A stretch of DNA of 64,000 nt, taken from Candidatus Multivorans sp. (GTDB taxonomy: Bacteria > Acidobacteriota > Thermoanaerobaculia > Multivoradales > Multivoraceae). The notes under the pieces were generated by a model that was given only the letters and a program-made list of their open reading frames with translations, ran no database searches and was not told where the DNA came from. The translations under genes were made by a program, and so were the position numbers. Position 1 is the stretch's first letter; each line of letters begins with the position of its first letter. This document shows positions 1-64,000 of this stretch, in pieces. The stretch spans positions 193,662 through 257,661 of the forward strand of contig OZ242222.1 of NCBI GenBank assembly GCA_965206765.1, written 5' to 3'.

Positions 1-192
1 GCTACCGGCCAAGGGCCGAGGGTGGATCACCTTCTGCGCGGTGGGTGGCTCAGTTTCCGAGCGATGCCTCCACCGAAGCGAAGGCGGAGATCTTCCGGTA
101 CATCGAGGGCTGGTACAACACCCATCGTCGTCACTCCGCAATCGGAGCGATCACCCGTCAACTTCGAGAAGAGCTACCTCGAAGCTCCTTGA
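1..192 (+). pseudogene. IS3-family transposase OrfB C-terminal fragment, 5' truncated by the window edge. A frameshift at about nt 145 displaces the canonical ending SPVNFEKSYLEAP* into the +1 frame, which stops at 190-192.
   Basis: Frame 0 reads ...EIFRYIEGWYNTHRRHSAIG, the typical IS3 integrase-core C-terminus. The expected continuation Y-x-SPVNFEKSYLEAP-stop appears only in the +1 frame. Confidence 0.6.
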
Positions 193-340
193 TTCCCCAA
201 ACACAAACCGTCCATGAAACCGGGGCAACCCCAAGCATCTCCACCATCAACCCGGAAGAGCCCCACAAAGTAAACTACGCACTCGCAACACCGAATGAAG
301 GTCGCAAGGAGGCACGTGGGGAGCTACTGGGTTCACCTCG

Positions 341-356
341 TCAGTCGGCCGACTGA
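341..356. repeat. Perfect 16-bp palindrome TCAGTCGGCCGACTGA containing the stop codons of both convergent reading frames.
   Basis: Read directly: tcagtcgg/ccgactga are exact reverse complements. The minus-strand gene stops at 341-343 and the plus-strand remnant ORF stops at 354-356. Confidence 0.7.
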
Positions 357-3226
357 TACTCCTTCCCGTAGATTGTGACGTTGGTCAACCCATCCAGTGG
401 GGAGAAATCCGCGATCCTGTTGTCTCCCAGAAACAACAGCCGCAAAGAACCCAGACCCGAGAGTGGTGTGACGTCTGTGATTCTGTTGTCCGTAAGGAAT
501 AGGTATAGTAAATCTCTCAGACCTTCAAGCGGCCCGATGTCCACGATCCGATTTCCGCTTAGACCCAAATCCTGGAGGGACGTCATTCCGCTCAACGGCG
601 TGAGATCTACGATCGCGTTGTCGGTGAGTTCCAAGTATAGAAGAGACGTCAGGCTCGCTAGCGATCCAATGTCCACAATTCCGTGACCGGCCAAGTTAAG
701 GTGTTCAAGGGAGGTCATTCCTGCTAGCGGGGTGATGTCGGTAAGGCTGTTGTCACGCATCAACAAGGTCTCCAGAGACAGGGAGCCTAACGGTGATATA
801 TCGACGATCTGGTTTCTATGGAGTTTCAGGAAGCGAAGCGAGTTCAGGCCTGCCAGCGGGCCAACGCTCACTATTCGGTTGTCGGGAATAGTCAAGTATT
901 CCAAGGACACGAGGCCCGCGACTGGAGCTAGATCGGTAACTTCGTTGCGGTCCAGGCTGAGGAATTCAAGCGAAGTGAGCCCCGCCAAAGGCGTGATGTC
1001 TGCAATCCGGTTGCTGGGCAACTCCAGGTGCTCAGTTAGGGTCAACCCCGCCAGGGCAGAGATGTTCACAATCTGGTTGTCGGCGAGCTCCAAACGAGTG
1101 ATGGAGGTCAGACCCGCCAGGTTCGCGATGTTCGCGATCTGGTTGTCGTTGAGTCCCAGGTATTCGAGGGCGATCAGGCCGCCTAGTGGGAGGAGGTCTT
1201 GGATCTCGTTGTTCCCGAGCTTCAGTTGGCGCAGTGAGGTCAGCCTCGCCAAGGGGCTGAGGTTCGAGACAGTGTTGTATCGCAGATCGAGGTGGTCCAA
1301 GGATTGCAGTCGCGCAAGGGAGGTGATATCGGCGATCTGATTCGAGTGCAAACTCAGGTATTCGAGCGACGTCAGGCTCGCGAGGGCGGTGAGATTGGCG
1401 ATCTGGTTCTCGTTCAGTGCCAAGGAGGTGAGATTGACGGCCGCTTCGAGGCCGGTAAGCTCGGTGACACCTTCTGCTGAAGCGGATAGCCTCAGGATGG
1501 TTGCCATTTCTGATCGGTAAACCGTTTCCCCGGTTGTCTTCCCAAGCGTTCGAACGAGAGCGCTCCGTAGGCTCTCGTCCGGGATGTTCACTGGAACAGG
1601 GTCGCTGAGCGTGACGGTTGCGGTGGCTTGAATTCCCGTAGAAACTCCTGCCGGCAAAGTGCCGAAGGAGATTTCGACGGTTTCTGCGACTTCGGTAGCA
1701 TCGTCAGCGAGTGCCCTGAGTTGGACGCTCAGGGTGGTTTCCTCGCCGGTGAAGCTGACGCTCGCCGGCAGCTCGTAGTCGTCGGCCGAGGCGCCGTTGC
1801 CTGGTGTCGCTTGGAGGGGGACCTCAACAACCCGGCCAGGCGCTGCGCTCAAGGTCACTCCTACGTTTGCGCCGCTGCCCTCGTCGGCCGTGTAGGAGGC
1901 GGCCTCGAAAGAGACGCGGACAGCGACCCCGTCGTCGTCGACGATTCTTCCGGTTGCCGCGGCGGTGGTGATTGTTGCGTTTGTAGCAGCAGTGAGGGTG
2001 ACCGTGAAGGTTTCGTCGCCTTCGTAGGCCGAGTCGGCGAGGATGGGCACTTGGATGGTCTGGGGGGCGGCGGCTCCGGCGGGGAACGTCAGCGTCCCGG
2101 ATGTGGAGGTGTAGTCCGTTCCCGAAGTCGCCGTGCCGGCTGCGGTGGCGTACTCGACGGTGACGACGTTTGTGCTCGGTGAGCTTTTGGTGACCGCGAA
2201 GGACATGCGTCCCTCGCTCTCCTCCGCGGTGCCGTTGGCAATGGCCAGCGAAGTGTCGTTGTCGAGGATCGTGAGGGTGTACGGCGCGGTGGAAGTAACG
2301 TTGAAGGGCGCGTAGGTGATGGATAGTTCGATGGTTTCTTCTGCTTCATCGTCGCTGTCGTCCGTGATCGTGACCGTGAACTCGAAAGTGGCGACGTACC
2401 GGGGTGCATCGGTCGACAGGACGAAGGCGTCGGCTGGGAGGGTCAGGTAGTAAGGGAAATCGTAGCTCTCGAAGTCCGCTAGGTAGTTGACGCCTGGGGG
2501 TTTTGCGGTTCCGCGGATGAAGACCTGGAAGCGGATTGCCTGGTGAGGCGCCAGTGCGGCCGCGGTCACGGCCCGTACCGTGATCGTGATGCTCCCACCG
2601 TCCTCGTCAATCTGGCTAGGCCCCTCGAACGAGATCGTGATCGAGGGTTCGTCGTTGTCCTTGAGTGTGAGGCTGTAGGCCGAGGCGAAGGACACATTGT
2701 CCGGAGCGTCGCTGTCGCCTGGCGTCAGGACGATCGTCTCGTCCGGCTCGTCTTCGTTGTCGTCGACGATGTAGATGGTCAGCTCGTGGGTGGCGACGTA
2801 GCGGGAATCCTCCGAGGAGCGAGTGAACGCTTCGGGGGTGAGTGTCACGACGTAGGAGGAAGTCTGAAGGGTCGGGACCTCGTAGTCCGCCGCCTCCGTC
2901 GCTGACCCTCCACGAGCAATGTGAACCTCGACGGCCTCCGTAGGGCGGCGGTCTTCGGCGGTTGCGGCCCGCAGGCTCAGCGTAGCCATGCTGCCATCCT
3001 CGCCGACTTCGTCCGGGCCCTCGACGGAAACCGTGATCGTTGGCTCGCTGTTCTCTTCGGTTTGCGATTGCACGGGCTGGGCGGCGCCGATGACGAAGCC
3101 GAGGAGTGCCAGTGCTACTGAGCCGTGGAGGCCCGGGCGCCTGGGATTCACGGCACTCCGCCGGTACCTGATGCCCTTTTCGGTCGATCGCACAGGTGGG
3201 AGTTGTGGCTTAGCAAGGGTTCGCAC
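341..3226 (-). CDS. Large secreted surface protein: signal peptide, about 5 Calx-beta-like domains, and a C-terminal internalin-like leucine-rich-repeat array of about 17 repeats of 22 aa.
   Basis: N-terminus has a hydrophobic segment ending AAQPVQS. Repeated motifs of the type GxATxxxDY and VxFxxGETxxT indicate Calx-beta. The C-terminal half is LTSLxxLxLxxNQIxDIxPLAxL repeated. Confidence 0.75.
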   Translation of the reverse strand: MRTLAKPQLPPVRSTEKGIRYRRSAVNPRRPGLHGSVALALLGFVIGAAQPVQSQTEENSEPTITVSVEGPDEVGEDGSMATLSLRAATAEDRRPTEAVEVHIARGGSATEAADYEVPTLQTSSYVVTLTPEAFTRSSEDSRYVATHELTIYIVDDNEDEPDETIVLTPGDSDAPDNVSFASAYSLTLKDNDEPSITISFEGPSQIDEDGGSITITVRAVTAAALAPHQAIRFQVFIRGTAKPPGVNYLADFESYDFPYYLTLPADAFVLSTDAPRYVATFEFTVTITDDSDDEAEETIELSITYAPFNVTSTAPYTLTILDNDTSLAIANGTAEESEGRMSFAVTKSSPSTNVVTVEYATAAGTATSGTDYTSTSGTLTFPAGAAAPQTIQVPILADSAYEGDETFTVTLTAATNATITTAAATGRIVDDDGVAVRVSFEAASYTADEGSGANVGVTLSAAPGRVVEVPLQATPGNGASADDYELPASVSFTGEETTLSVQLRALADDATEVAETVEISFGTLPAGVSTGIQATATVTLSDPVPVNIPDESLRSALVRTLGKTTGETVYRSEMATILRLSASAEGVTELTGLEAAVNLTSLALNENQIANLTALASLTSLEYLSLHSNQIADITSLARLQSLDHLDLRYNTVSNLSPLARLTSLRQLKLGNNEIQDLLPLGGLIALEYLGLNDNQIANIANLAGLTSITRLELADNQIVNISALAGLTLTEHLELPSNRIADITPLAGLTSLEFLSLDRNEVTDLAPVAGLVSLEYLTIPDNRIVSVGPLAGLNSLRFLKLHRNQIVDISPLGSLSLETLLMRDNSLTDITPLAGMTSLEHLNLAGHGIVDIGSLASLTSLLYLELTDNAIVDLTPLSGMTSLQDLGLSGNRIVDIGPLEGLRDLLYLFLTDNRITDVTPLSGLGSLRLLFLGDNRIADFSPLDGLTNVTIYGKEYQSAD
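380..1480 (-). repeat. Tandem 66-bp periodic coding repeats (LRR units). This segment has clearly lower GC than the rest of the gene.
   Basis: The protein-level 22-aa LRR periodicity maps here. The local sequence is visibly AT-richer (about 50% GC) than the Calx-beta part upstream. Confidence 0.7.
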
Positions 3227-3401
3227 TCGGTCTCTCCTTCTCGATCAGGCATCGTGGCCTGGTGGCTGAACAGGCTGGTTCCGACTGGTGCCGAACTCTA
3301 GGTGCTACGCCTAGCTCTTGTCACCCCTAGAATTGCGGGGCCACCGACCAAAGGGGGTAGGGCGCACAACGGCTGCCCTCCCGGTCCAGGAACTCGAGCG
3401 G

Positions 3402-4814
3402 TCATTCGGTCGCGGAACCTGTGCGCGGGACGAGACGGATGCCCTGGTTCGGCGGCGGTTGGCGAAGGTCGCCGCGGCCGGTCCGGCGGAGGATCGGGTA
3501 CACACCCGCCGCGTCCGGGTGAATGGCATAGGTCTCCCAGCCGCGAATTGGCAACCGGTCGTCCACCCGCTCCCACAGCGAAAGAGCGCCGGAGATTCCC
3601 GAGTGAAGATGCCTGGCCTCAGGAAAGGTCTCCGCATGGCTGAACCCGCCGAGGATGGTCTTCTCACCGGCCTCGTTCCACCATTCGAGTCGACTATTCC
3701 CAACGTCGCCGATCAGGCGCGGGAGCGGCAGCACCTCACTGCCGGCGCGAAGCGCCAGTCCGCCGCCCCGCAGCGGAACCGTCTGCGCCCCATCATGGGA
3801 TGTGGCCAGCACATGACTCACGTATTCGTGGGCGGCTTCGGGAGCGAAATGGCCGCGCCAGTTCAGCGCGTCGTAGAAGGGGACGCTCAGGTGCAGGCCG
3901 TAGTAGCCGCGGGTCTGGTGGTACGCGTGCACGGAGTCGAGGAAGCCCTGAGCGTTCGGGCTGTCGGCGAACCGGCTGTAGGCGTCGAGCGCAGGGTTGC
4001 GGTCCCGCAGGAAGTGGATGAACCGGGTTTCCGGGGCATGGGCCGGGCGATACACCCGGCCCTGCATCGGGATCAGGTTAAGGATGCCGAGGACGGAGAC
4101 GATGCCGGCGTAGGCGAGGCCGGCGGGCCGTCCGAAGCGCGCCAGAGCGTTGCCGTCGACCGCGGCACGGCCCGCCCGACGCCCGAATCCGGTTGCGAGC
4201 ACGTCGGCGAACAGCAGCAACCATAGCGGGATGAGCGCGAACAGGAAACGGTACTCCCGGTGGTCGAGCATCAGGTGCGGCAGCAGTAGCGACAGCAAAA
4301 CGAGCAGCACCAGACCGCGCCGGCGCAGATCGAGCAGGGCCGCACCGGCGACCGCCGCGGCGCCGCCGCTGGCGATGCCGAACCAGGCCAGGTAGCTCCA
4401 GGGCGTCGACTGGCCGGCGCGGCTCGGCGCGATGACGGCGTTGACGTCGAAGTTCACGAAGTAGGAGCGCAGGAAGCCGCCCCAGGTCAGATAGTCCAGC
4501 GTGCCGACCACGAGCGCCCCGGCCGCGACGGCGCCGCCGAGAACGAGACGGCCGCGAGCAGGCGAGCGGGCGCCCAGGGCCAGCAGCAGAATCCCCGCGG
4601 CGGGCGCGTACTGGAACCGCACGGCGGAGGGCACGAGCCACGACCGCGCGCCGTAGAAGAACTCCCAGTGCAGCACGCCGTTGCCGAACACGAGCCAGGG
4701 GCGGGCTCGAGGTACTGCATGACCTCGTCGGGGTGGAGGATGAACTCGCCGCCAAGGGCGACCGCGGCGCGGGCCGCGAAGGCCGCCGCCAGCACGGTCC
4801 AGAGATGCCGCCAT
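3402..4814 (-). CDS. Polytopic membrane glycosyltransferase, GT22/PIG-B-like polyprenol-phosphate-mannose-dependent mannosyltransferase.
   Basis: Multiple hydrophobic helices and the motif HREYRF (the H-K/R-E-F/Y-RF signature of the Alg9/PIG-B family). N-terminal boundary is uncertain. Confidence 0.5.
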   Translation of the reverse strand: MAASLDRAGGGLRGPRRGRPWRRVHPPPRRGHAVPRARPWLVFGNGVLHWEFFYGARSWLVPSAVRFQYAPAAGILLLALGARSPARGRLVLGGAVAAGALVVGTLDYLTWGGFLRSYFVNFDVNAVIAPSRAGQSTPWSYLAWFGIASGGAAAVAGAALLDLRRRGLVLLVLLSLLLPHLMLDHREYRFLFALIPLWLLLFADVLATGFGRRAGRAAVDGNALARFGRPAGLAYAGIVSVLGILNLIPMQGRVYRPAHAPETRFIHFLRDRNPALDAYSRFADSPNAQGFLDSVHAYHQTRGYYGLHLSVPFYDALNWRGHFAPEAAHEYVSHVLATSHDGAQTVPLRGGGLALRAGSEVLPLPRLIGDVGNSRLEWWNEAGEKTILGGFSHAETFPEARHLHSGISGALSLWERVDDRLPIRGWETYAIHPDAAGVYPILRRTGRGDLRQPPPNQGIRLVPRTGSATE

Positions 4815-5209
4815 GGCGGCTCGGTCGGTCCGGTCGCTGGCCTGGGCACAGAGGGCCGCCGCTGCTTGCGGACGTATTCGCTCTTCCGCTTGCGGCGTCG
4901 CTCGGCCATCGCTCGGTCATGCACCCTAGCTGACTGCCACCGCGCGTCGGCCACTCGCGCGAGCGCGAACCAGAGCGGCGATGCTGGTGTTATCGCCGAG
5001 CTGGGGCGAGTCGTGACTTCCGTCTCACCGACGTCCATACCTCCGTGACGTAGGCGCTACAATGCCCGTGTCCCGAGCATTGTTTGACGGTTTCGTCGCG
5101 CCTCGCGTCAGTCGCTTGCCCGGGGTGCCTCAGCATCGGGAATCGATCCTGCGAAGGCGTCGCCGCGATGGACAGGGGTGGGGCTTTCACCAACCGCCGG
5201 AGGGAGCCC

Positions 5210-6616
5210 ATGAAGCCCCAGCCCCAGCCGCCTTCGTCACGACGGATCGTCCTCAAGGTGCTCCTGGCCGGCGTTGTGCTGCTGCTCGCCGCGTCCGCGG
5301 CGGGAGCGCAGGCGCCCGGGGAAGTCGCCTACGTCTTCAACACGTACGCGTTCCTGGTCTGGGGCGCGTTCATCATGTGGATGTGCGCCGGCTTCACGAT
5401 GCTCGAGGCGGGGTCCGTGCGGACGAAGAACGCATCGGTGATCTGCCTCAAGAACATCGGGCTCTACTCGATCGCCGGGATCGCCTACTACGTGATCGGC
5501 TACAACCTGATGTACGTCGATGTCGGCGGCTGGATCGGTTCGATCAAGCCGCTGTTTGAAGCGTCGGCGGACGAGATGGCGCTTCTTGGCGGCGATGCGG
5601 ACAAGACCGCGGCGGTCGTAGCGAGCGGCTACTCAGAGATGTCGAGCTGGTTCTTCCAGATGACCTTCGTGGCCACTACCGCGTCCATCGTGTCGGGCGC
5701 TCTCGCGGAACGGGTCAAGCTCTGGTCGTTCCTCATCTTCACGGCCGTCCTGACCGCCGTCATCTACCCGATCGTCGGCGCCTGGACGTGGGGCGGCGGC
5801 TGGCTGGCCGAGCTCGGTTTCCAGGACTTTGCCGGCTCGACCATCGTGCATTCGACCGGTGGATGGGCGGCGCTGGCCGGCATCATCATGGTTGGAGCGA
5901 GGCGAAACAAGTTCCGGTCCGACGGCAGCGTCAAGGTGACGCCGCCGTCGAACGTGCCGATCGTGACCCTCGGCGTCTTCATCCTCTGGATGGGTTGGTT
6001 CGGATTCAACGGCGGTTCGCAGCTCGCGCTGGGCGGCGCGGCGGACGCGACTGCGATGGGCAACCTGCTGATCAACACGAACCTCGGCGCCGCCGCCGGT
6101 GTCGTGGCGGCCCTCGCCCTGTCGCGGCCGCTGCTGGGCCGGGTCGACCTGATGGGGGTCCTCAACGGCGCGTTGGGCGGGCTGGTCGGCGTCACCGCCG
6201 GTCCCGACCTTGTCGGCCATCACTGGGCGCTGCTCATCGGCGCCGTCGGCGGCGTGGTCACGGTCTCCGGCATGGCCCTGCTCGAGCGGATGAAGCTGGA
6301 CGACGTCGTCGGCGCCGTTCCGGTCCATCTGTTCGCCGGCATCTGGGGCACCCTCGCCGTCTGCATCGCCGCGGGCGGCAACTTCGTCGATCAGCTCGTC
6401 GGCATCCTGGCCATCGGCGTCTTCGTCTTCGGGATGTCCCTGCTTCTGTGGTGGGCGATCGAGAAGACGATCGGCGTTCGCGTTTCGCCGGAGGTCGAGG
6501 AACTCGGTCAGGACATGGCCGAGCTCGGCATCGAGTCCTACCCCGAGTTCATCCTGATGCCGGACGAGGACGACATGCAGGCCGCCAAGGAGGCGCAGGA
6601 CAGCGTGAGGCACTGA
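5210..6616 (+). CDS. amt: Ammonium transporter (Amt/AmtB family) with signal peptide.
   Basis: Motifs typical of Amt, such as FMWMCAGFTMLEAGSVRTKNA and 11 TM helices. ATG at 5210 is preceded by GGAGGGAG. The tool ORF begins at 5084 but its upstream part is non-Amt-like. Confidence 0.9.
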   Translation: MKPQPQPPSSRRIVLKVLLAGVVLLLAASAAGAQAPGEVAYVFNTYAFLVWGAFIMWMCAGFTMLEAGSVRTKNASVICLKNIGLYSIAGIAYYVIGYNLMYVDVGGWIGSIKPLFEASADEMALLGGDADKTAAVVASGYSEMSSWFFQMTFVATTASIVSGALAERVKLWSFLIFTAVLTAVIYPIVGAWTWGGGWLAELGFQDFAGSTIVHSTGGWAALAGIIMVGARRNKFRSDGSVKVTPPSNVPIVTLGVFILWMGWFGFNGGSQLALGGAADATAMGNLLINTNLGAAAGVVAALALSRPLLGRVDLMGVLNGALGGLVGVTAGPDLVGHHWALLIGAVGGVVTVSGMALLERMKLDDVVGAVPVHLFAGIWGTLAVCIAAGGNFVDQLVGILAIGVFVFGMSLLLWWAIEKTIGVRVSPEVEELGQDMAELGIESYPEFILMPDEDDMQAAKEAQDSVRH

Positions 6617-6643
6617 GGCTGGCCCAGCGCTGGCGTCTAAGAT

Positions 6644-6657
6644 CTATCATTTGATAG
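6644..6657. promoter_or_regulatory. Palindromic candidate operator CTATCA-TT-TGATAG in an AT-rich patch immediately upstream of the HTH-helicase gene.
   Basis: Exact 6-bp inverted arms with a 2-bp spacer, low local GC, 7-46 bp upstream of the candidate starts at 6664 and 6703. Confidence 0.3.
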
Positions 6658-6663
6658 GTCGAG

Positions 6664-9600
6664 TTGTGGTTGTCACGCAATGCTGTGCTAGCGTGCGTCG
6701 CCATGGCGGCGTTCACTTCTGCGGATGGCTCTCCGGTTGACGTCGGCGCCGAGGTGCGGCGCCTCCGAAGTCAGCTCGGGTTGACCCAGGAACAATTCGG
6801 GGACCGTCTAGGCGTCTCGACCATCACCGTTCATCGATGGGAGTCCGGCCAGTCGCAACCGCGGCGGCTTGCGGTTGAGAAGTTGGCGCAACTCTCCGAG
6901 CAGGCGGCGGCAGAGTCGACTCCACGACCGATGCGAGGGCTTCGACTCTCAATTGCGGCTGCCGACGGCGCGCCGCTGGACTTCGCCGGCGATCCGGAGG
7001 CCGTCCTGGCAGTGGCGGACGCTTTGCGACTGTCGTTCGGGCATCAGTTCAACCCGGCGTTCGCGATCGAGACGTCACGCATCGACCCGTTGCTGCATCA
7101 GCGCTTCGCGGTCTACGAGCGGATGCTGAAGCAGGATCCGCTGCGGTTTCTGCTCGCCGACGACGCCGGCGCCGGGAAGACGATCATGACCGGCCTGTAC
7201 GTCCGCGAAATGTTGTCGCGTGGGCGTTTGAAGCGGGTGTTGATCGTTCCGCCAGCGGGTCTCGTGGGCAACTGGCGGCGGGAACTCCAGACCCTGTTTC
7301 GGCTCGACTTCCGGATCGTCACCGGCGCCGACGTGCGGGGGAGCAACCCGTTCCGCGGCGCGGGAAGCGATCGCGTCATTGTCTCCGTGGACACGCTGGC
7401 GGGGGAGACCATGTTCGAGGCTCTTCGCCAAGCCGGTGGTCCGGCCTACGACTTGGTCGTTTTCGACGAGGCCCACAAGCTGAGCGTGCGTGAACGGGGA
7501 GTCCGGGTCGAGCGAACTCTCCGTTACAAGTTGGCCGAGGCGCTGGCTGTCAGGGCCGACTCGGGCAGTTCCTTTGGCGGGCTCGGCTGGACTGCCCGGC
7601 ATCTGCTGCTGCTTACCGCTACGCCGCACATGGGCAAGAGCGTCCCCTACGCATGGCTCTGGAGACTGCTCGATGCCGACGCCTTCGGGGCAGTGGAAGC
7701 CGTACGCCGTGCCCCCCAACTGACCCGCGACCGGCACTTCCTTCGCCGCACGAAGGAGGAAATGGTCGGCCTCGACGGCGAGCCGCTCTACCCGCAGCGC
7801 AAATGCAGCACGTTCACGTACGAGCTGAGCGGAGGGGACTGCGGCGAGCAGGATCTCTACGACCGCACGACGCAGTACCTCGATGAGCACTACGGCCGCG
7901 CTCTCGACAATCAACCGGCGCTGGAACTGGCCAAGACCGTGTTCCAGCGACGCCTTGCCAGCTCGACCTGGGCGTTGTTGCGCTCCTTCGAGCGGCGGAT
8001 CGAGAAGCTCGCGCAGACCGCGGACGCGATCGAGAGCGGCGAACTCACCGCGGAGCTGTTGCAGCGCAGGCAGGCGCTGCTGGGCAACCGCTATCGGCAC
8101 GACTATTTCGACGACACGGCCGCGGACGAGGACGTGGCGTCGGACGGCTTTGCCGAGGGAAACGAGGCCTACGAGGATGCGGTGCTCGGCGCGGTCACCG
8201 TGGTCGGCGTGGAGGAGCTGAGGCGCGAGGCCCGGCAGGTCGAGACGTTGGCGGAGCGGGCGCGCCGGCTGGTCGATTCCGGGCGGGAGACGAAGTTCGA
8301 GCGCTTGCAAGAGGTCCTGGAGAGGCCCGAGCATCAGAACGAGAAGTGGCTCATTTTCAGTGAGCACCGGGACACGGTGGACTACCTGGTGCGGCGACTT
8401 GAGGGGCTCGGATACCGGGGGCAGACAGCGCAGATCCATGGCGGCATGGACTGGAAGGAGCGCGACCGCCAGGTGGAGGCCTTTCGCCGTCCGAACGGCG
8501 CGCGCTACATGGTGGCCACCGACGCCGCGGGGGAGGGCATCAACCTGCAGTTCTGCCGCTTGATGGTCAACTACGACATTCCGTGGAACCCGGCCCGCTT
8601 GGAACAGCGGATGGGCCGGATCCATCGCTACGGCCAGCAGTTCGAGGTCCGAATCGTGAACCTGGTAGCGGGCAGCACGCGCGAGGGACGGGTGCTGCAG
8701 GTGCTTCTGGAGAAGCTCGAGGAGATTCGTGCTGAACTGGCCTCCGACAAGGTGTTCGATGTCATCGGCCGCCTGTTCGAGGGCGAGTCGCTGACCGGGT
8801 TCATGGCCAACGCCGTGACCGCGGAGGGCGAGCGGCTGGCTGTTGACCGGATCGAAGAAGCGCTCGGCACTTCCAGGGTGAAGAGAATCCGCGCGCGCGA
8901 CGCCGAGGTCTACGGCGTGCCGAAACAGAAGGTGACCGGTGAGGACCTGCGACCGGACGTGGAGCGAGAGCGTTACCTGCAGCTCCTTCCTGCACACGTT
9001 CGTCGGCTAGTGGAACGTGGGGCCCGCCTGCTCGACGTCGAGATTCGCGGCGACCTGGACGACCGGTTCGCACTCGAGCCGGGCCGTCCCGGCGCGCTCG
9101 ACCCCTTGCTGTTGGCGCTGGAAGCCTATCCGCCCGAGGCGCGCGACTGGTTGACTGTTCGCCGGCCTCGGGAAGACGACACCGGCATCTGGCTCCATCC
9201 CGGCGAGCCGCTGTTCGACGCTCTGTGCACGCATATCCGGTCTCGCTATGGCAGGGACGCGCAGCGCGGCGCCATCTTCGTCGATCCGAGGGCCGGGGAG
9301 CCCTACCTACTTCATCTCGCCGAGTTGCGGGTGGAGCGGAAGGACGTCCCTGGGAACGCCGTCGCCTCCGTCCCTGGGAACGCGGGCGTCTCGCCCGCAT
9401 CCGGCCCGGAAGGGTCGCCCCAGACCGGTTCGGCGGTACTTCCGGTTGCCGACCGGCGCGTTCTGGAACGCCGGCTGGTGGCGTTGCAGCAACGAGAGGG
9501 CGCCCAGCCGGTTCAGTGCCCCGTTGAGCAACTGCTGTCGCTTTCCGGCACCGGTCTGGCGCCTGGCATGGCGCCGCTGGCGCCGCGCGCCCCTGTGCTG

Positions 9601-10476
9601 CGGGCGCAGGCCGGCGCCCACCTGAACAACGTCCTCCAGGATCTGGTTGCCGACCTCCGCGCCAGACGCGAGGCCGAGTCGCCGGACCTCCGGCGGCGCG
9701 TTGCCGTGGGCTTCGATCTGCGCGCGGCCGAGTTGGCCTCTCGGCGCGGGAAGCTCGCGCGGAAGAGGGTCGGCCCAGGCGAGGCCGACGGCGATGAACT
9801 CAAGGCAGTGAAGCACGAGCAGAGGCGACTGTCCTGCGACCGCGAACTCGCACTGCGGCGGATCGATGAGGAGGCACGGGGCATCGTTCCCGGCGGCTCC
9901 CGGTTCCTGCTTCACGCGCTTGTCGTTCGCCCGGAGGATGTGGCCGGGCTGGAGACCATCGAGCGGTTCGACGAGGCCGTGGAGGAGATCGCAGTCCGCA
10001 TCGCCGCCGATTGGGAGCGTCAACACGGCGCCCAGGTCCAGGACGTGTCAAAGCCTGTGCTCGCCCGCGCGGCGGGTCTGCCCGACTGGCCCGGCTTCGA
10101 CCTTCTGGCGACGCTGCCGGGCGGCGGCCAGCGCTGCATCGAAGTGAAGGGCCGCTCGGCCCGCTCCGCGGTTCCGGTCGAGAACAACGAATGGGCCCAG
10201 GCATGCAAGCTGGGCGACCGGTACTGGCTCTACGCCGTCCTCGACTGCGCCACGCCGGCGCCCGAACTGCTCCGGGTCCGGAACCCGTTCGAGAAGCTGC
10301 TGGCGCACCAGCGGGTCAAGACCGTGTTCGATGTGCCGGTGGGATCGTTGATCGAAGCTGCGGAGGCCGAAGAACCGAAGCTGGAACCCGCGCGGCGCGA
10401 CTCCGCGCCGGGCGCGAACCAGTCCGAGCGTCCGTCAGCGGGCGCACGGATGGCAGGTCGGGGGGGACCAACATGA
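6664..10476 (+). CDS. XRE-family HTH fused to an SNF2/DEXH-box helicase with a C-terminal DUF3883 (restriction-endonuclease-like) domain. This is the helicase component of the DUF499/DUF1156 restriction-modification-like module.
   Basis: HTH: LGLTQEQFGDRLGVSTITVHRWESG. Motif I: DDAGAGKT. Motif II: FDEAHKL. HelicC: GEGINLQ...RIHRYGQ. DUF3883: CIEVKGRSA...NNEWAQA...YWLYAV. TTG start at 6664, with an alternative ATG at 6703. Confidence 0.85.
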   Translation: MWLSRNAVLACVAMAAFTSADGSPVDVGAEVRRLRSQLGLTQEQFGDRLGVSTITVHRWESGQSQPRRLAVEKLAQLSEQAAAESTPRPMRGLRLSIAAADGAPLDFAGDPEAVLAVADALRLSFGHQFNPAFAIETSRIDPLLHQRFAVYERMLKQDPLRFLLADDAGAGKTIMTGLYVREMLSRGRLKRVLIVPPAGLVGNWRRELQTLFRLDFRIVTGADVRGSNPFRGAGSDRVIVSVDTLAGETMFEALRQAGGPAYDLVVFDEAHKLSVRERGVRVERTLRYKLAEALAVRADSGSSFGGLGWTARHLLLLTATPHMGKSVPYAWLWRLLDADAFGAVEAVRRAPQLTRDRHFLRRTKEEMVGLDGEPLYPQRKCSTFTYELSGGDCGEQDLYDRTTQYLDEHYGRALDNQPALELAKTVFQRRLASSTWALLRSFERRIEKLAQTADAIESGELTAELLQRRQALLGNRYRHDYFDDTAADEDVASDGFAEGNEAYEDAVLGAVTVVGVEELRREARQVETLAERARRLVDSGRETKFERLQEVLERPEHQNEKWLIFSEHRDTVDYLVRRLEGLGYRGQTAQIHGGMDWKERDRQVEAFRRPNGARYMVATDAAGEGINLQFCRLMVNYDIPWNPARLEQRMGRIHRYGQQFEVRIVNLVAGSTREGRVLQVLLEKLEEIRAELASDKVFDVIGRLFEGESLTGFMANAVTAEGERLAVDRIEEALGTSRVKRIRARDAEVYGVPKQKVTGEDLRPDVERERYLQLLPAHVRRLVERGARLLDVEIRGDLDDRFALEPGRPGALDPLLLALEAYPPEARDWLTVRRPREDDTGIWLHPGEPLFDALCTHIRSRYGRDAQRGAIFVDPRAGEPYLLHLAELRVERKDVPGNAVASVPGNAGVSPASGPEGSPQTGSAVLPVADRRVLERRLVALQQREGAQPVQCPVEQLLSLSGTGLAPGMAPLAPRAPVLRAQAGAHLNNVLQDLVADLRARREAESPDLRRRVAVGFDLRAAELASRRGKLARKRVGPGEADGDELKAVKHEQRRLSCDRELALRRIDEEARGIVPGGSRFLLHALVVRPEDVAGLETIERFDEAVEEIAVRIAADWERQHGAQVQDVSKPVLARAAGLPDWPGFDLLATLPGGGQRCIEVKGRSARSAVPVENNEWAQACKLGDRYWLYAVLDCATPAPELLRVRNPFEKLLAHQRVKTVFDVPVGSLIEAAEAEEPKLEPARRDSAPGANQSERPSAGARMAGRGGPT

Positions 10477-11021
10477 TGATGAGAAAGGAACAACGAAAGA
10501 TGGGACTCACCCACGTTCAAGTGACTATCCGAAACCCCGCCGACGCCGAGCGAAGCTGGGCAGGCGCCTTCCTGGTCGACACCGGCGCCATCGACTCCCT
10601 CGTGCCGAGAGAGCGACTGGAGCAGATCGGTTTGAAGCCGAAGGGGCGGCGGGTCTACGGATTTGCGGATGGAAGAGAAGCTGCGATGGACATCACGGTT
10701 GCGGAGTTGGAGTTCATGGGGGAGGTCATCGGCAGCACGGTCGTCTTCGGAAGAGAGGGCTCTGAACCTCTCCTGGGCGTTACGGCGCTGGAGTCGATGG
10801 GCATCGAGATCGATCCTGTGAGTCAACGACTGAGGAAGCTGCCTTCGATTCACTTGAAGACGACAGCAGACTCCGAACGGCCCTTGCGGGTGACCTCCGA
10901 GCAAGAGCCGGAAGGCGCGCGTTCCGCCACGGGCCATCCGATGCCCACCGACCTGATGAGGCCGCCCGAGGAGGCCTCGGCCCGGCCGCGTTCGGCAGGA
11001 CCTCTGAGGGGGACTGCATGA
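10473..11021 (+). CDS. Retropepsin-like (clan AA) aspartyl protease. Its start ATG overlaps the helicase stop (ATGA).
   Basis: FLVDTGAIDSLVP carries the catalytic D-T-G. The overall pattern is that of the bacterial PF13650/PF13975-like aspartyl protease family. The tool ORF at 10011 has a 154-aa N-terminal extension that lies inside the helicase gene. Confidence 0.7.
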   Translation: MMMRKEQRKMGLTHVQVTIRNPADAERSWAGAFLVDTGAIDSLVPRERLEQIGLKPKGRRVYGFADGREAAMDITVAELEFMGEVIGSTVVFGREGSEPLLGVTALESMGIEIDPVSQRLRKLPSIHLKTTADSERPLRVTSEQEPEGARSATGHPMPTDLMRPPEEASARPRSAGPLRGTA

Positions 11022-12124
11022 CTGCCTTCGAAGTTGCTGTCGTGCTGCTCGACTCGGTCGAGGAGCACCCCAACGCCGACCGTTTGGAGTTGGCCCGCGT
11101 CGGCGGCTACCGCAGTGTCGTTCCCAAGGGGAAGTACCGGGCCGGTGAGCGGGTCGCCTACATCCCGGAGAACGCGATCGTTCCGGAGGATTTGCTGAGA
11201 AGCATGGGACTTTGGGATGGCGATGCCGGCAAGGGCCGGCTCGGCGGCAAGAAGGGCGACCGGGTCCGGCCGGTCAGGCTGCGGGGCGAGATCTCCCAGG
11301 GTCTGGTATTCAAGCCGGCGGACGATGCAGCGGTCGGCGACGATCTGGCCGCCGCCTACGGCATCACGAAGTACGAGCCGAAGCTCCCCACAACGATGTC
11401 CGGCCAGGTCGCCCACGTCGGCGGCTTCCTCGTTTCCTATGACATCGAGAACATCAAGAAGTACCCGGACGTGTTCGTGCCCGGTGAGATGGTCGTGGTG
11501 ACCGAGAAACTTCACGGGACATACGCGTGCTTCAGCTACATCCCGCCGCCGGACGGCGCCTCGCTCCCCGACGATCTGCCCAACGGCGCCGTGTTGGTGT
11601 CGTCGAAGGGACTCGGCGCGAAGGGCCTGGCGTTCAAGGACGTGGAGGACAACAAGAACAACCTCTACCTGCGAACGTGGAGGGAGCAGTTGCGAGACAC
11701 CGGCGTCTGGCGCCGCGTGGAGGACTCCGCTCAGGGTCCCGTCCACATCATGGCCGAGATCTTCGGTCGCGGCGTGCAGGACCTGCACTACGGGTTGGCG
11801 CGTCCGTCGCTGAGAGTCTTCGACGTGTTCCTGGGGCCGCCCGCCACCGGTTCGTTCCTTGGCTACGACGCGCTCTGCCGGACGACCGACGCCTGGGGCA
11901 TGGACCGGGTGCCGGAACTCGCCGTTGCTCCGTTCAGCGAAGATCTGATCGAAGAGCACCGCGACGGACCCGACACCGTGTCCGGCAACCACATGCGGGA
12001 AGGCATCGTCATCACGCCCAGGCAGGAGCGGCAGGACCGGCGGCTGCACCGGGACAGGGTGAAGCTGAAGGCAGTCAGCCCCGACTACCTGTTCCGCCGG
12101 GGGAAGAGGACGGAGTACGAATAG
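11018..12124 (+). CDS. ATP-dependent RNA ligase (Rnl2/DRB0094-like nucleotidyltransferase) with an N-terminal tRNA-binding OB domain. ATGA overlap with the protease stop.
   Basis: tRNA_bind-like HPNADRL...G. Ligase motif I: EKLHGT (KxHG, as in T4 Rnl2 KIHGT). Further motifs: EIFG, REGIVI, KLK. Confidence 0.65.
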   Translation: MTAFEVAVVLLDSVEEHPNADRLELARVGGYRSVVPKGKYRAGERVAYIPENAIVPEDLLRSMGLWDGDAGKGRLGGKKGDRVRPVRLRGEISQGLVFKPADDAAVGDDLAAAYGITKYEPKLPTTMSGQVAHVGGFLVSYDIENIKKYPDVFVPGEMVVVTEKLHGTYACFSYIPPPDGASLPDDLPNGAVLVSSKGLGAKGLAFKDVEDNKNNLYLRTWREQLRDTGVWRRVEDSAQGPVHIMAEIFGRGVQDLHYGLARPSLRVFDVFLGPPATGSFLGYDALCRTTDAWGMDRVPELAVAPFSEDLIEEHRDGPDTVSGNHMREGIVITPRQERQDRRLHRDRVKLKAVSPDYLFRRGKRTEYE

Positions 12125-12244
12125 CATGCTCGTCTTGCCGGGATCGCGGGATGAAGTAGGGAGAGTGCGTTTGAATGTTCGTGGGCGCATTCGCATCCTG
12201 TATTCCGTATCGCTCTGCCAGACTGGATTGAGGAGAGGTGCGTA

Positions 12245-13480
12245 GTGCGTTGGACGTTGCAACGACCTGAAATCGGAAACGAGGATGGTTTCGAGAAGAC
12301 GGATCTCTTCGGTTACGCGAATCTCGGAGCAAGGCTGGCGAACGTGATCGCCGGTTTGGAGGACGATCCCATTGTCGTTCTGGATGGCGGCTGGGGCAGC
12401 GGCAAGACGACCTTCGCCCTTCAGTGGGCGGGTCTCCTGAGGCGGCGAGGTACAGCGGTCCTCTACTTCGATGCGTTCGCCTGCGACCATGAGGAGGATG
12501 CACTCCTAGCCTTCGCCGAGGAGGTCTACTGCTTCGCCGAGAAGGAAGGCGTGGCCAAGGAGCATCTCGGCAACTTTGCGGCCAAGGGAGCGAAAGCGAT
12601 CAAGGCGGCCTCACTTGCTGCGTTCAAGTCGCTCGGCGGGAACGTTCTGGGGGTCGACATCACCGCCGCCGCGACGGAGATCGCAGGAGTGCTGACGGAG
12701 GAGTCCCGGCTGGAGGCTTGGATCAGCGGAGTCGCGGCTCGCAGGCACGCAGTGGAGGACTTTCGGGCCGAACTCCAGCGGCTTGCCGGCGCGGTGGCGG
12801 AGAAGGCTCGCGAACGAGTCGAGGAGAAGAGTGCCGAGACGGCTGCCGAAAGTGAGCGCCCGCAGGCGGCAGGGCGGCTGGTCATCGTTGTGGATGAGCT
12901 GGACCGCTGCAGGCCAGCTTTCGCGCTGAGCGTACTGGAACGCGTCAAGCATGTGTTCGGCGTTCCGGGAGTGACATTCGTGCTCGTGGCAAACCTGGAC
13001 GAGCTTGGGAAGTCGGTCCGGTTTGCCTACGGCGAGGTGGACGCAGAGAAGTACCTGGAGAAGTTCTACGACCTTGTCGTGCGGCTTCCGGATGCTCGGA
13101 GGGCTGGCAGCGGCGTACCGAAGACGCGGATCTACGCTGCGTATCTCGAAGAGAGGCTGTTGTCGGGGTTCTCGAATCTCGAGATACACATGCGGGCCCT
13201 CACAAGACTCGCCGAGAAGGAGCGGATGTCTTTACGGACTATGGAGCATGTGGTTCGCAATGTCGCCGTTCTGGCGCTTGGAGAACACGGCGGTTGGGAC
13301 AGTTGGAATGCGCTGTCCGTCCCGGTGCTTGTCAGCGTCATTCGTCTCGTCTATCCGGAACTTTTCGCTCAGATAAGAGAGGGGCAGCCTGATGGCTTGG
13401 AAGAAGGGGATTGGGAGAAAGTGACGGAGTTGGCGGAAGAGATTCTGTTTGGCGCGAACCAGGACAGGACACTAGTGTAG
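12245..13480 (+). CDS. KAP-family P-loop NTPase. The native C-terminus of about 29 aa was replaced by IS630 insertion; its last 3 codons are IS-derived.
   Basis: Walker A: LDGGWGSGKTTF. KAP-type Walker B: VIVVDELDRCRP. GTG start at 12245 preceded by GAGGAGAGG. The ORF runs into the IS630 left inverted repeat. Confidence 0.8.
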   Translation: MRWTLQRPEIGNEDGFEKTDLFGYANLGARLANVIAGLEDDPIVVLDGGWGSGKTTFALQWAGLLRRRGTAVLYFDAFACDHEEDALLAFAEEVYCFAEKEGVAKEHLGNFAAKGAKAIKAASLAAFKSLGGNVLGVDITAAATEIAGVLTEESRLEAWISGVAARRHAVEDFRAELQRLAGAVAEKARERVEEKSAETAAESERPQAAGRLVIVVDELDRCRPAFALSVLERVKHVFGVPGVTFVLVANLDELGKSVRFAYGEVDAEKYLEKFYDLVVRLPDARRAGSGVPKTRIYAAYLEERLLSGFSNLEIHMRALTRLAEKERMSLRTMEHVVRNVAVLALGEHGGWDSWNALSVPVLVSVIRLVYPELFAQIREGQPDGLEEGDWEKVTELAEEILFGANQDRTLV

Positions 13481-14611
13481 TGTCTCCGACTTGGGTTGAC
13501 AGTTTCGGTTAAGTTCGTCAGTATTCCGTTCATGTGGGAACCAGCGGAACGAATTGACATCGAAGAGAGCGATCGAGCGCTTCTCAAGAAATGGGTAGAG
13601 GCGCCGACGACCACGCAACGCACGGTCCGGCGTAGCCGGATCGTGCTCGCTGCGGCGGAGGGCATGGCCAATCGGGCGATCGCGGCGAAACTCGGAGTTT
13701 CGCGGCCGACGGTGCTGCTGTGGCGTCGTCGGTTCGCGGAGGACGGACCTTCGGGGCTGACCAGGGATCGTCCCCGCGGTTGCGGAAAGCCGCCGCTCTC
13801 GGAGTCGGTCGTGCGTAAAGTGATCGAAGCGACGCTGCACGAGAAGCCGCCCGGTCAGACCCACTGGAGCGTGCGTTCGATGGCTCGGGCCCAGGGCATC
13901 AGTCCGGCGGCGGTCCAGCGCATCTGGGCGGCGCACGGGCTGAAGCCCCATCTGGTCAAGACGTTCAAGCTGAGCAACGACCCCAGGTTCGTGGAAAAGC
14001 TGCGGGACGTTGTGGGCCTGTACCGGAATCCGCCCGAGAACGCGCTTGTGCTGTGCGTGGACGAGAAGAGCCAGATCCAGGCTCTGGACCGGACCCAGCC
14101 GGGCTTGCCGCTCAAGCGCGGCCGCGCGGGAACGATGACCCACGACTACAAGCGCAACGGGACGACGACGTTGTTCGCTGCGCTGAACGTGTTGGAGGGC
14201 ACGGTGATCGCGGAGTGCATGGGCCGGCAGCGCCATCAGGAGTTTCTCCGTTTCCTCAAGCGTCTCGACCGCGAGATCCCGAACCATCTCGACCTGCACC
14301 TGATCCTGGACAACTACCAGACCCACAAACACGCCGCCGTGCGCGCATGGCTGGAGCGAAAGCCTCGCTTCCACTTCCATTTCATTCCCACTTCGTCGCC
14401 CTGGCTTAACCTGGTCGAACGCTGGCTGGGCGGTCTGACCACGAAGGCGATCCGGCGCGGTGCATTCCAGAGCGTCAACGACCTCGTAAAGACCATCTAC
14501 GACTACGTGGAGAACAGCAACCAAAACTCCCGTCCCTTCGTCTGGACGGCCACCGCCGACAGCATCATCGCAAAGGTTACACGTGGTAAAGCCATGTTGG
14601 AGACAGTACAC
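13475..14611 (+). mobile_element. IS630-family insertion sequence (about 1.14 kb) with imperfect terminal inverted repeats and TA target-site duplication.
   Basis: Left end GTGTAGTGTCTC (13475-13486) and right end GAGACAGTACAC (14600-14611) match 11/12 as inverted repeats. Flanking TA at 13473-13474 and 14612-13. Confidence 0.75.
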
Positions 14612-14614
14612 TAG
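13496..14614 (+). CDS. IS630-family DDE transposase.
   Basis: HTH N-terminus, then LCVDEKSQIQAL...DNYQTHKH...FHFIPTSSPWLNLVERWL. Possible alternative start at 13532. Confidence 0.85.
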   Translation: MTVSVKFVSIPFMWEPAERIDIEESDRALLKKWVEAPTTTQRTVRRSRIVLAAAEGMANRAIAAKLGVSRPTVLLWRRRFAEDGPSGLTRDRPRGCGKPPLSESVVRKVIEATLHEKPPGQTHWSVRSMARAQGISPAAVQRIWAAHGLKPHLVKTFKLSNDPRFVEKLRDVVGLYRNPPENALVLCVDEKSQIQALDRTQPGLPLKRGRAGTMTHDYKRNGTTTLFAALNVLEGTVIAECMGRQRHQEFLRFLKRLDREIPNHLDLHLILDNYQTHKHAAVRAWLERKPRFHFHFIPTSSPWLNLVERWLGGLTTKAIRRGAFQSVNDLVKTIYDYVENSNQNSRPFVWTATADSIIAKVTRGKAMLETVH

Positions 14615-14700
14615 CGAACGAGATACTGGACAAATCGAAGTTGTCGCCCCGCAGCGGGCTGTCCGAGGCCGCACGGAAGCTCGATGCCTTTGATGTATAG
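14615..14700 (+). other. Displaced original 3' end of the KAP NTPase gene. In-frame continuation ...ANEILDKSKLSPRSGLSEAARKLDAFDV* once the IS630 and one TA are removed.
   Basis: Joining 13474 to 14614 restores an open frame that runs to the TAG at 14698-14700. Confidence 0.5.
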
Positions 14701-14716
14701 GGCGATGTGCAGAAAC

Positions 14717-15992
14717 CAGTGCTGTCCCACAAACAGAGACGAGTATGGGTCTGGACCGAGCCTTGTCGTATGATTGGTTTTCACAACAAAGCCAATGACG
14801 GCAAGGAGATCCAGACCCATGGCGCACAATGGTACCGTACTCGGGCAGTTCCTCAAGTTGGTGTCGAGACATGAGTTCGAGCGGGAGGCCGGGCGGCACC
14901 ACAGGGGACGCAAGCTGCGTTCGATGAGCCGGTGGAGCCAGTTCGTGGCGATGGCGACGGCGCAACTCTCTGGACGATGCAGCCTTCGCGACATCGTGTC
15001 GAATCTCGATGCGCAGGCTGCGAAGCTCTATCACCTCGGCGTTCGGCGGGTGGCCCGGTCGTCGCTGGCGCGCGTCAACGAGAGGCAGCCCCACGAGCTG
15101 TACGAGGCGTTGTTCGGTCGTTTGCTGGCGCGATGCCGTACGACGGCGCCGGGGCACGGGTTCCGGTTCCACAACAAGCTGTTCTCGCTGGATGCGACGT
15201 ACGTGGACCTGTGCCTGGAGCTGTTTCCGTGGGCGCAGTACCGCACGACGAAGGGGGCGCTGAAGCTCCACGTGGGGCTTGACCACGAGGGCTTTCTGCC
15301 GGCGTTCCTGCAAGTCACGGACGGCAAGGGGTCGGACGTTGAGGTGGCGCGGTCCCTTCGTCTGCCGAAGGGAAGCATCGTCGCTGCGGACCGGCTGTAC
15401 CTCGACTTCGAGTGGCTGAAATCCCTTGATGCACAAGGGGTTTTCCTGGTCACTCGGCTGAAGCGCAAGATCAAGTACGCGGTTCGAGAGCGGCGGTCGT
15501 TCGCGCCTGGGACGGGCGTGACCTCGGACCAGATCATCGAGTTGACCAGCGTCAGAGGCCGCTCCCGGTGCCCGATTCCGCTGCGTCGAGTCGGCTATCG
15601 CGACCCCGACACGAAGAAGTTCTACGCCTTCCTCACCAACAACTTCAGGCTCGCTCCGAAGACCATCGCGGCCATCTACAAGCAGCGTTGGCAGATCGAG
15701 ACCTTCTTCAAGTGGATCAAGCAGAACCTGCGCATCAAGAGCTTCGTCGGCACTTCGCGCAATGCCGTCATGACGCAGATCTGGATCGCCATGTGCGTGC
15801 ATCTCCTGCTCGCCTATCTGAAGTTCGCCAACAAGATGTCCTGGACCATGAGCGAAATCCTCCGCCTCCTGCAACTCAACCTGTTCGCGCGAAGACCGCT
15901 CCTGGACCTGTTCGAACCCCGGAGCGGACCGCCTGATCCCAGAAACGCACAGACTCAACTCGCACTGCGCTGAAGTTTGTGGGACAGCACTG
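14717..15992 (+). mobile_element. IS4-family insertion sequence (about 1.28 kb) with 17-18 bp perfect terminal inverted repeats and an intact 9-10 bp target-site duplication (G)TGCAGAAAC.
   Basis: Left IR CAGTGCTGTCCCACAAAC (14717-14734). Right IR GTTTGTGGGACAGCACTG (15975-15992). Direct repeats TGCAGAAAC at 14708-14716 and 15993-16001. Confidence 0.8.
14774..15973 (+). CDS. IS4-family DDE transposase.
   Basis: LFSLDATYVDLCLELFPWA...YKQRWQIETFFKWIKQNLRIKSF is the characteristic IS4 C-terminal motif. Confidence 0.85.
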   Translation: MVFTTKPMTARRSRPMAHNGTVLGQFLKLVSRHEFEREAGRHHRGRKLRSMSRWSQFVAMATAQLSGRCSLRDIVSNLDAQAAKLYHLGVRRVARSSLARVNERQPHELYEALFGRLLARCRTTAPGHGFRFHNKLFSLDATYVDLCLELFPWAQYRTTKGALKLHVGLDHEGFLPAFLQVTDGKGSDVEVARSLRLPKGSIVAADRLYLDFEWLKSLDAQGVFLVTRLKRKIKYAVRERRSFAPGTGVTSDQIIELTSVRGRSRCPIPLRRVGYRDPDTKKFYAFLTNNFRLAPKTIAAIYKQRWQIETFFKWIKQNLRIKSFVGTSRNAVMTQIWIAMCVHLLLAYLKFANKMSWTMSEILRLLQLNLFARRPLLDLFEPRSGPPDPRNAQTQLALR

Positions 15993-16020
15993 TGCAGAAA
16001 CACACTAGAGGGAGAGCGAT

Positions 16021-16338
16021 ATGACGGCCGCTGAACCAGGGAAGCAGCAAGTACCGGCACGACTTGAACACGAGATCAGGAAGAGCCGTGTCCGCGTCTA
16101 TGTGACGTACATCATGACCTGGACGTATGCCGTCTCTGCGACTTTCGTGGTGGTCTGGCTTCTCGTCGTTCTCAAGCAGCCCGAGCTGGCTCTGGGCGTC
16201 TTCTCCGGGCTCGCCTCGACCACGGCGGCGATCACAGCCTTCTGGTTCGGTTCACGAGGTTCTGCGGCGGAATCGAAGGTAACGGGTCGGGAGCGTGTGT
16301 CGGCGCCGCGAACCGGTTCGCAGGGCGAAGACCTTTGA
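16021..16338 (+). CDS. Hypothetical small membrane protein (2 predicted TM helices).
   Basis: ORF with hydrophobic stretches YVTYIMTWTYAVSATFVVVWLLVVL and ASTTAAITAFWF. No recognised family. Confidence 0.3.
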   Translation: MTAAEPGKQQVPARLEHEIRKSRVRVYVTYIMTWTYAVSATFVVVWLLVVLKQPELALGVFSGLASTTAAITAFWFGSRGSAAESKVTGRERVSAPRTGSQGEDL

Positions 16339-16562
16339 AGGTATCGAACGACGCCATGAGGAGTTGACGGTGCGCTTGAGTCCGAGAGAGCCTCATGTTG
16401 GCGAGATGGATGGCTTCGCCAAGACGGATGGAGCTTGCTGCGTGCAGCCAGTTCCTGGCAGCCTTCAATGTCTGAACGGCTGGCCGGCGCTGGGCATCGG
16501 CGGTGAGCCCGCGCTTGTGGGGCGAGACCCAGGGCGGGCTGCGAGAGGATGGGAGGAGACCC

Positions 16563-17030
16563 TCAACCAACGGTAGCGCGGGCGCTGCTCGATTCCGGCG
16601 CTGCTCGATCCCCGACGACCAGGCGGCGACCGAGGGTGCGGAGAACAGTCGCGATGTAGTCGAGCCGTGAGGGCCGGTCAAGGTCGAGAAGCCGACGGAC
16701 CTTGGCCTCGCGAACACCCAGAGACCGGGCGAGCGAGCGGGCCGAGACGCCTTTGCGGCGCATTGCGGTGTAGAGAGCCAGTTGCGCCGCCGTCCGTGGG
16801 GGCACGGTGATCAGGTGATGTTCTGCAGAGGCGGGACTTGGGCGAGGGATGTCCTCCTCAGCGTCGACGTACATGCTGAGGGCAACGAGGAGGGCGTCCT
16901 CGGCGAGCGACAGGGATTCCTCCCGCGTAACGCCCGCGGTGAGCGCCTCGGGCAGGTCCGGGAAAGTGACGAGGTAGCACGAGGCGTCGCCGTTGTCGTG
17001 TGTGAGCAGGCAGGGATAGGCGTAGTCCAT
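16563..17030 (-). CDS. hicB: HicB-family antitoxin (RNase-H-like N-terminal domain plus C-terminal DNA-binding region).
   Basis: CYLVTFPDLPEALTAGVTREESLSLAEDALLVAL matches the HicB/UPF0150 N-terminal signature. Lies directly downstream of the hicA-like ORF. Confidence 0.6.
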   Translation of the reverse strand: MDYAYPCLLTHDNGDASCYLVTFPDLPEALTAGVTREESLSLAEDALLVALSMYVDAEEDIPRPSPASAEHHLITVPPRTAAQLALYTAMRRKGVSARSLARSLGVREAKVRRLLDLDRPSRLDYIATVLRTLGRRLVVGDRAAPESSSARATVG

Positions 17031-17041
17031 GCGTCGGGTCC

Positions 17042-17265
17042 TCAGAGGTCTTCTTCGGCAACGCCGAGTTGCTTCAACATCGACTTGAGCAGAGGTTTGG
17101 GGATCTCGCCATGCTTGACGATAGTCCGGCGGTCACCGAGGTAGAGCTTCTCATGACTGCCTTTGCCGCCGGCTTGGTCGAGCTGAACTCCTGTCGAGTA
17201 CGTCTTGCGTGGCGCCGAATGCGCCTGACGAACTCGGCTCCGTTCACGCGGTTGGCATGATACAC
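17042..17265 (-). pseudogene. hicA: HicA-family mRNA interferase toxin. The N-terminal helix and the GSHxxL/LKQLG core lie in different frames, so it is probably frameshifted (or uses an unusual start).
   Basis: C-terminus ...GGKGSHEKLYLGDRRTIVKHGEIPKPLLKSMLKQLGV (YcfA/HicA signature) is in the frame of ORF 17042..18214. A HicA-like N-terminus NGAEFVRRIRRHA is in the frame of ORF 17074..17265 (GTG start). Confidence 0.45.
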
Positions 17266-17404
17266 GGCGGCCAGCCGGGCTACGATTGGCCGCCATGCAT
17301 CCCCGTTGCTCAGCTTCGCGTGGCCGCCAACGATCCCCTGTGTCGCACCGGCGAGGCCGTCGTACTTGATAGATCATCGCCCTCCGAGCGGTAGCGTTGG
17401 CCCA

Positions 17405-20400
17405 GTGAACCCCGACACCCGGCTGATCGAGGCGGCGTTTCCCTTGCGCCAGACGTCGCTGGACTCGGTTCACGAGAAGAACGTCCGGCACGGTCACATC
17501 TCGACGCTTCACATCTGGCCGGCTCGGCGGCCGTTGGCGGCCTGCCGGGCGGCGCTCCTGGCGACGCTCCTGCCTGATCCTGGCGACGCGGAGGGGCGGC
17601 GGCGGTTGATGGCACGGATCGCCGGCGAGGTGCGCCAGCGGCAGACGCCGGCGGGCAAGCTGAAGGACGAGACGGCGGGCGGCGTCCTGCACTGGGGGCG
17701 CGAGAGCTCGCCTGAACTCGAGAAGCTGCGGCACGAGGTCAGGGAGGCGTTCGGGGGGCGGGCGCCACGGGTGCTGGACCCGTTCGCGGGCGGCGGCGCC
17801 ATCCCGCTGGAGGCGATGCGGCTGGGCTGTGACGTCACGGCGTCTGACCTCAACCCGGTGGCCTGGTTCGTGCTGCGCTGCACGCTGCACTACCCGCGGC
17901 TGCTTGCGGGGCAGGAACTGCCGCTGCCGGACTTCGCGGTCCGCGACCGGAGCTTCGTTGAGGCGTTCCTCAAGGCGCAGGGGGTGACGAAGAAGGTCGC
18001 GTTGCGCGAGAGGTTGCGCGAGTTGGGGCATTCGGACGGCGAGCCGGTGCAACTGCGGTCGGCGTTGCTCGACCGTGCTGTGGATTCCACCCGGATCGGG
18101 GAGCGAACAGCGGCGGCGCGGGATAGCGATCCGTCCCTGGGAACGCGGGCGTTCCGCCCGCATCCGGCGCGAGACGGCGCCGGACCCGCCCTGCCTGCCG
18201 ACTTCCCTTGGCATCTACGAGCTTGGGGTCGCCGGGTTCTGGCCGAGGCACGGCGCGAACTGGCGCGGCGCTATCCGACCTACGCGGAGTTCGAGCCCGT
18301 GCGGCGGAAGGGCCGTGGCAGGCGGAATGCCGAGGTCTCGTTCCCTGAGAGGCGCTTCCGGCCGCGGTCGCCGGAACTGCTTGAACCGGACGATGAGGGC
18401 AACGTGTCGGTGGCGGCCGTGAACGCCGAGTTCGATTCGGTCCACCTGGAGAACGAGGCGAACCCGCGCTGGGTAGCGAAGCCGACGGTTGCCTACCTAT
18501 GGGCGCGCACGGTCCGTTGCGCGAACTGCCGGGCGGAGCTGCCGCTGCTGAAGACGCGTTGGCTGTGCAAGAAGCCCGGCAAGCGGATCCTGCTTCAGGT
18601 GACGCCGCGGAAAGACGGTTCGGGCGTGGACTTCGCGCTGGAGCACGGCGTGCCGGAAGGCGAGGGGAACGCGGCCAGGCGGCGCGAGCACGACCGCCGG
18701 CTGGGCGCCGCAACGATGAGCCGCAGCGGGGCCAAGTGCCCTTGCTGTTCTGCCATCGCGACGATGGCCGACCTCCGCAACGAGGGGCGCGCGGGGCGGC
18801 TCGGCGAGAGGATGACGGCGGTTGTTGTGGGCGGTCAGCAGGGCAAGGAGTACCGACTGCCGACCGAGGCGGAGATCGCAGTGGCGGCGGTTGGGGAGGA
18901 AGAGCTGCGTTGCCTCTATGCGGAACTCCCGTTCGGCTTGCCGGAGGAGCCGACCCCCAGCGAGAAGGCGCTCGGGATGCGTGTGCCGCGCTACGGCTTC
19001 GATACATGGCGCAAGTTGTTCACGAACCGGCAGTTGCTGGCTCTGGGGATGTTCGTGCGGTCGATTCGAAGCGCTCCAGCCGGGATGAACGACTATCCGG
19101 AGGAGTGGCGCGAGGCCTTGTCGGTGTGCCTCGCCCCTTCGATCAGTCGATTGACGGATCGCTGCAGCACTCTGGCAACCTGGACGAACGATCACGACAA
19201 GATCCGGAGTACGTTCGCTCGCTTTGCGCTACCGATGGTTTGGGACTTCGCTGAGTCATGTCCCCTTGCCGACACGACTGGCGGCTTTGTCCAGGCGGCG
19301 GAGTGGGTCGCACGGGTGTGCGAACACCTTCAGCGGGCTGCTAAGGACGCCCCGTTGCCCGAGGTCGCTCAGAAGTCCGCGACGCGATCGTGGGGCTCCG
19401 GAGCCTTCGACGTCATCTGCACCGATCCGCCCTACTACGACGCCATTCCCTACTCGGACCTGATGGACTTCTTCTTCGTTTGGCTGCGCCGGACTCTGTA
19501 CGGCGTTTCGGCAGCCGGCGATGACGCCTTCGCCGGGCCTCTCGGCCCCAAGTGGAATGCGGCAGCGTCGAGCGGCCAGGGCGATGGCGAGCTGATCGAC
19601 GACGCCTCCCGCTTCGGCGGCGACCGCCGCGCGTCCAAGCAGAACTACGAGGACGGCATGGCGCGAGCCTTCGGACGTTTCCACGACGCGCTGCGTGATG
19701 ACGGGCGGTTGGTCATCGTCTTCGCGAACAAGCAGCCCGACGCCTGGGAGACCTTGGTTTCTGCCCTGATCCGGGCTGGTTTCGTCGTTTGTGGCTCGTG
19801 GCCGATCCACACGGAACGGCTAAACCGGCAGCGTTCCCTGGCGTCGGCGGCGTTGTCGTCGTCCATCTGGTTGGTTTGCCGCCGCCGCCCGGCGGCTGCA
19901 CGACCGGGCTGGGATGGCGGAGTGCTGGCCGAGATGCGCTCCAACATCACCGATCGCCTGCGACAGTTCTGGGACGCGGGCATTCGGGGCCCGGACTTCG
20001 TATGGGCGGCGACCGGTCCGGCGCTTGAGGCCTTCAGCCGCCATCCTGTCGTCAAGAAGGCCGACGCCCAGGGTGAACTGCTGTCGGTCGCCGAGTTTCT
20101 GCGCCAGGTGCGAAGAATGGTGGTGGGCTTTGCCGTCAGTCGCCTGCTCGCGAACGGGTCGGACGAATCACGAGCGGCGGTGGAACTCGACGACTTGACG
20201 ACCTACTACCTTCTGCACCGCCACGACTACGGGCTGGACGCGGCGCCTGCCGGCGCATGCATTCTCTACGCCGTCTCCTGCAACCTGTCGGACGCCGAAC
20301 TCGCTGGCGGCCTGGATCTGCTGGCGCGCGGCGGCGCCTCCACGACCGCGGTCTCGGACGAAGATGGGGACGAGGACGGGCCAGAGACCGCCGGTTCGGC

Positions 20401-20722
20401 TTCCGAGGCCCGGCTAAAGCCCTGGAACCGCCGCCGCAGCCGCAATCTGGGCCAGCCGGCGGCGGACGGCGCGCCGCCGCCCCTGATCGACTGCGTCCAT
20501 CGGCTGATGCAACTCTGGAAGACCGGCGAGCAGACGCGCGTGGATCGCTACCTGGCCGACCGCGGGCTATGGCGCCACGAACTGTTCGCCCGCGTCGTTC
20601 AGGCGGTCATCGAACTCGCCGGCGAGGGCGCCGAAGAGCGGTCCATCCTGGAGTCGATCCAGAACCACCTGCAGGGCCGCGGCGCCGCCGCGCCCGCTCC
20701 GCGGCAGCGGAGCATGTTGTAG
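17405..20722 (+). CDS. DUF1156 (COG1743) N6-adenine DNA methyltransferase with Zn-ribbon, about 1100 aa. This is the methylase component of the DUF499/DUF1156/helicase module.
   Basis: N-terminus RLIEAAFPL...EKNVRHGHISTLHIWPARRPLAACRA is typical of DUF1156. Motif I: LDPFAGGGAIPLEA. Motif IV: DPPY in FDVICTDPPYYDAIPYSD. Zn-ribbon: CANC...CPCC. Probable GTG start at 17405 (the tool ORF starts at TTG 17306). Confidence 0.85.
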   Translation: MNPDTRLIEAAFPLRQTSLDSVHEKNVRHGHISTLHIWPARRPLAACRAALLATLLPDPGDAEGRRRLMARIAGEVRQRQTPAGKLKDETAGGVLHWGRESSPELEKLRHEVREAFGGRAPRVLDPFAGGGAIPLEAMRLGCDVTASDLNPVAWFVLRCTLHYPRLLAGQELPLPDFAVRDRSFVEAFLKAQGVTKKVALRERLRELGHSDGEPVQLRSALLDRAVDSTRIGERTAAARDSDPSLGTRAFRPHPARDGAGPALPADFPWHLRAWGRRVLAEARRELARRYPTYAEFEPVRRKGRGRRNAEVSFPERRFRPRSPELLEPDDEGNVSVAAVNAEFDSVHLENEANPRWVAKPTVAYLWARTVRCANCRAELPLLKTRWLCKKPGKRILLQVTPRKDGSGVDFALEHGVPEGEGNAARRREHDRRLGAATMSRSGAKCPCCSAIATMADLRNEGRAGRLGERMTAVVVGGQQGKEYRLPTEAEIAVAAVGEEELRCLYAELPFGLPEEPTPSEKALGMRVPRYGFDTWRKLFTNRQLLALGMFVRSIRSAPAGMNDYPEEWREALSVCLAPSISRLTDRCSTLATWTNDHDKIRSTFARFALPMVWDFAESCPLADTTGGFVQAAEWVARVCEHLQRAAKDAPLPEVAQKSATRSWGSGAFDVICTDPPYYDAIPYSDLMDFFFVWLRRTLYGVSAAGDDAFAGPLGPKWNAAASSGQGDGELIDDASRFGGDRRASKQNYEDGMARAFGRFHDALRDDGRLVIVFANKQPDAWETLVSALIRAGFVVCGSWPIHTERLNRQRSLASAALSSSIWLVCRRRPAAARPGWDGGVLAEMRSNITDRLRQFWDAGIRGPDFVWAATGPALEAFSRHPVVKKADAQGELLSVAEFLRQVRRMVVGFAVSRLLANGSDESRAAVELDDLTTYYLLHRHDYGLDAAPAGACILYAVSCNLSDAELAGGLDLLARGGASTTAVSDEDGDEDGPETAGSASEARLKPWNRRRSRNLGQPAADGAPPPLIDCVHRLMQLWKTGEQTRVDRYLADRGLWRHELFARVVQAVIELAGEGAEERSILESIQNHLQGRGAAAPAPRQRSML

Positions 20723-20731
20723 GTTCGCTCG

Positions 20732-21130
20732 ATGCTCACTTCGCTCCGTCTGCGGAACTTCAAGAACTTCGCGGACGAGACGCTGCGCATGGGGCCGTTC
20801 ACCGTGCTGGTGGGCGCCAACGCGAGCGGCAAGAGCAACGTCCGCGACGCGCTCCGCTTTCTGCACGGAATCGGCCGCGGATATCGCCTCGCCGATACAA
20901 TCGGCGGCCGGTACGGCGCCGCCGGACAGGCGGGGTGGGCACCGATTCGGGGCGGGGTCGACGAGATTGTCCGTTTCGGAGAGGACCAGTTCACTCTCAC
21001 GGTCGAGACCGGGCTGCCCGGGATCTTCTTTAACCGATACGGGATCGTGGTTGGTGAGGGCAGTAAGGAAGCCGCCGCATTCCGTGTGGAAGACGAGTAT
21101 CTGCGTTCTCGGACGTTCAAGTCGACCGCG
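20732..21130 (+). pseudogene. N-terminal remnant (about 130 aa) of an AAA_21/ABC-like ATPase. Has Walker A but no Walker B or signature motif.
   Basis: LRLRNFKNFADETLRMGPFTVLVGANASGKSNVRDALRFL is a typical AAA_21 N-terminus. The similarity is lost after about residue 135 and the ORF decays into low-complexity sequence. Confidence 0.55.
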
Positions 21131-21167
21131 TCCATTTCCGCATCGAGGAGACGATGTGCCCGATCTC

Positions 21168-22226
21168 GTGAAACCGAAAGTCGGCGTCAGGCTTCTTGTC
21201 GGAGCGTGGCTGGTCGCGGCGGCCGCGGCCGCCCAGACCGACCCGGCACCGCCCAACTTCCACGACGTCCACTTCCACCTGGCGAACTACGTTCAGCGCG
21301 GCATCACCCTGAACGACTTCCTGGAGATCACAGGCGACCGGGTCGGTCGCGCGGCGGTGTTTGGCATCCCCCTGCAACAGAAGTGGGACTACTTCGAGTC
21401 GGGTGATAGGGCGCCGGACTACTACCTGCACTCGGACGCGGCGCTCTACTACTACTCCTTTGTCGACGCGATCATCGCTGAGCAGTACCAGTCGCTCTCA
21501 CCGGCGGAGCAGGAACGCTTCGATCCGATGATCACGGGCTTCAACCCGACCGACATGTACGCCGCGGACCACATTCGACGGGTGCTGGAGATGTACCCGG
21601 GCGTCTTCTCGGGGATCGGCGAGTTCTCCATCCACAAGGAGTTCGTGACGTCGAAGATCCTCGGTCACGGCGCCAGTCTGCGGAACCCGGCACTGGACCG
21701 TGTGCTCGAGTTCGCGGGCGAAGTGGGCCTGGCGGTCATCCTCCACAACGACATCGACACCGTGCTGCCTACGGGAGCGAACGAGCCGGTCCACCTGGAG
21801 CTGCTCCGCGAGATCTTCCGCTCCCACCCTGATGTCACGATCATCTGGGCGCACACCGGCCTCGGCCGTTTCGTCGGGCCGGCGCCGGACCATGTTCAGT
21901 TGCTCGACGGCCTGCTGTCGGACGAGGCGTATGCACACGTCCACTGCGACCTTTCGTGGGACGAGGTAGCGAAGTACATCGTGCGGGACGAAGCCTCGCT
22001 CGCCGCCTGGGCGGCGCTTCTGGAGCGTCATCCCGGCCGGTTCCTGTTCGGCACCGACTCCGTGGCCCCGGCGAGCCGCGAGCGGTATCTCAAGACTTGG
22101 CGTGACTACAAGCCCCTCTGGGAGCGCCTGAGCGAGGAGACACGTCACGCGATCACTCTCGGTAACTACGAGCGCATCTTCGACACCGCGAACCGCGAGG
22201 TGCGGGCTTGGGAAGCCCGGCGGTAG
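21168..22226 (+). CDS. Secreted amidohydrolase-2 family (TIM-barrel metal-dependent hydrolase) protein.
   Basis: GTG start gives signal peptide MKPKVGVRLLVGAWLVAAAAAAQ. HFH metal-binding motif and PF04909-like pattern follow (HxH...H...D). Confidence 0.6.
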   Translation: MKPKVGVRLLVGAWLVAAAAAAQTDPAPPNFHDVHFHLANYVQRGITLNDFLEITGDRVGRAAVFGIPLQQKWDYFESGDRAPDYYLHSDAALYYYSFVDAIIAEQYQSLSPAEQERFDPMITGFNPTDMYAADHIRRVLEMYPGVFSGIGEFSIHKEFVTSKILGHGASLRNPALDRVLEFAGEVGLAVILHNDIDTVLPTGANEPVHLELLREIFRSHPDVTIIWAHTGLGRFVGPAPDHVQLLDGLLSDEAYAHVHCDLSWDEVAKYIVRDEASLAAWAALLERHPGRFLFGTDSVAPASRERYLKTWRDYKPLWERLSEETRHAITLGNYERIFDTANREVRAWEARR

Positions 22227-22297
22227 GGCACGTAAACAGCGTCGCGGCGGCGTCGGAGAGATCGGGGGATCACCAGTGGACACTTACCCGGTGCTGG

Positions 22298-22330
22298 CCA
22301 CCTGTACACCCTCCCGTAAGTCCACCTGTA
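22298..22330. promoter_or_regulatory. Direct repeat CCACCTGTA twice (22298-22306 and 22322-22330) in a lower-GC intergenic region upstream of the AAA_21 ATPase gene.
   Basis: Read directly. The spacing is 24 bp start-to-start. This is a candidate regulator binding site or promoter element. Confidence 0.25.
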
Positions 22331-22340
22331 AGCTGTCGCG

Positions 22341-23615
22341 ATGATCCGCCGAATCCAGGCGCTCAACTACCGCTGCCTGCGGTCGATCGACATTGAGCTC
22401 GACCGATTTCATGTCCTCGTTGGGCCGAACGGCTCCGGTAAGAGCACGCTGCTCGACGTCGTCGGCTTCCTGGGCGACATGGTGTCCGAGGGCCTGCAGG
22501 CAGCCGTCGACGCACGGACCAGGAACTTCCAGGATCTGGTTTGGGGGCGGCCCAGGAACGGACTCGGCTTCGAACTGGCGGTGGAGTTCGATCTGCCCCA
22601 GGACGTGAAGAGCAAGCTTCCCAAGGAGAAAGGATTCGAGCTGTTTCGCTACGAAATCAAGATCAAGGAGGACGACCGGACCGGGGTACGAATCGAGTCA
22701 GAGAGAGGGCTTCTCCTTTCCCGCGTGGAGGAGGCGGCTCCTCTGCAAGGCGTCCTCCGGTTCCCCGACCCGCCGGAGGCCCCTGCAACGATTCTTCTTG
22801 GTGGCCGGCGACGCGGAGCCAGAACCATACTCAGCAAGTCCAGTGCAGGACGAGACAATTTCAACATCGAAGTGTCTGAAGAGTCGGGCAAGGGATGGGC
22901 AATAAGCATCTCGTTCGGCCCAGGACGATCGACCCTGCGAAACCTGCCGGAGTCCCCAGAGAAGTTCCCCGCTTCGACCTACGTCAAGCGTCTGCTTGAG
23001 ACGGGAACCCACAGACTGTTCCTCGATAGTGAACGAATGCGTCAGTCCAGTCCTCCTGGACGCCAGATCGAAGCCATTTCGTACGACGGCTCCAACCTCC
23101 CCCGCGTCATTAGGAGGCTTCGGGAAGAGTGCGGAGAGAAGTTCGAACAATGGCTGAGCCATGTTCGCGCGTCCCTGCCAGCGGTTCGGGACATTCGCGT
23201 TGAAGAGCGCGATGAGGACCGGCACTGTTATCTCGTGATTTGCTACGAGACGGGAGTAGAGGTTCCCTCATGGATGGTCTCGGACGGGACCCTGCGCCTG
23301 CTGGCTTTGACCTTGCCTGCGTATCTGGTTGACGTAAACAAGATCTACGTGATCGAGGAACCCGAGGACGGATTGCATCCAGGGGTCATGCAGGATGTGT
23401 ACGACGCGCTTTCTTCCGTCTACGACTCCCAGGTGCTGCTGGCGACCCACTCCCCGATCTTCCTGAGCCACGCGGATCTCGAACACGTGCTCTGTTTCGG
23501 CATGGACCCACGTGGTGCGACGCACGTTATTCCTGCAACATGGCATCCCCGGCTCAAGGATTGGCAGGGAGATCCGGACCTGAGTGTCTACTTCGCGGCG
23601 GGAGTCCTGGGATGA
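22341..23615 (+). CDS. AAA_21/AAA_15-family ATPase (OLD/abortive-infection-type ABC ATPase without a nuclease domain).
   Basis: Walker A: LVGPNGSGKSTLLD. Walker B region: VIEEPEDGLHP. C-terminal LLATHSP motif. Confidence 0.8.
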   Translation: MIRRIQALNYRCLRSIDIELDRFHVLVGPNGSGKSTLLDVVGFLGDMVSEGLQAAVDARTRNFQDLVWGRPRNGLGFELAVEFDLPQDVKSKLPKEKGFELFRYEIKIKEDDRTGVRIESERGLLLSRVEEAAPLQGVLRFPDPPEAPATILLGGRRRGARTILSKSSAGRDNFNIEVSEESGKGWAISISFGPGRSTLRNLPESPEKFPASTYVKRLLETGTHRLFLDSERMRQSSPPGRQIEAISYDGSNLPRVIRRLREECGEKFEQWLSHVRASLPAVRDIRVEERDEDRHCYLVICYETGVEVPSWMVSDGTLRLLALTLPAYLVDVNKIYVIEEPEDGLHPGVMQDVYDALSSVYDSQVLLATHSPIFLSHADLEHVLCFGMDPRGATHVIPATWHPRLKDWQGDPDLSVYFAAGVLG

Positions 23616-24253
23616 GAGCCAGCGAGGAACCCCGCAGCCTGATCGTTCTGGCTGCGGACAAGCACATCAAGGCGTCCTTGGAGACGCTGCTTGAGCGGCG
23701 CCGGACGGACTTGGCTATTTGTGACATCACGTTCGAAGCGTATCGTCATCCACAGTCGGATCCGGGCTGCAGGACGAAAGCGGCTGAGTTTCTGCGCTCA
23801 TTCATCAGGCAGTACCGCTACGCACTCGTGGTCTTCGATTGGAACGGATGTGGCAGCACGAGCGCGGCAGAGAGCATTCAAGCCGCGGTCGAGCAGGACC
23901 TTGGCCGCAACGGCTGGATGGAGCGGTCGAAGGTGGTCGTGATCTCCCCGGAAGTTGAGGCTTGGGTGTGGAGTTCTTCCGACCACGTCGCACAGGTTCT
24001 TGGATGGGCCGGAGGGCTAGGCCGTCTTCGTTCGTGGCTCGAGGACAGAGGGCTCTGGTCGGCAGGCGACTTGAAGCCGGCTGATCCCAAGAAGGCTATG
24101 GCCCAAGCACTACGCCATCGGCGCCGAGTGCGATCGTCCGTGCTGTTCAGTGACTTGGCGGCTTCCGTCGAGTTCGACCGTTGCGAGGACCGTGCTTTCA
24201 AGGAGCTCATCGGGACGCTACGAACCTGGTTTCCGCGAAGCAAGGCGGCGTGA
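23612..24253 (+). CDS. DUF4276/RloB-like small partner of the AAA_21 ATPase. ATGA overlap with the ATPase stop and GTGA overlap with the DUF499 start.
   Basis: About 213 aa, immediately coupled to the ATPase. C-terminal EVEAWVW resembles the conserved E-x-E-A-W motif of DUF4276 partners. This assignment is by context and weak motif only. Confidence 0.45.
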   Translation: MRASEEPRSLIVLAADKHIKASLETLLERRRTDLAICDITFEAYRHPQSDPGCRTKAAEFLRSFIRQYRYALVVFDWNGCGSTSAAESIQAAVEQDLGRNGWMERSKVVVISPEVEAWVWSSSDHVAQVLGWAGGLGRLRSWLEDRGLWSAGDLKPADPKKAMAQALRHRRRVRSSVLFSDLAASVEFDRCEDRAFKELIGTLRTWFPRSKAA

Positions 24254-27200
24254 CCAGGCCACGTCCCAAACCCTGGCACGAAGTCGTCCGGCTCAAGGAC
24301 GAGCTGCGCTCGGGCGAACTGTCGCTGGCGGAGTTCGCAGCCGATCTGCATGAGGTCACGCTCAGACGGGGCAAGCGGCCGGTGTACGAGGAGCCGGAGA
24401 AGTTCTTCGCGCTGACCTATCCCACGCACGCGTTGCGGGAGCTCGTTCGTGATGTGGCGGCGCGGCTCGCGGGGCGAAGCGACAAGGCGGTGCGGCAGTT
24501 GGAGTTGACGTACGGCGGCGGCAAGACGCATACGTTGATCGCGCTCTATCACTTGTTCCGGGACCCGGATGGTCTGCCGGACGTGCCGGCGGTGAGTGAG
24601 TTTCGCCAACACGCGGGTCACCAGTTGCCGGGGGCGCACACGGCGGCGCTGTGCTTCGACAAGATCGACGTTGAACGCGGCATTGAGGGTGTGCGTTCTC
24701 CAGGTGGCGAGACCCGGACCCTGCGGCATCCGTGGAGCGTGCTCGCGTATCAACTCGGCGGCGATGACGGCCTGCGGGCGATCCACGGCGCGGGTAGTGC
24801 CGAGGAGCGTGAGACGCCCCCGGCCGAGCCCTTGCTGGTGAAGTTGCTGGAGCGCCCGCAAGAGCGCGGCCTCGGAACGCTCATCCTGGTAGACGAGGTC
24901 CTGATGTACGCGCGGGAGAAGGCCGGCCAGGACCGCGTGTGGCGGGATCGCATCATCGACTTCTTCCAGTACCTCGTGCAGGCGACAACGAAGGTCGACC
25001 GCGCGGCGCTGGTCGCATCCCTGCTCGCGACCGATCCCGCCAAGCAACAGGGCGCCGAGGGCCAGCGGCTGATCGAGGATCTGTTCGACGTGTTCCGCCG
25101 GCAGCGGGAGGAGGGCGTGCAGCCGGTCGGAAGGAAGGACGTGGCGGAAGTGCTGCGCCGGCGGTTCTTCGAGCCGGCGGCGTTGCGGGACACCGAGTCG
25201 TGGCGGTCGCAGGCGATCGGGGCGGTGCGAGAGCTGGCCGGTCTCGACGAGACGACAGCCAAGAACAGGAAGACGGAAGAGGACCGTTTCGAGGACAGCT
25301 TTCCATTTCATCCCGATCTGACCGACGTGTTCTACAGCCGGTGGACGCAGCTTCCGGGCTTTCAACGCACCCGCGGCATTCTGCGTATTCTGGCGACCGC
25401 GTTGCGTGAGGCAGAGTCCTGGGATGGGAGTCCCCTGGTGGGCCCTTCGGCGCTGCTGACGGCCCAAGGGACGGAGGGCATCTCGGAAGCCGTGCGCGAA
25501 CTGGCCGGCGTAGCGAGTTCGGAGGTCGGCGAGGGCGCGAGAACCGACTGGGTCACGCTGCTGGAGGCCGAGTTGGACAAGGCGCGGCAGATCCAGGCGG
25601 AGCTGCCGGCCCTGGCGGCCAGCCGCGAGTTGGAGCAGGCTGTGCTGGCGGTCTTCCTCTACTCTCAGCCGATCGGCCGGAAGGCCTCGACGCCGGAGTT
25701 GCTACGGATGGTCGGCGCCGGCGGTCCCGACAAGATCATGCTCCGCAAGGGGCTAGCCCGCTGGCGTGAACTGTCCTGGTTCCTGGACGACGAGGACGTC
25801 GGCGCCGATGTTCACGGCGTAGAGGGGGGCCTGCCCAAGTCCTGGCGGCTTGGCAATCGTCCCAATCTGCGCCAGATGCACGACGAGGCTTGCAAGGAGC
25901 GCGTGTCGACGCAGGCTGTCGAGGCCCGTCTCGAGGAGGCAGTTCGTCAAGCCAGAGTGCTCACGGACGGCGCCCGCGCTGCCGGCGCCGCCGTCCACAT
26001 GTTGCCGGCGTCCCCAAAGGATGTCGGCGACGATGGCGCCTTCCGCTACGTCGTGCTGGGACCGGATGCCGCCTCGGAATCCGGCAAGCCCAGCGCGCTG
26101 GCGAAGCGATATCTGGCCGAGACCACCAGCCCGGACCGCCCGCGTGTTCATCGCAATGCGGTAGTTCTGGGTGTGCCGTCGCGCGATGGCCTGGCGGCGG
26201 CCCGCGGCGGCATCCGCGCGTTGCTCGGCTGGGAGGACGTGAAAGGCCAGCTCACGGGGCAGACGGTCGATGCGATGCAGGCCGAGCGGCTCGGGCGGCA
26301 GCTTCGAGATGCGCGCGCGCGGGTTCCCGACGCCGTGCGGCAGGCGTACTGCGTGGTTGTTGCCGCGGGCACGGACGGCGACACGCAGGCGTTCAAGCTG
26401 CCGGGCGCCGCCGGGCCGCTGTTCAGCGAAATCAAGGGCGACCAGCGGTCACGGATCCGGGAGACTCCGGTCGACGCGGAAGCCCTCTTGCCGGGCGGAC
26501 CCTACGACTTGTGGCGTGAGGGTGAGCAGGCGCGATTCGTGAAGGACCTTGCCGGCGCATTCGCCCGCTATTCGCATCTCCCCAAGGTACTGAGGCCGCA
26601 GATCGTTCGTGAGACGGTGCTGCAGGGCGTGGAACGCGGTCTCCTCGTTGCCCAACTGGCGCGGCCGGACGGGAGTTGCCGAACCTGGTGGAGGGAGCCG
26701 GTGGATTCGGAATGCGTAGACGATCTTGCGCTTGAGGTGGTACTTCCGGGCGGCGCCGAGCTGAAACGTCTCGCCCCGTCCCTGCTGGAGCCGGGGAGGT
26801 TGCCAGGCCTGTGGCCGGATGGGGGCCGCGGAGTCGACCTCACAGCTCTGTTGGAGTACTTCGGCGGTGACTTCACGGTGACCGTCTCCCACGAGGGTTA
26901 CGACGACGTGGTCGAGATTCCGGGCTGCTCTCAGGCAGTCGCGGAAGAGGTCGTCTGTCAGGCCGTAGAGCAGGGCTTCGTATGGCTGCGCAACGGGCCG
27001 ACCTCGGTGTGGAAGGAGGAGGTTCCCTACGGCGCCCTCAATGAACGTGCGGTGCTGCTGCGGTCGCCCGATGAATTGACGCCCCAGGAACTGGTCGAGG
27101 AAGCGCTACCCGGGGCGTGGAGCGACGAACAGGCGACCGGCTGGGGCCTGTCGCAGGCGCTGTCGCAAGTCCGGGGGGAGCCGGTGCCGTGGGGGTTGCT

Positions 27201-27540
27201 GCGTGAGGGGATCTCCAACGCGGTGCGTAGTCGCTGGTTGGAGGTCGCCGAGGGCAGTACCTCGGCCAGTTCCGAAGACGCCGCCGCTTTGAAGATTCAA
27301 CGCCCAGCGGATGGCCAGACGCCCGAGCCATCGCCGGGTCCTCGTGTCGCCGACGCGCTGCTTGAGGCGAACGAGATCCAGGATCTTGCTGACAGGCTTC
27401 CCGATCTTCTAGGCGCCAGTGCCGGGTGCGGTTTGAAGTTTCGCGTGAGAGTGGAACTTGGCGAGGATGCACCGGCCGAAGCGCGTGACAAACTGAACGA
27501 GGTGCTCCGGGAGGTGTCGGACGATCTGAAGGCCGGGTAG
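24250..27540 (+). CDS. DUF499 (COG1483, BrxC/PglY-like) large AAA+ ATPase. This is the ATPase component of the DUF499/DUF1156/helicase module.
   Basis: GTG start gives MTRPRPKPWHEVVRLKDELRSGELSLAEFAADLHEV (typical DUF499 N-terminus). Walker A: TYGGGKTHTLIALYHL. Length about 1100 aa. Confidence 0.8.
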   Translation: MTRPRPKPWHEVVRLKDELRSGELSLAEFAADLHEVTLRRGKRPVYEEPEKFFALTYPTHALRELVRDVAARLAGRSDKAVRQLELTYGGGKTHTLIALYHLFRDPDGLPDVPAVSEFRQHAGHQLPGAHTAALCFDKIDVERGIEGVRSPGGETRTLRHPWSVLAYQLGGDDGLRAIHGAGSAEERETPPAEPLLVKLLERPQERGLGTLILVDEVLMYAREKAGQDRVWRDRIIDFFQYLVQATTKVDRAALVASLLATDPAKQQGAEGQRLIEDLFDVFRRQREEGVQPVGRKDVAEVLRRRFFEPAALRDTESWRSQAIGAVRELAGLDETTAKNRKTEEDRFEDSFPFHPDLTDVFYSRWTQLPGFQRTRGILRILATALREAESWDGSPLVGPSALLTAQGTEGISEAVRELAGVASSEVGEGARTDWVTLLEAELDKARQIQAELPALAASRELEQAVLAVFLYSQPIGRKASTPELLRMVGAGGPDKIMLRKGLARWRELSWFLDDEDVGADVHGVEGGLPKSWRLGNRPNLRQMHDEACKERVSTQAVEARLEEAVRQARVLTDGARAAGAAVHMLPASPKDVGDDGAFRYVVLGPDAASESGKPSALAKRYLAETTSPDRPRVHRNAVVLGVPSRDGLAAARGGIRALLGWEDVKGQLTGQTVDAMQAERLGRQLRDARARVPDAVRQAYCVVVAAGTDGDTQAFKLPGAAGPLFSEIKGDQRSRIRETPVDAEALLPGGPYDLWREGEQARFVKDLAGAFARYSHLPKVLRPQIVRETVLQGVERGLLVAQLARPDGSCRTWWREPVDSECVDDLALEVVLPGGAELKRLAPSLLEPGRLPGLWPDGGRGVDLTALLEYFGGDFTVTVSHEGYDDVVEIPGCSQAVAEEVVCQAVEQGFVWLRNGPTSVWKEEVPYGALNERAVLLRSPDELTPQELVEEALPGAWSDEQATGWGLSQALSQVRGEPVPWGLLREGISNAVRSRWLEVAEGSTSASSEDAAALKIQRPADGQTPEPSPGPRVADALLEANEIQDLADRLPDLLGASAGCGLKFRVRVELGEDAPAEARDKLNEVLREVSDDLKAG

Positions 27541-27551
27541 CGGCGCGCCGC
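27540..27551 (+). terminator. GC-rich palindrome GCGGCGCGCCGC right after the DUF499 stop. Weak hairpin without a U-tract.
   Basis: 12-bp self-complementary sequence at the stop codon. No T-run follows. Confidence 0.2.
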
Positions 27552-27674
27552 CTACTTCGCTCGCAGCTCCGAGAGCCGCAGCGTTTGCCGCAGGGGGACA
27601 AACCGCGAGAGTAGACGGGTCGGCGAAGCGAGACATGAGGTTCCTACCCGGGGAATGTTAAGGAGCAGACCGAG

Positions 27675-28937
27675 ATGAGTGCGAATCACGTTGCGACGGT
27701 TACGGAGACAGCCGCGTCGGCCTATGTGCCTCCCTTGCAACTCACGAAAGGGCAGCCGCCGCCCGTTGCTGCGAACGGTGGCCTGTCCTACATGTCGTTC
27801 GATCAGGACGGGGATGCGGGAACTGCTGCGGCGACGGAGGCGGCCTTCACGCAGGTTGCCGAGGGGCACGGGAAGGCGTTTGCGGACATGCTCGATAACG
27901 CTTCTCCCGGACCTGTCGAAACCAGGTGGGGTCTCGGGTTTCGGCGCTACGCAGAGTGCCTCGAGTACATTCAGGCGAACAACATCGAAGCCCCTGAAGG
28001 CGGCCTGGCGCTGCCGCTGCGCTACTCGGTCCGCGAGGAGCCTTCCTACTCCATCGTCTCGTCCAATGCACTCTGGCGGGACCCGGCGCGACAAGCCGAC
28101 GCAGAAGCGTTGCGCCGGTACGAACGGGACATAGCGCGGGGATGCCTGTACTTTCCGCAGGTGATGCGCGACGCGCGACGAATCAAGGAGTACTACCCGG
28201 GTCTAGAGCCTGACAGCGCCGAGTGCATGGACAAGCTTGGCCTCTCGCTGGCGCACTGTGAGTCCAGGTGCGGGAACTTCTACGACGCGGCGGAGGTGGA
28301 GCGCGTGTTCTACCCGGAGATGGAGAAGCTCCTCCTGGAGTTCTTCCCGGACGCGACGGATGCGTTTGTGTACAACCACGACGTATTCGACAAGGACTAC
28401 CAGGGAGACCGGACCGAGGACCAGGACAACAAGAACCCGGGTGTGAACGCCAACTACGCCAACCTTGTCCACAACGACTTGAACGACAACAGCGGCCGTG
28501 TACGCTGCCGCGAGCTGCTCACCAGGAACCTGCGGAACTTCGGGCGCGAGCAGCACTACACCGAAGAACAGGCGGGCGCGAAGATGTCGGGGCGCTTCAT
28601 GTCGATCAACCTCGCCAAACCAATGGAGACCGTGCGCCAGAATCCTTTCGTGCTCTGCGCCTGGCCTTCTTTCGCCGACCAGCCGTACATCACCAACTAC
28701 CGCATCTACGATGACCGCGTCGGTGAGACCACGCGCTTCACGTACCGCCCGCACCACGAGTGGTACTGGTTTCCCCAGCAGACGCCCACCGAGGTCTCGA
28801 TGCTCAAGTGCTACGACTCGGTCACCGACGGCTCCGTCTCGCGCTGGTCTTTCCACTCTGCCTGCATTGACCCGACCGCGCCCGACGATGCTCCCTGCCG
28901 GAGGAACGTCGTGGTCCGCTCCTACGTCTTCTTCTAG
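27675..28937 (+). CDS. CmcJ/AsaB (NvfI)-like hydroxylase/oxygenase family protein.
   Basis: Central segment NANYANLVHNDLN...RCRELL...RFMSINLAKP...NPFVLCAWPSF follows the HRVHvD...Rf-IINvWRPi...PLAlcD pattern of the CmcJ family. AAGGAG RBS before the ATG. Confidence 0.45.
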   Translation: MSANHVATVTETAASAYVPPLQLTKGQPPPVAANGGLSYMSFDQDGDAGTAAATEAAFTQVAEGHGKAFADMLDNASPGPVETRWGLGFRRYAECLEYIQANNIEAPEGGLALPLRYSVREEPSYSIVSSNALWRDPARQADAEALRRYERDIARGCLYFPQVMRDARRIKEYYPGLEPDSAECMDKLGLSLAHCESRCGNFYDAAEVERVFYPEMEKLLLEFFPDATDAFVYNHDVFDKDYQGDRTEDQDNKNPGVNANYANLVHNDLNDNSGRVRCRELLTRNLRNFGREQHYTEEQAGAKMSGRFMSINLAKPMETVRQNPFVLCAWPSFADQPYITNYRIYDDRVGETTRFTYRPHHEWYWFPQQTPTEVSMLKCYDSVTDGSVSRWSFHSACIDPTAPDDAPCRRNVVVRSYVFF

Positions 28938-28986
28938 CGCCGCCAAACCTGGCACAGGCTCCGTGCAGCCACGAGCAGCGACGGTG

Positions 28987-30405
28987 CTACTTCGGCTGCA
29001 ACTCCGACAATCGCACCATCTGCCGCAGCAGACTGCGGTTCGCCACGGTGCGCAGCTCGATCCGGATCGCCGGGTCGGCTTCAGTCCAGTCGATCTCCAT
29101 GTAGCCGAAGTTCGGCTCCGTGGTCGCACTGCCGACGCGGTGGCGGTTGGGTCCGATGCCGGCGCCGCGCCGGTTGAGCGAACTCGAGGTGATGTCCCAG
29201 AGCGGGTACGAGATCTCCCCGTCGAGGCGGGAGATCTCGGACCAGGGCGTGTCGCCGCTGAGCAGGAGGACGCCGCTGGCGCGAGTGTCCCGGATCAGGT
29301 CGATCAGCCGCTGCCGTTCGAGCGGCATGTTGGCCCAGCTCTCCCAGCCCGTGAACTCCATGACCGCGGGAATGCTGGTGACGAGCAGGCGCAGGTCGGC
29401 CGGCTGACGGAGTTGCGCCTCGAGCCAGTGCCACTGCTCCTCGCTCAGCATGCGGGCGCGTGCGTGGTCGTTGGGCAGGTAGGGTCCCATTGCCTGCACC
29501 GCGCGGTCCGCGGCTTCGTCGGGTGACACACGCCACAGCGGTCCGCGGTCGTAGCGGGTGTCGAGGAGGATGACCTGGAGGCGGCGTCCCGGCGGTCCGA
29601 AGCGCTGCGAGGTGTAGACGCCCTGCTGCCGGCGCCGGGCGGATCCGGGAGGCACTTCCCAGAAGTCCAGAAAGAGCTGCTGCGACTCGGCCCGCTTCGC
29701 AAAGTCGGCGCCGCCGTCCTCGCGGCCGTAGTCGAGGTCGTTCCAGGTGACCAGGAAGCGGCTCTGCCGGCGCAGTTCGGCAAGACCGGGCTTGGCCGCG
29801 AGCTTGTCGTATTGAAGTTGGAGATCGAGCATGTCGTCCGTGTCGGCGAGGACGCTGTTGCCGAGCATCAGCACGAGGTGGGGCCTCAAGGCGAGCACGG
29901 TGTCCCAGACCGGTTGCGACCGATCCTGATCGGCGCCGGCGCCGAAGGCGATGCGGCTGACGACCTCCCGGGTCAGGGTGTCCGCGGCCCGGCGACGGCG
30001 GTGGAGCGACCACACGTAGGCGGTCAGAGCGTCGACATCGCCTTCGCCGAGCTCCATGCCGCCCAGTGGCCACATCTCGTACTTGCCGCGGAAGCGGCGG
30101 CCGGCGCCGTGACGGAACCCGGTCTCGATCGCCTCGCGGACGGCCGTCGGCGAACCGTCGCCGTGGAGCCAGTCGTCGTCCGTCAGGTCCGGCCCGCGAC
30201 GGTTGCCCTGACCCTCCCAGTGGTGGCAGACGGGACAGGTCCCCTCGCGGTAGATCGCCGCTCCGCGCTCGATCGCCTCCGGGTCCGGGGCAGCCGCGAG
30301 AGCGGGGCCTGCAGCCGGGACCATGAGGCCCAGCAAGCCCAGGAGGATGCCTGGCCGGACCAGTGCCCGTCTACGGGACCGAACGCGAGGCGGTTGGCTT
30401 CGCAT
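28987..30405 (-). CDS. Secreted fusion protein: mono-heme cytochrome c domain plus PhoD-like metallophosphatase.
   Basis: Signal peptide, then CPVCH heme-binding motif. PhoD-like motifs FLVTWNDLDYG and ILLDTRYDR follow. Confidence 0.65.
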   Translation of the reverse strand: MRSQPPRVRSRRRALVRPGILLGLLGLMVPAAGPALAAAPDPEAIERGAAIYREGTCPVCHHWEGQGNRRGPDLTDDDWLHGDGSPTAVREAIETGFRHGAGRRFRGKYEMWPLGGMELGEGDVDALTAYVWSLHRRRRAADTLTREVVSRIAFGAGADQDRSQPVWDTVLALRPHLVLMLGNSVLADTDDMLDLQLQYDKLAAKPGLAELRRQSRFLVTWNDLDYGREDGGADFAKRAESQQLFLDFWEVPPGSARRRQQGVYTSQRFGPPGRRLQVILLDTRYDRGPLWRVSPDEAADRAVQAMGPYLPNDHARARMLSEEQWHWLEAQLRQPADLRLLVTSIPAVMEFTGWESWANMPLERQRLIDLIRDTRASGVLLLSGDTPWSEISRLDGEISYPLWDITSSSLNRRGAGIGPNRHRVGSATTEPNFGYMEIDWTEADPAIRIELRTVANRSLLRQMVRLSELQPK

Positions 30406-31156
30406 GCGCGAAATGTACCCTAGCGGTCAGACAACCGCGCCGGCCGGTGTATCTTCCACGCCGATGTGTGGATGGTCCGGCGCCGGTGCACCATGGGGCT
30501 ACGAGGCCCACAACGGCCCGACGGTTTGGGGCCGGCTGGACGGGGCGTACAGCACGTGCGCCCTGGGAGCGGAACAGTCTCCCATCGACCTGACGGGAGG
30601 CCGGAGAGCCGACCTGCCGCCGGTGAAGTTCGACTACCGGCGGACCGGCGCGACGATCGAGAACACCGGGCAGAGCATCCAGGTGACCCCGGCGCCCGGC
30701 AGCGGCATTGTGCTTGACGGCGTCCGCTGCGAGCTGCTGCAGTTTCACTTCCACCATGGCGGCGAGCACACGGTCGAGGGCGTGAGGCTGCCCCTGGAGA
30801 TGCACCTGGTACACCAGGACGGCAACGGTTCGACCGCGGTGGTCGGCGTTCTCTTCAGAGAGGGCCAGGAGAACGACGCGCTGGCGCCGGTCTGGGCTCA
30901 CCTTCCGGCCCATCCTTCGCCGGCGCGCGCGCTTCCGGGCGAGCTCGACCTGGCGGCGCTGCTGCCGGACAGCCGGACGATGTGGCGATACCGGGGCTCG
31001 CTCACGATGCCGCCGTGCACCGAGGGCGTCGCCTGGGCGATCTTCACCGAGTCGGCCTCGCTCTCCGGCGGTCAGATCGAGGCGTTCGCGGCGATCTATC
31101 CGAACAACTGCCGGCCCGTTCAGCCGCTCGGGAAGCGAGTGCTGTACCGGAGCTGA
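30404..31156 (+). CDS. Alpha-class carbonic anhydrase.
   Basis: SPIDL..., QFHFHHGGEHTVEGVRLPLEMHLVH, GSLTMPPCTEGVAWAIF signatures. Start is ambiguous (ATG at 30404, 30413 or 30464). Confidence 0.85.
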   Translation: MREMYPSGQTTAPAGVSSTPMCGWSGAGAPWGYEAHNGPTVWGRLDGAYSTCALGAEQSPIDLTGGRRADLPPVKFDYRRTGATIENTGQSIQVTPAPGSGIVLDGVRCELLQFHFHHGGEHTVEGVRLPLEMHLVHQDGNGSTAVVGVLFREGQENDALAPVWAHLPAHPSPARALPGELDLAALLPDSRTMWRYRGSLTMPPCTEGVAWAIFTESASLSGGQIEAFAAIYPNNCRPVQPLGKRVLYRS

Positions 31157-31213
31157 CGACTCGGCACTCGCGATCCTACGCATGGCCGAGGCCAGACAGG
31201 TGGGCTTGGCGCC

Positions 31214-31894
31214 TTAAGCCGTTGCCTCCCGGCCAACTCGATAGAGACGGCGAAACCAATCGACGAAGGCAATGGCCTCGTGGCTTTCGTGGCCAAAGTA
31301 CTTTGCCCGTACGGCGACTCCATAGGGACGCCCCGGCTCCTCTTGCCACGCAAGCCAGGCATGGAGCGCGGCCTTGGCTTCATCGCCCTCACGGAACCGG
31401 GCCTCGGCGTCCATGGCTGCAGTCGTGGCCTGCTGAGCGTGGGCAAAGAGAGCGTCTCGGTCGCCGATCAGGGTCTCAAGGAACTGCTCGAGGGCTCCCT
31501 GCGTGCGGTTGTCCGGCATGAGCCACACGCCGACACGTGTCTTGAATTGGGCGCTGACGCCGATGAAGCCTTCCTGCGGGATTGTCTTCGGGATGTCATT
31601 TACTCCGACCGATCGAAGCCGGTCTGAGACTGATTGCCAGCGCTCCTGCAAGGAGCTGTTCGCGTCGAGGACGAATCCCATCGTGAGGCCGGTACCGAGC
31701 CGGACTGCATCGCAGATGCCGCCCAGGACGCCTTCCTTCCCCTTCATCTCCTCGATCTTCGGCAGCTCCCGGGGCCAAGACTCCTCCTCGTACTCCAACT
31801 CCAGACCGTGTCTGATATGCAGATGGATCAGCGCGTGCTTGTCGTCCGGACCTTCGACGCGAAGCTCCGACCGTTTCCCGCTGGCCGCGCTCAT
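31214..31894 (-). CDS. DUF4276/RloB-like small partner of the AAA_21 ATPase (second copy). ATGA overlap with the ATPase stop.
   Basis: N-terminus KRSELRVEGPDDKHALIHL is a TOPRIM-like EG start. C-terminal ALHAWLAWQEE resembles the E-A-W motif. The real start is M74 of the tool ORF 31214..32113. Confidence 0.5.
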   Translation of the reverse strand: MSAASGKRSELRVEGPDDKHALIHLHIRHGLELEYEEESWPRELPKIEEMKGKEGVLGGICDAVRLGTGLTMGFVLDANSSLQERWQSVSDRLRSVGVNDIPKTIPQEGFIGVSAQFKTRVGVWLMPDNRTQGALEQFLETLIGDRDALFAHAQQATTAAMDAEARFREGDEAKAALHAWLAWQEEPGRPYGVAVRAKYFGHESHEAIAFVDWFRRLYRVGREATA

Positions 31895-32990
31895 CGCATT
31901 TCGAGCCCTTGATCGATCGCGATGTGGATCGACTTGGCGTCGAGACGCACCGCCTCGGCGAGTGTCGGTTCGATCTTGTGAACGGACACTTCGCGAGCGA
32001 GATGGGGATTCGATCGGAGCATGGAGTCGAGACCGACGAGGCAGTCCTTGCTGTGAGTCGTCGCGAAGACCTGCGTAGAGGACCTCTTCGCAGCCTCGAC
32101 AATCATCTGCCAAGCCGGTTCCATCGCGTTCCAGTGGAGACCTGTGTCCACTTCGTCAATGAGGAGGAAACCGCCGGATGTATGGACGAGTGCGACGGAC
32201 ATCTCGAGCAGCCGACGCATGCCATCGCCGTAGCTGCCCAGTGGGACTCTCTTTCCTCCGTTTTCGAAGTCGAGCAAGACGCCGGATGCCGAGGAATGTA
32301 GCGGCCGAGTGCCCGGCAGGAAGAGTATCGCCTTGAGTTCCGGTTCAAGGATCTTGAGCGCTGAGACGATCTCGGACTCACGGCTGGTTCTGAGCACTTG
32401 GTCCCAACTCCTTGCGAGGGGCGTGCCGGAGGGGGCATCGATGGCCAGGAACTCGACCGGGGGAAGATCAGAGTTCTCGTCCAGTCCGAATTGACGTCTC
32501 ACTGGGTAGCCGGCCAGGAGGAGCGAGCCGTCAGCCAGGACGTTGGCTGGAGGTCGGTCTCCGACCTTGCCGTCAACCTTCAGGGCAAGCACGAACGCAG
32601 GCCACCCCTCCTCTTCGGCGAGTGCCTCGGGGAGAAGGGACGCCTGCGTATCCGGATCTACAAGGCTTGCGGAAACTGGGCCATAGCCGCTGTCGTCGTT
32701 GAGCAGGAAACTCGCCTCGGGTTCCAGCTTGTGTCCAAAGAAGAAATGCGACACGTCCGGCAGGCGCACGGGGCGCTGGTCGGGTTCGCGAAAGTTGACC
32801 TCGCCCCGTCGGTTGGCCGTCCGGGCAAGAACCCGCGGATCCCCGCGCGACACGAGGAAGTGAATCGCTTCGAGGATGGATGTCTTGCCGCTGTTGTTAG
32901 CGCCTACCAGCAGATTGACGGGTGTGAAGCTGCTCAGTCGATAGTTGCTGAACCCGCGGTAGCCCTTGAGTTCCAGGCTACTGAGCATGA
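31891..32990 (-). CDS. AAA_21-family ATPase (second copy, divergent from the one at 22341).
   Basis: MLSSLELKGYRGFSN...LVGANNSGKTSILEA (Walker A). LLIDEVDTGLH (Walker B). FATTHS motif. The real start is M148 of the tool ORF 31891..33429. Confidence 0.8.
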
Positions 32991-33158
32991 CGTTTGCCTC
33001 CTCGTCCAGTCGGGTCGGATTCGGGTGAAGAAGATGAGGCGGAAGCCGGCCCTTGCCAGGAGACTCTATCCGGCCGCGAAGATCGAGGACGCTTGACCGA
33101 CCACGCTTCTTGGTGAGCCGTGCTTTCGAGCTGCACAAGTCCAGCCCGGCATTGCGCT

Positions 33159-34397
33159 TCAGTTCGCGTCCCGCACCAGCCGCAGCATGGCCTCGCTGAC
33201 GGCGCGGGAGAACCGCGGGTCGTTGATGTTCACGTCGACCTCGGTGACCGGCACCGCCCGCCTCAGATTCTTGCGCAGGGCAGTGAACAGGGCGGCGTCG
33301 GCCGCCGGGTCGTGAAACGGTCCGCCGGGAGCGGCGAGGGTGGAAACTCCGCCGAGCGGAAGGTAGACCTCGACCGGGCCGGTTGAGGCGTTCAACTTGG
33401 AGGCGAGGACCTGACCGAGCTCGGCGCACTCCTTGGGCGACGTGCGCATCAGGGTCATGTTGTCGCTCTGGTGGTGGAACGTGCGGCCCTCGAACTCGGA
33501 CGGGACGGTGTCCCGGGAGAAGAAGCTGACCATGTCCAGGCAGCCGGGTACGACGACGGCGGGCGTGCCGGTCTTGGCCGCGGCTTCCAGGCGGGACGGA
33601 CCCGCGGTGCGGACGCCGCCGACCAGTTCATCCGCGCACTCCGTCGTGGTCAGGTCGAGGACGCCGCGCACGAAACCGCCCTCGATCAAGCTCTCCATCG
33701 TGCGGCCGCCGGCGCCGGTGGCGTGGAAGACGAGAACCTCGAGCCCCTCGGTCTCGAGTCGGCGCCGGCAGGCGTCCACGCAGGAGGTGGCGCTGCGAAA
33801 CGTGGAGGCCGCGATCAGAGGACGGTCATCGCCGCCCTCGATCTCGACTTTGGCCATGGCGCAGACCGCGGCGGCGGTGCGGCTCAGGACCTGGCGGCTG
33901 ATCCGGTTGATGCCGTCGAGGTCGACGATCGAGGGCACCATGACGATGTCCTTGACGCCGACGTAGCCGGAGGCGTCTCCGCCGGCCACGGTGGACACCA
34001 TGACCTTGGGTACGCCCAGGGGCAGCACGCGCATCGCGGTCGTCGCCATCGCGGTGCCGGCCTGACCGCCCAAACCGACGATCGCGTCGAAAGTGCCGTG
34101 ACCGAAACTCCGGCGGACGACCTCCTCGGCGCCGGCGGACATCGCGGCGATCGCCCGCTTGCGGTCAGCCGCCTGGACCAGTTCCCCGATCTTCTCGCCG
34201 CCGGCGTTGGCAACCTCGCGGCGGCTCACGTCGGGGAGCCAGCTTCCGTCGAGTGCGGGCTCGCCGAGCACGCCGAGGTCGATGACGAACGCGCGGCATC
34301 CCCAGTCGCGGACGATGCGATCAACGAGGTAGGAGGCTTCGCCGCCCTTCGTGTCGAGGGTGGCCAGGACCGCGATCGTGCAGGGTGCGTCGGGCAC
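33159..34397 (-). CDS. UPF0261/Tm-1-like family protein.
   Basis: N-terminus IAVLATLDTKGGEASYLVDRI and the overall about 410-aa two-domain pattern of Tm-1-like proteins. Confidence 0.6.
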   Translation of the reverse strand: MPDAPCTIAVLATLDTKGGEASYLVDRIVRDWGCRAFVIDLGVLGEPALDGSWLPDVSRREVANAGGEKIGELVQAADRKRAIAAMSAGAEEVVRRSFGHGTFDAIVGLGGQAGTAMATTAMRVLPLGVPKVMVSTVAGGDASGYVGVKDIVMVPSIVDLDGINRISRQVLSRTAAAVCAMAKVEIEGGDDRPLIAASTFRSATSCVDACRRRLETEGLEVLVFHATGAGGRTMESLIEGGFVRGVLDLTTTECADELVGGVRTAGPSRLEAAAKTGTPAVVVPGCLDMVSFFSRDTVPSEFEGRTFHHQSDNMTLMRTSPKECAELGQVLASKLNASTGPVEVYLPLGGVSTLAAPGGPFHDPAADAALFTALRKNLRRAVPVTEVDVNINDPRFSRAVSEAMLRLVRDAN

Positions 34398-34543
34398 AGC
34401 CCGGCCATCCTACGGAGGAGAAGCGCCCGAAGACAAGATGTTCGGGATAGTAGAGTCGCGAGGATCCTGCGCACCTACCGGGATGAAGGCCGCCGCATCA
34501 GAGGTCCACGACGATAGGCGACTGGTTCCGCAACCCTGCATCA

Positions 34544-37480
34544 ATGAACAACGTCGTCTCCCAGACTCTCGGTCTGACTCTTGCTTCGGTTCTTGTGGCG
34601 GCGCTCGCCGCCGGGGCGAACGCCCAGGAGCTGATGCCGGATCACGACGCGTCGCGCCGGGAGCGGCTCGACTACGCCGGCGGGCGCTTCCGTACCGCGG
34701 AGGGCTTCCAGGTCGAGGCGGCAGCCGAGCCTGGGCTGGTCGGCTCGGTCGTCAACATGACCTTCGACGCCTCCGGCCGAGCCCTGCTGGCGCTCGAGGG
34801 CAACGGTCTGGCGGTGCTCGAGGACAGCGACGGCGACGGCGTCTACGACCGCAGGATCGACATCGCGCCACAGGTCGAGACGGCGCACGGCCTGTACGTC
34901 ATGGGGCCGGGCGACCTGCTGGTGCACGCCAACGGCGACGGCCGGCTGGCCGAGGCCGCCGGCGTCGAGGGTGAGGTGCGCTCCAACGGCTCCGTCGAGG
35001 ACACCGGGCTCTACCGGTTGCGGGATACCGACGGCGACGACCGGGTCGATGCCGTCGAACGGATCGCCCGCGCGACGGGCCGGATCCAGGAGCACGGCCC
35101 GCACACGATCGCCCGCGGTCCCGACGGGGCGCTCTACCTGCTGTACGGGAACTACTCCGGCCCCGATGTGCGGCTGGCGGAGTCGTCGGCGCTGCGCGAG
35201 CTGCAGGAGGACCAGCTCCTGCCGCGCATCCTCGATCCCCGGGGCCACGCCAACAGCCTGCGGGCGCCGGGCGGCACGCTCTACCGGGTTGATCTTCCGA
35301 CGAACACCTGGGAACGGCTGTCCGGTGGTCTGCGCAACCCCTTCGATCTGGCGATCGGGGCGGCCGGCGAGGTCTTCGCCTACGAGGCCGACATGGAGTG
35401 GGACCGCGGCCTGCCGTGGTTCCGCCCGACCAGGGTCGTCCACCTGATTCCGGCCGGAGACTACGGCTGGCGCACGGGCGCCGGGAAGTTCGCCTTCTAC
35501 GAGATCGACACCCTGCCCGGGGTCGTCGATATCGGTCGTGGATCGCCGGTGGGCGTCGCCTTCTACTACCACGACGCCTACCCTGAGCGGTACCAGGGCG
35601 CCTACTTCATGGGCGACTGGTCGCGGGGGCGCATCCGGGTTCTGTTCCCCGAGCGGTCCGGCGCCACCTGGACCGGTGAGGCGCACGATTTCGTGCTCGG
35701 CGAGCCGCTCAACGTGACCGACATGGATGTCGGGCCGGACGGCTGGCTCTACTTCGTCACCGGCGGCCGGGGGACTTCGGGCGGTTTGTACCGCGTGACC
35801 TACGACCAGCCGGGCGCGTCTCCGGAGGCGACCGGCGCACTGCGCGCCGTGAGGCAGCCGATGCCGCGTTCCGGGTGGGGCAGGGAGGCCATTGTCGCCG
35901 CACGGGCGGAGGCGGGCGACGCCTGGGCGCCGGAGCTGTGGCGGATCGTCCGCGATCCGGGCAGCGAAACGCTCGACCGCCAGCGGGCACTGGAACTGCT
36001 CCAGGTCCACGGTCCCAAGCCGACCCTGGACGAGACGTCGGCCTTGCTTTCGAGCGACGAGCCGATGGTGCGCGCGGCGGCGGCGGCGCTCCTCGGCGCC
36101 TACACGTTCGCGCAGGTGCAGGAACCGCTTCGCACGGCACTCGCGGATCCCGACCCCCTGGTGGCGCGGCGTGCGGCCGAGTCGCTGGTCCGGTCGGGGC
36201 TTCATCCGCGTACCCGAGGGCTCAAGGTCGCGACCTCCGAAGCGCTCTACGCCCTGCTCGACCACGAGGACCGGTTCCTGCGCTACGCCGCGCGCGAGGC
36301 GATCCTGCGCATCGCCCACGGCTATTGGGTCGATGCGGCGATCATGGCCGGGCCGGCGCAACGTCCTCGGGGCGTCTTTGAAGCCCTCTTGGCGGTGATC
36401 TACCGCCAGGAGCACAAGCTGGAGTACGGCTTCCTGACCGGGAAGCTGTTCCAGTTGGCCCAGGCCGACCTGGACATCGAGGGAGAGCTCGACTTCCTGC
36501 GCATGCTGGAGATCGCCTTCGTCCGCGACGAGGATCCGGAGGCGCCAGGCCGCGCCGACGCCCGCTCCGGGTTGGGCCCCATGCTGCTCGGTCGCTACCC
36601 GCACGCCGACGATCGCGCCAACCGCCAGCTCGAGCGGCTGCTCGCCTACCTCCAGCCGGAGGGAGCGCTGGCGAAGATGGTCGACCGCCTGGAGGCGGAA
36701 CGACCGGACGCGGAGCGAATCCACACCGCCTACTGCCTGCGCGCGATGGACCGGGAGTGGACACCGGAACTGCGCAGGCGGGTCGTGGCCTGGTTCGACG
36801 CGGCGCGCGAGTTCCGCGGCGCCGCCAGCATGGAGGGGTACATCGACGCGATCTGGACCGACGTGCTGGCGCGGTTCCCCGCCGACGAGCGGAGCGCCGC
36901 CGAAGAACGGCTGGAGCTGCAGCGTGCCGAGCGCGCCCAACGCGCCGCCGACCTGATCACCGAGGTGGAGGGCGACCAGCCCGGCAGGAGCGACCTCGCC
37001 CAGATGAGTTTCGAGGAGCTCGCCGAGTACCTGGAGTACGACGTGATGGCCTACGAGCGCCACAGCCCCGAGCAGGGCGAGCGGGTGTTCCACCGCGCCC
37101 GGTGCTCGGCGTGCCACGTGTTCGGAGACATCGGCCGCGGCGGGGGGCCGGACCTCTCGACGGTGGTCAAGCGGTTCCGCCGCCGCGAGGTGCTGGAGTC
37201 GATCGTGTTCCCGTCGCGGGTCATCTCGGACCAGTACCAGGCGGTCGATGTCGAACTCGACGACGGGAGTTCCCACAGCGGCATGGTCGTCGAGGACACG
37301 GCGGCTCGGCTGACCCTGATCGATGCCGGCGGCAACCGGCTCGACCTGGACCGGGCACGCATTCGCAGCCAGGGGCCGTCAGCGCTGTCGATCATGCCCG
37401 AGGGCCTGCTCGACGCGATGACGCTGAGCGACCTGACCAGCCTGATCCGCTTCCTGGACGAGGGGGCGGAGCAGCAGTAG
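34544..37480 (+). CDS. Large secreted PVC-type protein: membrane-bound-dehydrogenase-like beta-propeller, HEAT repeats and a C-terminal CxxCH cytochrome c domain.
   Basis: Signal peptide, then LYRVDLPT/PFDLAIG propeller motifs. HEAT-like repeats follow, then CSACHVFGDIGRGGGPDLS (Planctomycete-type heme-binding domain). Confidence 0.7.
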   Translation: MNNVVSQTLGLTLASVLVAALAAGANAQELMPDHDASRRERLDYAGGRFRTAEGFQVEAAAEPGLVGSVVNMTFDASGRALLALEGNGLAVLEDSDGDGVYDRRIDIAPQVETAHGLYVMGPGDLLVHANGDGRLAEAAGVEGEVRSNGSVEDTGLYRLRDTDGDDRVDAVERIARATGRIQEHGPHTIARGPDGALYLLYGNYSGPDVRLAESSALRELQEDQLLPRILDPRGHANSLRAPGGTLYRVDLPTNTWERLSGGLRNPFDLAIGAAGEVFAYEADMEWDRGLPWFRPTRVVHLIPAGDYGWRTGAGKFAFYEIDTLPGVVDIGRGSPVGVAFYYHDAYPERYQGAYFMGDWSRGRIRVLFPERSGATWTGEAHDFVLGEPLNVTDMDVGPDGWLYFVTGGRGTSGGLYRVTYDQPGASPEATGALRAVRQPMPRSGWGREAIVAARAEAGDAWAPELWRIVRDPGSETLDRQRALELLQVHGPKPTLDETSALLSSDEPMVRAAAAALLGAYTFAQVQEPLRTALADPDPLVARRAAESLVRSGLHPRTRGLKVATSEALYALLDHEDRFLRYAAREAILRIAHGYWVDAAIMAGPAQRPRGVFEALLAVIYRQEHKLEYGFLTGKLFQLAQADLDIEGELDFLRMLEIAFVRDEDPEAPGRADARSGLGPMLLGRYPHADDRANRQLERLLAYLQPEGALAKMVDRLEAERPDAERIHTAYCLRAMDREWTPELRRRVVAWFDAAREFRGAASMEGYIDAIWTDVLARFPADERSAAEERLELQRAERAQRAADLITEVEGDQPGRSDLAQMSFEELAEYLEYDVMAYERHSPEQGERVFHRARCSACHVFGDIGRGGGPDLSTVVKRFRRREVLESIVFPSRVISDQYQAVDVELDDGSSHSGMVVEDTAARLTLIDAGGNRLDLDRARIRSQGPSALSIMPEGLLDAMTLSDLTSLIRFLDEGAEQQ

Positions 37481-37538
37481 AGGAACGGCTCGCCGACCCT
37501 TCCTTCCGCCTCGGATCGTCACCGCCGACCTCGCTGCC

Positions 37539-37991
37539 ATGCCTCCTCAGTCGCGAACGAAGTCCCGGCGCTCGCGGCATCCGGTTTGCCGCGGTGTCCG
37601 AGGAGCGACGACGGTCGGGGGTTCGAGCCGGGAGGAGATCCTGACCGCAACGGCGGAACTGCTCGAGCGGATGGTTCAGGCCAACGGCATCGAGCCCGAG
37701 GACGTCGCGAGCGCCATGTTCACGACCTCACCCGACCTGACCGCGGAGTATCCGGCCCTCGCGGCACGGTTGATGGGGTGGCGCAACGCGGCCCTGCTGT
37801 GCGGTCACGAGATGGCCGTCCCGGGCGGCCTGGAACGTTGCGTGCGCATCCTGTTGCACTGGAATACGACCCTGCCCGCCGACAAGATTGAACACGTCTA
37901 CATCCACGGCGCCGCCAACCTGCGCCCCGACCGCAGCGAACTCGAGGAACTGCGCCGGCAGGTCGACATCGGGCGGCGCCCTGTGCCGTAG
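37539..37991 (+). CDS. aroH: Monofunctional chorismate mutase, AroH class.
   Basis: VRGATTV...EEILTATAELLERMVQANGI...FTTSPDLTAEYPALAARLMGW...CVRILLHW matches the AroH signature. Confidence 0.85.
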   Translation: MPPQSRTKSRRSRHPVCRGVRGATTVGGSSREEILTATAELLERMVQANGIEPEDVASAMFTTSPDLTAEYPALAARLMGWRNAALLCGHEMAVPGGLERCVRILLHWNTTLPADKIEHVYIHGAANLRPDRSELEELRRQVDIGRRPVP

Positions 37992-38073
37992 CGATAAACG
38001 TGACTAGAATGGTCAACTTTAGGCGCTTCCCAGCAGATCGAGATAACCCGCGACCCGATAGACCGGAGGAACC

Positions 38074-38730
38074 ATGGCGCTCAGAATCAACGACGAGGCT
38101 CCCAACTTCACCGCCCAGACCACCCAGGGAGAGATCGACTTCCACGAGTGGATCGGCGACGGCTGGTGCGTCCTGTTCTCCCATCCCAAGGACTTCACGC
38201 CGGTCTGCACGACCGAGCTGGGCGCCGTGGCCGGTCTCAAGGGCGAGTTCGACCGGCGCAACTGCAAGGTGATCGGCATCAGCGTCGACGGCGTCTCGGA
38301 CCACGAGGCGTGGTCGAAGGACATCGAGGCGTCTCAGGGCCACGCCGTGAACTACCCGTTGATCGGGGACCCGACGCTGGACATCGTCAAGCGCTACGAC
38401 ATGCTGCCCGCGGAAGCCGGCGACACCTCCGCAGGACGGACACCGATGGACAACGCCACCGCCCGTTCGGTCTTCATCATCGGCCCGGACAAGCGGATCA
38501 AGGCGACACTGACCTACCCGATGAGCACCGGCCGCAACTTCGCCGAGATCCTGCGCCTGGTCGACTCCGTGCAGTTGACGGCGAAGGAGCAGGTGGCGAC
38601 GCCGGCGAACTGGGAGCAGGGCGACGACGTGATCATCCTGCCGGCAGTGTCGGACGAGGCCGCCAAGGCCAAGTACCCGCAGGGCTGGCAGCAGCCACTG
38701 CCGTACATCCGGGTCGTCCCGCAGCCGTAA
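38074..38730 (+). CDS. 1-Cys peroxiredoxin (Prx6-like).
   Basis: FSHPKDFTPVCTTELG peroxidatic-cysteine motif. About 218 aa. Confidence 0.9.
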   Translation: MALRINDEAPNFTAQTTQGEIDFHEWIGDGWCVLFSHPKDFTPVCTTELGAVAGLKGEFDRRNCKVIGISVDGVSDHEAWSKDIEASQGHAVNYPLIGDPTLDIVKRYDMLPAEAGDTSAGRTPMDNATARSVFIIGPDKRIKATLTYPMSTGRNFAEILRLVDSVQLTAKEQVATPANWEQGDDVIILPAVSDEAAKAKYPQGWQQPLPYIRVVPQP

Positions 38731-38918
38731 CCGCGCGGACTCCGGGTGGCTAGGAGCTTGCGCGGTAGAACGATCTGACCTGGGAACCCGTGTGGCGCGA
38801 CCCGCGCCACACGCGAACCACTCCGTGCGCACGTCATCGGGCGCACGGATGGCACGCGGGCATCCTGCCCGCATCCGGCGCGAAGCGTCGGCCTCCGGTA
38901 GTTCTGCCGCGCAAGCTC

Positions 38919-39308
38919 CTACTCGGGCGAGTCGAACCGGGAGCCGCCCCGGCAGTCCGGGGACAGGCTCCGGCTCTCGCCGCGTGCGCGCCATTCGGCA
39001 GGGGTCCAGGCGTCGATCGCCAGGGCGTGGACCGGACCCGCCAGCTCATCGGCCAGGGCGCCGTGGACAAGGCGGTGCCTGCGGAGCCGGGTTGCGCCCT
39101 CGAACCGGCTGCTGACGACAACGACCCGGAAGTGGGTCTCGGCCTTGGGCGGTACGTTGTGCATCCCGCTCTCGTTGAGAACCTCCAGCACTTCGGCGCC
39201 GGTCGCCGCTTCGAGCTTGGCGCGGATCGTCCGCTCCAGGAGTGTTCCCTGGACAACCGCCTTCCCGGAGGCGCGGTTGGTGGCGAGGGGGCGGGCGATG
39301 CCGGTCAT
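38919..39308 (-). CDS. bolA: BolA-family transcriptional regulator.
   Basis: ESGMHNVP...THFRVVVVSSRFEG...RHRLVHGAL...HALAIDAWTPAEW. Confidence 0.8.
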   Translation of the reverse strand: MTGIARPLATNRASGKAVVQGTLLERTIRAKLEAATGAEVLEVLNESGMHNVPPKAETHFRVVVVSSRFEGATRLRRHRLVHGALADELAGPVHALAIDAWTPAEWRARGESRSLSPDCRGGSRFDSPE

Positions 39309-39360
39309 GGGCGGAGCATAGCGCTGCCGTCCCGCGGGTGCGTGCTACGGTCCTCCGCCG

Positions 39361-40071
39361 ATGGCTACCGACCGCCGTTCGCCTTGGATCTACGTGCTCC
39401 TGGGCTGTCTGGGCCTCCTGGTTCTAGGAGCCCTGGTCGTCGGCGGCCTGGTGTTCTTCGGTGTTCGCACTGCCCGGAACATTGCTGCCGACAACCAGGA
39501 TCCCGAGCGCCGACGCGAACGGGCTCTCGAGATTCTCGGCGCCGACGAAGCGCCGGGCGGGTACTACCCGGCGGGTGTGATCTCGGTTCCCTTCGTGATC
39601 GACATGGCCGTCCTGTCGGACCTGCCTCCGGGCGCGGAACCGTGGGCCGGCGAGTTCGGGGAACGGGGCTTCTACTACGTTCAGGCCCGGTGGGGAGGCG
39701 ATGACCTGAGGGCGTTCTTCGACGGTGAGACGTCGGAGGCGATAGCCCTGCGGGACATGGGGCTGGAGCTCGATCTCGAGGAGAATCTCGAGCGCGGCGA
39801 TCTCGACCGGGAGGATGTCGCCGCGCGATGGGCGACCTTCCGCGGCAGCACGATGTTCGGGCCGGGGGAACAGATCGGGGAAGTCGTGACGTTGATCGAG
39901 TTTGATTGCCCGGGGGACGAGCGGATGCGCATGGGCATCTGGTTCGGCCCTTGGGGGGAGAGCAGGAGTGCGGATTTTGCTAGTGACGACGGCGCGGTCG
40001 ATTCAGTTCCTGGGAGCGAGGCGATTGCCGCGTTTCTCGAGCCGATGCACCCCTGCGGCGCGCCCGGTTGA
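39361..40071 (+). CDS. Hypothetical N-terminally membrane-anchored protein.
   Basis: Single TM helix YVLLGCLGLLVLGALVVGGLVFFGV. The rest is hydrophilic. No family recognised. Confidence 0.45.
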   Translation: MATDRRSPWIYVLLGCLGLLVLGALVVGGLVFFGVRTARNIAADNQDPERRRERALEILGADEAPGGYYPAGVISVPFVIDMAVLSDLPPGAEPWAGEFGERGFYYVQARWGGDDLRAFFDGETSEAIALRDMGLELDLEENLERGDLDREDVAARWATFRGSTMFGPGEQIGEVVTLIEFDCPGDERMRMGIWFGPWGESRSADFASDDGAVDSVPGSEAIAAFLEPMHPCGAPG

Positions 40072-40084
40072 CGGGAACGCTGCG

Positions 40085-41941
40085 ATGCCCCGAAGAACGG
40101 ATCGCCTTCGCCGTCTGGGCGTCTGCCTGGCGGCGGCGGGCGTCTGCTGCTGGTTGGCCGTCCCCGCGGCCGCACAGTCTTCCGGCGGCGGGTCGGCCAG
40201 GTACCGGCTGACGTTCGAAGGCGCCTGGACGCGCACTGTCACGCCGGGCGGAGTGCCGGGCGGCGCGCACTTCTCCCCGCTGATCGGCGCCGTCCACAAC
40301 AACCAGGTGAGCTTCTGGAGGCGCGGCGGCACAGCCAGCCCGGAGCTCGAACAAGTGGCGGAACTCGGAGTCAATACGAGGATGCGAGCGTTGATGAAGA
40401 GCAGCCGCTCGCAGGTGCTGGAGGTGCTCGAGAAGAACCCGGGGAGAGGCGGTACAGCCCGGACGACGATCGAGTTCGAGGCCACCAGAGACTTTCCCCT
40501 GGTCACCCTGGTCACGATGGTCGCGCCCAGCCCGGACTGGTTCGTGAGCGTCCCCGGGCTGTCGTTGCTCGACGGTCAGGGCGAGTGGCTGACCGGCCGC
40601 GAGGTCGACCTGTTTCCCTACGACGCGGGGACCGAAGAAGGAACCGAGTTCTCCCTCGACAATCGGCCAACCGTGCCCCGGGAAACGATCACGAGCATCC
40701 GGGGGATGGGCAAGTTCACCGATGCGCCGATAGCGCGGCTGACGTTCGAACTGCTGGAGTCTGACGACCCCGACGACACGGACGACACGGACGACACGGG
40801 CGACATGGCGCCGCGGTTTGTTGGGGACGTCGCGGCGCAGGCGTCGGGAGATACCGCGGTCGTCGTGTTCTGGCGAGGGGAGTGGGCCGAGCCCGAAAGG
40901 GGGAGACTCGATGTCGAGGCGCGCGGCCAGAAGACGGACTGGACCGTGCTCGTGACCGCCGACGCCAGTGACGCGCAGGTGCGCATCGACGGCCTGGAGA
41001 CCGGGGCGCCGTACACGTTCCGGCTACGCGGCCAGAACGCTGAGGGAGGGTTCGAGTACTCGCAGCAGGTCAGCGCCACAACCGGCGCCTACGATGGCGC
41101 TTGCCGCGCCGGCGAGGGGTTCCTGTGTCTGCGGGAAGATCGCTTCGAGGTTCAGGTTCACTGGAAGAACAATGCTCGGGCCGGCGATTTCGGGATCGGT
41201 AGCAGTGTGCCCGTGGAGGTCTCCGACGAGTCCGGGCTGTTCTGGTTCTTCAGTCCGGCCAACATCGAGCTCGTGGTCAAGGTCCTCGACGGCCGCGCGC
41301 ACAATGGCAATCACTGGGTGTTCTACGGCGCGCTCTCCGATGTCGAGTACTGGATCACGGTGCGGGACGTCGTGGCGGGCGCCAGGCGCACGTACCACAA
41401 CACGCAGGGTCGGATCTGCGGCCAGAACGACACGAAGGCGTTCCCTCAGAGTGCCGTTGCCGCTGTCGGTGCCCCGGCCGGCGAAAGCGGTTTGCCGGGT
41501 TCTGCCGGTGTGGACCTGCTTCGGATCGAGGCACTCCCGTTCGAAGCGGTCGGGGTCGCGCTGCCAGTTCATGGCAGCGGCCACTGCGAACCCGGCCCGC
41601 AGCGTCTGTGCGTCCTGGACAACCGTTTCTCGCTCGAAGTCCGGTTCATCGACCCCAACGAGTCGAATCCGGGCGTCGATCCGGAGAAGGCGGCGACGGT
41701 GCTGCCCTCGCTGACCACCGCGGAGACGGGCTTCTTCTGGTTCTTCAACGCGTCGAACATCGAGTTGGCGGCGAAGGTGCTCGACGGCCGGGCGAGCAAC
41801 GGCCGCTTCTGGCTGCTCTACGGAGGTGTCTCGGATGTCGAGTACACGCTCACGGTCACGGACACCGTCACCGGCGCTTTCAAGAGCTACCGCAACGAAC
41901 AGGGGAGCATCTGCGGAGAGGTCGACACGGACGCCTTCTAG
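40085..41941 (+). CDS. Secreted Spondin_N-domain protein with a fibronectin-III-like domain and two tandem copies of an uncharacterised Cys-bracketed domain of about 110 aa.
   Basis: Signal peptide MPRRTDRLRRLGVCLAAAGVCCWLAVPAAAQ. Spondin_N-like region RYRLTFEGAWT...HFSPLIGAVHN. Acidic (DDTDDTDDTGD) linker. Then two repeats sharing LC-x-RF-V-W...SGLFWFF...N-E...KVLDG...NG..W..YG..SDVEY...V.DTVTG..K.Y.N.QG.ICG..DT.AF. Confidence 0.7.
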   Translation: MPRRTDRLRRLGVCLAAAGVCCWLAVPAAAQSSGGGSARYRLTFEGAWTRTVTPGGVPGGAHFSPLIGAVHNNQVSFWRRGGTASPELEQVAELGVNTRMRALMKSSRSQVLEVLEKNPGRGGTARTTIEFEATRDFPLVTLVTMVAPSPDWFVSVPGLSLLDGQGEWLTGREVDLFPYDAGTEEGTEFSLDNRPTVPRETITSIRGMGKFTDAPIARLTFELLESDDPDDTDDTDDTGDMAPRFVGDVAAQASGDTAVVVFWRGEWAEPERGRLDVEARGQKTDWTVLVTADASDAQVRIDGLETGAPYTFRLRGQNAEGGFEYSQQVSATTGAYDGACRAGEGFLCLREDRFEVQVHWKNNARAGDFGIGSSVPVEVSDESGLFWFFSPANIELVVKVLDGRAHNGNHWVFYGALSDVEYWITVRDVVAGARRTYHNTQGRICGQNDTKAFPQSAVAAVGAPAGESGLPGSAGVDLLRIEALPFEAVGVALPVHGSGHCEPGPQRLCVLDNRFSLEVRFIDPNESNPGVDPEKAATVLPSLTTAETGFFWFFNASNIELAAKVLDGRASNGRFWLLYGGVSDVEYTLTVTDTVTGAFKSYRNEQGSICGEVDTDAF

Positions 41942-43131
41942 CGGCCGTCCGCGATCCGCTGCAGGTCCCTGCTGCGGTCAACAAACGACTCGAGGAGGGC
42001 GAACTGCACCCGGCAGCGATCCAGGTTCTGCCCCGGTCGCTCGACGCGGAAGTAGACGTCGCCCTGGAGATGGTCGGTCAGGAAGCGGACCGCCTGTTCG
42101 AGCGTCAGCACCAGGGCGCCGTCGACCAGGCTCTGGCGCTCTCCCGCGGTCAGGAAGCGGGCGCCGTCGAGGTAGCCGGAGACAAGGGCGCTGAACAGTT
42201 CCAGGTCGACCTCGATTCCCTCTGGATCGCGGGCATCCTCGTCGGCCCGGTGGGCCATTGACCGGGCCATGTCGCCGAAATCGAAAGCGGCGAGACCGGG
42301 CATCGCGGTATCCAGGTCGACGACGCACAGCGCTTCGCCCCTTGGCCGGTCGAAGAGGATGTTGCTGATCTTGCAGTCGTTGTGGACGATGCGCTGGGGC
42401 ACGCCTCGGGCCGCGGCTTCGATCAACCGGCTGGCCAGACCCCGATGCGCGGCGGCGGCCTGGATTTCGGCCTGCGCCTGCCTGCGGCGGGCCGCGGCGC
42501 CGGCGCCGGCGGGCTCGCCACCCAGCACACGGGCCAGAGCGTCGAAGCGGCTCACCGTGTCGTGGAAGCGGGGAATCGTCTCGAACAGGGGCGGCGGGGG
42601 CAGGTCGGCGAGCATGCCCTGAAAGCGACCGAACGCCTGTGCGGCCCGAAAGACCTGATCGGTGGACGACGCGGTGACCTCGGTCGCCACGTCCTCGATC
42701 AGTTCGTACATTCGCCACCAGCCCCCGGCGCCGCTTCCGCGTTGGGCTTCCTCGCCCTGTGCGCCGTCGCGGTCATCGCGCTGCTGGCGCTGCGGGTCGT
42801 TGATCTCGACCCATGTGCGCCCGCTGTCGGCTGGAATCAGGGTCAGCCGGCGTCGTCGGCTTTGCGGGCCGAGCTTCTCGGCGAGATGACGGGTGATCCG
42901 CTCCACGTTGTCCATCAGCCGCCGTGGCTCGGTGAAGACGTGTTCGTTGATCCGTTGCAGCAGTCCTCGCCGCCCGCCGCGGCTCGAGATGACGTAGGAG
43001 TCGTTGATGTGGCCGCTCCGCAGCTCGTGGGCGGCGGTCGGTTCGCCGCCGAGTCGGAAGCGTGCGGCGATCTCGAGGACGGCCTCCGGTTCAAGGGTCG
43101 GTCGGTTCTTCATCAAGGAGTCATCATCCAT
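41938..43131 (-). CDS. APH/NahK-like phosphotransferase (kinase) family protein.
   Basis: Brenner motif IVHNDCKISNILFD and DLD metal-binding motif. About 400 aa. Confidence 0.6.
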   Translation of the reverse strand: MDDDSLMKNRPTLEPEAVLEIAARFRLGGEPTAAHELRSGHINDSYVISSRGGRRGLLQRINEHVFTEPRRLMDNVERITRHLAEKLGPQSRRRRLTLIPADSGRTWVEINDPQRQQRDDRDGAQGEEAQRGSGAGGWWRMYELIEDVATEVTASSTDQVFRAAQAFGRFQGMLADLPPPPLFETIPRFHDTVSRFDALARVLGGEPAGAGAAARRRQAQAEIQAAAAHRGLASRLIEAAARGVPQRIVHNDCKISNILFDRPRGEALCVVDLDTAMPGLAAFDFGDMARSMAHRADEDARDPEGIEVDLELFSALVSGYLDGARFLTAGERQSLVDGALVLTLEQAVRFLTDHLQGDVYFRVERPGQNLDRCRVQFALLESFVDRSRDLQRIADGR

Positions 43132-43444
43132 GGACAACAAGATGCTAGAGCACGGGGAGGGAGAGAACCCGCGTTCGCACCAGGCCCTTCGGGAGAAGGG
43201 GGAAGAACTGCCGGTACTTCTGAGGTTGGTGAAGATGGACGCACTGCCCCTGTGCGAGAGCGGGGTGAAACACAAGAGGGTGGCTGATCGTCTTCATACT
43301 GGTACACTTGCGCGCCGTCGGCTGTCCAACGATCCGGAACCCGCTGAGGTGCTCCTCCAGCGGGTGGGGTGATCTGTAGGCAGAGGCCCGCCAAGAGAAG
43401 ACACGCCCTACCGCGGCCAAATAGAAACCTCCGGAGAACGAAGC

Positions 43445-45169
<1,725 letters not shown>

Positions 45170-45197
45170 AGCCGACCGGCTCGACAGCAGCTCGACA

Positions 45198-45896
45198 GTG
45201 CGGGTACGCACCGGTACCAGCGGGTTCTCCTACCCGGCGTGGGCGGGGCCGTTCTATCCGGCCGGAACGAAGCGGCCGGACATGCTCGGCTTCTATGCCA
45301 CCAGGCTCGGTGCGGTGGAGATCAACAACACGTTCTACCGGATGCCGAAGGCGGACCTGCTCGAGCGCTGGCGCGGCGCGGTGCCCGGGAGTTTCCGCTT
45401 CGCGCTGAAGGCGTCCCGCCGCATCACGCACCACCAGAGGCTGAAGGACGCCGGCGATTCGGTGGACCATCTCTTCCGTACCGCCGAGGTCCTCGGCGAG
45501 CACCTTGGCCCCTTCCTCTTCCAGTTGCCGCCCTACCTCAAGCGGGACGTCGATCGGCTGGCGAGCTTTCTCGAGATCCTGCCCGACGGTTTGCGAGGGG
45601 CCTTCGAGTTCCGCCATGCCAGTTGGTTCGACGACGAGGTGTTCGCGCTGCTGGAGAGCGCCGGCGCGTCGCTGTGCATCGCGGACAGCGGGAGTGACCA
45701 CGACACGCCCCTGGTGGCAACCGCCGACTTCGGCTATCTGAGGCTCCGCCGCGAGGACTACGACGAAGCCGCGCTCCGTTCCTGGGCCGAGAAGATCCGG
45801 GAGCAACCCTGGAGCGAGGTCTACGTCTTCTTCAAGCACGAAGACGAGGGCGCCGGGCCGCGCATGGCCGGCGAGTTCGAAGCCCTGTTCGGCTGA
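45198..45896 (+). CDS. DUF72 (UPF0759) family protein.
   Basis: GTSGFSYPAW...FYRMP...FALKASR pattern. GTG start. Confidence 0.8.
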   Translation: MRVRTGTSGFSYPAWAGPFYPAGTKRPDMLGFYATRLGAVEINNTFYRMPKADLLERWRGAVPGSFRFALKASRRITHHQRLKDAGDSVDHLFRTAEVLGEHLGPFLFQLPPYLKRDVDRLASFLEILPDGLRGAFEFRHASWFDDEVFALLESAGASLCIADSGSDHDTPLVATADFGYLRLRREDYDEAALRSWAEKIREQPWSEVYVFFKHEDEGAGPRMAGEFEALFG

Positions 45897-45905
45897 CGTG
45901 TCGCG

Positions 45906-47321
45906 ATGACGATCGATATCTCCTATCGCCGCATTCTCGCGCTCACGGCGCCCGTGGTCGTTACTCAGGTGACCCATACCGCGATGGGTGTGATCGACAC
46001 GATGATGGTTGGGCGGCTGGGAGTTGTGGCGCTTGCGGGCGTCGGTCTCGGGGCGATCATCTCCTGGTGGTGCCTGAGCTTCTTTGTCGGGCTGCTCCAG
46101 GGCGTGAACACCTTCGTGGCACAGTTCTTCGGCGCTGGCCGGCGGGATCGGGTTGGCCTTGCCTTCTGGCAGGGTCTGTATCTTGCGCTGGGCGCCGGGC
46201 TGGCGTTGCTGGCGTTGTCGCCGCTCTCGACCTGGGTGTTCAGTCTGACCAAGGCCTCGCCGGAAGCGCAGGCGATTGCCGCCGAGTACACGGAAGTCCG
46301 GATGGCCGCCGCAATCGGGCTGATGATCTTCCTGGTGGCTGAGAACTACTACCGCGGGCTCGGCCGCACCGACATCCCGATGTGGGCGGGCATGATCCAG
46401 TTGGGGCTGAACTGCGGGCTCAACTATCTCTTCATCTTCGGCGCCCACGGGTTCCCGGAACTGGGTCCCGCCGGCGCCGCCGTGGGCACCGTGATCGCGC
46501 AGTTTGTCGTAGCGGTCGCACTCCTGGGCGGCGTGTTGCTGACCCGCCTGGGCAGGGACTACGAGGCCTCGACCCCCAGGCCCCCGGAGTCCGCTCTGAT
46601 GGGGAGGATGCTCCGCGTCAGTGTGCCGATCGGTATCCAGGTGTTCATGGAGCTCGGCGGAATCAGCGTCTTCACGGCCCTCGTCGCCCGCCTGGGCGAC
46701 GCGGAGATGGCCGCGACCAACGCGGTCATTCAGGCGTGGTCGGTCTCCTACATGATTGCGGTTGCGCTCGCGGCAGGCGCCACGACGCTGGTCGGCCAGT
46801 GTCTCGGCGCGCAGCAGCTTCGCGACGCTCGCCTGGTGGTGGGGAAAGTGCTCCGCATCGGCTACGTGGCAATGGCGGCGACGGCGGTCGTCTATGTCGG
46901 CTTTCCCGACCGCCTGATGTCCCTGTTCGTGCCGGAATCCGAACTTGCGCTGGTGATGCCCTATGCCCAGCCGCTGTTCGTGATCGCGGTGGTCTGCCTG
47001 GTCTTCGACCTGCAGTTCAACGTGCTCGCGGGGGCGCTGCGCGGCGCGGGAGACACCACCTACAGCATGCTGGTGAACGTCGGCGTGGCCTGGCTGGTGT
47101 TCGTTCCCCTGCTCTTTGTCGCGACCCGTTCGTGGGGCCTGATCGGCGCCTGGAGCTGCTTCATCATCCACGTCATGCTGATGGCTGCCCTGCTGGCGCT
47201 GCGGGTGCGGGGCCGCACCTGGATCGAGCGCGGCGCCGCGCTGCTCGACGCCGAGCGCGTCGCGGGCGCCGGAGAATCTGCGGTCGAGATCGACGACCTG
47301 CGCTCCTCGCCGGCGCTCTAA
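45906..47321 (+). CDS. MATE-family efflux transporter.
   Basis: 12-TM profile with MATE-like repeats. Length about 470 aa. Confidence 0.8.
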   Translation: MTIDISYRRILALTAPVVVTQVTHTAMGVIDTMMVGRLGVVALAGVGLGAIISWWCLSFFVGLLQGVNTFVAQFFGAGRRDRVGLAFWQGLYLALGAGLALLALSPLSTWVFSLTKASPEAQAIAAEYTEVRMAAAIGLMIFLVAENYYRGLGRTDIPMWAGMIQLGLNCGLNYLFIFGAHGFPELGPAGAAVGTVIAQFVVAVALLGGVLLTRLGRDYEASTPRPPESALMGRMLRVSVPIGIQVFMELGGISVFTALVARLGDAEMAATNAVIQAWSVSYMIAVALAAGATTLVGQCLGAQQLRDARLVVGKVLRIGYVAMAATAVVYVGFPDRLMSLFVPESELALVMPYAQPLFVIAVVCLVFDLQFNVLAGALRGAGDTTYSMLVNVGVAWLVFVPLLFVATRSWGLIGAWSCFIIHVMLMAALLALRVRGRTWIERGAALLDAERVAGAGESAVEIDDLRSSPAL

Positions 47322-47418
47322 GCCGGATATTTCACCGAGGGCCGCAGTAGGTTATCGGTGAAATATCCGGGCTAGCCGGCGGACGTCATCGCAAGCGATT
47401 CACTCGCGCGATCGGTTC

Positions 47419-50070
47419 CTACCGCCGGCACCCCTGGGGGAATGCCGTGCTGTCGGCGATCGCGGCCGCGGCTGTGCCCGGTTCGTTCCGGTACTCCTTG
47501 GTCGTTCCCGTCACCGTGTCCGAAACCCGGATCACGTAACCCAGGTCCGTCGTCGACGCGGCGTAGACCCACACGTGGCCGTTGGCCAAGCAACCGTCCA
47601 GCACCTTGACCAGGACCTCCCAGTTGTCCTCGTTGAAGAACCGGAACAGCCCCGAGTCGTTGGTTCCTTCATGTACGACGCTGCCGCTGCCGCTTGTGCC
47701 GTCGGCCTTCCACCAGTTCACGACGACGGCGTAACGCGAGTCATGCAGGCATAGGGTCACAGGGTCCGCGGCGCAGGCGCCGGAGGGCTCGGCGGCCTGG
47801 ACCAGGAACACCCGCGACGCGGTGGACACGACGTTGCCGTCCGTGACGGTCAACGTGACGGTGTAGAAGCCGGGCGATGACCAGCTATGCGGCACGTTCT
47901 GCCCTCTGGACAGCCGGCCGTCTCCGAACTCCCAGAGGCGCTGGGTAACCGTTCCGGAGCTCGCGTCCGCGAACGCGATCTCCTCGCCGGTGTGGACCTG
48001 GCACGGTTCCTCCGCGCATTCGACGCCGACGGTGAAGGCGGCCTCGGGCGGCACCCGCGGTGGCGGCGGTGGTTCGGGATCAGGTGGCGGATCGGGATCC
48101 GGCGGTGGATCGGGATCAGGCGGTGGTGGCGGCGGCGGAGGGCTGGTCCGGGGTGTGCCGGTTGCCGAGTTGGACCACACGCTGCCTCCGACCACATTGA
48201 CGGCGCGCACCTGGACCTCGATCTGCTCCCCGTTCGTCAGACTGGTGACCGTGTGCTCGCCGTCGGTTCCGGAATCCACGACCGACCAACTCGCGCTCCC
48301 TGCTGTTGTGCGGTGGCGGAGCTTGTAGTCGGAGATTGAGGAGCCGTTGTTGGCTGGTGCGGTCCACTGAATCTCCAGGCGGCCGTTGCCCGCCTGGACC
48401 GTGGGAGTTGAGGGCACGGACGGGGGCGCCATTCCGACGAACAGGAAGACGGCGCTGACCGCGCCCCAGTTGTCGTCCGAGTCCTTCGCGCGCACGAAGA
48501 CGGTATGACGCCCCGCGCTCAGGCCGGTCGTGTTGATGGTCGCGGTCGCACCCTCCGAACTGCTGTCGAACGCCCCGTCAGAGGCCGACAGGGCGCTTGC
48601 AGTCGCTCCCGTCGCCCAGGGCGGCGCGTCGACGTAGTACTCGCCCGCCGCGATGCTCTGCGTCGGTTCGGCGCCGTTGCTGTTCTCGTAGCGGGTGTCG
48701 TCCAGGGTCGCGGACAGGGTGACCGAGGTTCCGGCGGCGACGCCGGTCGTCGATGCGCCGGCGCTCAAACTCAGGTTGCGAGCGTCGGGTCCGGCCGGAG
48801 TGATGTAGGGCGCCCGCGCCACCTTGAAGGCGTAGAGGAGCGACGCGATGTTGCCGTCCAGGATCGACTCCTCGAAGTAGCTGCAACCCTGGAAGAACGT
48901 CGTGCCGATCTCGTACGTGTAGGAGGCGCGCCCGAGGACGCCGTAGCCGTAGTCGTCGGTCGTGCCGCTGGTCGGATACAGCCCGTAGGTCCGTTGCGGC
49001 GTGTAATCATTGAAGAACGCGAGCTTGCGGCCGAGGGTCTGGAGGGCCGTGCCGTTGGGCGCCGCTTCGTCTATGTGGCCCCATGACCAGAGCATGAGTC
49101 GGCCGTGGCTGTGGATGTCGAGGTAGACGCCGCCGGTGTCGGAGGGCGCCGCGTCGTCGTCGTTCGGCCCGCGGGCGTCCGGGAACAGGTTCGCCATGTA
49201 GGTCTGAATCGCCTGCGTCTCAGGCTCCGACGCGGCAGACAGGCCCTGGTAGTTGTTGCGGCATTCAGTCGTGCTGGAGCCGGAGACGCCCCATTTGAAG
49301 TCGAAGTTACGATTCAGATCGACGCCCGGCACAGAGTCCGGACAGTGGGTCGTGTTGTGATTCTTGCGCCAGAGCACACCCGCCTCGGCGCGTTTCCTCC
49401 CGTCCGGATTCGCGTGCAGCATGATGTGGACCTCCTGGTGGTCCAGGAGCCACCGTGCGTCCGCGTCCGTCTCGTAGGCGTCGGCGAGCTGTTCCGCGAA
49501 GCGCAGGCCGAGTTCGGCGGTCGCGTACTCGCGCGGGTGGACTGCCGTGGTGATGAACAGGGCGGGTTTGGTCCCCGAGGTCGCCGAATTCGTGAGGCGC
49601 AGCACCATGAGGTCGTAGCCTTCCGCTGCGTTCTGCTCCTTCTTCCAGGACTTGCCGGCCATGCTCCAGGTGGCGAGCGTCGGATGCTGGCTGACGATCG
49701 TTCCGGCGCTCGCGTACGTCTCCTCGACCGTGCGGTAGCACGGGAAGTCCTTGATGGTTGCCTGTACGACCGCGGTGGGGAGTTCGGAGGGGAGGGCCAC
49801 GAGAACGTAGTCGTCGTCCTCGACGACGCGCATTCCGGCCTGCCGGGCCGCCTCAACGTCTGCGTCCGTGGCCAGCAGGACGATGTAGCCCTTCTCGTAC
49901 TCCGACTCCAGCGCCTCGAGCGAGATCACGGCCCTGGCGGCGACCAGCGGATCGTCGAAGTAGGCGCGCACGACCCGGGTGCCGGCGGGCAGGTCGGGCT
50001 GCTGGGCCCAGGCGGTGCTGGCGGCCGCCAGCACCGCCGACAGGGCGAAGACCTTGGCGCGGCGCCGCAT
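47419..50070 (-). CDS. Secreted M14 zinc carboxypeptidase with fibronectin-III/PKD-like domains, a Pro/Asp-rich linker and a C-terminal copy of the same Cys-bracketed domain found in the spondin-like protein.
   Basis: Signal peptide MRRRAKVFALSAVLAAASTAWAQ. M14 motifs HPREYAT and HSHGRLMLWSWGH. Linker: PPPPPPPDPDPPPDPDPPPDPEPPPPP. C-terminal domain: CAADPVTLCL...SGLFRFFNEDNWEVLVKVLDG...YRNEPG. Confidence 0.8.
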   Translation of the reverse strand: MRRRAKVFALSAVLAAASTAWAQQPDLPAGTRVVRAYFDDPLVAARAVISLEALESEYEKGYIVLLATDADVEAARQAGMRVVEDDDYVLVALPSELPTAVVQATIKDFPCYRTVEETYASAGTIVSQHPTLATWSMAGKSWKKEQNAAEGYDLMVLRLTNSATSGTKPALFITTAVHPREYATAELGLRFAEQLADAYETDADARWLLDHQEVHIMLHANPDGRKRAEAGVLWRKNHNTTHCPDSVPGVDLNRNFDFKWGVSGSSTTECRNNYQGLSAASEPETQAIQTYMANLFPDARGPNDDDAAPSDTGGVYLDIHSHGRLMLWSWGHIDEAAPNGTALQTLGRKLAFFNDYTPQRTYGLYPTSGTTDDYGYGVLGRASYTYEIGTTFFQGCSYFEESILDGNIASLLYAFKVARAPYITPAGPDARNLSLSAGASTTGVAAGTSVTLSATLDDTRYENSNGAEPTQSIAAGEYYVDAPPWATGATASALSASDGAFDSSSEGATATINTTGLSAGRHTVFVRAKDSDDNWGAVSAVFLFVGMAPPSVPSTPTVQAGNGRLEIQWTAPANNGSSISDYKLRHRTTAGSASWSVVDSGTDGEHTVTSLTNGEQIEVQVRAVNVVGGSVWSNSATGTPRTSPPPPPPPPDPDPPPDPDPPPDPEPPPPPRVPPEAAFTVGVECAEEPCQVHTGEEIAFADASSGTVTQRLWEFGDGRLSRGQNVPHSWSSPGFYTVTLTVTDGNVVSTASRVFLVQAAEPSGACAADPVTLCLHDSRYAVVVNWWKADGTSGSGSVVHEGTNDSGLFRFFNEDNWEVLVKVLDGCLANGHVWVYAASTTDLGYVIRVSDTVTGTTKEYRNEPGTAAAAIADSTAFPQGCRR
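48060..48145 (-). repeat. Low-complexity tandem repeat encoding the Pro/Asp-rich linker.
   Basis: Plus strand reads repeated ggtggcggatcgggatc-type units. Confidence 0.6.
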
Positions 50071-50353
50071 GGCCACCCTCAGGGCCGGTAGGGCGGAGCG
50101 GTTGGACCGAGCTGACTCTTGATCACGCGCTGCGCGTCGGCAGCGAACTCGCAGATCGCGGCCCGCTTCGAGTTCTTCGATCTCCGGTTTCCACGTCATT
50201 CGAACGACGATTCGATCACAGGCGGTAGCGGAGGCGCTCGGGCCGTTCTCCGGGTCGATCGGGCCTCGGCTTTGTGGCTATGATCACCGCCGAGCCGGAC
50301 GGCTCGCACGCCCACGAATCACGGACTCGAACTGAGAGAGGACAGAATCCGAG

Positions 50354-51154
50354 ATGGCTTTCCCCGCCGTGTTGAAGCGGCGATCGTTCGGTGAAACCCA
50401 GCGCCAGGACGCCTGGTGGCTGCAGCCGGCAGCCGTCGTCACGGGGCTGGGCATCGCGATCATCTACTCGACCTGGGCCGGCTACCAGGGCGAGCACTAC
50501 GCCCATGGCGGCTACCTGTCGCCGCTCTACTCGCCCGAGGTCTTCGGCTTCACCCACCATGCGTGGTTCCAAGGCTTCCCGAGCTGGTGGCCGAGCTTCA
50601 TCCCGCAGTCGCCAGCGTTCGTCATCCTCATCCTGCCGATCGGGTTCCGCGCCACCTGCTACTACTACCGTGGCGCCTACTACAAGGCGTTCTGGGCCGA
50701 TCCGCCTGCCTGCGGCGTCGGCGAGCCGAGGAACGCCTACCGCGGCGAGAACTCGTTCCCGTTGATCGTGCAGAACATCCACCGTTACTTCCTGTACGCG
50801 ATGATGGCGTGGATCTTCGTCTTCTTTCCGATCGACGTGTACCGCGCGTTCGAGTTCGAGACGGTCGCCGGGGGCCACCAGTTCGGGCTCGGGGTCGGCA
50901 GCTTCGTCATCCTGATCAACTGGGTGATGCTCAGCGGTTACGCCCTGGGGTGCCACTCGATGCGTCACGTGGTCGGTGGCTTCAAGAACGTGATGGCCGG
51001 GCGGCCGTTCCGGCGCGCCTGCTACGACTGCGTGTCGTGTCTGAACCGCGGGCACATGGCCTGGGCCTGGTTCAGCCTGATCTGGGTCACGTTCTCCGAC
51101 ATCTACGTCCGGATGTGCTCGATGGGCATCTGGACCGACTTGAGACTGGTCTGA
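50354..51154 (+). CDS. sdhC: Succinate dehydrogenase/fumarate reductase di-heme cytochrome b membrane anchor (type B, single subunit).
   Basis: 5 TM helices with conserved His residues. Immediately precedes sdhA with a 1-nt TGATG overlap. Confidence 0.6.
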   Translation: MAFPAVLKRRSFGETQRQDAWWLQPAAVVTGLGIAIIYSTWAGYQGEHYAHGGYLSPLYSPEVFGFTHHAWFQGFPSWWPSFIPQSPAFVILILPIGFRATCYYYRGAYYKAFWADPPACGVGEPRNAYRGENSFPLIVQNIHRYFLYAMMAWIFVFFPIDVYRAFEFETVAGGHQFGLGVGSFVILINWVMLSGYALGCHSMRHVVGGFKNVMAGRPFRRACYDCVSCLNRGHMAWAWFSLIWVTFSDIYVRMCSMGIWTDLRLV

Positions 51155-52962
51155 TGGAGCAGACACCCTACGAGTACGACGTGCTGGTGATCGGCGCGGG
51201 CGGCGCCGGACTGCGCGCCGCGATCGAAGTCTCGGCCGCGGGCGCATCCTGCGGCGTGATCTGCAAGTCGCTGCTGGGCAAGGCGCATACGGTGATGGCC
51301 GAGGGCGGCATGGCGGCCGCGATCGGCAACGTGGACGAACGGGACAACTGGAAGGTCCACGTCACGGACACCCTGCGGGGCGGCCAGTACCTGAGCAACC
51401 CGAAGATGGCCGAGATCCACGCCAGGGAGGCGCCGGCGCGGGCGCTGGAGCTCGAAGGCTGGGGCGCCCTGTTCGACCGGACGAAGGACGGCCGCATTCT
51501 GCAGCGGAACTTCGGCGGCCACCGGTATCCGCGGCTCGCCCACGTCGGCGACCGGACCGGGCTGGAGATGATTCGGACCCTGCAGGATCACGGTATCCAC
51601 CACGGCATCGACTTCCACATGGAGTACACGGTGTTCCGGCTCCTCCTGGACGATGGCCGGGTTGCCGGGGCGCTCGCCTACGACCGGGAACGGGGAAGGT
51701 TCCGGGTCTACAAGGCGAAGGCGGTCGTGATCGCCACGGGCGGCATCGGCCGCGCCTTCAAGATCACCAGCAACAGTTGGGAGTACACCGGGGACGGGCA
51801 CACCCTGGCCTACGACGCCGGGGCCGATCTGATCGACATGGAGTTCGTCCAGTTCCACCCGACCGGCATGGTGTGGCCGCCGAGCGTGCGCGGCATCCTG
51901 GTCACCGAGGGCGTGCGCGGCGAGGGCGGGATCCTCACGAACTCGGAAGGCGAACGCTTCCTGTTCGACGAGATCCCGGCTCTGTACAAGGATCAGACCG
52001 CGGACAGTGCCGAGGAGGGCTGGCGCTACGTCGTTGGCGACCGCGACGCGCGCCGGCCGCCGGAACTCCTGACCCGGGACCATGTGGCGCGCTGCATCGT
52101 GAACCAGATCAAGTCCGGCAAGGGCTCTCCCCACGGGGGCGTGTACCTGGACATCGCCTGGATCAAGGAGAAGATCAGCAACTCCGAGGATCACATCAGG
52201 AAGAAGCTGCCGTCGATGTACCACCAGTTCAAGGAGCTGGCCGGCCTCGACATCACGAAGGAAAGGATGGAAGTCGGCCCGACGACCCACTACGTGATGG
52301 GCGGCGTCCGGGTCGACGCGGAGAGCCAGATGTCGTCCGTTCCCGGCCTCTACGCCGCCGGCGAGTGCGCGGCGGGGCTCCACGGCGCGAACCGGCTGGG
52401 CGGCAACTCGCTGTCCGACCTGCTCGTGTTCGGCCAGCGGGCCGGCGAGTACGCGGCAGCGTTTGCCAAGGAGCAAGGCGACGTCCGGCTGGACCAGGCC
52501 GCCGTCGACGCCGGGATCAAGGAAGCCCTCCAGCCGCTCGAGCGGGAGGGCGGCGAAGGGCCGTACCAGATCCAGTACGCGCTCCAGGACCTGATGCAGG
52601 AAAAGGTCGGCATCGTCCGCGTCGAGTCCGAACTGCAGGAAGCGGTGGAGGAGATCGCCGGGTTGGCCGAACGAGCCAAGGCCGTGTCGGCGACCGGCAA
52701 CCGGGAGTACAACCCGGGCTGGCACACCGCCCTGGACCTCCACAACCTGATGGTGGTTTCCGAGGCGGTGGCACGCGCCGGATTGTTGCGGCGCGAGAGT
52801 CGTGGCGCACAGTTCCGCGACGACTACCCGCAGAAGGCCGAACACTTCGGCAAGGTGAACATCCGGGTCGCCAAGGGCCCGGACGGCGAGATGGCGGTCG
52901 AGGAGATCCCGGTGGCGCCGATGAGCGACGAACTGACCAGGTTGGTCGAGGAGATGGGCTGA
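51154..52962 (+). CDS. sdhA: Succinate dehydrogenase/fumarate reductase flavoprotein subunit.
   Basis: YDVLVIGAGGAGLRAA FAD motif, active-site region HPTGM, typical length. The tool ORF starts at 50416 because the upstream frame stays open. Confidence 0.9.
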   Translation: MEQTPYEYDVLVIGAGGAGLRAAIEVSAAGASCGVICKSLLGKAHTVMAEGGMAAAIGNVDERDNWKVHVTDTLRGGQYLSNPKMAEIHAREAPARALELEGWGALFDRTKDGRILQRNFGGHRYPRLAHVGDRTGLEMIRTLQDHGIHHGIDFHMEYTVFRLLLDDGRVAGALAYDRERGRFRVYKAKAVVIATGGIGRAFKITSNSWEYTGDGHTLAYDAGADLIDMEFVQFHPTGMVWPPSVRGILVTEGVRGEGGILTNSEGERFLFDEIPALYKDQTADSAEEGWRYVVGDRDARRPPELLTRDHVARCIVNQIKSGKGSPHGGVYLDIAWIKEKISNSEDHIRKKLPSMYHQFKELAGLDITKERMEVGPTTHYVMGGVRVDAESQMSSVPGLYAAGECAAGLHGANRLGGNSLSDLLVFGQRAGEYAAAFAKEQGDVRLDQAAVDAGIKEALQPLEREGGEGPYQIQYALQDLMQEKVGIVRVESELQEAVEEIAGLAERAKAVSATGNREYNPGWHTALDLHNLMVVSEAVARAGLLRRESRGAQFRDDYPQKAEHFGKVNIRVAKGPDGEMAVEEIPVAPMSDELTRLVEEMG

Positions 52963-52963
52963 G

Positions 52964-53722
52964 ATGGCCGCGACACAGTTCAAGATCTGGCGGCAGGACG
53001 GCGTCGAAGGCGAGGGCGGCTACCGGGACTACACGACCGAGGTCACCGAGGGCATGGTGGTCCTCGACGCCGTACACCAGATCCAGGCCGAGTCGGCGAA
53101 CGACCTCGCCGTGCGCTGGAACTGCAAGGCCGGAAAGTGCGGCTCCTGCTCCGCGGAAGTGAACGGCACGCCCCGGCTCATGTGCATGACCCGGATGAGC
53201 GATTTGCCGACGGACCGCCCGGTGACGGTTGAACCGATGCGGGCGTTCCCGGTGATCCGCGACCTGGTCTGCGACGTGTCGTGGAACTACGAGGTCAAGA
53301 AGAGGATCCAGCCCTTCGAACCGCGGCCGCCGGATGCCGAGGACGGCACCTGGCGAATCGCCCAGGAGGACGTCGAGCGGGTGCAGGAGTTCCGTAAGTG
53401 CATCGAGTGCTTCCTGTGCCAGGACGTGTGCCACGTCCTGCGTGATCACCACCTGCACGACGAGTTCGTCGGCCCGCGCTTCTTCGTCTACAACGCCGCC
53501 CTCGAAATGCACCCTCTCGACACGGGGAACCGGCTGGCTGCGCTCAAGCAGGACGAGGGGATCGGCTACTGCAACATCACCAAGTGCTGCACGAAGGTCT
53601 GCCCCGAGCACATCACGATCACCGACAACGCGATCATCCCGCTCAAGGAGCGCGTGGTCACGGAGTTCTACGACCCGCTGAAGAAGCTGTTCCGGGTGTT
53701 CTCAGGAGGTTCCCGGGCGTAG
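52964..53722 (+). CDS. sdhB: Succinate dehydrogenase/fumarate reductase iron-sulfur subunit.
   Basis: 2Fe-2S CKAGKCGSC, and the CIECFLCQDVC and CTKVCP clusters. Confidence 0.9.
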   Translation: MAATQFKIWRQDGVEGEGGYRDYTTEVTEGMVVLDAVHQIQAESANDLAVRWNCKAGKCGSCSAEVNGTPRLMCMTRMSDLPTDRPVTVEPMRAFPVIRDLVCDVSWNYEVKKRIQPFEPRPPDAEDGTWRIAQEDVERVQEFRKCIECFLCQDVCHVLRDHHLHDEFVGPRFFVYNAALEMHPLDTGNRLAALKQDEGIGYCNITKCCTKVCPEHITITDNAIIPLKERVVTEFYDPLKKLFRVFSGGSRA

Positions 53723-53788
53723 GTTCGTAGCCTGCGGGCGAGTCGACACTGGTTCGCTCGCGCGTTCGGTGGGCGGCCGAAACGGCCC

Positions 53789-55108
53789 CTACATCTGCTC
53801 GAGGGCGGCGCGCGCCACGTCCGCGTTCTCGTCTTCCGGCGCCATCTCGAGGAACTTGTTCAGGTGTTCACGGGCCGCATTGGTGTCGCCGAGGTTCACC
53901 TCGAGCATGCCCAGTTCGTAGTGCGCCGTTGCCCGATCGGTCTCGTCTTCCGGCACCGTCTCAAGGTACTTGGTCAGGTGTTGCTTGGCCAGGGCGGAGT
54001 CGGCGCTGCGACGGTAGATCACGCCGAGCCGCAGGTGGGCACGCGGGTGTTTGTCGTCCCAGGCGATGAGCGACTGATCGTAGAGCTTCGCATTGCCGAA
54101 CGCTTTGGCCTGGAAGAGCTGGTCGGCCTGATGCTGCACCTGGGCCCCCGCCGTCGGATTCACCGCGATCCAGGCTTTGCCGGCCTCGACCGAATCGCCC
54201 AGGTTGCCCTGCAGGGCGTGGCTGAAGAACCTCATGCGCATTGCCTCGGTGTTCCGTGGATCGAGTTCCAGCGTGCGCTCCAGCGCCTCCAGGGCGGGTT
54301 CCCAGTTCTGGTTGTTGAAGTGGATCGTGCCGATGTTCCGGTATGCCTGGTAGAGCTTGGGGTTGAGCGAAGCCGCCTCGGTGAACAATTCGATGGCACG
54401 TTCGTCATCGCTTTCCCGGACCGCCGCGACACCCTGCGAAAAGATGCCGGCCGCGATCTCCATTCCCATGCCGGCGGCGACCGCCTTCTGCTTCGCGTCC
54501 TCGACCCGGGGGTCGCCCGCGGCCAGGAAGATGTCGAAGGCCATACCCGCGAACTCCGGCGGCAGTTCCTCGAACTCGAGGTACTTGTCCAGCGGCGCCA
54601 GCGCCTCAGCGGGTTTCCCCATGCCGTGCAGGATCGCGGCGATCGTCCGGTGGGCGGCGGCGAGCGTTGGATCGAGTTCCACCGCCTTCTCGAACAGGGC
54701 CAGAGCACTGTCGGCGTCGCCTCCCTGGATCGCCCGGATCGCGTCGTTGAAGTTGTCGACTGCTTCCTGCTTGATCATCCCGGCTTCGTCCAAGAGCCGG
54801 ACGGTGAACCTGGCGTCGCGGCCTTCGCTGATGCTGAACCCTCTCTCCTGGTCGGGATAGCCATCCGTCCGCAGCAGCACCTTCCATCGCTCTTCCGCCG
54901 GCTTTAGCCGGATCTTGAGCTGGCCGTTCTTCTTGGTGGCTGCTTCGATCACCTCGCCCTCGGGCGATGTGAACGTGAGGTTTACGGGCCCCACCTCGGC
55001 TTCGTTCATGTCGAGGACCTGCAGTGTCAGCTCGCTGCGCTGGGCCGCCGCGGCGGAGGCGAAGAGGAGCAGGGCGAGGGGAAGGAGGCGGAACGCGAGT
55101 TTCTGCAT
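53789..55108 (-). CDS. Secreted tetratricopeptide-repeat (TPR) protein.
   Basis: Signal peptide MQKLAFRLLPLALLLFASAAAAQ followed by multiple TPR-like A/L/Y periodic repeats. Confidence 0.7.
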   Translation of the reverse strand: MQKLAFRLLPLALLLFASAAAAQRSELTLQVLDMNEAEVGPVNLTFTSPEGEVIEAATKKNGQLKIRLKPAEERWKVLLRTDGYPDQERGFSISEGRDARFTVRLLDEAGMIKQEAVDNFNDAIRAIQGGDADSALALFEKAVELDPTLAAAHRTIAAILHGMGKPAEALAPLDKYLEFEELPPEFAGMAFDIFLAAGDPRVEDAKQKAVAAGMGMEIAAGIFSQGVAAVRESDDERAIELFTEAASLNPKLYQAYRNIGTIHFNNQNWEPALEALERTLELDPRNTEAMRMRFFSHALQGNLGDSVEAGKAWIAVNPTAGAQVQHQADQLFQAKAFGNAKLYDQSLIAWDDKHPRAHLRLGVIYRRSADSALAKQHLTKYLETVPEDETDRATAHYELGMLEVNLGDTNAAREHLNKFLEMAPEDENADVARAALEQM

Positions 55109-55232
55109 GGTCTGGTACCTCTGGGGTCGGCGGCCGCACCCACGGGCCGGCGCTTCACTTGGGAAAGAGTGGAGGGATGGGAATGATCCTATCGCTTGAC
55201 GCGGCCTTCGCGGGTAGGGGATCGTACGGTCC

Positions 55233-55913
55233 ATGAACGCCGACGACTTCTTCGAACTGCTTTCCACTGCGCGCTCCGTGCGGCGCTACAGCCCGGAGCC
55301 GATCCCTGACGAGGATCTCGCGAAGATCCTCTACGCCGCGAGCCGGGCGCCGTCCGGCACGAACCGCCAGCCGTTCCGCTTCATCGTGTTGCGGGACGGG
55401 CCGCGGGCGCGCCGCGCCCGCCGGTTGCTGGGCGAGTCCTTCCGGCGCGGCTGGGCGCGGAAGACGGAGGAGGAGGGCTGGAATCGGGGATCGGCCGCCG
55501 ACCCGAACTCGCCGAAGGCGCGGACCAACCGGGCGATCCAGCACTACGTCGACCACTTCGAGCGGATCCCCGCGGTCATCATCGCCTGCTACGTCCGCTA
55601 CCGGGCGCTGACCCACTCGGAAGGGGCGTCGGTGTTTCCGGCCTGCCAGAACCTGTTCCTGATGGCGCGGGCGCTGGGTTACGGCGCCTGCTACAGCGGC
55701 TGGCATCACGCCGTGGCGGACGAACTGCACGAGATTCTGGAGGTTCCGGACAACGTCGAACTGTCGCTGACGATCACGATCGGCAAGCCCCTGGGCCGGC
55801 ACGGTCCGCTCCGCCGGCTGCCCATCCGCGACACGGTCTTCGACGACGCCTGGGAGCAGGGCGCCGAGTGGATCAGCGATCCGCCGGATGCGCGGCTTTC
55901 CAGGCGGCGTTGA
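55233..55913 (+). CDS. Nitroreductase family protein.
   Basis: RSVRRYSPEPIPDEDLAKILYAASRAPSGTNRQPFRFIV. Confidence 0.85.
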   Translation: MNADDFFELLSTARSVRRYSPEPIPDEDLAKILYAASRAPSGTNRQPFRFIVLRDGPRARRARRLLGESFRRGWARKTEEEGWNRGSAADPNSPKARTNRAIQHYVDHFERIPAVIIACYVRYRALTHSEGASVFPACQNLFLMARALGYGACYSGWHHAVADELHEILEVPDNVELSLTITIGKPLGRHGPLRRLPIRDTVFDDAWEQGAEWISDPPDARLSRRR

Positions 55914-55923
55914 TCGTTCGGCT

Positions 55924-57858
55924 CTACTCCTGCGGCAACGCGTACGCGACGAGGGAGTGCTCCTGGCCGCGGTCGCCGACCGGCACGACCAGGAACTGGC
56001 GCTCGCCTGTGACGTAGGTCATCGGGCCGCCGCCCGGGGTGTCGGGCAACTCCGTGCGCCAGATCTCCTCGCCGGTCGCCTTGTCGAAGGCGTAGAGGAA
56101 GCCGGTCGACGGGCCGCGGGGCGCGAAGTTGCCGGGCGCCTGCTCGCTGGTGACGACGAACACGAGGGTTCGGGTCGCCATCGGCCACCCGGGAGTCAGG
56201 CCGCCGAGCGGCCAGGCGCCGAGCGGGCCGAGGTCGAGGTCGGCCAGCGCCGGATGGTCGCGCGGACCGTCGCCGACCGGCGTCTGCCACAGGATCTCGC
56301 CGCGGTTCAGATCGATCGCGGTGAGCCGGCTCCAGGGCGGCTTGGTCAGCGGCAGACCCTCGGGCCCGGCAGGGAACGTGAATCCCGGCAGGTAGTCGCG
56401 GTCGGAGCGCTGGCGCCCGGTCGGCGGGTTCAGGGACATCGTGCCGAGCCGGGTCTGGGAGGGAACGAACAGGACGCCGCTGTTCGGGTCGACGGCGGCG
56501 CCGCCCCAGTTTGCACCACCCGCCTGGCCGGGCAACTGAGCCATCACCCTCCGGCCCTCGCCGGCCAGGGTCGGCGGCGTGAACATCGGACCTCCCAGGA
56601 GCGTGTCCCGGTAGATCTCGATGGCCTTCGCGTTGAGCTCCGGCGTGAAGTCGATCAGATCGCTCTCGCGCACGCCCTGGCGGTCGAAGGGCGGCGGTTT
56701 GGTGGGGAAGGGCTGCATGCTCGCGGTCCATTCCCCGGGAACCAGGCTCTCCGGCACCTTGCGCTCCTCGATCGGCCACACCGGCTCGCCGGTCTTGCGG
56801 TCGAAGACGTAGGTGAAGGCCTGCTTGCTGACCTGGGCCACCGCCTCGATGCGCTTTCCATCGACCTCGATGTCGAGCAGGATCGGAGCACACGGGAAGT
56901 CGTAGTCCCAGAGGCCGTGCCGCACTGCCTGGAAGTGCCACTTCTTCTCGCCGGTCGCGGTGTCGATGGCGACCAGGCTCTCGGCGTAGAGATTGTCCCC
57001 GTGGCGGTGGCCGCCGTAGTAGTCGCTGGTCGGCGTGCCGGTACCGAAGTAGACCCAGCCCGTCTTGTCGTCGCAGCTCATCCACGACCACACGTTGCTG
57101 TTGCCGGAGTAGCGCCATGACTCGTCGTGCCAGGTCTCCACGCCAGGCTCGTCGCCCTGCGGCACGGTGTGGAAGACCCACTTCTTCTTGCCCGTGCGGA
57201 TGTCGTAGCCGCGGATGTGGCCGGCCGGCATCTCCTGCGTCAGGGAGAAGTCCATGATCGTCATGCCCATGAGAACGGTGTCGCCGCAGACGATCCCCGG
57301 GGAGTTGGCGCCCGTTTCGCGCATCTGCTCCGGTCTGCCGATGTCGCCGCGCATGTCGACCATGCCGGCTTCGCCGAACTCGAGGTCGGGTTTCCCGGTC
57401 CTGGCGTCCAGGGAGACGAGTTGATGGGTACCGGTGACCAGCACGATGCGCTGCATGCCGCGGTGCTCCCAGAACTCGATGCCGCGCTGCGTGAAACCGC
57501 CATGGGTCGGCGTGCCGCGCTCGTAGGCCAACGGATCGTAGGTCCACAGCTCTTCGCCGGTCTCGGGGTTGATCGCACTGACGAGGTTCAGGGCCGACAC
57601 GGCATAGAGCGTGCCGTTCACCATGAGCGGCGTTCCCTTCAGGTCGCCGGCCAGCGCCGGCGCCTCGACGTTGCCGTCGGGTGTGACCCAGCGCCACGCG
57701 ACCTCGAGCTCCGAGACGTTCGAGGCGTCGATCTGCGCCGCCGGCGAGTACTTCGTGCTGGCCCGGTCGGCGGCGTAGTGGCGCCACTCGACGGGTTCCT
57801 GGGCGGCCAGCGCGGCGCCGCAGGCGAGGGAAACGACGAGGGTAAGGCGGGCAAACAC
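55924..57858 (-). CDS. PQQ-dependent dehydrogenase (quinoprotein alcohol/glucose dehydrogenase family, 8-bladed propeller) with signal peptide.
   Basis: Multiple W-motif PQQ propeller blades (VAWRW, LWTYDP...). GTG start gives MFARLTLVVSLACGAALAAQE with AAGGGA RBS. Confidence 0.75.
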   Translation of the reverse strand: MFARLTLVVSLACGAALAAQEPVEWRHYAADRASTKYSPAAQIDASNVSELEVAWRWVTPDGNVEAPALAGDLKGTPLMVNGTLYAVSALNLVSAINPETGEELWTYDPLAYERGTPTHGGFTQRGIEFWEHRGMQRIVLVTGTHQLVSLDARTGKPDLEFGEAGMVDMRGDIGRPEQMRETGANSPGIVCGDTVLMGMTIMDFSLTQEMPAGHIRGYDIRTGKKKWVFHTVPQGDEPGVETWHDESWRYSGNSNVWSWMSCDDKTGWVYFGTGTPTSDYYGGHRHGDNLYAESLVAIDTATGEKKWHFQAVRHGLWDYDFPCAPILLDIEVDGKRIEAVAQVSKQAFTYVFDRKTGEPVWPIEERKVPESLVPGEWTASMQPFPTKPPPFDRQGVRESDLIDFTPELNAKAIEIYRDTLLGGPMFTPPTLAGEGRRVMAQLPGQAGGANWGGAAVDPNSGVLFVPSQTRLGTMSLNPPTGRQRSDRDYLPGFTFPAGPEGLPLTKPPWSRLTAIDLNRGEILWQTPVGDGPRDHPALADLDLGPLGAWPLGGLTPGWPMATRTLVFVVTSEQAPGNFAPRGPSTGFLYAFDKATGEEIWRTELPDTPGGGPMTYVTGERQFLVVPVGDRGQEHSLVAYALPQE

Positions 57859-57863
57859 GACGA

Positions 57864-58673
57864 TCAGCGTCCCTTGAACTGGGCGGGCCGCTTCTCGAGG
57901 AAAGCGAGGACGCCCTCGCGGGAGTCTTCGGTGGCGCCGGCCTCGGCCTGGAGCCTCGCCTCCAGGTCGAGTTGTTGCTCGTACACGTTCTGCCAGGTGG
58001 CCCAGTAGGCCTGGCGGATCATCCCCAGGGAGCGCGGACCGTTGGCCAGGCGGTGGGCCAGCTCGGTGGCGCCCTCCATCAGGGACTCCTGGTCGTCGTA
58101 CAGGCGGTTGATCAGGCCCCACTCGAACGCCTTGTCGGCCGGCAGACGTTCGGCGAGCATCGAGAGTTCGACCGCGCGGCCCCAGCCGATCAGGCGCGGC
58201 AGCATGAAAGTGGCGCCGCCGTCGGGCACCAGGCCGATGCGCGCGAACGCCTGCAGGAAGAAGGCCTGCTTCGAGGCGCAGACAAGGTCGCCGATCAGGG
58301 CGAAGCTCATGCCGACCCCCGCGGCGGCCCCGTTCACCGCCGTGACGATCGGTATGTCGAGGTCGCGGAGCGACAGCAGCAGGGGGTGGTAGTTGTTGCG
58401 CAGGTTCTCGCGGGCGGTCGGGTTCACGGCGCCTTCCGGCTGGATGCCGCGGCCCGAGAGGTTGGCGCCCGAGCAGAAGGCGCGGCCCTCGCCGGTGAGC
58501 AGGAGGGCCCGCACGCCGCTCTCGGGATCGCGGATACGCAGCACGGCGTCGCCCAGTTCCGCGACCATCTGTGCGTCCGTAGCGTTCAGCACCTCCGGGT
58601 GGTTCAGCTTGATGACGGCGAGATTCCCGTCCCGTTCGAGCAGGATCCGTTCGTAGTTCATTGACTCCTTCAT
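57864..58673 (-). CDS. Enoyl-CoA hydratase/isomerase (crotonase) family protein.
   Basis: LNHPEVLNA...FCSGANL oxyanion-hole motif. ATGA overlap with the upstream DUF1801 gene. Confidence 0.85.
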   Translation of the reverse strand: MKESMNYERILLERDGNLAVIKLNHPEVLNATDAQMVAELGDAVLRIRDPESGVRALLLTGEGRAFCSGANLSGRGIQPEGAVNPTARENLRNNYHPLLLSLRDLDIPIVTAVNGAAAGVGMSFALIGDLVCASKQAFFLQAFARIGLVPDGGATFMLPRLIGWGRAVELSMLAERLPADKAFEWGLINRLYDDQESLMEGATELAHRLANGPRSLGMIRQAYWATWQNVYEQQLDLEARLQAEAGATEDSREGVLAFLEKRPAQFKGR

Positions 58674-59092
58674 TCCTCCGGGTACTTCTCCCTCATCGCA
58701 TCGAGGGCGCTCCCGATCAGCTCTTCGAGCACGCCCATGTCGATATCGGCGAGCTTGTTGATGTAGAGGCAGGACCTGCCGGTCCGGTGCTTGCCCAGTC
58801 GGGAGAGGAGTTCGTCATAGCCCGAGAACCCGGGCATGACATAGACGGTCAGGCTCTGCTTGCGGGGCGAGAAACCGATGCGCGGCATCTCTCCGGAGCG
58901 GCCGCTCGCGTACTTGTAGCGGTAGCTGCCGAAGCCGACGATCGCGGCGCCCCACATCCGGGGCTCTTCACCGGTGATCCGCTTCATCAACTCGAGCACG
59001 GTGAAGCTGTCCTCCCGCCGCCGGGCGTTGGCGACGGCGCCCAGGAACGCGTCGACGTCGGCGTCGTTCTGCTTCGTCTTCAGCTCGCTCAC
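58670..59092 (-). CDS. DUF1801 (YdhG-like) domain protein.
   Basis: About 140 aa with a DUF1801-like pattern. GTG start with GAGGA RBS. The tool ORF extends to 59371 upstream. Confidence 0.5.
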   Translation of the reverse strand: MSELKTKQNDADVDAFLGAVANARRREDSFTVLELMKRITGEEPRMWGAAIVGFGSYRYKYASGRSGEMPRIGFSPRKQSLTVYVMPGFSGYDELLSRLGKHRTGRSCLYINKLADIDMGVLEELIGSALDAMREKYPEE

Positions 59093-59170
59093 AGCGGTCC
59101 TCGATCGTGGCGGGGGCCCCCCTGCGAAAGGAAGCGGCAACCGTAGCAGACCGCCATGGGCGGAGAATCC

Positions 59171-60568
59171 ATGGCCTTGGCTTATGCTGGACGGGACATG
59201 AGCGCGAAGGGCCACTACTGCATCATGGGCATCGGCGACATGGGCTTCCATATTGCCGAGGCGTTCGGACGCGAGGGTCGGAGCCTGACCCTGATCGACA
59301 TCGATCCGGAGAAGGGGCATCGGATCGAGGAGGAGCTGGACGCGGCCTTCGTGGTCGGCAACGGCGCCCACCAGGCGGTGCTCGAGCGGGCGCAGGTCGA
59401 TGCCGCGGACCTGTTCATCGCCGCCTCCTCGTCGGAGGAGGCGAACCTGGTGGCGTCCGTGATCGCCCGCAACCTGGGCGCGAAGCGGTGCGTGGTGCGG
59501 CTCGACACGTCCGAGGATCTGACCGTCTACCGCCGCTCCTACGAGCGGTTGTTCGGCGCCGACCTCCTGCTGTCGCCCCAGAGTCTGGCGACCAGCGCGA
59601 TCCTGAACGTCGTGCTAGGCCACCACACCTACGAAGTCGACCATCTGGCCAAGGGCCGCTTCGAGTTGCGCACGATCCGGGTGCAGGCGAACAGCACCGT
59701 CGCCAGCCGGCCGCTGCACGAAGTGCCTTTGCCGGAGGGCGCCCGGATCGTCGGCTACTTCGACGCGGAGCACGAACTGTCGATCCCCGGTCCGGACCTG
59801 CAGGCCCGGTCGGGTGGACTGGCCATGGTCCTGTGCCGCACGAAGTCCACCCACGACGTGGAGGAGTTGTTCGCGTCCCGGGTGGAGCATCCCCGCACCG
59901 TGGCCGTTGCCGGTGGCAGTTCGACCGCGGTTGCGGTGGTCAAGGCGCTGCGGAACGAGGTCAAGCGCCTGCGCTGGATCGAGCGCGACCGGCGGCGCGC
60001 CGAGTACCTGGCCCAGTCGTTTCCCGATGTCGAAGTGCTGCACGGCGATCCGATCGACGCCGCGACCATGGAGAGCGAGGGACTTGGCCGGGCCGATGTC
60101 CTGATCGCGGCCACCAGCCACGACGACAGCAACGTGGTGGCGGGGCTGATCGCCCAGGAGTTGGGCGTGCCGCGGGTGGTCGCCTTGATCCACCACACGA
60201 CGAGCCGGCTCTGGCAACGGGTCGGCGAGGTCGAGCTGGTGTCGCCGCACTCCCTGGCGATCGACCACGTCCGCAACTTCGTCGCCAACGGCTACAAGAC
60301 GAACCTGGTCAACCTGGCCGACGGCGCCCTGCAGGTGGTTCAGCGCGTGATCCACGAGGCCAGCCCGGCGGCCGGCGCCACGCTTGCCGACCTCCAGGCG
60401 CCCAGGGGCCTGATCGTGGGCGCCGTCGTGCGAGGCGACCGGGTGTTCATGCCCGAGCGCAGCAACATGCTGCGCGCGAACGACCAGGTCATCCTGTTCG
60501 TGCACCGCTCGCAGACCCAGATGGCCAAGCTCCTGTTCCCGGGCAGCGAAAGCGAGGTCGCCAGCTAG
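59171..60568 (+). CDS. trkA: Trk potassium uptake system NAD-binding protein TrkA (two KTN/RCK_N plus RCK_C modules).
   Basis: CIMGIGDMGFHIA and a second VAGGSSTAVAVVKAL Rossmann motif. Alternative starts at 59156 and 59198. Confidence 0.8.
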   Translation: MALAYAGRDMSAKGHYCIMGIGDMGFHIAEAFGREGRSLTLIDIDPEKGHRIEEELDAAFVVGNGAHQAVLERAQVDAADLFIAASSSEEANLVASVIARNLGAKRCVVRLDTSEDLTVYRRSYERLFGADLLLSPQSLATSAILNVVLGHHTYEVDHLAKGRFELRTIRVQANSTVASRPLHEVPLPEGARIVGYFDAEHELSIPGPDLQARSGGLAMVLCRTKSTHDVEELFASRVEHPRTVAVAGGSSTAVAVVKALRNEVKRLRWIERDRRRAEYLAQSFPDVEVLHGDPIDAATMESEGLGRADVLIAATSHDDSNVVAGLIAQELGVPRVVALIHHTTSRLWQRVGEVELVSPHSLAIDHVRNFVANGYKTNLVNLADGALQVVQRVIHEASPAAGATLADLQAPRGLIVGAVVRGDRVFMPERSNMLRANDQVILFVHRSQTQMAKLLFPGSESEVAS

Positions 60569-60663
60569 CGCATGGCTCACCCGCCCGCTCCTGCGGCCGG
60601 AGGGGACGGGGTCGGACGGCGTCAGATGGCCGGTGGATTGAGAAAGGCGCCTGGCCCGGCTCG

Positions 60664-61893
60664 TCAGTTCGAGCCGGTCGGGATGTCGCTGAAGGCCCGG
60701 TCGCGGTCGACGCGGATCTCGCCGGGCAGGGTGAGTACGCGTTCGGCGATGATGTTGCGCAGGATCTCGTCTGTGCCGGCGGCGATCCGCATTCCCGGCG
60801 CCGCCAGGTAGGCGTAGTGGAACATGCCCCCCGAGGGGGCGTCTTCACGGCCGCTGACGGAACCGGCGACATCCAGCAGGTCGGCGGCGAATGAGGCGAT
60901 GTCCTGCCGGGCGCTGGCGGTGATGACCTTGCAGATCGAGTTCTCCGGCCCCGGCTGTTTGCCCTGGGAGATGGCGGTCAGGGTGCGCATGAAGGTCAAC
61001 TCGACGCCGCGGCATTGCACGTACCAGTCGGCGATCCGGTCGCGCACGGCGCTCTGCGCCGCCGCGGGTTCGCCGTCGATCTCCAGTTCGGAGGCGATGC
61101 GCAGGGCGTCGCTCCAGTCGGGTGTCATCTGGTAGCGGCCGTGGCGCTCGTTCATCAGCGTCGTGATCGCGACCTGCCAGCCGGCGCCGACCTCGCCGAG
61201 CCGGTTGTGGTCCGGGATCCGCACGTTCTGCAGGAAGACTTCGTTGAACTCGGCGGTGCCCGGAATCTGCCGGATCGGGCGCGGGTCGATGCCCGGCGAC
61301 TTCATGTCGACCACGAAGAAGGTCAGGCCCTTGTGCTTGGGCACGGTCGGATCGTGCCGGGTGACCAGGATGCCCCAGTCGGAAAAGTGGGCGCCCGAGT
61401 TCCAGACCTTCTGGCCGTTGACGACCCATTCGTCGCCGTCGCGCTCGGCGCGCGTGCGCAGGCCCGCGAGATCGGAACCCGCTCCCGGCTCGGAGAAGAG
61501 CTGGCACCAGACCTCCTCGCCGCTCGCGAGCTTGGGCAGGTAGCGGCGCTTCTGCTCCTCGGTGCCGTGGGCCATGATCGCCGGCGCGCAGGTGCCGTGG
61601 CCGATGTTGAGGTAACCGCCGGGAACGTCGAACTTCGCTTCCTCCTGGTCCCAGATCACGCCCTCCATGAAGGTCGCGCCGCGGCCGCCGTGCTCCTGCG
61701 GCCAGGTGATGCAGGCCCAGCCGGCGTCGTACTTCTTCTGCTGCCACTCCTTGACCGTGGCCAGCCCTTCCTGCTCGGGAAGCCCGGCGTACCGGGACGT
61801 GTCGCCGGGAGACAGGGGTTCGGCGTTCGCTCCGAGCCAGGCGCGCGCCTCGGCGCGGAAGGCGGCCTCTCGTGGTGAGTCCTGGAAGTCCAT
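60664..61893 (-). CDS. Acyl-CoA dehydrogenase family protein.
   Basis: Typical ACAD N-terminal alpha, beta and C-terminal alpha layout with a catalytic glutamate region. About 409 aa. Confidence 0.8.
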   Translation of the reverse strand: MDFQDSPREAAFRAEARAWLGANAEPLSPGDTSRYAGLPEQEGLATVKEWQQKKYDAGWACITWPQEHGGRGATFMEGVIWDQEEAKFDVPGGYLNIGHGTCAPAIMAHGTEEQKRRYLPKLASGEEVWCQLFSEPGAGSDLAGLRTRAERDGDEWVVNGQKVWNSGAHFSDWGILVTRHDPTVPKHKGLTFFVVDMKSPGIDPRPIRQIPGTAEFNEVFLQNVRIPDHNRLGEVGAGWQVAITTLMNERHGRYQMTPDWSDALRIASELEIDGEPAAAQSAVRDRIADWYVQCRGVELTFMRTLTAISQGKQPGPENSICKVITASARQDIASFAADLLDVAGSVSGREDAPSGGMFHYAYLAAPGMRIAAGTDEILRNIIAERVLTLPGEIRVDRDRAFSDIPTGSN

Positions 61894-61978
61894 GGATCGT
61901 CTCCTGGTTGGCGTTCGCGGTCGGTTGGCGCCGTCTTGCGACGGGAAGGGCAGATTCTAGTCCGTTCGAGCGACCGTT

Positions 61979-63298
61979 TCAGAGTCGGCCCGAGATGACG
62001 CCCCGGTCGGCCAGTCGGTCGATCTCCGCGGCGTCCAGTCCCAGCTCCCGTAGCAGGTCGCCGGTGTGCTCCCCGAGTTCGGGCGCCGGCTGGGGCTCGA
62101 CCTTCTCGTCGCCGAGGATGGAGACCGGGCTGTCGACGGTCCGCAAGCGGCCGTACCTGGGGTGGTCGAGGTCGCGGAACATGCCGATTGCCTCCAATTG
62201 CTCGTCGCCCACGATGTCGTCGAGGTTCGAGACCAGGCTGTAGGGGATCTCGTAGCGCGTGAAGCGCTCACCCCACTCGGCGAAGTCCCGCAGTGCGAAC
62301 TCGGCGTCGAGCAGGGCGACGAACGCGGGCATGTTCGAGATTCTCTCGGGCGTGGTGCAGTAGCGCTCGTCGGGGATGAGATCGGCGCGGTCCAGGGCGA
62401 GACAGAAGCGCTCCCAGTCCCGGTCCTGCTCGACGATGCTCAGCTTGATCAGGCGGTCGTCGCGGGTCCGGTAGAAGAGCTGGCCGAAGTTCATCGTCTG
62501 TTCGCGCGGCCGCTTCTCGTGGAACTCGGCGCCGACCAGCTTGGCCTGGATGGCGCACGCATTGGCCCAGGCGCCCGCCGCGAGGAGCGAGGTGGTGACG
62601 TAGGAACCCTTGCCCGTCTGCTGGCGCTTCATCAGGCCCAGGAGCACCGCTGAGAACAGGGTCACGCCGGTGGGATGGTCGCCGGTGCCGCAGCCAAGCG
62701 ACCCCAGGTGCCCCTCGACCGGGAAGAACGTCGAGACGAGGCCCGAACGGGTCCAGTAGCAGACCTGGTCGTAACCGGGCTTCTCGGCTTCCGGGCCGGT
62801 GTGGCCGTAGCCGGTGCCGTGCGCGAAGATGAGCCGCGGATTGATCTCGCGCAGCCGGTCCCAGTTCATGCCGAGGTCGTCCAGCACGGAGTTGTGGCAG
62901 TTGGTCAGGAAGACGTCGGCGGTCTCGATCAGCCGGTGGGCGACCGCCTGGCCGTGCTCGTCCTTGAGGTCGATCACCAGGCTCTTCTTGTTGCGGCCGT
63001 CGAGCAGGAAGCAGTAGGGGATCTCCGAGTCCGGCATGCCCGGCAGATCCTGGAAGTAGCGGTAGAGATCGCCCCGCCCCGGCGCCTCGATCTTGATCAC
63101 CTCGGCGCCGAAGTCGGAGAGGATCGCGCATGCCGAGGGCGCCATGACGATGGTGGCGAGTTCCACCACGCGGACGCCGTCGAGCAGCGCCGCTTCGGCG
63201 CTCGTGGGCGAACTTGAGGTCACGCCGGCTTGCTGCCGTGCGCAGGTTGGCGATACATGTCCAGGGCGGCGGGCATTGTGACATAGCGGTTCCAGCAT
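61979..63298 (-). CDS. CoA-transferase family III (CaiB/BaiF) protein.
   Basis: LLDGVRVVELATIVMAPSACAILSDFGAEVIKIE. The tool ORF (664 aa) has a spurious Arg/Pro-rich N-terminal extension. Start is ATG 63298 or GTG 63223. Confidence 0.8.
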   Translation of the reverse strand: MLEPLCHNARRPGHVSPTCARQQAGVTSSSPTSAEAALLDGVRVVELATIVMAPSACAILSDFGAEVIKIEAPGRGDLYRYFQDLPGMPDSEIPYCFLLDGRNKKSLVIDLKDEHGQAVAHRLIETADVFLTNCHNSVLDDLGMNWDRLREINPRLIFAHGTGYGHTGPEAEKPGYDQVCYWTRSGLVSTFFPVEGHLGSLGCGTGDHPTGVTLFSAVLLGLMKRQQTGKGSYVTTSLLAAGAWANACAIQAKLVGAEFHEKRPREQTMNFGQLFYRTRDDRLIKLSIVEQDRDWERFCLALDRADLIPDERYCTTPERISNMPAFVALLDAEFALRDFAEWGERFTRYEIPYSLVSNLDDIVGDEQLEAIGMFRDLDHPRYGRLRTVDSPVSILGDEKVEPQPAPELGEHTGDLLRELGLDAAEIDRLADRGVISGRL

Positions 63299-63357
63299 GG
63301 GCTGCCAGACCGCGGAGTGCGGGATACGATCCCGCCGATGTTCGGTTGGGAGGCAAC

Positions 63358-63717
63358 ATGACCGGGGTCCGGCTGACCAAGCCCTGGCGCGACCTGGACA
63401 ACGCCGCGGTCGCCGCGCTGCCCGGGCAGTTGGGCGTCTTCGAGATCGGTGACGCGGAAGGCGGCACCCTGGAGCTGGGCTTCGCGGGCGGGCGGTCCCG
63501 CTTCGGCCTGCGCAGCGCGGTCGCGGAGACGGCGGCGAAACATGAAGGGGCGGCGCGGTTCCGCTACGAAGTGACGATGCAGTACTGGAGCCGGTTCGAG
63601 GAGTTGCTCGCCGTCTACTTCGCCGATCACGGCGAGTTGCCGCCCGGCAACGCGGACCGCGGCGAGCGGCGCGTCGGCCGATTGGACGTCGGCCGGATCG
63701 CCGCGCCGGGGAGGTGA
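63358..63717 (+). CDS. Hypothetical small protein (weak GIY-YIG-like motif GVFEI...LELGFAG).
   Basis: ATG preceded by GGGAGG. No confident family assignment. Confidence 0.35.
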   Translation: MTGVRLTKPWRDLDNAAVAALPGQLGVFEIGDAEGGTLELGFAGGRSRFGLRSAVAETAAKHEGAARFRYEVTMQYWSRFEELLAVYFADHGELPPGNADRGERRVGRLDVGRIAAPGR

Positions 63718-63722
63718 ACCGG

Positions 63723-64000
63723 TGGACTTCGAACTCAGCACCGAACAGAAGCTGATCCTCGAGACTGTGCGCCGCTTCGTGCGCGAGGAGATCGTGCCGC
63801 TCGAGGCCGACCTCGACCCGGACGCCAGCGAACTTCCGTCCCACCATCGCGAACGGCTGGTGGCGATGACGAAGGAACTCGGCTTCTACGGCCTGGACAT
63901 CCCGGAGGAGTACGGCGGCCCCGGCATCGACCTGGTAACCAGGACGTTGATGGCGTTCGAGATGGCGCAGCACCGGGCCGGCCTCTACGCGCCCTGCTAC
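63723..64000 (+). CDS. Acyl-CoA dehydrogenase, N-terminal part (runs off the window).
   Basis: GTG start. DFELSTEQKLILETVRRFVREEI is the classic ACAD N-terminus. Confidence 0.75.

Follow-up and report, generated by a model that had tools for sequence, protein, structure and literature searches.

Positions 6,664 to 27,540 of the window (the 64,000-nucleotide stretch of DNA analyzed here) carry three large genes on one strand, set apart from each other by stretches of other genes, which raises the question of which defense system they encode and whether the intervening genes belong to it. The initial annotation read the region as a BREX-related module split by two nested cargo cassettes and proposed the name Hma. 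Hma is a module composed of a helicase, a DUF1156 methyltransferase (MTase), and a DUF499 ATPase (PMC8565338), which was later re-described as the Type-1 DUF499-centered BREX-related (BR) system, close to Type-3 BREX and with a restriction-modification (RM)-like model (PMC12839542). The name was correct, as the PADLOC models HmaA, HmaB, and HmaC were the top matches for the three genes. We conclude that the locus is very probably a chromosomal Hma system whose core genes are interrupted by independent second-line modules. The host is an uncultured, Candidatus Multivorans-like acidobacterium of the Thermoanaerobaculia, and the system lies at a conserved position, with amtB on one side and a CmcJ-like oxidoreductase gene on the other.

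HMM E values for the three core proteins were far beyond chance, and a motif check found all of their catalytic motifs intact. The gene hmaA (6664-10476; plus strand, like every feature below except hicBA) had HmaA as its best PADLOC match (1.5e-157). It encodes the HTH-SNF2-DUF3883 protein that had been described, with an XRE-type HTH, an Snf2/SF2 helicase, and the C-terminal PD-(D/E)xK nuclease domain NOV_C (formerly DUF3883); the Pfam domains detected were HTH_31 (residues 27 to 78), SNF2-rel_dom, ResIII, Helicase_C (2.8e-25), and NOV_C (4.1e-10), and the motifs GAGKT, DEAH, and D...IEVK are present. The ATG at 6703 is the likely start, in preference to 6664. The N-terminal HTH is kept in 62 of 80 related loci, a sample retrieved with HmaB whose members are named below by L numbers. 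The annotation of hmaB (17405-20722) as a DUF1156 N6-adenine DNA methyltransferase with DPPY and a Zn ribbon was likewise upheld: the protein matched PADLOC HmaB (9.1e-112), NCBIfam DUF1156_antiphage (3.5e-47), and, above the gathering score, Pfam DUF1156 (4.2e-17), and it contains FAGGG, DPPY, and two CxxC pairs. The large insert that separates motif I from DPPY is a putative target-recognition domain (TRD) with a four-Cys Zn ribbon. Identity at residues 551 to 650 is 50 to 56% to the four closest relatives (L001, L017, L002, and L005) and 42 to 54% to L003, the fifth sequence compared; outside these residues, it is 80 to 100% in most bins.

The third gene, hmaC (24250-27540), encodes a DUF499-like ORC/Cdc6-type AAA+ ATPase with the motifs GGGKT and LILVDE. 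Its initial assignment as a DUF499 ATPase stood with PADLOC HmaC (9.5e-75 across 790 residues) and PADLOC DUF499 (7.4e-17) but not with Pfam-A DUF499, which gave no match even at an E value of ≤1; the NCBIfam DUF499_antiphage match (1.9e-24) was under the equivalog cutoff. HmaC membership therefore rests on the PADLOC HmaC model rather than on Pfam DUF499. The C-terminal 250 residues are variable with respect to L001 and L017 and ∼100% identical to L002.

The three genes do co-occur, as the initial annotation had supposed: 74 of the 80 related loci carry HmaA, HmaB, and HmaC in A-B-C order on one strand. They are not normally adjacent, a point it had left to synteny, since all three adjoin in 0 of these 74 loci. 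A distance of 600 nt or more separates hmaA from hmaB in 71 loci (median A-B gap, 3.1 kb) and hmaB from hmaC in 62 (median B-C gap, 2.0 kb); hmaB and hmaC are adjacent in 12. In L001, L005, L010, and L017, amtB lies directly upstream of hmaA, marking an orthologous site, and the core genes share 82 to 96% identity with their counterparts in sister genomes and are free of frameshifts. The contents of the two slots nevertheless differ among near-identical systems: MAD3/4 are missing in L001 and L017, and the slots of L005 hold an intact PDC-M07 cassette and a PDC-S01 gene. Across the 74 loci, the B-C slot contains a PDC-M07-like pair in 23, MAD3/4 in 12, and both in 3.

In the window, the gaps measure 6.9 kb and 3.5 kb, as reported, and all the cargo listed for the first one was found again (Asp protease, RNA ligase, KAP NTPase, IS630, IS4, and HicB/HicA). 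The product of 10473-11021 is a small aspartic protease of clan AA (retropepsin-like) that has a DTGA motif and a low-complexity C-terminal tail; its gene is joined to hmaA by the ATGA overlap already noted at 10473-10476, an arrangement of translational coupling. It scored 74.7 bits with NCBIfam TIGR03698 (cutoff, 57) and matched Pfam gag-asp_proteas and Asp_protease_2; an alignment of 33 homologues shows conservation of FLVDTGA and EPLLGVTALES. A further ATGA overlap (11018-11021) couples this gene to that of an ATP-dependent RNA ligase of the DraRnl/TIGR02306 type (11018-12124), composed of an N-terminal OB domain and a nucleotidyltransferase (NCBIfam TIGR02306, 203.6 bits, cutoff of 151; also Pfam RNA_ligase, PHA02142 OB, and PHROG 968). 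Within Hma, the ligase is limited to close relatives of the Multivorans clade.

The family of the KAP P-loop NTPase (12245-13480; PADLOC candidate PDC-S20, 3.5e-57; Pfam KAP_NTPase, 5e-30) was confirmed, but its gene is clipped at the 3' end by IS630. The final 28 codons are severed and their tail is found at 14614-14700, where the sequence past IS630 encodes ANEILDKSKLSPRSGLSEAARKLDAFDV and a stop, matching the C terminus of the intact homologue in L009. The IS630-family element (13475-14611; transposase ORF, 13496-14614, NCBIfam transpos_IS630, 275.9 bits) has 29-nt terminal inverted repeats (83%) and a TA target-site duplication. The IS4-family element (14717-15992; transposase, 14774-15973, transpos_IS4_1, 260.2 bits) has perfect 18-nt inverted repeats (100%) and a 9-bp target-site duplication, TGCAGAAAC, at 14708-14716 and 15993-16001. 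Each thus combines a family transposase, inverted repeats, and a target duplication, and neither is found in L001, L002, L005, or L017. They had been counted among the cargo cassettes; their intact target duplications mark them as recent insertions instead. The gap ends with a hicBA toxin-antitoxin pair on the minus strand, divergent from hmaB (hicB, 16563-17030; hicA, 17042 to ∼17296; 11 nt apart), which scored 34.2 bits for HicB_lk_antitox and 32.2 bits for HicA_toxin (Pfam; cutoff for both, 27) and keeps its position and orientation in L001 to L004, L008, L011, and L017.

The second gap also holds what had been listed for it, an AAA remnant, an amidohydrolase, and an AAA_21 ATPase, each with some revision. 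The remnant (20732-21130) is indeed a truncated ATPase, more exactly the surviving ∼132 aa of a PDC-M07A-type OLD/ABC ATPase (PADLOC, 5.8e-23) that matches only profile positions 1 to 123 of 412. The rest of the gene and a ∼190-aa partner are deleted, with a break of homology at ∼21126-21130, and the locus therefore lacks the full-length PDC-M07A and partner that the cassette requires; L005 and L010 have an intact 433-aa PDC-M07A gene and a 189-aa partner at the equivalent place. The next protein (21170-22226, start uncertain) has a signal-peptide-like N terminus and belongs, as annotated, to the Amidohydrolase_2 family (Pfam Amidohydro_2, 2e-13), but it does not look like defense cargo: it had no PADLOC match, and its L010 orthologue is external to the Hma system, in the interval from hmaC to the CmcJ-like gene. 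It is probably a housekeeping flank gene trapped within the system.

Of the AAA_21/DUF4276 pair proposed upstream of hmaC, the ATPase held and the DUF4276 label failed. The protein encoded at 23612-24253 (213 aa) had no match to Pfam DUF4276, and its homologues are without any Pfam domain; it is a MAD4 equivalog (NCBIfam, 215 bits, cutoff of 160), and the pair is MAD3/MAD4, also known as HEC-01. MAD3/HEC-01A (22341-23615) is an OLD-type ABC ATPase (Pfam AAA_21/AAA_15; Walker A, GPNGSGKS) that scored 453.6 bits with the antiphage_MADS3 equivalog model (cutoff, 420) and matched PADLOC HEC-01A (1.3e-44) and mad3 (6.2e-37). MAD4/HEC-01B is its TOPRIM-like (OLD nuclease-like) partner and resembles OLD/TOPRIM in a structure model; like HmaB and HmaC, it has no relative in the PDB by sequence. 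As expected of HEC-01, the ABC ATPase gene is followed by that of a partner with a predicted TOPRIM fold and a conserved acidic metal site. The MAD4 gene is coupled to that of MAD3 by an ATGA overlap (23612-23615) and to hmaC by the GTGA overlap reported at 24250-24253.

The overlaps had been taken to mean that the cargo is integrated into the operon. However, the locus is not one operon, as hicBA, which immediately precedes hmaB, is encoded on the other strand, and hicBA together with the IS insertions may perturb expression of the locus. The nested cargo itself is real but no peculiarity, being the documented norm for Hma: embedded genes occur in 62.7% of 1,485 Hma systems, where they were the source of the HEC/PDC candidates (10.1101/2024.01.29.577857), and another study gave an insertion frequency of ∼66.5% (PMC11232893). 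That census allowed at most three embedded genes between neighboring hma genes (10.1101/2024.01.29.577857), a detection threshold rather than a biological criterion. With about eight embedded genes in the first gap (two transposases among them) and four in the second, our locus exceeds this number and would fall outside the census. A few small ORFs in the region at 6.6 to 27.5 kb, such as 16021-16338, had no family match.

So much disruption could mean that the locus is a decaying, nonfunctional defense island, broken by IS elements and rearrangements, in which the intact-looking ORFs are relics. This would fit a KAP gene truncated by IS630 with IS4 16 nt further downstream, a PDC-M07A cut down to a 132-aa stump whose partner is gone, and a nondefense amidohydrolase between hmaB and hmaC. 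Yet HmaA, HmaB, HmaC, MAD3, MAD4, the protease, and the RNA ligase are full length compared to their homologues and have intact catalytic motifs, and the core genes show the frameshift-free identity to sister genomes given above. The perfect target-site duplications place both IS insertions in the very recent past, and the damage from them is confined to a single cargo gene and an intergenic spacer. We consider decay quite unlikely. An assignment to MADS, or to a variant of canonical BREX or DISARM, is very improbable. It could draw on the MAD3 and MAD4 equivalogs and on secondary PADLOC matches of HmaB to mad2 (6e-9) and PglX (3.8e-7), of the KAP protein to mad8 (8e-6), and of HmaA to DrmD and BrxHII, but the Hma models lead every alternative by at least 60 orders of magnitude. 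MAD6 to MAD8, mandatory in MADS, are missing apart from the weak KAP/mad8 similarity, and the locus proteins gave no PADLOC match to mad6 or mad7. The absence of PglZ, BrxA/B, and BrxL pointed out initially was confirmed within the locus and extends to DrmA/B/C; among the PADLOC matches listed, PglZ/Brx models appear only as the similarity of HmaA to BrxHI/II and of HmaB to PglXI. Most family-matched ORFs at 6.6 to 27.5 kb belong to other families.

A possibility that we take more seriously, while still holding it to be somewhat unlikely, is that Hma is a larger machine in which some embedded genes have a functional role, with the split OLD nuclease MAD3/MAD4 as an Hma-dependent effector, as in MADS, and the protease as a regulator or processor. 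In MADS, MAD1 to MAD5 are accessory to the mandatory MAD6, MAD7, and MAD8, and deletion of mad3 or mad4 abolishes resistance; HEC-01 by itself gave E. coli no protection (10.1101/2024.01.29.577857). The pair found here exceeds both equivalog cutoffs and overlaps hmaC, an AAA_21 pair lies between hmaB and hmaC in all Halomonas hma loci (PMC11232893), and 32 of 74 loci have an ABC-ATPase pair in the B-C slot. Against this, the Hma system is the same in the closest relatives, L001 and L017, yet MAD3/4 are absent there, and hmaB adjoins hmaC in the 12 loci mentioned above. As to the protease, its gene lies within 400 nt of the end of hmaA in 26/74 loci from several phyla, often with overlapping or nearly abutting codons, and a homologue is encoded within a type I RM locus between HTH-HsdM and HsdS; but it is missing between A and B in 43/74 loci, its family is also found outside the neighborhood of Hma or RM genes, and its presence is uncorrelated with that of the HmaA HTH. 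It has no PADLOC model and is unmentioned in the Hma/BREX-related literature examined. That it is an undescribed accessory of methylation-based defense systems whose first protein bears an XRE HTH (HTH-HmaA, HTH-HsdM) is a doubtful idea; if it were true, the protease might switch the system on, for instance by processing or freeing the subunit that carries the HTH.

Our preferred reading remains an Hma system with independent modules in its junctions. In such a system, HmaB would N6-methylate adenines in a host-specific motif, as its DPPY/FxGxG motifs and family assignment suggest. By analogy with BrxC, HmaC, with its DNA-binding and variable sensor domains, may assemble or license the complex on unmodified DNA, along which HmaA would move by its Snf2 motor, nicking or cutting through NOV_C, as proposed from its Halomonas homologue. 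The latter, the only Hma protein tested experimentally, has nickase and anti-T4 activities; it protected alone, and HmaB overexpression left T4 sensitivity to HmaA unaltered (PMC11232893). The RM-like division of labor is therefore unproven. The N-terminal XRE HTH probably autoregulates or targets HmaA. The junctions between hma genes would serve as insertion slots for second-line modules: in slot A-B, the coupled protease and RNA ligase, the KAP NTPase, and hicBA; in slot B-C, the split OLD-type nuclease MAD3/MAD4 beside the PDC-M07 stump. Later, IS630 interrupted the KAP gene near its 3' end and IS4 landed in the sequence just downstream; a deletion or rearrangement would have taken most of PDC-M07, leaving the flank amidohydrolase inside the system.

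Several known systems resemble parts of the locus. The pairing of HTH-HmaA with a protease resembles ImmR/ImmA-type switches of an XRE repressor and a protease, in which an XRE-type HTH and a small protease are likewise encoded side by side in a mobile or defense setting. The protease of the locus is, however, a clan-AA aspartic enzyme and not a COG2856 Zn metalloprotease, its presence does not follow that of the HTH, and the HTH forms part of a helicase protein. The MAD3/MAD4 pair, whose ABC ATPase and TOPRIM-like partner are embedded immediately 5' of hmaC, corresponds to HEC-01, with a predicted OLD-nuclease-like fold and conserved acidic residues; in MADS, the same pair acts within an eight-gene system, of which MAD6 to MAD8 are missing here. 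Compared with OLD nucleases, PARIS (AriA/AriB), and Gabija (GajA), the pair is a two-gene arrangement without DUF4435, and its TOPRIM protein is much smaller (213 aa). Type-3 BREX (BrxC, BrxXI/PglXI, BrxHII, PglZ, BrxA, and BrxF) has a homologous triad of ATPase, MTase, and Snf2 helicase, as reflected in the PADLOC matches of HmaA to BrxHI/BrxHII (2.3e-93) and of HmaB to PglXI (3.8e-7), and methylation-based self-marking is presumed in both; the locus differs in lacking PglZ, BrxA, and BrxF and in having a helicase-fused nuclease, not PglZ, as the effector. The closest likeness is to Hma/Type-1 BR (PADLOC; Payne et al. 2021; NAR 2026, PMC12839542), in which the gene order and the three products are those seen here: an Snf2 helicase with a C-terminal PD-(D/E)xK (NOV_C) nuclease, an N6-MTase of the DUF1156 type that carries a nested TRD and a Zn ribbon, and an AAA+ ATPase resembling DUF499. 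It too has embedded genes, including ABC-ATPase pairs between hmaB and hmaC. What sets our locus apart is a number of embedded genes above the census limit of three per gap, an HmaC too divergent for Pfam DUF499, and an uncultured acidobacterial host. It is thus a well-resolved example of Hma rather than a new kind of system, in a layout already documented as typical.

Three large plus-strand ORFs, taken by the initial annotation as the backbone of the island, proved to be real genes. HmaA (6664-10476) matched the PADLOC model of that name (1.5e-157) and Pfam SNF2-rel_dom, ResIII and Helicase_C. It carries an XRE-type helix-turn-helix (HTH; Pfam HTH_31) at residues 27-78, a NOV_C domain (the renamed DUF3883) and intact GAGKT, DEAH and D...IEVK catalytic motifs, the last in the nuclease domain. 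HmaB (17306/17405-20722) matched PADLOC HmaB (9.1e-112) and Pfam DUF1156 (4.2e-17), with FAGGG, DPPY and two CxxC pairs intact, and HmaC (24181/24250-27540) matched PADLOC HmaC (9.5e-75), with intact GGGKT and LILVDE. The DUF499 label given to HmaC holds for the PADLOC DUF499 model (7.4e-17) but not for Pfam-A DUF499, which gave no match even at E≤1; the match to NCBIfam DUF499_antiphage (1.9e-24) was under the equivalog cut-off. The identity as a helicase-methylase-ATPase operon, named Hma in 2021 by the PADLOC authors (PMC8565338), is thus borne out by the three PADLOC matches. A PDB sequence search found nothing related to HmaB, HmaC or the second-gap protein MAD4 among solved structures. 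The G+C content of the window is ∼67%, hence an abundance of spurious ORFs.

A scan with HmaB, restricted to one genome per species, returned 80 loci. The top matches (75-85% identity) came from Candidatus Multivorans and other Thermoanaerobaculia metagenome-assembled genomes (MAGs), followed at 56-68% by Gammaproteobacteria, Spirochaetia, Gemmatimonadota, Latescibacterota, Chloroflexota and others. The three genes co-occur in A-B-C order on one strand in 74 of the 80 loci. In none of these 74 are all three adjacent: the hmaA-hmaB gap measures 600 nt or more in 71 (median, 3.1 kb) and the hmaB-hmaC gap in 62 (median, 2.0 kb). The nested cargo was likewise confirmed and has precedent, since embedded genes were reported in 931/1,485 Hma systems (62.7%), with 96.7% oriented like the host system and ABC ATPases as the most common family (10.1101/2024.01.29.577857; same group, 2024). 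Insertions have also been found in ∼66.5% of hma loci, and the hmaB-hmaC gap of every Halomonas locus holds an AAA_21 pair (PMC11232893). The initial observation is confirmed and, given this published Hma literature, its interpretation is supported with corrections, for a phenomenon already documented.

The first gap (10477-17404) contains a 182-aa clan-AA aspartic protease (NCBIfam TIGR03698, 74.7 bits versus a cut-off of 57; DTGA motif), a DraRnl-type RNA ligase (TIGR02306, 203.6 bits versus a cut-off of 151), a KAP NTPase corresponding to the PADLOC candidate PDC-S20 (3.5e-57), two IS elements and, on the minus strand, hicB/hicA. The overlaps described at the backbone genes, ATGA at 10473-10476 and GTGA at 24250-24253, are both present, and further ATGA overlaps couple the protease and RNA ligase genes (11018-11021) and the MAD3 and MAD4 genes of the second gap (23612-23615). 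The reading of the island as a single operon fails because hicBA lies on the opposite strand and the two IS elements break up the first gap. Between 6 and 25.9 kb, a sigma-70 scan yielded 0 promoters and an intrinsic-terminator scan 8 terminator-like sites versus 12.5 expected.

Both IS elements had been counted as cargo, yet each arrived recently by simple insertion. IS630 (13475-14611) is bounded by 29-nt inverted repeats and shows a TA duplication; in IS4 (14717-15992) the inverted repeats are perfect over 18 nt and the duplication, TGCAGAAAC, is 9 bp long. Both elements are missing from the four closest genomes. IS630 landed 28 codons ahead of the KAP stop codon, and the translation of the severed tail (14614-14700) still matches the C-terminus of an intact homologue from a related locus (L009). 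The KAP assignment therefore stands for the family but not for an intact gene, its 3' end being clipped by IS630. The stretch between IS4 and hicB (16001-16562) has no family match and includes a 105-aa ORF with a hydrophobic segment (16021-16338); over 172 nt (16171-16342), the stretch shares 98% identity with positions 6170-6341 of the related locus L002, although the adjoining DNA differs.

At the start of the second gap (20723-24249), the match of the ORF at 20732-21406 to PDC-M07A ABC-ATPase profiles, 412-443 positions long, is confined to their first 123-142 positions. An intact PDC-M07 pair is found in the related locus L005, where a full 433-aa PDC-M07A (2.4e-66) and a 189-aa partner occupy the same position, 10 nt past hmaB; L010 carries the same pair, and homology of the window to L002 and L005 ends at ∼21126-21130. 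The ORF is therefore a deletion stump, and what had been called an AAA remnant is a decayed PDC-M07 cassette. L005 also has, between its PDC-M07 pair and amidohydrolase, an AAA_14/DUF4143 ATPase gene (15272-16777, minus strand; PADLOC PDC-S01, 9.4e-49), whose absence from the window is another case of slot turnover.

The stump is followed by an Amidohydrolase_2 gene whose product has a signal-peptide-like N-terminus and no PADLOC match. Its orthologue in L010 is placed outside the system, with hmaC on one side and a CmcJ-like gene on the other; a CmcJ-like gene flanks the window's island too. The family was thus correctly named, but rather than defence cargo the gene is probably a flanking gene that a rearrangement has trapped.

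The gap ends with MAD3, an ABC ATPase (NCBIfam equivalog, 453.6 versus a cut-off of 420; PADLOC HEC-01A and mad3), and the 213-aa MAD4 (NCBIfam equivalog, 215 versus a cut-off of 160; PADLOC mad4), with residues D76, E114 and E116 of MAD4 invariant; together the two therefore make up a split OLD-type nuclease. The DUF4276 label proposed for the MAD3 partner gave way to NCBIfam MAD4, as Pfam DUF4276 did not match at E≤1 and homologues of MAD4 lack Pfam domains. HEC-01 (ABC ATPase plus TOPRIM) has been described as an embedded cassette that gave no protection in E. coli (10.1101/2024.01.29.577857). MADS resistance needs mad3 and mad4, and the MADS detection model makes MAD6-8 mandatory (10.1101/2023.03.30.534895); we rejected MADS membership, since the locus has MAD3/4 only and lacks MAD6-8.

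Sister genomes whose core proteins are 82-96% identical carry different cassettes in the two slots; L001 and L017 are without MAD3/4. The L010 system, diverged at 64-69%, has different cargo. Across the 74 loci, the hmaB-hmaC slot holds a PDC-M07-like pair in 23, MAD3/4 in 12 and both in 3. Since amtB lies upstream of the island in L001, L005, L010 and L017, the island occupies a conserved chromosomal site; no tRNA gene that could serve as an integration site was found in the window. Two related loci (L039 and L041) have two MAD3/MAD4 pairs apiece. Two separate Hma loci per genome or MAG were also seen (L034/L035, L021/L043, L060/L078, L004/L010 and L054/L056), with examples on OZ241907.1 (1.41 and 3.79 Mb), OZ241879.1, OZ220470.1 and two JAPVWO01 contigs.

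Divergence within the core proteins is local. Over residues 551-650 (19055-19354), HmaB shares 50-56% identity with the four closest relatives and 42-54% with a fifth sequence (L003), other bins being mostly 80-100% identical; a second variable patch covers residues 201-300 (window coordinates given as 18455-19454), and both patches fall within the insert that separates motif I from DPPY. At its C-terminus, HmaC differs from L001 and L017 over 250 residues (26800-27540) that are nearly identical in L002. This pattern suggests recombinational shuffling of specificity and sensor regions between close Hma systems, and the location of the strongest divergence, in a putative HmaB specificity region and the HmaC C-terminal region, fits rapid retargeting.

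A further two-gene defence candidate, PDC-M38, follows hmaC at a distance of about 4 kb on the other strand (31214-33429) and is formed by an AAA_15/AAA_21 ABC ATPase (PADLOC PDC-M38A, 6.1e-58; AbiLi, 1.5e-39) and its partner (PDC-M38B, 2.3e-41), so the defence island reaches past its reported coordinates. Elsewhere in the window, large proteins with eukaryote-like or adhesion-type domains are encoded at 341-3226 (minus strand), 39902-41941 (plus) and 47419-50199 (minus); these domains include LRR plus Calx-beta, Spondin_N, and an M14 peptidase with fn3 and PKD. Many of the relatives with Hma are MAGs that, going by name only, may come from marine-invertebrate or sponge microbiomes.

In Halomonas, HmaA suffices for protection against T4, which it achieves through its NOV_C nickase, a domain that nicks DNA and is required for this defence (PMC11232893). 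In the present locus, HmaB would mark self DNA by N6-adenine methylation at a motif dictated by its variable insert; the ORC/Cdc6-like ATPase HmaC may sense or load on unmodified DNA, upon which HmaA would translocate and then cut. The embedded modules may act as independent or back-up layers, MAD3/MAD4 as an ATP-controlled TOPRIM nuclease. The locus leaves the current picture of Hma unchanged and is a well-resolved example of Hma as a docking site for other immune genes: only a stump is left of one cassette, the system has probably captured a flanking gene, and the two IS elements are fresh arrivals. As it exceeds the published census limit of three embedded genes per gap, similar loci are under-counted. 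The main points of note are this fine-scale record of slot turnover and the hmaA-coupled protease, which, with the embedded RNA ligase, is an inexpensive candidate for functional tests.

The RNA ligase is embedded in Hma only within the Multivorans clade. We rejected it as a general Hma associate, as identity outside the clade is at most 53%, and three sampled distant homologues stand alone, their contexts being unrelated or TA-rich. Beside RNA-targeting toxins (HicA, TOPRIM nucleases), the ligase might plausibly serve in RNA repair.

In 31/74 loci, from several phyla, the protease gene is found between hmaA and hmaB; in 26/74 it is within 400 nt of the hmaA end. It belongs to a large, highly conserved family (4,381 proteins at E≤1e-5, the best 120 of the 4,381 being at least 64% identical). 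PADLOC has no model for it, and the text of the two comparative Hma papers does not mention it. A link with the HTH of HmaA was rejected for lack of correlation, the HTH occurring in 62/80 loci, many without the protease. Among seven sampled homologue neighbourhoods, two were Hma loci, one was a type I restriction-modification (RM) locus, one placed the gene directly upstream of a pair formed by an ABC-ATPase and a 189-aa protein, and three, all with AAA_21 genes a few kilobases off, had it following an ABC-2 transporter; the last four led us to reject an Hma-exclusive component. The protease is a recurrent, non-obligate associate of defence loci, with a hypothetical regulatory or processing role.

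In 2026, Hma was re-described as DUF499-centred BREX-related systems, the triad that includes a helicase-REase fusion forming Type 1, whose nearest relative is Type-3 BREX (PMC12839542). In the type I RM locus (L083, on a 3.29-Mb contig of ENA ERZ28763718), the protease homologue (7001-7381; 64% identical) is located between an HTH-fused HsdM and HsdS, a placement after HTH-HsdM that mirrors that of the window's protease after HTH-HmaA.

Follow-up and report, generated by a model that had tools for sequence, protein, structure and literature searches.

A retropepsin-like aspartic protease gene embedded in an Hma defence locus of Candidatus Multivorans sp.

Protease gene and its neighbours in the Hma operon

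The window, a stretch of 64,000 nt from contig OZ242222.1 of Candidatus Multivorans sp., carries an Hma (helicase-methylase-ATPase) restriction-like defence system, and a small gene for a retropepsin-like aspartic protease is located between its hmaA and hmaB genes (Table 1). The upstream ORF of 1270 aa, named a helicase in the initial annotation, is HmaA of an Hma system with HmaB and HmaC, and the protease is therefore a gene embedded in this system; the PADLOC definition of Hma comprises HmaA, HmaB, and HmaC only. Pfam matches of hmaA are HTH_31, Helicase_C, SNF2-rel_dom, and NOV_C, and according to the alignment consensus its start is likely the ATG at 6703. The hmaA, protease, and RNA ligase genes are coded on one strand with tight spacing, and no promoter- or terminator-like site was found on the plus strand within positions 10000-13600. 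Neither the protease nor the RNA ligase matched any family of PADLOC-DB v2, including HEC and PDC candidates, at E ≤ 0.01.

Table 1. Position of the protease gene, its parts, and the neighbouring genes in the window
Feature	Position	Strand	Evidence or remark
hmaA: HTH, SNF2-type helicase, and NOV_C (DUF3883) nuclease-like domain	6664..10476	+	PADLOC HmaA, 1.5e-157
Full ORF of the protease	10473..11021	+	182 codons
Optional 9-codon N-terminal extension of the protease (ATGATGATG...)	10473..10499	+	holds hmaA stop and SD-like site
Retropepsin-like aspartic protease gene	10500..11021	+	family-conserved start; 173 codons
Conserved protease core	10500..10859	+	first 120 codons from ATG 10500
Catalytic D-T-G-A codons, GAC ACC GGC GCC	10578..10589	+	aligned to DTGA of ApRick, PDB 5c9b/5c9d
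LLGVTALES, hydrophobic-hydrophobic-Gly motif of retropepsins	10770..10796	+	aligned to LLGMSLLE of ApRick
C-terminal tail of the protease, unconserved and predicted as disordered	10860..11018	+	reaches ligase start
DraRnl-type RNA ligase, N-terminal OB domain	11018..12124	+	TIGR02306, 203.6 bits (cut-off 151.15); PF09414, PF21189
KAP-family P-loop NTPase, also embedded in the Hma locus	12245..13480	+	PF07693, 5e-30; PADLOC PDC-S20, 3.5e-57
hmaB: DUF1156 DNA methyltransferase	17306..20722	+	PADLOC HmaB, 9e-112; PF06634
hmaC: DUF499-type ATPase	24181..27540	+	PADLOC HmaC, 9.5e-75

The protease ORF is real, and everything that had been read from its sequence in the initial annotation was correct when read again. 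It begins with ATGATGATG (10473-10481), inside which lies the TGA stop of the upstream ORF (10474-10476), it contains FLVDTGAIDSLVP with the D-T-G-A codons, and at its end the TGA stop (11019-11021) shares bases with the ATG of the following ORF (11018), giving ATGA. Almost all relatives of the protease begin with MG(L/A)THV. The equivalent start in the window is ATG 10500, which begins 23 nt after the helicase stop. AAGGAG or GGAGG precedes the conserved ATG by 6-12 nt in nearly all of the 80 loci surveyed, and in the window an SD-like AAAGGA at 10484-10489 serves ATG 10500. As the relatives start at MG(L/A)THV with an SD upstream, 10500-11021 represents the family-conserved gene.

The start had originally been placed at ATGATGATG. 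This codon group does contain the helicase stop, and an overlap with the hmaA stop as ATGA occurs in 8/8 cases (the window and each of the 7 Acidobacterial Hma loci that were sampled), but the start of the family is ATG 10500. Locus L012 has ACG in place of the internal ATG, and translation must therefore begin at the upstream start in this locus. The start at ATGATGATG is specific to one clade and plausibly used in it. With some uncertainty, the start-overlap with hmaA may serve in the clade of the window, and it is not the conserved start of the family.

The frame of the protease is -1 relative to hmaA and open from 10011, and a run of seven G at 10460-10466 (G GGG GGA) is a candidate slip site, as would suit a protease appended to the C-terminus of HmaA through -1 ribosomal frameshifting in gag-pro style. 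But at 66% GC, alternative frames are often open over long stretches. A -1 fusion at this run was rejected since the run is not conserved, with GGAGGGGA in L009, L011, and L012, and since in most loci the ATG comes after a stop codon, spacer, and canonical SD. Production by frameshifting is thus extremely improbable.

Family, catalytic motifs, and predicted fold of the protease

The protease was assigned to NCBIfam TIGR03698 with 74.7 bits against a cut-off of 57.35 (E 6e-21), and the match covers model positions 1-106 of 107. The two Pfam profiles proposed earlier as a check, PF13975 (gag-asp_proteas) and PF13650 (Asp_protease_2), scored 31.3 and 28.0, respectively, both above their gathering scores of 28.2 and 24.3. 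The search recovered 1528 homologues, and dN/dS of the core is about 0.1-0.3, which indicates that the core is under purifying selection. Given the profile scores, the number of homologues, and the dN/dS of the core, the protease is not a chance ORF.

The catalytic Asp codon, 10578-10580, corresponds to Asp27 when counted from Met10. Across 201 family sequences, Asp is conserved in 201/201, Thr and Gly in 199/201 each, and Ala or Ser in 201/201, while L, L, and G of the LLG at 10770-10778 are invariant or nearly so. The DTG that had been proposed as catalytic is indeed at the catalytic position, as it aligns with DTGA of ApRick and its Asp is invariant. The GRE pattern that had been pointed out downstream is not conserved, and the second motif is EPLLGVTALES, of which LLGVTALES is listed in Table 1. 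The glycine of DTG is replaced by Arg in two of the 201 sequences, which could speak for a catalytically inert retropepsin fold acting by binding, e.g., as an adaptor for peptides or proteins in the way of some RVP domains. The nearly complete conservation of both motifs in the 201 sequences, with the Asp invariant, is, however, as expected of an active site under selection, and an inert binding protein is very unlikely.

In the AF2 single-chain model, the core has pLDDT above 90. Foldseek comparison of the model with PDB gave 258 matches with E ≤ 0.001, and HIV-1, HIV-2, and SIV proteases were the best among them (E about 2e-6, target TM 0.62-0.72), spanning the whole 99-aa chain. The predicted structure of the core thus has the retropepsin fold, a single lobe formed by a beta-barrel. 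The tail comprises the last 53 residues (130-182), with pLDDT mostly below 55, and below 50 for model residues 122-140. It is unrelated in the congeneric genome L009 although the core there is about 85% identical, and the median length of the relatives is 129 aa. No signal peptide or membrane segment was found in the protease.

Judged by sequence, the gene encodes a clan AA aspartic protease of the TIGR03698 family of about 120 aa with intact D-T-G-A. Its original designation as a single-lobe, retropepsin-like clan AA protease agrees with the profile cut-offs passed, the aligned DTGA, and the fold matches to HIV and SIV chains. By analogy with other single-lobe retropepsins, the enzyme would be a homodimer with one catalytic Asp per subunit, and from what is known of the family it would cut peptide bonds of cytoplasmic proteins.

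Genomic settings of the protease relatives

The best 80 of 561 relatives, from at least 10 phyla, were surveyed for their loci; almost all are from uncultured MAGs of a few study sets, and because vertically related genomes are included, counts out of 80 are not counts of independent events. Genes in the fetched loci were called by a crude rule based on GC by codon position, so that single neighbours may be wrong, while Hma, hsdM, hsdS, brxL, and cas assignments were confirmed by tblastn or HMM. The protease lies between hmaA and hmaB in 18 of these 80 loci and behind hsdM in another 18, of which 13 are hsdM-protease-hsdS operons, two are at contig ends, and three have hsdM remnants only. Four further loci have it directly after brxL, and one between cas4 and cas1. 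The remaining 39/80 loci belong to none of Hma, type I R-M, BREX, and CRISPR, and their contexts are mostly unrelated. Many of them adjoin housekeeping genes (Ldh_2, GST, ArgJ, ABC transporter), and a placement behind Ldh_2 and before GST is kept in four Alphaproteobacteria/Pseudohongiella genomes. Genes of pAgo/SIR2, Dsr2, NsnA/B, and HEC-type ATPases were also seen as neighbours of protease loci.

The protease is nested in more than one type of defence system and occurs outside such systems as well, which is how a defence-embedded cassette is understood by Payne et al. 2024 (bioRxiv 10.1101/2024.01.29.577857). Between members from at least 10 phyla the core is 60-78% identical, and this implies that it was transferred horizontally in recent times. 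No conserved small partner of inhibitor or antitoxin type was revealed by tblastx clustering of 400 nt upstream and 500 nt downstream, where only genes of the host operons were present. Searches for a phage, plasmid, or viral origin gave no match in 50,697 phage records, 72,556 plasmid records, and IMG/VR. The protease ORF is intact beside decayed systems: L044, L045, and L072 keep only 3' fragments of hsdM, L052 has an hmaA fragment only, and hmaA of L018 is internally deleted. The cassette is bordered by partial duplicates of the 3' end of hsdM or hmaA, suggesting insertion driven by recombination.

A core component of Hma would be expected to adjoin hmaA regularly. Among 70 HmaA-type loci whose sequence continues for more than 600 nt downstream, two had the protease. 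This count bears on the proposal that the protease is a dedicated accessory subunit of Hma, kept in fixed ratio with HmaA and the ligase by translational coupling and processing or regulating one of them, e.g., through proteolytic removal of the N-terminal HTH of HmaA or, to alleviate restriction, through degradation of the helicase-nuclease. The ATGA overlap with the ligase, the possible ATGA overlap with hmaA in 8/8, and the position of the protease directly after a first gene that carries a fused HTH, in Hma as well as in type I R-M loci, would fit such a subunit. But the HTH at the N-terminus is shared by nearly all of the 70 HmaA proteins (their matches start at query residues 24-31), and the family is found in at least four other kinds of context, intact beside decayed hmaA or hsdM. 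The pairing with the ligase is, moreover, restricted to one clade, and a dedicated subunit is improbable. A link of the protease to the XRE-type HTH fused to HmaA or HsdM was likewise discarded, as the HTH is general among HmaA relatives and the protease was present in just two of the 70 loci.

The RNA ligase follows the protease in four of the 80 genome loci, in the metagenome locus L088, and in the window. HmaA of the protease-ligase loci is 72-89% identical to HmaA of the window, and the pairing is limited to one Thermoanaerobaculia clade. None of three RNA ligase relatives at 46-51% identity adjoins the protease. As the adjacency is not kept in divergent members, the protease-ligase pair was dismissed as a general module, and the ligase would be a later, clade-specific addition directly behind the protease. 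The stoichiometric unit with both neighbours that was first proposed was not borne out, given the rarity of the protease behind HmaA, its 39 loci outside the four defence system types, and the clade-bound ligase.

Possible role and comparison with known systems

The protease is considered, with a probability of about one half, a defence-linked proteolytic module that forms a one-gene cassette of its own, spread by horizontal transfer, rather than a subunit of Hma. Its autonomy is deduced from its presence in two of 70 HmaA loci, the lack of a conserved partner, its intactness beside decayed systems, and the core identity across phyla. As comparative genomics suggests, the cassette would be read from the transcript of its host operon. 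It would land repeatedly right behind the gene that opens or closes a defence operon (hmaA, hsdM, brxL, or cas4) and would often carry along a 3'-end fragment of the upstream gene.

A defence role would make the protease a candidate immune or immune-regulating enzyme, as inferred from these contexts. It could act as a second-line effector or guard analogous to PrrC, whose gene is located within type I R-M loci, or it could control or protect restriction-type systems. A more specific proposal is that the family represents a stand-alone prokaryotic immune protease riding in Hma, type I R-M, and BREX, and the first aspartic-protease effector or guard of defence against phages. By analogy with the logic of PrrC, such an enzyme would fire once phage anti-restriction proteins disable the host system; alternatively, it would directly destroy these inhibitors or another phage protein, and in the window it would additionally be coupled to the RNA ligase. 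We regard this proposal as rather doubtful.

The 39 loci outside the four defence system types, many of them by housekeeping genes, mean that a cellular role other than defence is possible, and the embedding sites may simply be tolerant of insertions. The protease would then be a neutral or selfish passenger, a small cytoplasmic enzyme with a housekeeping or stress task that has no promoter of its own and persists at any site within a transcribed operon, and for which defence operons are permissive, recombination-prone landing sites. The conserved Ldh_2/GST placement in four genomes and the partial duplications of hsdM and hmaA 3' ends are in accordance with this, as are the non-immune roles of the characterised bacterial retropepsin-like enzymes RimB, APRc, and Rlo in the available parts of their descriptions. 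However, 41 of the 80 loci are in four mechanistically different kinds of defence locus, which, as judged informally, is far above the expectation for a housekeeping gene. The neighbouring pAgo/SIR2, Dsr2, NsnA/B, and HEC-type ATPase genes also speak against a passenger, and so does the report that embedded genes of Hma, BREX, and R-M are mostly defence-related (Payne et al. 2024). A passenger or non-defence protease is a tenable alternative, with a chance well below even.

Proteases of prokaryotic immunity include Lon-like (BrxL, CalpL), caspase- or CHAT-like, and trypsin-like enzymes, and Lit. To our knowledge, they are all serine, cysteine, or metallo-enzymes. No aspartic protease of prokaryotic immunity was found in the searched literature or in PADLOC, and the literature searched does not connect defence or R-M with retropepsins, PF13975, PF13650, or TIGR03698. 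The remark in the initial annotation that these proteases are rarely annotated in defence contexts is apt in this respect: the defence context of the gene is real, and a link of the family to defence is absent from the literature searched.

The cassette stands out by its very strong conservation across at least 10 phyla, its clear horizontal exchange, and its position in four unrelated kinds of defence locus in half of the sampled genomes. Conservation, exchange, and embedding make it a cheap and well-defined candidate for a test of guilt by embedding, as it is one gene of 120 aa for which a single inactivating mutation is obvious. The partly duplicated 3' ends of hsdM and hmaA concretely record the way in which defence operons acquire embedded genes. 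Should the protease have no role in defence, it would caution that embedding alone does not prove immune function.

Among known embedded genes, PrrC, the rlo genes located between hsdM and hsdS, and the HEC and PDC candidates resemble the protease as small cassettes nested among core genes and present also elsewhere. Embedded genes were reported in 62.7% of Hma systems, and a defence function was established for several of the candidates (Payne et al. 2024, bioRxiv 10.1101/2024.01.29.577857). The protease differs from these in having no PADLOC model, and the embedded defences known so far include no aspartic protease; Payne et al. 2024 and the searched text of its supplements do not contain the terms aspartyl, gag-asp, or Asp_protease.

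[quoted passage not shown] This family has no assigned function, and membership therefore gives fold and chemistry, not a role. ApRick, or APRc, of Rickettsia conorii (PDB 5c9b, 5c9d, 5c9f) is also a single-lobe bacterial retropepsin with alignable DTGA and LLG, and it is the only solved structure matched by sequence, with a very weak match (E 0.045). APRc is described as a membrane-tied enzyme (PLoS Pathog 2014, PMC4140852), whereas the window protease has no membrane part and is within a defence operon. HIV-1, HIV-2, and SIV proteases (MEROPS family A2) are the best matches of the predicted fold, with the catalytic motif at the same position, but sequence identity to them is 15-23%, and the window gene is free-standing, has no polyprotein, and has no retroelement genes near it. 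Among bacterial retropepsin-like proteases whose roles were studied by experiment, RimB of Pseudomonas is involved in modification of ribosomal protein S6 (J Biol Chem 2025, PMC11957791) and RloA-C are secreted enzymes connected with osmotic stress (mBio 2025, PMC12239564), as far as the available parts of these sources state. They belong to other families and other contexts, and no such enzyme was among the profile matches of the window protease.

Identity and reading frame of the protease

The retropepsin-like protease gene follows hmaA, which codes for the SNF2-type helicase of the helicase-methylase-ATPase (Hma) defence system. Its product matched TIGR03698 (NCBIfam, clan AA aspartic protease) over model positions 1-106 of 107, with 74.7 bits against a cut-off of 57.35, and scored above the gathering scores of both PF13975 and PF13650. 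A homologue search gave 1528 sequences, mostly of about 126 aa and 60-78% identical over the core. When a profile of 34 homologues was compared with all PDB sequences, the sole match, a weak one (E about 0.05), was ApRick (APRc, the retropepsin-like protease of Rickettsia conorii), with DTGA and LLG motifs in register with the protease family. An AlphaFold2 model from 41 sequences exceeds pLDDT 90 at almost every one of the first ~100 residues from Met10 (ATG 10500), and its top Foldseek matches in the PDB are the HIV-1, HIV-2, and SIV proteases (E about 2e-6; target-normalised TM 0.62-0.72 across the whole 99-residue chain). The catalytic Asp is found in all 201 family sequences compared, Thr and Gly in 199 each, the residue after DTG is Ala or Ser throughout, and the LLG motif is invariant. 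The core is under purifying selection, with dN/dS of about 0.1-0.3 (Nei-Gojobori, against six relatives with unsaturated dS). DTG is thus at the catalytic position and the ORF is conserved, and the family assignment of the initial annotation therefore stands; profiles, homologues, model, motif, and dN/dS, which are all the tests run, agree on a retropepsin-like protease in a real gene, and this identity is very probable. An inert binding protein is very improbable; the retropepsin-type active site and fold are intact. Judging from the family, the product would be a cytoplasmic homodimeric aspartic endopeptidase. The protein kind is already known, since it is a member of TIGR03698 and its close relatives are named 'clan AA aspartic protease' at NCBI.

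The sequence facts first given for this ORF were all correct when the window was re-read. The nine bases ATGATGATG at 10473-10481 hold TGA 10474-10476, the end of the upstream 1270-codon ORF, and the protease TGA overlaps the ATG of the next ORF (11018) as ATGA. The proposed overlap of the start with the helicase stop is real, and ATGA, shared by the hmaA stop and an in-frame ATG, persists in 8/8 Acidobacterial Hma loci (the window and all seven sampled), but the family start is 10500, the equivalent of MG(L/A)THV, the N-terminus of nearly all relatives. AAGGAG or GGAGG lies 6-12 nt before the family ATG in nearly all 80 genome loci surveyed, with AAAGGA at 10484-10489 as the counterpart in the window, and the 'RKEQxK' conserved before MG(L/A)THV in close relatives is this Shine-Dalgarno site read in frame. 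The start at 10473 is plausibly an additional, coupled one in the window's clade; in the relative L012, ACG replaces the internal ATG, and translation there has to begin at the upstream start. A frameshift fusion with HmaA is hardly credible, as the G7 run is not conserved. The C-terminal tail is unrelated in sequence to that of the congeneric genome L009 and, from sequence and model, looks like a captured spacer rather than a domain. The 'GRE' pattern noted in the initial annotation has no conservation in relatives.

The Hma locus around the protease

As hmaA lies upstream and hmaB and hmaC downstream, the protease belongs to a set of at least nine genes inside a 21-kb Hma locus. No promoter- or terminator-like sites were found on the + strand between hmaA, protease, and ligase, and neither the protease nor the RNA ligase matched any PADLOC model.

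Features of the Hma locus and its surroundings (window positions)
Feature	Position	Strand	Description
961-aa protein	341-3226	-	many leucine-rich repeats, two Calx-beta domains; eukaryote-like
HmaA			upstream helicase: XRE-type HTH, SNF2/DEAD helicase core, NOV_C (DUF3883); PADLOC HmaA, E 1.5e-157
Protease ORF	10473-11021	+	translation contains FLVDTGAIDSLVP; family start 10500
Protease C-terminal tail	10860-11018	+	last 53 codons; low pLDDT, mostly <55, <50 for model residues 122-140
RNA ligase			nested; DraRnl-type, TIGR02306 203.6 bits
KAP NTPase	12245-13480	+	nested; PDC-S20
862-aa ORF	13472-16060	-	nested; unassigned
HicB-like antitoxin gene	16563-17030	-	nested
HmaB	17306-20722		DUF1156 methyltransferase; downstream of protease
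224-aa ORF	20732-21406		nested; HEC-01-like ATPase, N-terminal third (PDC-M07A/HEC-01A)
Amidohydrolase ORF	20967-22226		nested; PF04909
HEC-01A-like ATPase and small gene behind it	22341-24253		nested; ATPase intact, AAA_15/AAA_21, 1.3e-44
HmaC	24181-27540		DUF499-type; downstream of HmaB

The KAP NTPase gene is convergent with the 862-aa ORF, which has no Pfam, NCBIfam, or PADLOC match. Their stretch (12245-16060) has a GC content of 0.61-0.62 vs 0.66-0.69, and the closest relative (L001/L008) has neither gene, the ligase being followed directly by the HicB-like gene; the two genes seem to form an unknown module that was recently inserted into the Hma locus. The HicB-like gene lies on the opposite strand, past the embedded genes and before hmaB; it keeps this position in L001, L002, and L010-L012, and no HicA partner was found. 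The 224-aa ORF is probably a truncated gene, because its match covers no more of ABC-type defence ATPases than the N-terminal third. It is overlapped by the amidohydrolase ORF; in the relatives L002 and L007, too, an amidohydrolase gene is found between hmaB and hmaC. The intact ATPase gene and the small gene behind it, with weak mad4/HEC-01B matches, are both embedded between hmaB and hmaC. Eukaryote-like repeat proteins, such as the 961-aa protein, are often reported in symbionts.

Genomic contexts and spread of the family

Scanning one genome for each species gave 561 protease relatives, and contexts were studied in the best-scoring 80, which are not a dereplicated phylogeny, have crude neighbour gene calls, and belong almost entirely to uncultured MAGs. 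They represent Acidobacteriota, Chloroflexota, Latescibacterota, Poribacteria, Nitrospirota, Spirochaetia, Alpha- and Gammaproteobacteria, Planctomycetota, Binatota, and others. The protease lies between hmaA and hmaB in 18/80 loci, in 17 of these directly behind hmaA or an hmaA 3' fragment, and behind hsdM in another 18, comprising 13 complete hsdM-protease-hsdS operons (the protease stop often overlapping the hsdS start), two cut by contig ends, and three with only an hsdM 3' fragment. It directly follows brxL in four, all Vicinamibacterales genomes (L026, L031, L050, L066; around 7830-10400), and one locus has the order cas4-protease-cas1 (L069 9325-11686). Operon placement, recurrent embedding, and independence of any single host system are established for the protease. 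Among the 80 best HmaA-type metagenome loci, 70 had >600 nt of downstream sequence, and the protease is present in only two of these; a dedicated Hma subunit, as implied in the initial annotation, is quite unlikely. The N-terminal HTH is found in almost all HmaA proteins of this sample and therefore does not predict the protease.

Co-occurrence with the RNA ligase, also raised earlier, holds in six Thermoanaerobaculia-type loci (the window, L008, L009, L011, L017, and L088, with HmaA 72-89% identical to that of the window), but not beyond: identity among ligase relatives falls from 77% to 53% in one step, and 0/3 at 46-51% have the protease nearby. One ligase relative (51%; L168 5160-7755) lies between a PIN-domain toxin-antitoxin-like pair and an NTase_sub_bind gene, and another (L170) behind a Peptidase_M78 gene in a seemingly phage-like region; the ligase family thus occurs in conflict-type contexts of its own.

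In L040 (10381-10692) and L062 (10381-10733), the protease is flanked on either side by about 300 nt of the hsdM 3' end, and in L059 (9810-9956) the hmaA 3' end occurs a second time, ahead of the protease; these duplications would be a footprint of cassette entry into the operons. In L044 (9707-9973), L045 (9217-9973), L072 (9419-9970), and L052 (9631-9915), only an hsdM or hmaA 3' fragment remains with an intact protease, and in L018 (7565-9942) hmaA is internally deleted (part matching residues about 171-496) and the protease intact. Because such 3'-end duplications and fragments flank it, the protease seems to be transferred with the end of the preceding gene, entering related operons by recombination; the ORFs intact beside decayed neighbours suggest that selection preserves it while the host system degenerates. 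A neutral or housekeeping passenger using permissive, transcribed landing sites is somewhat doubtful. The other 39/80 contexts are heterogeneous, many with housekeeping neighbours (Ldh_2, GST, ArgJ, transporters) and some with defence neighbours (pAgo/SIR2, Dsr2, NsnA/B, ABC ATPases), and no conserved partner gene was found in the 80 loci. Phage, plasmid, and IMG/VR collections yielded no family relatives. The 120-aa protease is 60-68% identical across Acidobacteriota, Chloroflexota, Latescibacterota, Poribacteria, Spirochaetia, Proteobacteria, Nitrospirota, and Planctomycetota, which is unusually high for such distant hosts and implies that horizontal transfer within one type of community has been recent and frequent.

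Possible function and comparison with known systems

Context points, with a probability of about 0.5, to a defence-linked module working on its own; a defence role of the protease itself is an even bet. As first remarked, the family is rarely annotated in defence contexts: in the searched literature, neither it nor any aspartic protease is reported inside, or connected with, a prokaryotic defence system. The characterised bacterial retropepsin-like enzymes APRc, RimB, and RloA-C serve different functions and fall into different subfamilies. Embedded genes occur in 62.7% of Hma systems, many being defences themselves (Payne et al., bioRxiv 10.1101/2024.01.29.577857), and the window's locus fits this pattern. 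A known enzyme family is here joined to a known embedding pattern, a combination not yet described in the searched literature. The protease may regulate or protect restriction-type systems; alternatively, it may act as a second-line effector or guard, by a logic comparable to that of PrrC in type I R-M loci.

Follow-up and report, generated by a model that had tools for sequence, protein, structure and literature searches.

The stretch of DNA analyzed here, 64,000 nucleotides from Candidatus Multivorans (the window), contains an RNA ligase gene in a defense-gene environment (Table 1). A SNF2 helicase-nuclease (HmaA), a DUF1156 N6-adenine methyltransferase (HmaB), and a DUF499 ATPase (HmaC) occur together in this locus and complete the core of an Hma system. 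The restriction-modification-like setting mentioned in the preliminary description is therefore real, and the gene content identifies the locus as an Hma (Type-1 BREX-related) system. HmaA comprises the Pfam domains Helicase_C, SNF2-rel_dom, NOV_C, and HTH_31. Many DUF499 ATPases carry a HEPN RNase, but no N-terminal HEPN domain was found on the HmaC of the window, and its P-loop at about residue 112 leaves no room for one. Between the core genes lie variable genes, an arrangement that has been described for Hma-embedded defenses. The KAP NTPase (PDC-S20) and the ABC ATPase (HEC-01A/mad3) belong to the listed candidate classes, whereas the RNA ligase and the retropepsin-like protease lie outside the described core, auxiliary, and embedded components. 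The KAP NTPase is variable cargo that was found only in the window and in locus L001 (49% identity), and hicA is intact in L092-L094.

Table 1. Predicted features of the Hma island and of the ligase ORF (positions in the window)
Feature	Position	Strand	Evidence or remark
HmaA: SNF2 helicase; XRE-type HTH at the N-terminus, NOV_C/DUF3883 nuclease-like domain at the C-terminus	6664..10476	+	PADLOC HmaA 524 bits
Retropepsin-like clan AA aspartic protease	10500..11021	+	DTGA aa 27-30; TIGR03698 74.8 bits; PF13975/PF13650
Rnl5 RNA ligase ORF	11018..12124	+	ATG start, 368 aa
Ligase, N-terminal OB domain (about aa 1-125)	11018..11392	+	HPNADRL aa 17-23, K118
Ligase, nucleotidyltransferase domain	11465..12121	+	Motifs I, Ia, III, IIIa, IV, V
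Ligase, motif I TEKLHG, K164	codon 11507-11509	+	
KAP-family P-loop NTPase (PDC-S20 defense candidate)	12245..13480	+	PF07693 E=5e-30; PADLOC PDC-S20 193 bits
IS630-type DDE_3 transposase	13496-14614	+	Unique to window
IS4-type DDE_Tnp_1/DUF4372 transposase	14774-15973	+	Unique to window
hicB antitoxin	16563-17030	-	PF15919
hicA toxin remnant, apparently frameshifted	about 17042-17265	-	Three-frame translation
HmaB: DUF1156 N6-adenine DNA methyltransferase	17306..20722	+	PADLOC HmaB 372.6 bits; PF06634
Amidohydro_2 protein	20967..22226	+	PF04909; conserved at chromosomal site A only
Embedded ABC ATPase (HEC-01A/mad3-like)	22341-23615	+	Best matches HEC-01A/mad3 (best 25 of 84 PADLOC)
mad4/HEC-01B-like partner ORF after ABC ATPase	within 22341..24253	+	
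HmaC: DUF499 ATPase	24181..27540	+	PADLOC HmaC 250 bits

The ligase ORF was present exactly where it had been reported, on the forward strand and with an ATG start, and its GC3 of 0.87 is host-like. A long antisense ORF (10850-12490, minus strand) was rejected as a shadow ORF, with a GC3 of 0.67 compared to 0.87 in the ligase frame. At both junctions of the hmaA-protease-ligase gene series, ATGA overlaps were found: the protease stop overlaps the ligase ATG at 11018-11021, and an alternative protease start at 10473 overlaps the hmaA stop. A GAGGGGG Shine-Dalgarno sequence is also present. A promoter scan returned no promoters, and predicted terminators did not exceed the shuffled expectation, with none on the forward strand. 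Judged from this arrangement, transcription of the ligase together with hmaA and the protease, as well as translational coupling to them, is probable.

In profile searches, the ligase matched RNA_lig_DRB0094 (TIGR02306) with an E-value of 3.7e-60 and 203.6 bits, which is above the equivalog cut-off of 151.15, and the match is full-length, with residues 14-359 covering positions 11-340 of the 341 model positions. Significant matches were also obtained with the Pfam families RNA_ligase (PF09414, E=7e-16) and the OB-fold domain PF21189 (E=1e-9). All motifs that had been noted earlier (HPNADRL, KLHGT, EIFG, EGIVI, and K-x-K) are present, namely as HPNADRL at residues 17-23, TEKLHG at 162-167, AEIFG at 246-250, EGIVI at 328-332, and KLK at 349-351, and they are found in invariant or near-invariant columns of an alignment of 26 family sequences. 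These columns include H17, A20, D21, T162, E163, K164, H166, G167, S196, K197, E247, G250, R327, E328, G329, and K351, and K118 of the OB domain is likewise invariant. In terms of the motifs defined experimentally in DraRnl (PMC1807946), S196-K197 represent motif Ia, E247 motif III, F306 motif IIIa, E328-G329 motif IV, and K351 motif V. Among the essential motif residues, F306 is the exception to invariance, and this position is aromatic in most relatives.

The lysine of KLHG is indeed the motif I lysine: K164 corresponds to K165 of DraRnl and to K170 in the KLDG motif of NgrRnl, and it is invariant in the 26 relatives. DraRnl (DR_B0094, Deinococcus radiodurans) has an identical motif I (163-TEKLHG-168). 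With NgrRnl (Naegleria gruberi, PDB 5cot), which shares 21-23% identity in structure-based alignments, the further residue pairs are E247=E227, E328=E312, K351=K326, and K118=K121. R149 of NgrRnl, which contacts the ATP gamma-phosphate, pairs with N145 of the ligase, and the nearby K147 and K148 might act as stand-ins.

The preliminary description had assigned the ligase to the Rnl2 type, but KxHG is common to both families, and the domain organization is that of Rnl5. An N-terminal OB domain is followed by the nucleotidyltransferase domain, and no domain follows motif V, with the C-terminus at residue 368 being only about 17 residues beyond it. DraRnl and NgrRnl have the same domain order and also no C-terminal domain, and the fold of the ligase agrees with theirs over the entire length. 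In contrast, T4 Rnl2 and the kinetoplastid RNA-editing ligases lack an OB domain at the N-terminus but possess a helical domain at the C-terminus, which is the reverse on both counts, and Rnl2 matches to the ligase span the nucleotidyltransferase domain only (193-194 residues). The ligase is thus a new member of the known Rnl5 family, and what is unusual is its lineage-restricted context.

We found the ligase in a total of 13 Hma loci (the window, L001-L006, L089, and L091-L095), which are distributed over two chromosomal sites. Its embedding in Hma is confined to the Ca. Multivorans/Thermoanaerobaculia lineage, and none of the 73 loci from other species contained Hma, protease, or KAP genes within 10 kb of Rnl5. 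Importantly, protease-based look-ups identified loci (L096-L098) that keep the order hmaA-protease-X250-...-hmaB and contain neither the ligase nor a ligase remnant. The ligase is therefore facultative cargo and, being also outside the published definitions, not a constant Hma component. The same loci contradict the view of hmaA-protease-ligase as an indivisible trio. The earlier assignment to a defense island thus stands for this locus, but it applies to a single lineage in which the ligase is dispensable. The loci with and without ligase differ by an indel of ~1.3 kb that consists of the protease tail and the ligase. This C-terminal tail is poorly conserved in the alignment, and the protease family, with a median length of 129 residues, lacks it. 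We infer that the ligase was inserted at the 3' end of the protease gene, whereby the direction of the indel rests on protease length.

With regard to the function, all catalytic residues are conserved, and a mechanism can be proposed from homology, with the specificity being borrowed from the distantly related characterized enzymes (21-23% identity in structure-based alignments). In the presence of ATP and a divalent metal, which is Mn2+ in characterized members, the ligase would form Lys164-AMP, and the OB domain, with K118 and its neighbors, would assist in binding the ATP gamma-phosphate. In a nicked duplex nucleic acid, the AMP would then move to the 5'-phosphate, and the 3'-OH of an RNA-terminated strand would attack and thereby close the nick. 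The most likely job of the ligase is the general sealing of RNA-terminated nicks in nucleic-acid repair. If an island rich in nucleases and RNases benefits from this at all, it would do so indirectly, in the sense of damage limitation, and the reaction would not be an obligatory step of Hma restriction. On the whole, we consider it probable that the ORF encodes a canonical, catalytically competent Rnl5-type ATP-dependent RNA ligase that is carried as facultative cargo of the Hma island and plays an indirect role.

As Hma islands are documented hotspots of embedded defense genes, the term "general repair" may understate the role of the ligase. The ligase has remained beside hmaA at two chromosomal sites and over a dS of about 0.8, in spite of the repeated turnover of other cargo, namely KAP, HicAB, IS elements, ABC ATPases, the amidohydrolase, and Phd-PIN. 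Its dS is similar to that of the flanking genes, its dN/dS is 0.08-0.18, and purifying selection is stronger on the ligase than on HmaA or HmaB. This retention exceeds what is expected of a neutral hitch-hiker and would agree with a genuine functional link between ligase and island. Though with a low probability, the ligase, possibly together with the coupled protease, may be a selected, defense-linked module of the Hma/BREX-related island. In this case, it would seal nicks of the host, either to limit self-damage by the nucleases and RNase toxins of the island or to reset cells after an aborted infection.

A closer tie, in which the ligase is an accessory component of an Hma variant that reseals RNA-terminated nicks made by HmaA on host DNA or that processes targets together with the protease, appears unlikely to us. 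Such nicks could lie, for example, at R-loops, primers, or ribonucleotide patches. The fixed position directly after hmaA and the protease in the 13 loci, the overlapping start and stop codons, and the strong purifying selection all argue for such a role. However, L096-L098 manage with the remaining gene order, an IS21 element separates hmaA from protease-ligase in L095, and the ligase has no PADLOC model match. Published Hma/Type-1 BR definitions and Hma-embedded candidates, as far as these sources were accessible, do not include a ligase either. In the accessible part of the supplements to the Hma-embedding preprint, there is no RNA-ligase family, and only spurious tRNA_lig_kinase P-loop matches occur.

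Still less probable, in our view, is an independent embedded defense gene that acts apart from Hma by repairing phage- or toxin-made nicks or as a counter-counter-defense. Hma systems often nest defense genes, with seven of nine tested candidates being active, and the PDC-S20 KAP NTPase, HicAB, Phd-PIN, and HEC-01/mad3-4-like modules occupy the same slot of the island as the ligase. In addition, phages often encode Rnl5 (159 phage records matched), and a relative at 51% identity is situated amid PIN, HEPN-partner, and HipA toxin genes. Against this, the census of Rnl5 neighborhoods revealed no family-wide enrichment of defense genes: the 146 genes flanking Rnl5 belong to 126 mostly metabolic Pfam families, only about 6 of the 146 match PADLOC candidates, and no conserved partner gene was found across the 73 other species. 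Genes were called for this census by a GC3-(GC1+GC2)/2 rule, which recovered known genes; selection of the longest ORF was unsuitable, as it yields antisense shadow ORFs in these genomes of 60-70% GC, including the one across the ligase. One relative adjoins recA/dprA. The DraRnl gene is located on a megaplasmid, in an operon of two genes with a DEDDh-like exonuclease; the ligase analyzed here, by contrast, follows a retropepsin-like protease in an Hma island. The embedding in only one lineage and the lack of an obvious route from a sealing enzyme to phage harm also argue against an independent defense function.

The preliminary description had interpreted the OB domain as a dedicated tRNA-recognition module, and the ligase would accordingly repair self tRNAs that had been cleaved by an anticodon nuclease or another tRNase of the island, conferring immunity or a reset. 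The domain indeed has an OB fold of the Trbp111/CsaA/PheRS-B2 type with the HPNADRL signature. However, the isolated N domain scored below the threshold of the Pfam tRNA_bind profile PF01588 (E=0.18, 12.4 bits with a cut-off of 27), which comprises Trbp111/CsaA, the PheRS-beta B2 domain, the C-terminal domain of MetRS, and EMAP-II/Arc1p, and the match is restricted to residues 11-28. Nor is the architecture uncommon, as had been thought: there are at least 1989 relatives at E<1e-10, the combination of PF21189 and PF09414 occurs in 120 of 120 relatives among the matches listed, and the same OB domain defines all Rnl5 enzymes, including those of phages and eukaryotes. In contrast to tRNA_bind domains, the Rnl5 OB domain is joined to a ligase, makes contacts with ATP and metal, and is required for adenylylation; in experiments with DraRnl (PMC1807946) and NgrRnl, it was linked to the adenylylation of the lysine and to the sealing of nicks. 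The Rnl5 OB domain shares an ancient kinship with the tRNA_bind OB folds, but it is a built-in catalytic and nick-sensing module and not a tRNA-targeting add-on. In the literature consulted on characterized members, tRNA binding by an Rnl5 enzyme is not reported. As the domain is not peculiar to this ligase, its finding is no evidence for a tRNA-repair immunity system.

The gene content points in the same direction. The island family does include RNase toxins (HicA, and a VapC-like PIN protein in L091-L094), but they come with their own antitoxins. Metal-independent RNases such as HEPN proteins and PrrC generate 2',3'-cyclic phosphate and 5'-OH ends, yet the characterized Rnl5 members require a nicked duplex with 3'-OH and 5'-PO4 ends. 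No Pfam or NCBIfam domain of an end-healing kinase or phosphatase or of a 2',3'-cyclic phosphodiesterase was detected among the genes at 5084-28937 and in the sister loci, and no anticodon nuclease was found in these loci. There was also no PrrC/RloC-type nuclease or HEPN-fused ATPase in the locus (for the ABC ATPase, among the best 25 of 84 PADLOC matches), HmaC included, and neither tRNA genes nor Rfam elements were found in the window. The prr locus, with PrrC in a Type Ic restriction-modification operon, shows the same nesting of an RNA-acting enzyme in a DNA restriction-modification-type operon, but there the embedded gene is the anticodon nuclease, and the ligase and healing enzyme (T4 Pnkp and Rnl1) belong to the phage. 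In the Hma island, neither an anticodon nuclease nor a healing enzyme was found, and the substrates sealed by the ligase family are nicked duplexes. We regard the repair of self tRNAs as very improbable.

A decaying or non-functional passenger, as might be suspected from the IS elements, the probably frameshifted hicA, and the degraded protease in L002, is the least credible explanation and largely refuted by the selection analysis, as the 368-residue ORF is intact in 12 loci (the exception, L089, is on a contig with 2x coverage), all catalytic residues are conserved, and the dN/dS is low.

General nick sealing with an indirect benefit to the island thus remains our preferred interpretation. 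The radiation sensitivity of a DraRnl knockout is the only known Rnl5 phenotype, and the physiological role of the family has been called uncharted (PMC5397189). If the defense-linked role considered above were true, the ligase would provide the first physiological context for a bacterial Rnl5 outside radiation resistance. Among the genes embedded in Hma/BREX-related islands, the ligase would be an unusual entry, as it is a repair enzyme and not an effector, and a long-kept Rnl5 gene in an anti-phage island leads to the concrete hypothesis that nick sealing may serve as damage control beside nucleases and toxins.

The open reading frame (ORF) of the ligase contains all the motifs named in the preliminary description, HPNADRL (amino acids 17-23), TEKLHG (162-167), AEIFG (246-250), EGIVI (328-332), and KLK (349-351). 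Across an alignment that included 25 relatives (44-95% identity), the residues H17, A20, D21, K118, T162, E163, K164, H166, G167, S196, K197, E247, E328, G329, and K351 were invariant. The protein matched the NCBIfam equivalog TIGR02306 (RNA_lig_DRB0094) over its full length with 203.6 bits (cut-off 151.15), as well as the Pfam families RNA_ligase (PF09414, E=7e-16) and PHA02142 OB-fold domain (PF21189, E=1e-9), and these scores are far above chance. K164 aligned with the AMP-accepting K170 of NgrRnl, the Naegleria gruberi enzyme, and three further catalytic residues also have NgrRnl counterparts (see the table). Motif I is letter for letter that of DraRnl from Deinococcus radiodurans (163-TEKLHG-168), and the DraRnl motifs Ia (SK), III, IIIa, IV, and V, which Raymond and Shuman found to be essential (PMC1807946), each have a counterpart in the ligase. 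The ligase therefore belongs to the Rnl5 family, with its fold and its conserved catalytic apparatus, and is almost certainly an Rnl5 enzyme. The NgrRnl contact residue R149 is replaced by N145. The originally proposed Rnl2 type had to be abandoned, as the ligase has no Rnl2 C-domain; motif I takes the KxHG form in Rnl2 and Rnl5 alike (PMC1807946). A 546-aa antisense ORF (10850-12490) was rejected as a shadow ORF, with a GC3 of 0.67 vs 0.87 in the ligase frame.

Rnl5 enzymes are template-directed ligases that act through ligase-AMP, with Mn2+, and seal duplex 3'-OH/5'-PO4 nicks in which RNA provides the 3'-OH strand (PMC7261155, PMC5397189). By homology, the ligase would form K164-AMP, then AppN, and then seal, and it would prefer nicks with an RNA 3'-OH.

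The N-terminal OB domain had been regarded as a dedicated tRNA-recognition module in an uncommon architecture. The Pfam tRNA_bind profile matched only amino acids 11-28 (E=0.18, 12.4 bits, cut-off 27), which places the domain outside the tRNA_bind family; for DraRnl, homology of the N-terminal module to the PheRS OB fold had already been proposed (PMC1807946). PF21189 and PF09414 occurred together in 120/120 of the ligase homologs listed, out of at least 1989 (E<1e-10), and phage copies and eukaryotic Rnl5 enzymes (PMC7261155) also carry the OB domain, which is a hallmark of every Rnl5 enzyme and has a demonstrated role in lysine adenylylation and nick sealing (PMC1807946, PMC7261155). Thus, neither is the domain a dedicated tRNA module nor is the architecture uncommon.

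The neighborhood, described at first as restriction-modification-like, is indeed a defense locus, namely an Hma system, all three core genes of which were matched in PADLOC. Hma corresponds to the Type-1 DUF499-centred BREX-related system (PMC12839542), and Hma systems are hotspots for embedded defense genes (bioRxiv 10.1101/2024.01.29.577857). The ligase itself matched no PADLOC model, and an RNA ligase is mentioned neither in the preprint and the available part of its supplements nor in the survey of BREX-related systems (bioRxiv 10.1101/2024.01.29.577857, PMC12839542).

Features of the Hma island and catalytic residues of the ligase
Feature	Position or counterpart	Strand	Remark
HmaA SNF2 helicase, NOV_C nuclease-like C-terminus	6664-10476		PADLOC 524 bits
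Retropepsin-like clan AA aspartic protease	10500-11021		TIGR03698, DTGA motif
RNA ligase ORF	11018-12124	+	ATG start, 368 aa
KAP NTPase	12245-13480		PADLOC candidate PDC-S20
Two IS transposase genes	13496-15973		nested between Hma core genes
hicB and probably frameshifted hicA	16563-17265	-	between IS elements and hmaB
HmaB DUF1156 methylase	17306-20722		PADLOC 373 bits
Amidohydro_2 gene (PF04909)	20967-22226		between hmaB and hmaC
ABC ATPase and mad4/HEC-01B-like partner	22341-24253		nested between hmaB and hmaC
HmaC DUF499 ATPase	24181-27540		PADLOC 250 bits
Ligase K164	NgrRnl K170		AMP-accepting lysine
Ligase E247	NgrRnl E227		motif III
Ligase E328	NgrRnl E312		motif IV
Ligase K351	NgrRnl K326		motif V

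A protease ATG shares the ATGA at 10473-10476 with the hmaA stop, an alternative protease start with a ribosome-binding site lies at 10500, and the protease stop in turn overlaps the ligase ATG (ATGA, 11018-11021) downstream of GAGGGGG. No + strand terminator was predicted between hmaA, protease, and ligase. With this geometry, the three genes are likely co-transcribed and translationally coupled.

Several other features of the window are worth recording. At its N-terminus, HmaA has a helix-turn-helix of the XRE type (HTH_31/HTH_3, amino acids 27-78), whereas BREX-related helicases are described with an N-terminal TUDOR domain (PMC12839542). The transposase genes are of the IS630 type (DDE_3, 13496-14614) and the IS4 type (DDE_Tnp_1 with DUF4372, 14774-15973), and neither occurs in the sister loci. 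Next to hicB (16563-17030, -), the two halves of HicA lie in different frames (17042-17265, -), which probably reflects either a pseudogene with a frameshift or an error in sequencing; three comparison loci (L092-L094) have an intact 67-aa hicA. The ABC ATPase (AAA_21/AAA_15) matched HEC-01A and mad3 best in PADLOC, and the 237-aa ORF 3' of it, a weak mad4/HEC-01B match, overlaps as listed with both neighbors, the ATPase at its end and the annotated hmaC at its start; the pair looks like a two-gene embedded module whose start codons need refinement. The Amidohydro_2 gene had no PADLOC match, is absent from the Hma and BREX-related accounts (bioRxiv 10.1101/2024.01.29.577857, PMC12839542), and may be a further accessory gene particular to this lineage. 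At the left end (341-3226, -) lies a large protein of secreted type, with numerous leucine-rich repeats and Calx-beta domains, which is unrelated to the ligase.

The closest relatives of the window are 'Candidatus Multivorans'/Thermoanaerobaculia MAGs (Acidobacteriota). There, the embedded ligase was found in 13 loci at two chromosomal sites. An ammonium transporter borders site A (the window, L001-L005, L089, and, by similarity, probably L095, whose left flank is off the contig), and a PQQ dehydrogenase and DUF3604 border site B (L006, L091-L094). The order hmaA-protease-ligase was constant across these 13 loci, with turnover of the other island genes (HicAB, IS elements, different ABC ATPases, amidohydrolase, Phd-PIN); the amidohydrolase is present in all site-A loci only, and a Phd-PIN toxin-antitoxin pair takes its place at site B. 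L095 carries IS21 copies, one of which lies between hmaA and the protease, with the coupling of protease and ligase preserved. The KAP genes in the same slot of the window and L001 (L001:12325-13671) are only 49% identical with flanking genes at 93-98%, which points to either exchange of the allele or very rapid evolution of this cargo gene.

Of all island genes, the ligase is conserved best (79-95% amino acid identity vs 72-93% for HmaA), and it is under purifying selection, with a dN/dS of 0.08-0.18 and a dS (0.18-0.83) that tracks that of its neighbors. Its GC3 of 0.87 is host-like; KAP has 0.72 and the ABC ATPase 0.71. To judge from these sequence features, the ligase gene is functional and has been inherited vertically along with its neighbors.

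Searching with the protease revealed three further site-B loci (L096-L098, HmaA 73% identical) in which a 129-aa protease and then the 239-aa X250 come after hmaA, with no ligase remnant. The same X250 gene lies 3' of the ligase in L001 and L095 (71% identity). X250 (about 240-257 aa; L001:11118-11891, L095:7498-8256, L096:6400-7119) had no Pfam or PADLOC match, is absent from the window, and may be another uncharacterised embedded gene of the Multivorans Hma island. A DNA comparison of L001 and L096 showed that the difference is a segment of about 1.3 kb, comprising a low-complexity C-terminal tail of the protease and the ligase. The tail is absent across the protease family (more than 4378 matches, median 129 aa). 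The simplest reading, in which the direction is inferred, is that the protease gene received a ligase cassette at its 3' end, which gave rise to the tail and the ATGA overlap; the alternative is a precise deletion of both in L096-L098. Either way, the existence of hmaA-protease-X250 loci without it shows that the ligase is facultative for the island. The small DTGA protease 3' of hmaA is kept even there. Members of its very large family lie at window 10500-11021, L096:6001-6390, and L099:6001-6387; of the more than 4378 matches to its 120-aa core, the best 120 are all 67-99% identical. Members are also known from non-Hma contexts, such as a position behind an ABC transporter.

Among 80 species-level loci of the best relatives, Hma genes, protease, or KAP within 10 kb of the ligase were confined to one lineage (L004-L006 and L036, with L001-L003 added from protein look-ups) and found in 0/73 other loci (ligase identity <=51%); single-sequence searches and a protease HMM agreed. 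The 146 genes flanking the other ligases represent 126 different, mostly metabolic Pfam families, among them short-chain dehydrogenases (7), PQQ dehydrogenases (4), MerR (4), and HD (4), and only about 6 of the 146 matched defense-candidate models. Individual look-ups placed one relative in a T4-like phage genome and another among unannotated small ORFs. Therefore, the Rnl5 family has neither a general defense association nor a conserved partner. The 159 phage records matched were all below 40% identity. The nearest relative outside the Hma lineage (P0009, L090:2040-4314, 53% identity) lies directly downstream of recA and near dprA, which fits a DNA-repair or recombination role for some bacterial Rnl5. 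Another (P0010, L084:7160-13471, 51% identity) lies outside any Hma system in a neighborhood rich in toxin-antitoxin genes, with a PIN toxin pair, an NTase_sub_bind (HEPN-partner) gene, and HipA at its flanks.

On balance, we favor the view that the ligase is a normal Rnl5 nick-sealing enzyme carried as optional Hma-island cargo, serving general repair with an indirect benefit for the island, if any. A defense-linked repair module seems somewhat unlikely. Given the constant gene order on the one hand and the ligase-less loci on the other, we consider an integral Hma accessory unlikely; an independent embedded defense-related gene, for which the hotspot character of Hma speaks but not the genes flanking the other ligases, is rather improbable. 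A further proposal is that the ligase provides immunity by mending self tRNAs cut by an island nuclease. No anticodon nuclease was found in the locus: the ABC ATPase with its mad4-like partner is HEC-01A/mad3-like rather than such a nuclease (best 25 of 84 PADLOC matches listed), and HmaC, with its P-loop at about amino acid 112, has no N-terminal HEPN RNase such as many DUF499 ATPases carry (PMC12839542). Neither the window locus nor the sister loci encode a polynucleotide kinase, phosphatase, cyclic phosphodiesterase, or Hen1 for end healing, characterised Rnl5 enzymes need duplex 3'-OH/5'-PO4 nicks (PMC7261155, PMC5397189), each RNase toxin of the island family (HicA, VapC-like PIN) is paired with an antitoxin of its own, and the window contains no tRNA genes or Rfam elements. 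Therefore, tRNA repair is very unlikely. With the observed selection, a decaying passenger is extremely improbable.

The Rnl5 family is known and widely distributed, and the 'special' OB domain of the ligase is the rule in this family. The mildly new aspect is that an Rnl5 gene sits downstream of hmaA and a retropepsin-like protease within a BREX-related island, an embedding that is stable but dispensable and limited to one lineage; it is listed neither in the Hma-embedding preprint (bioRxiv 10.1101/2024.01.29.577857) nor in the BREX-related survey (PMC12839542). As the physiological role of Rnl5 has been described as uncharted (PMC5397189), the Hma-island context, thin as the evidence is, represents a testable lead on the role of this family.
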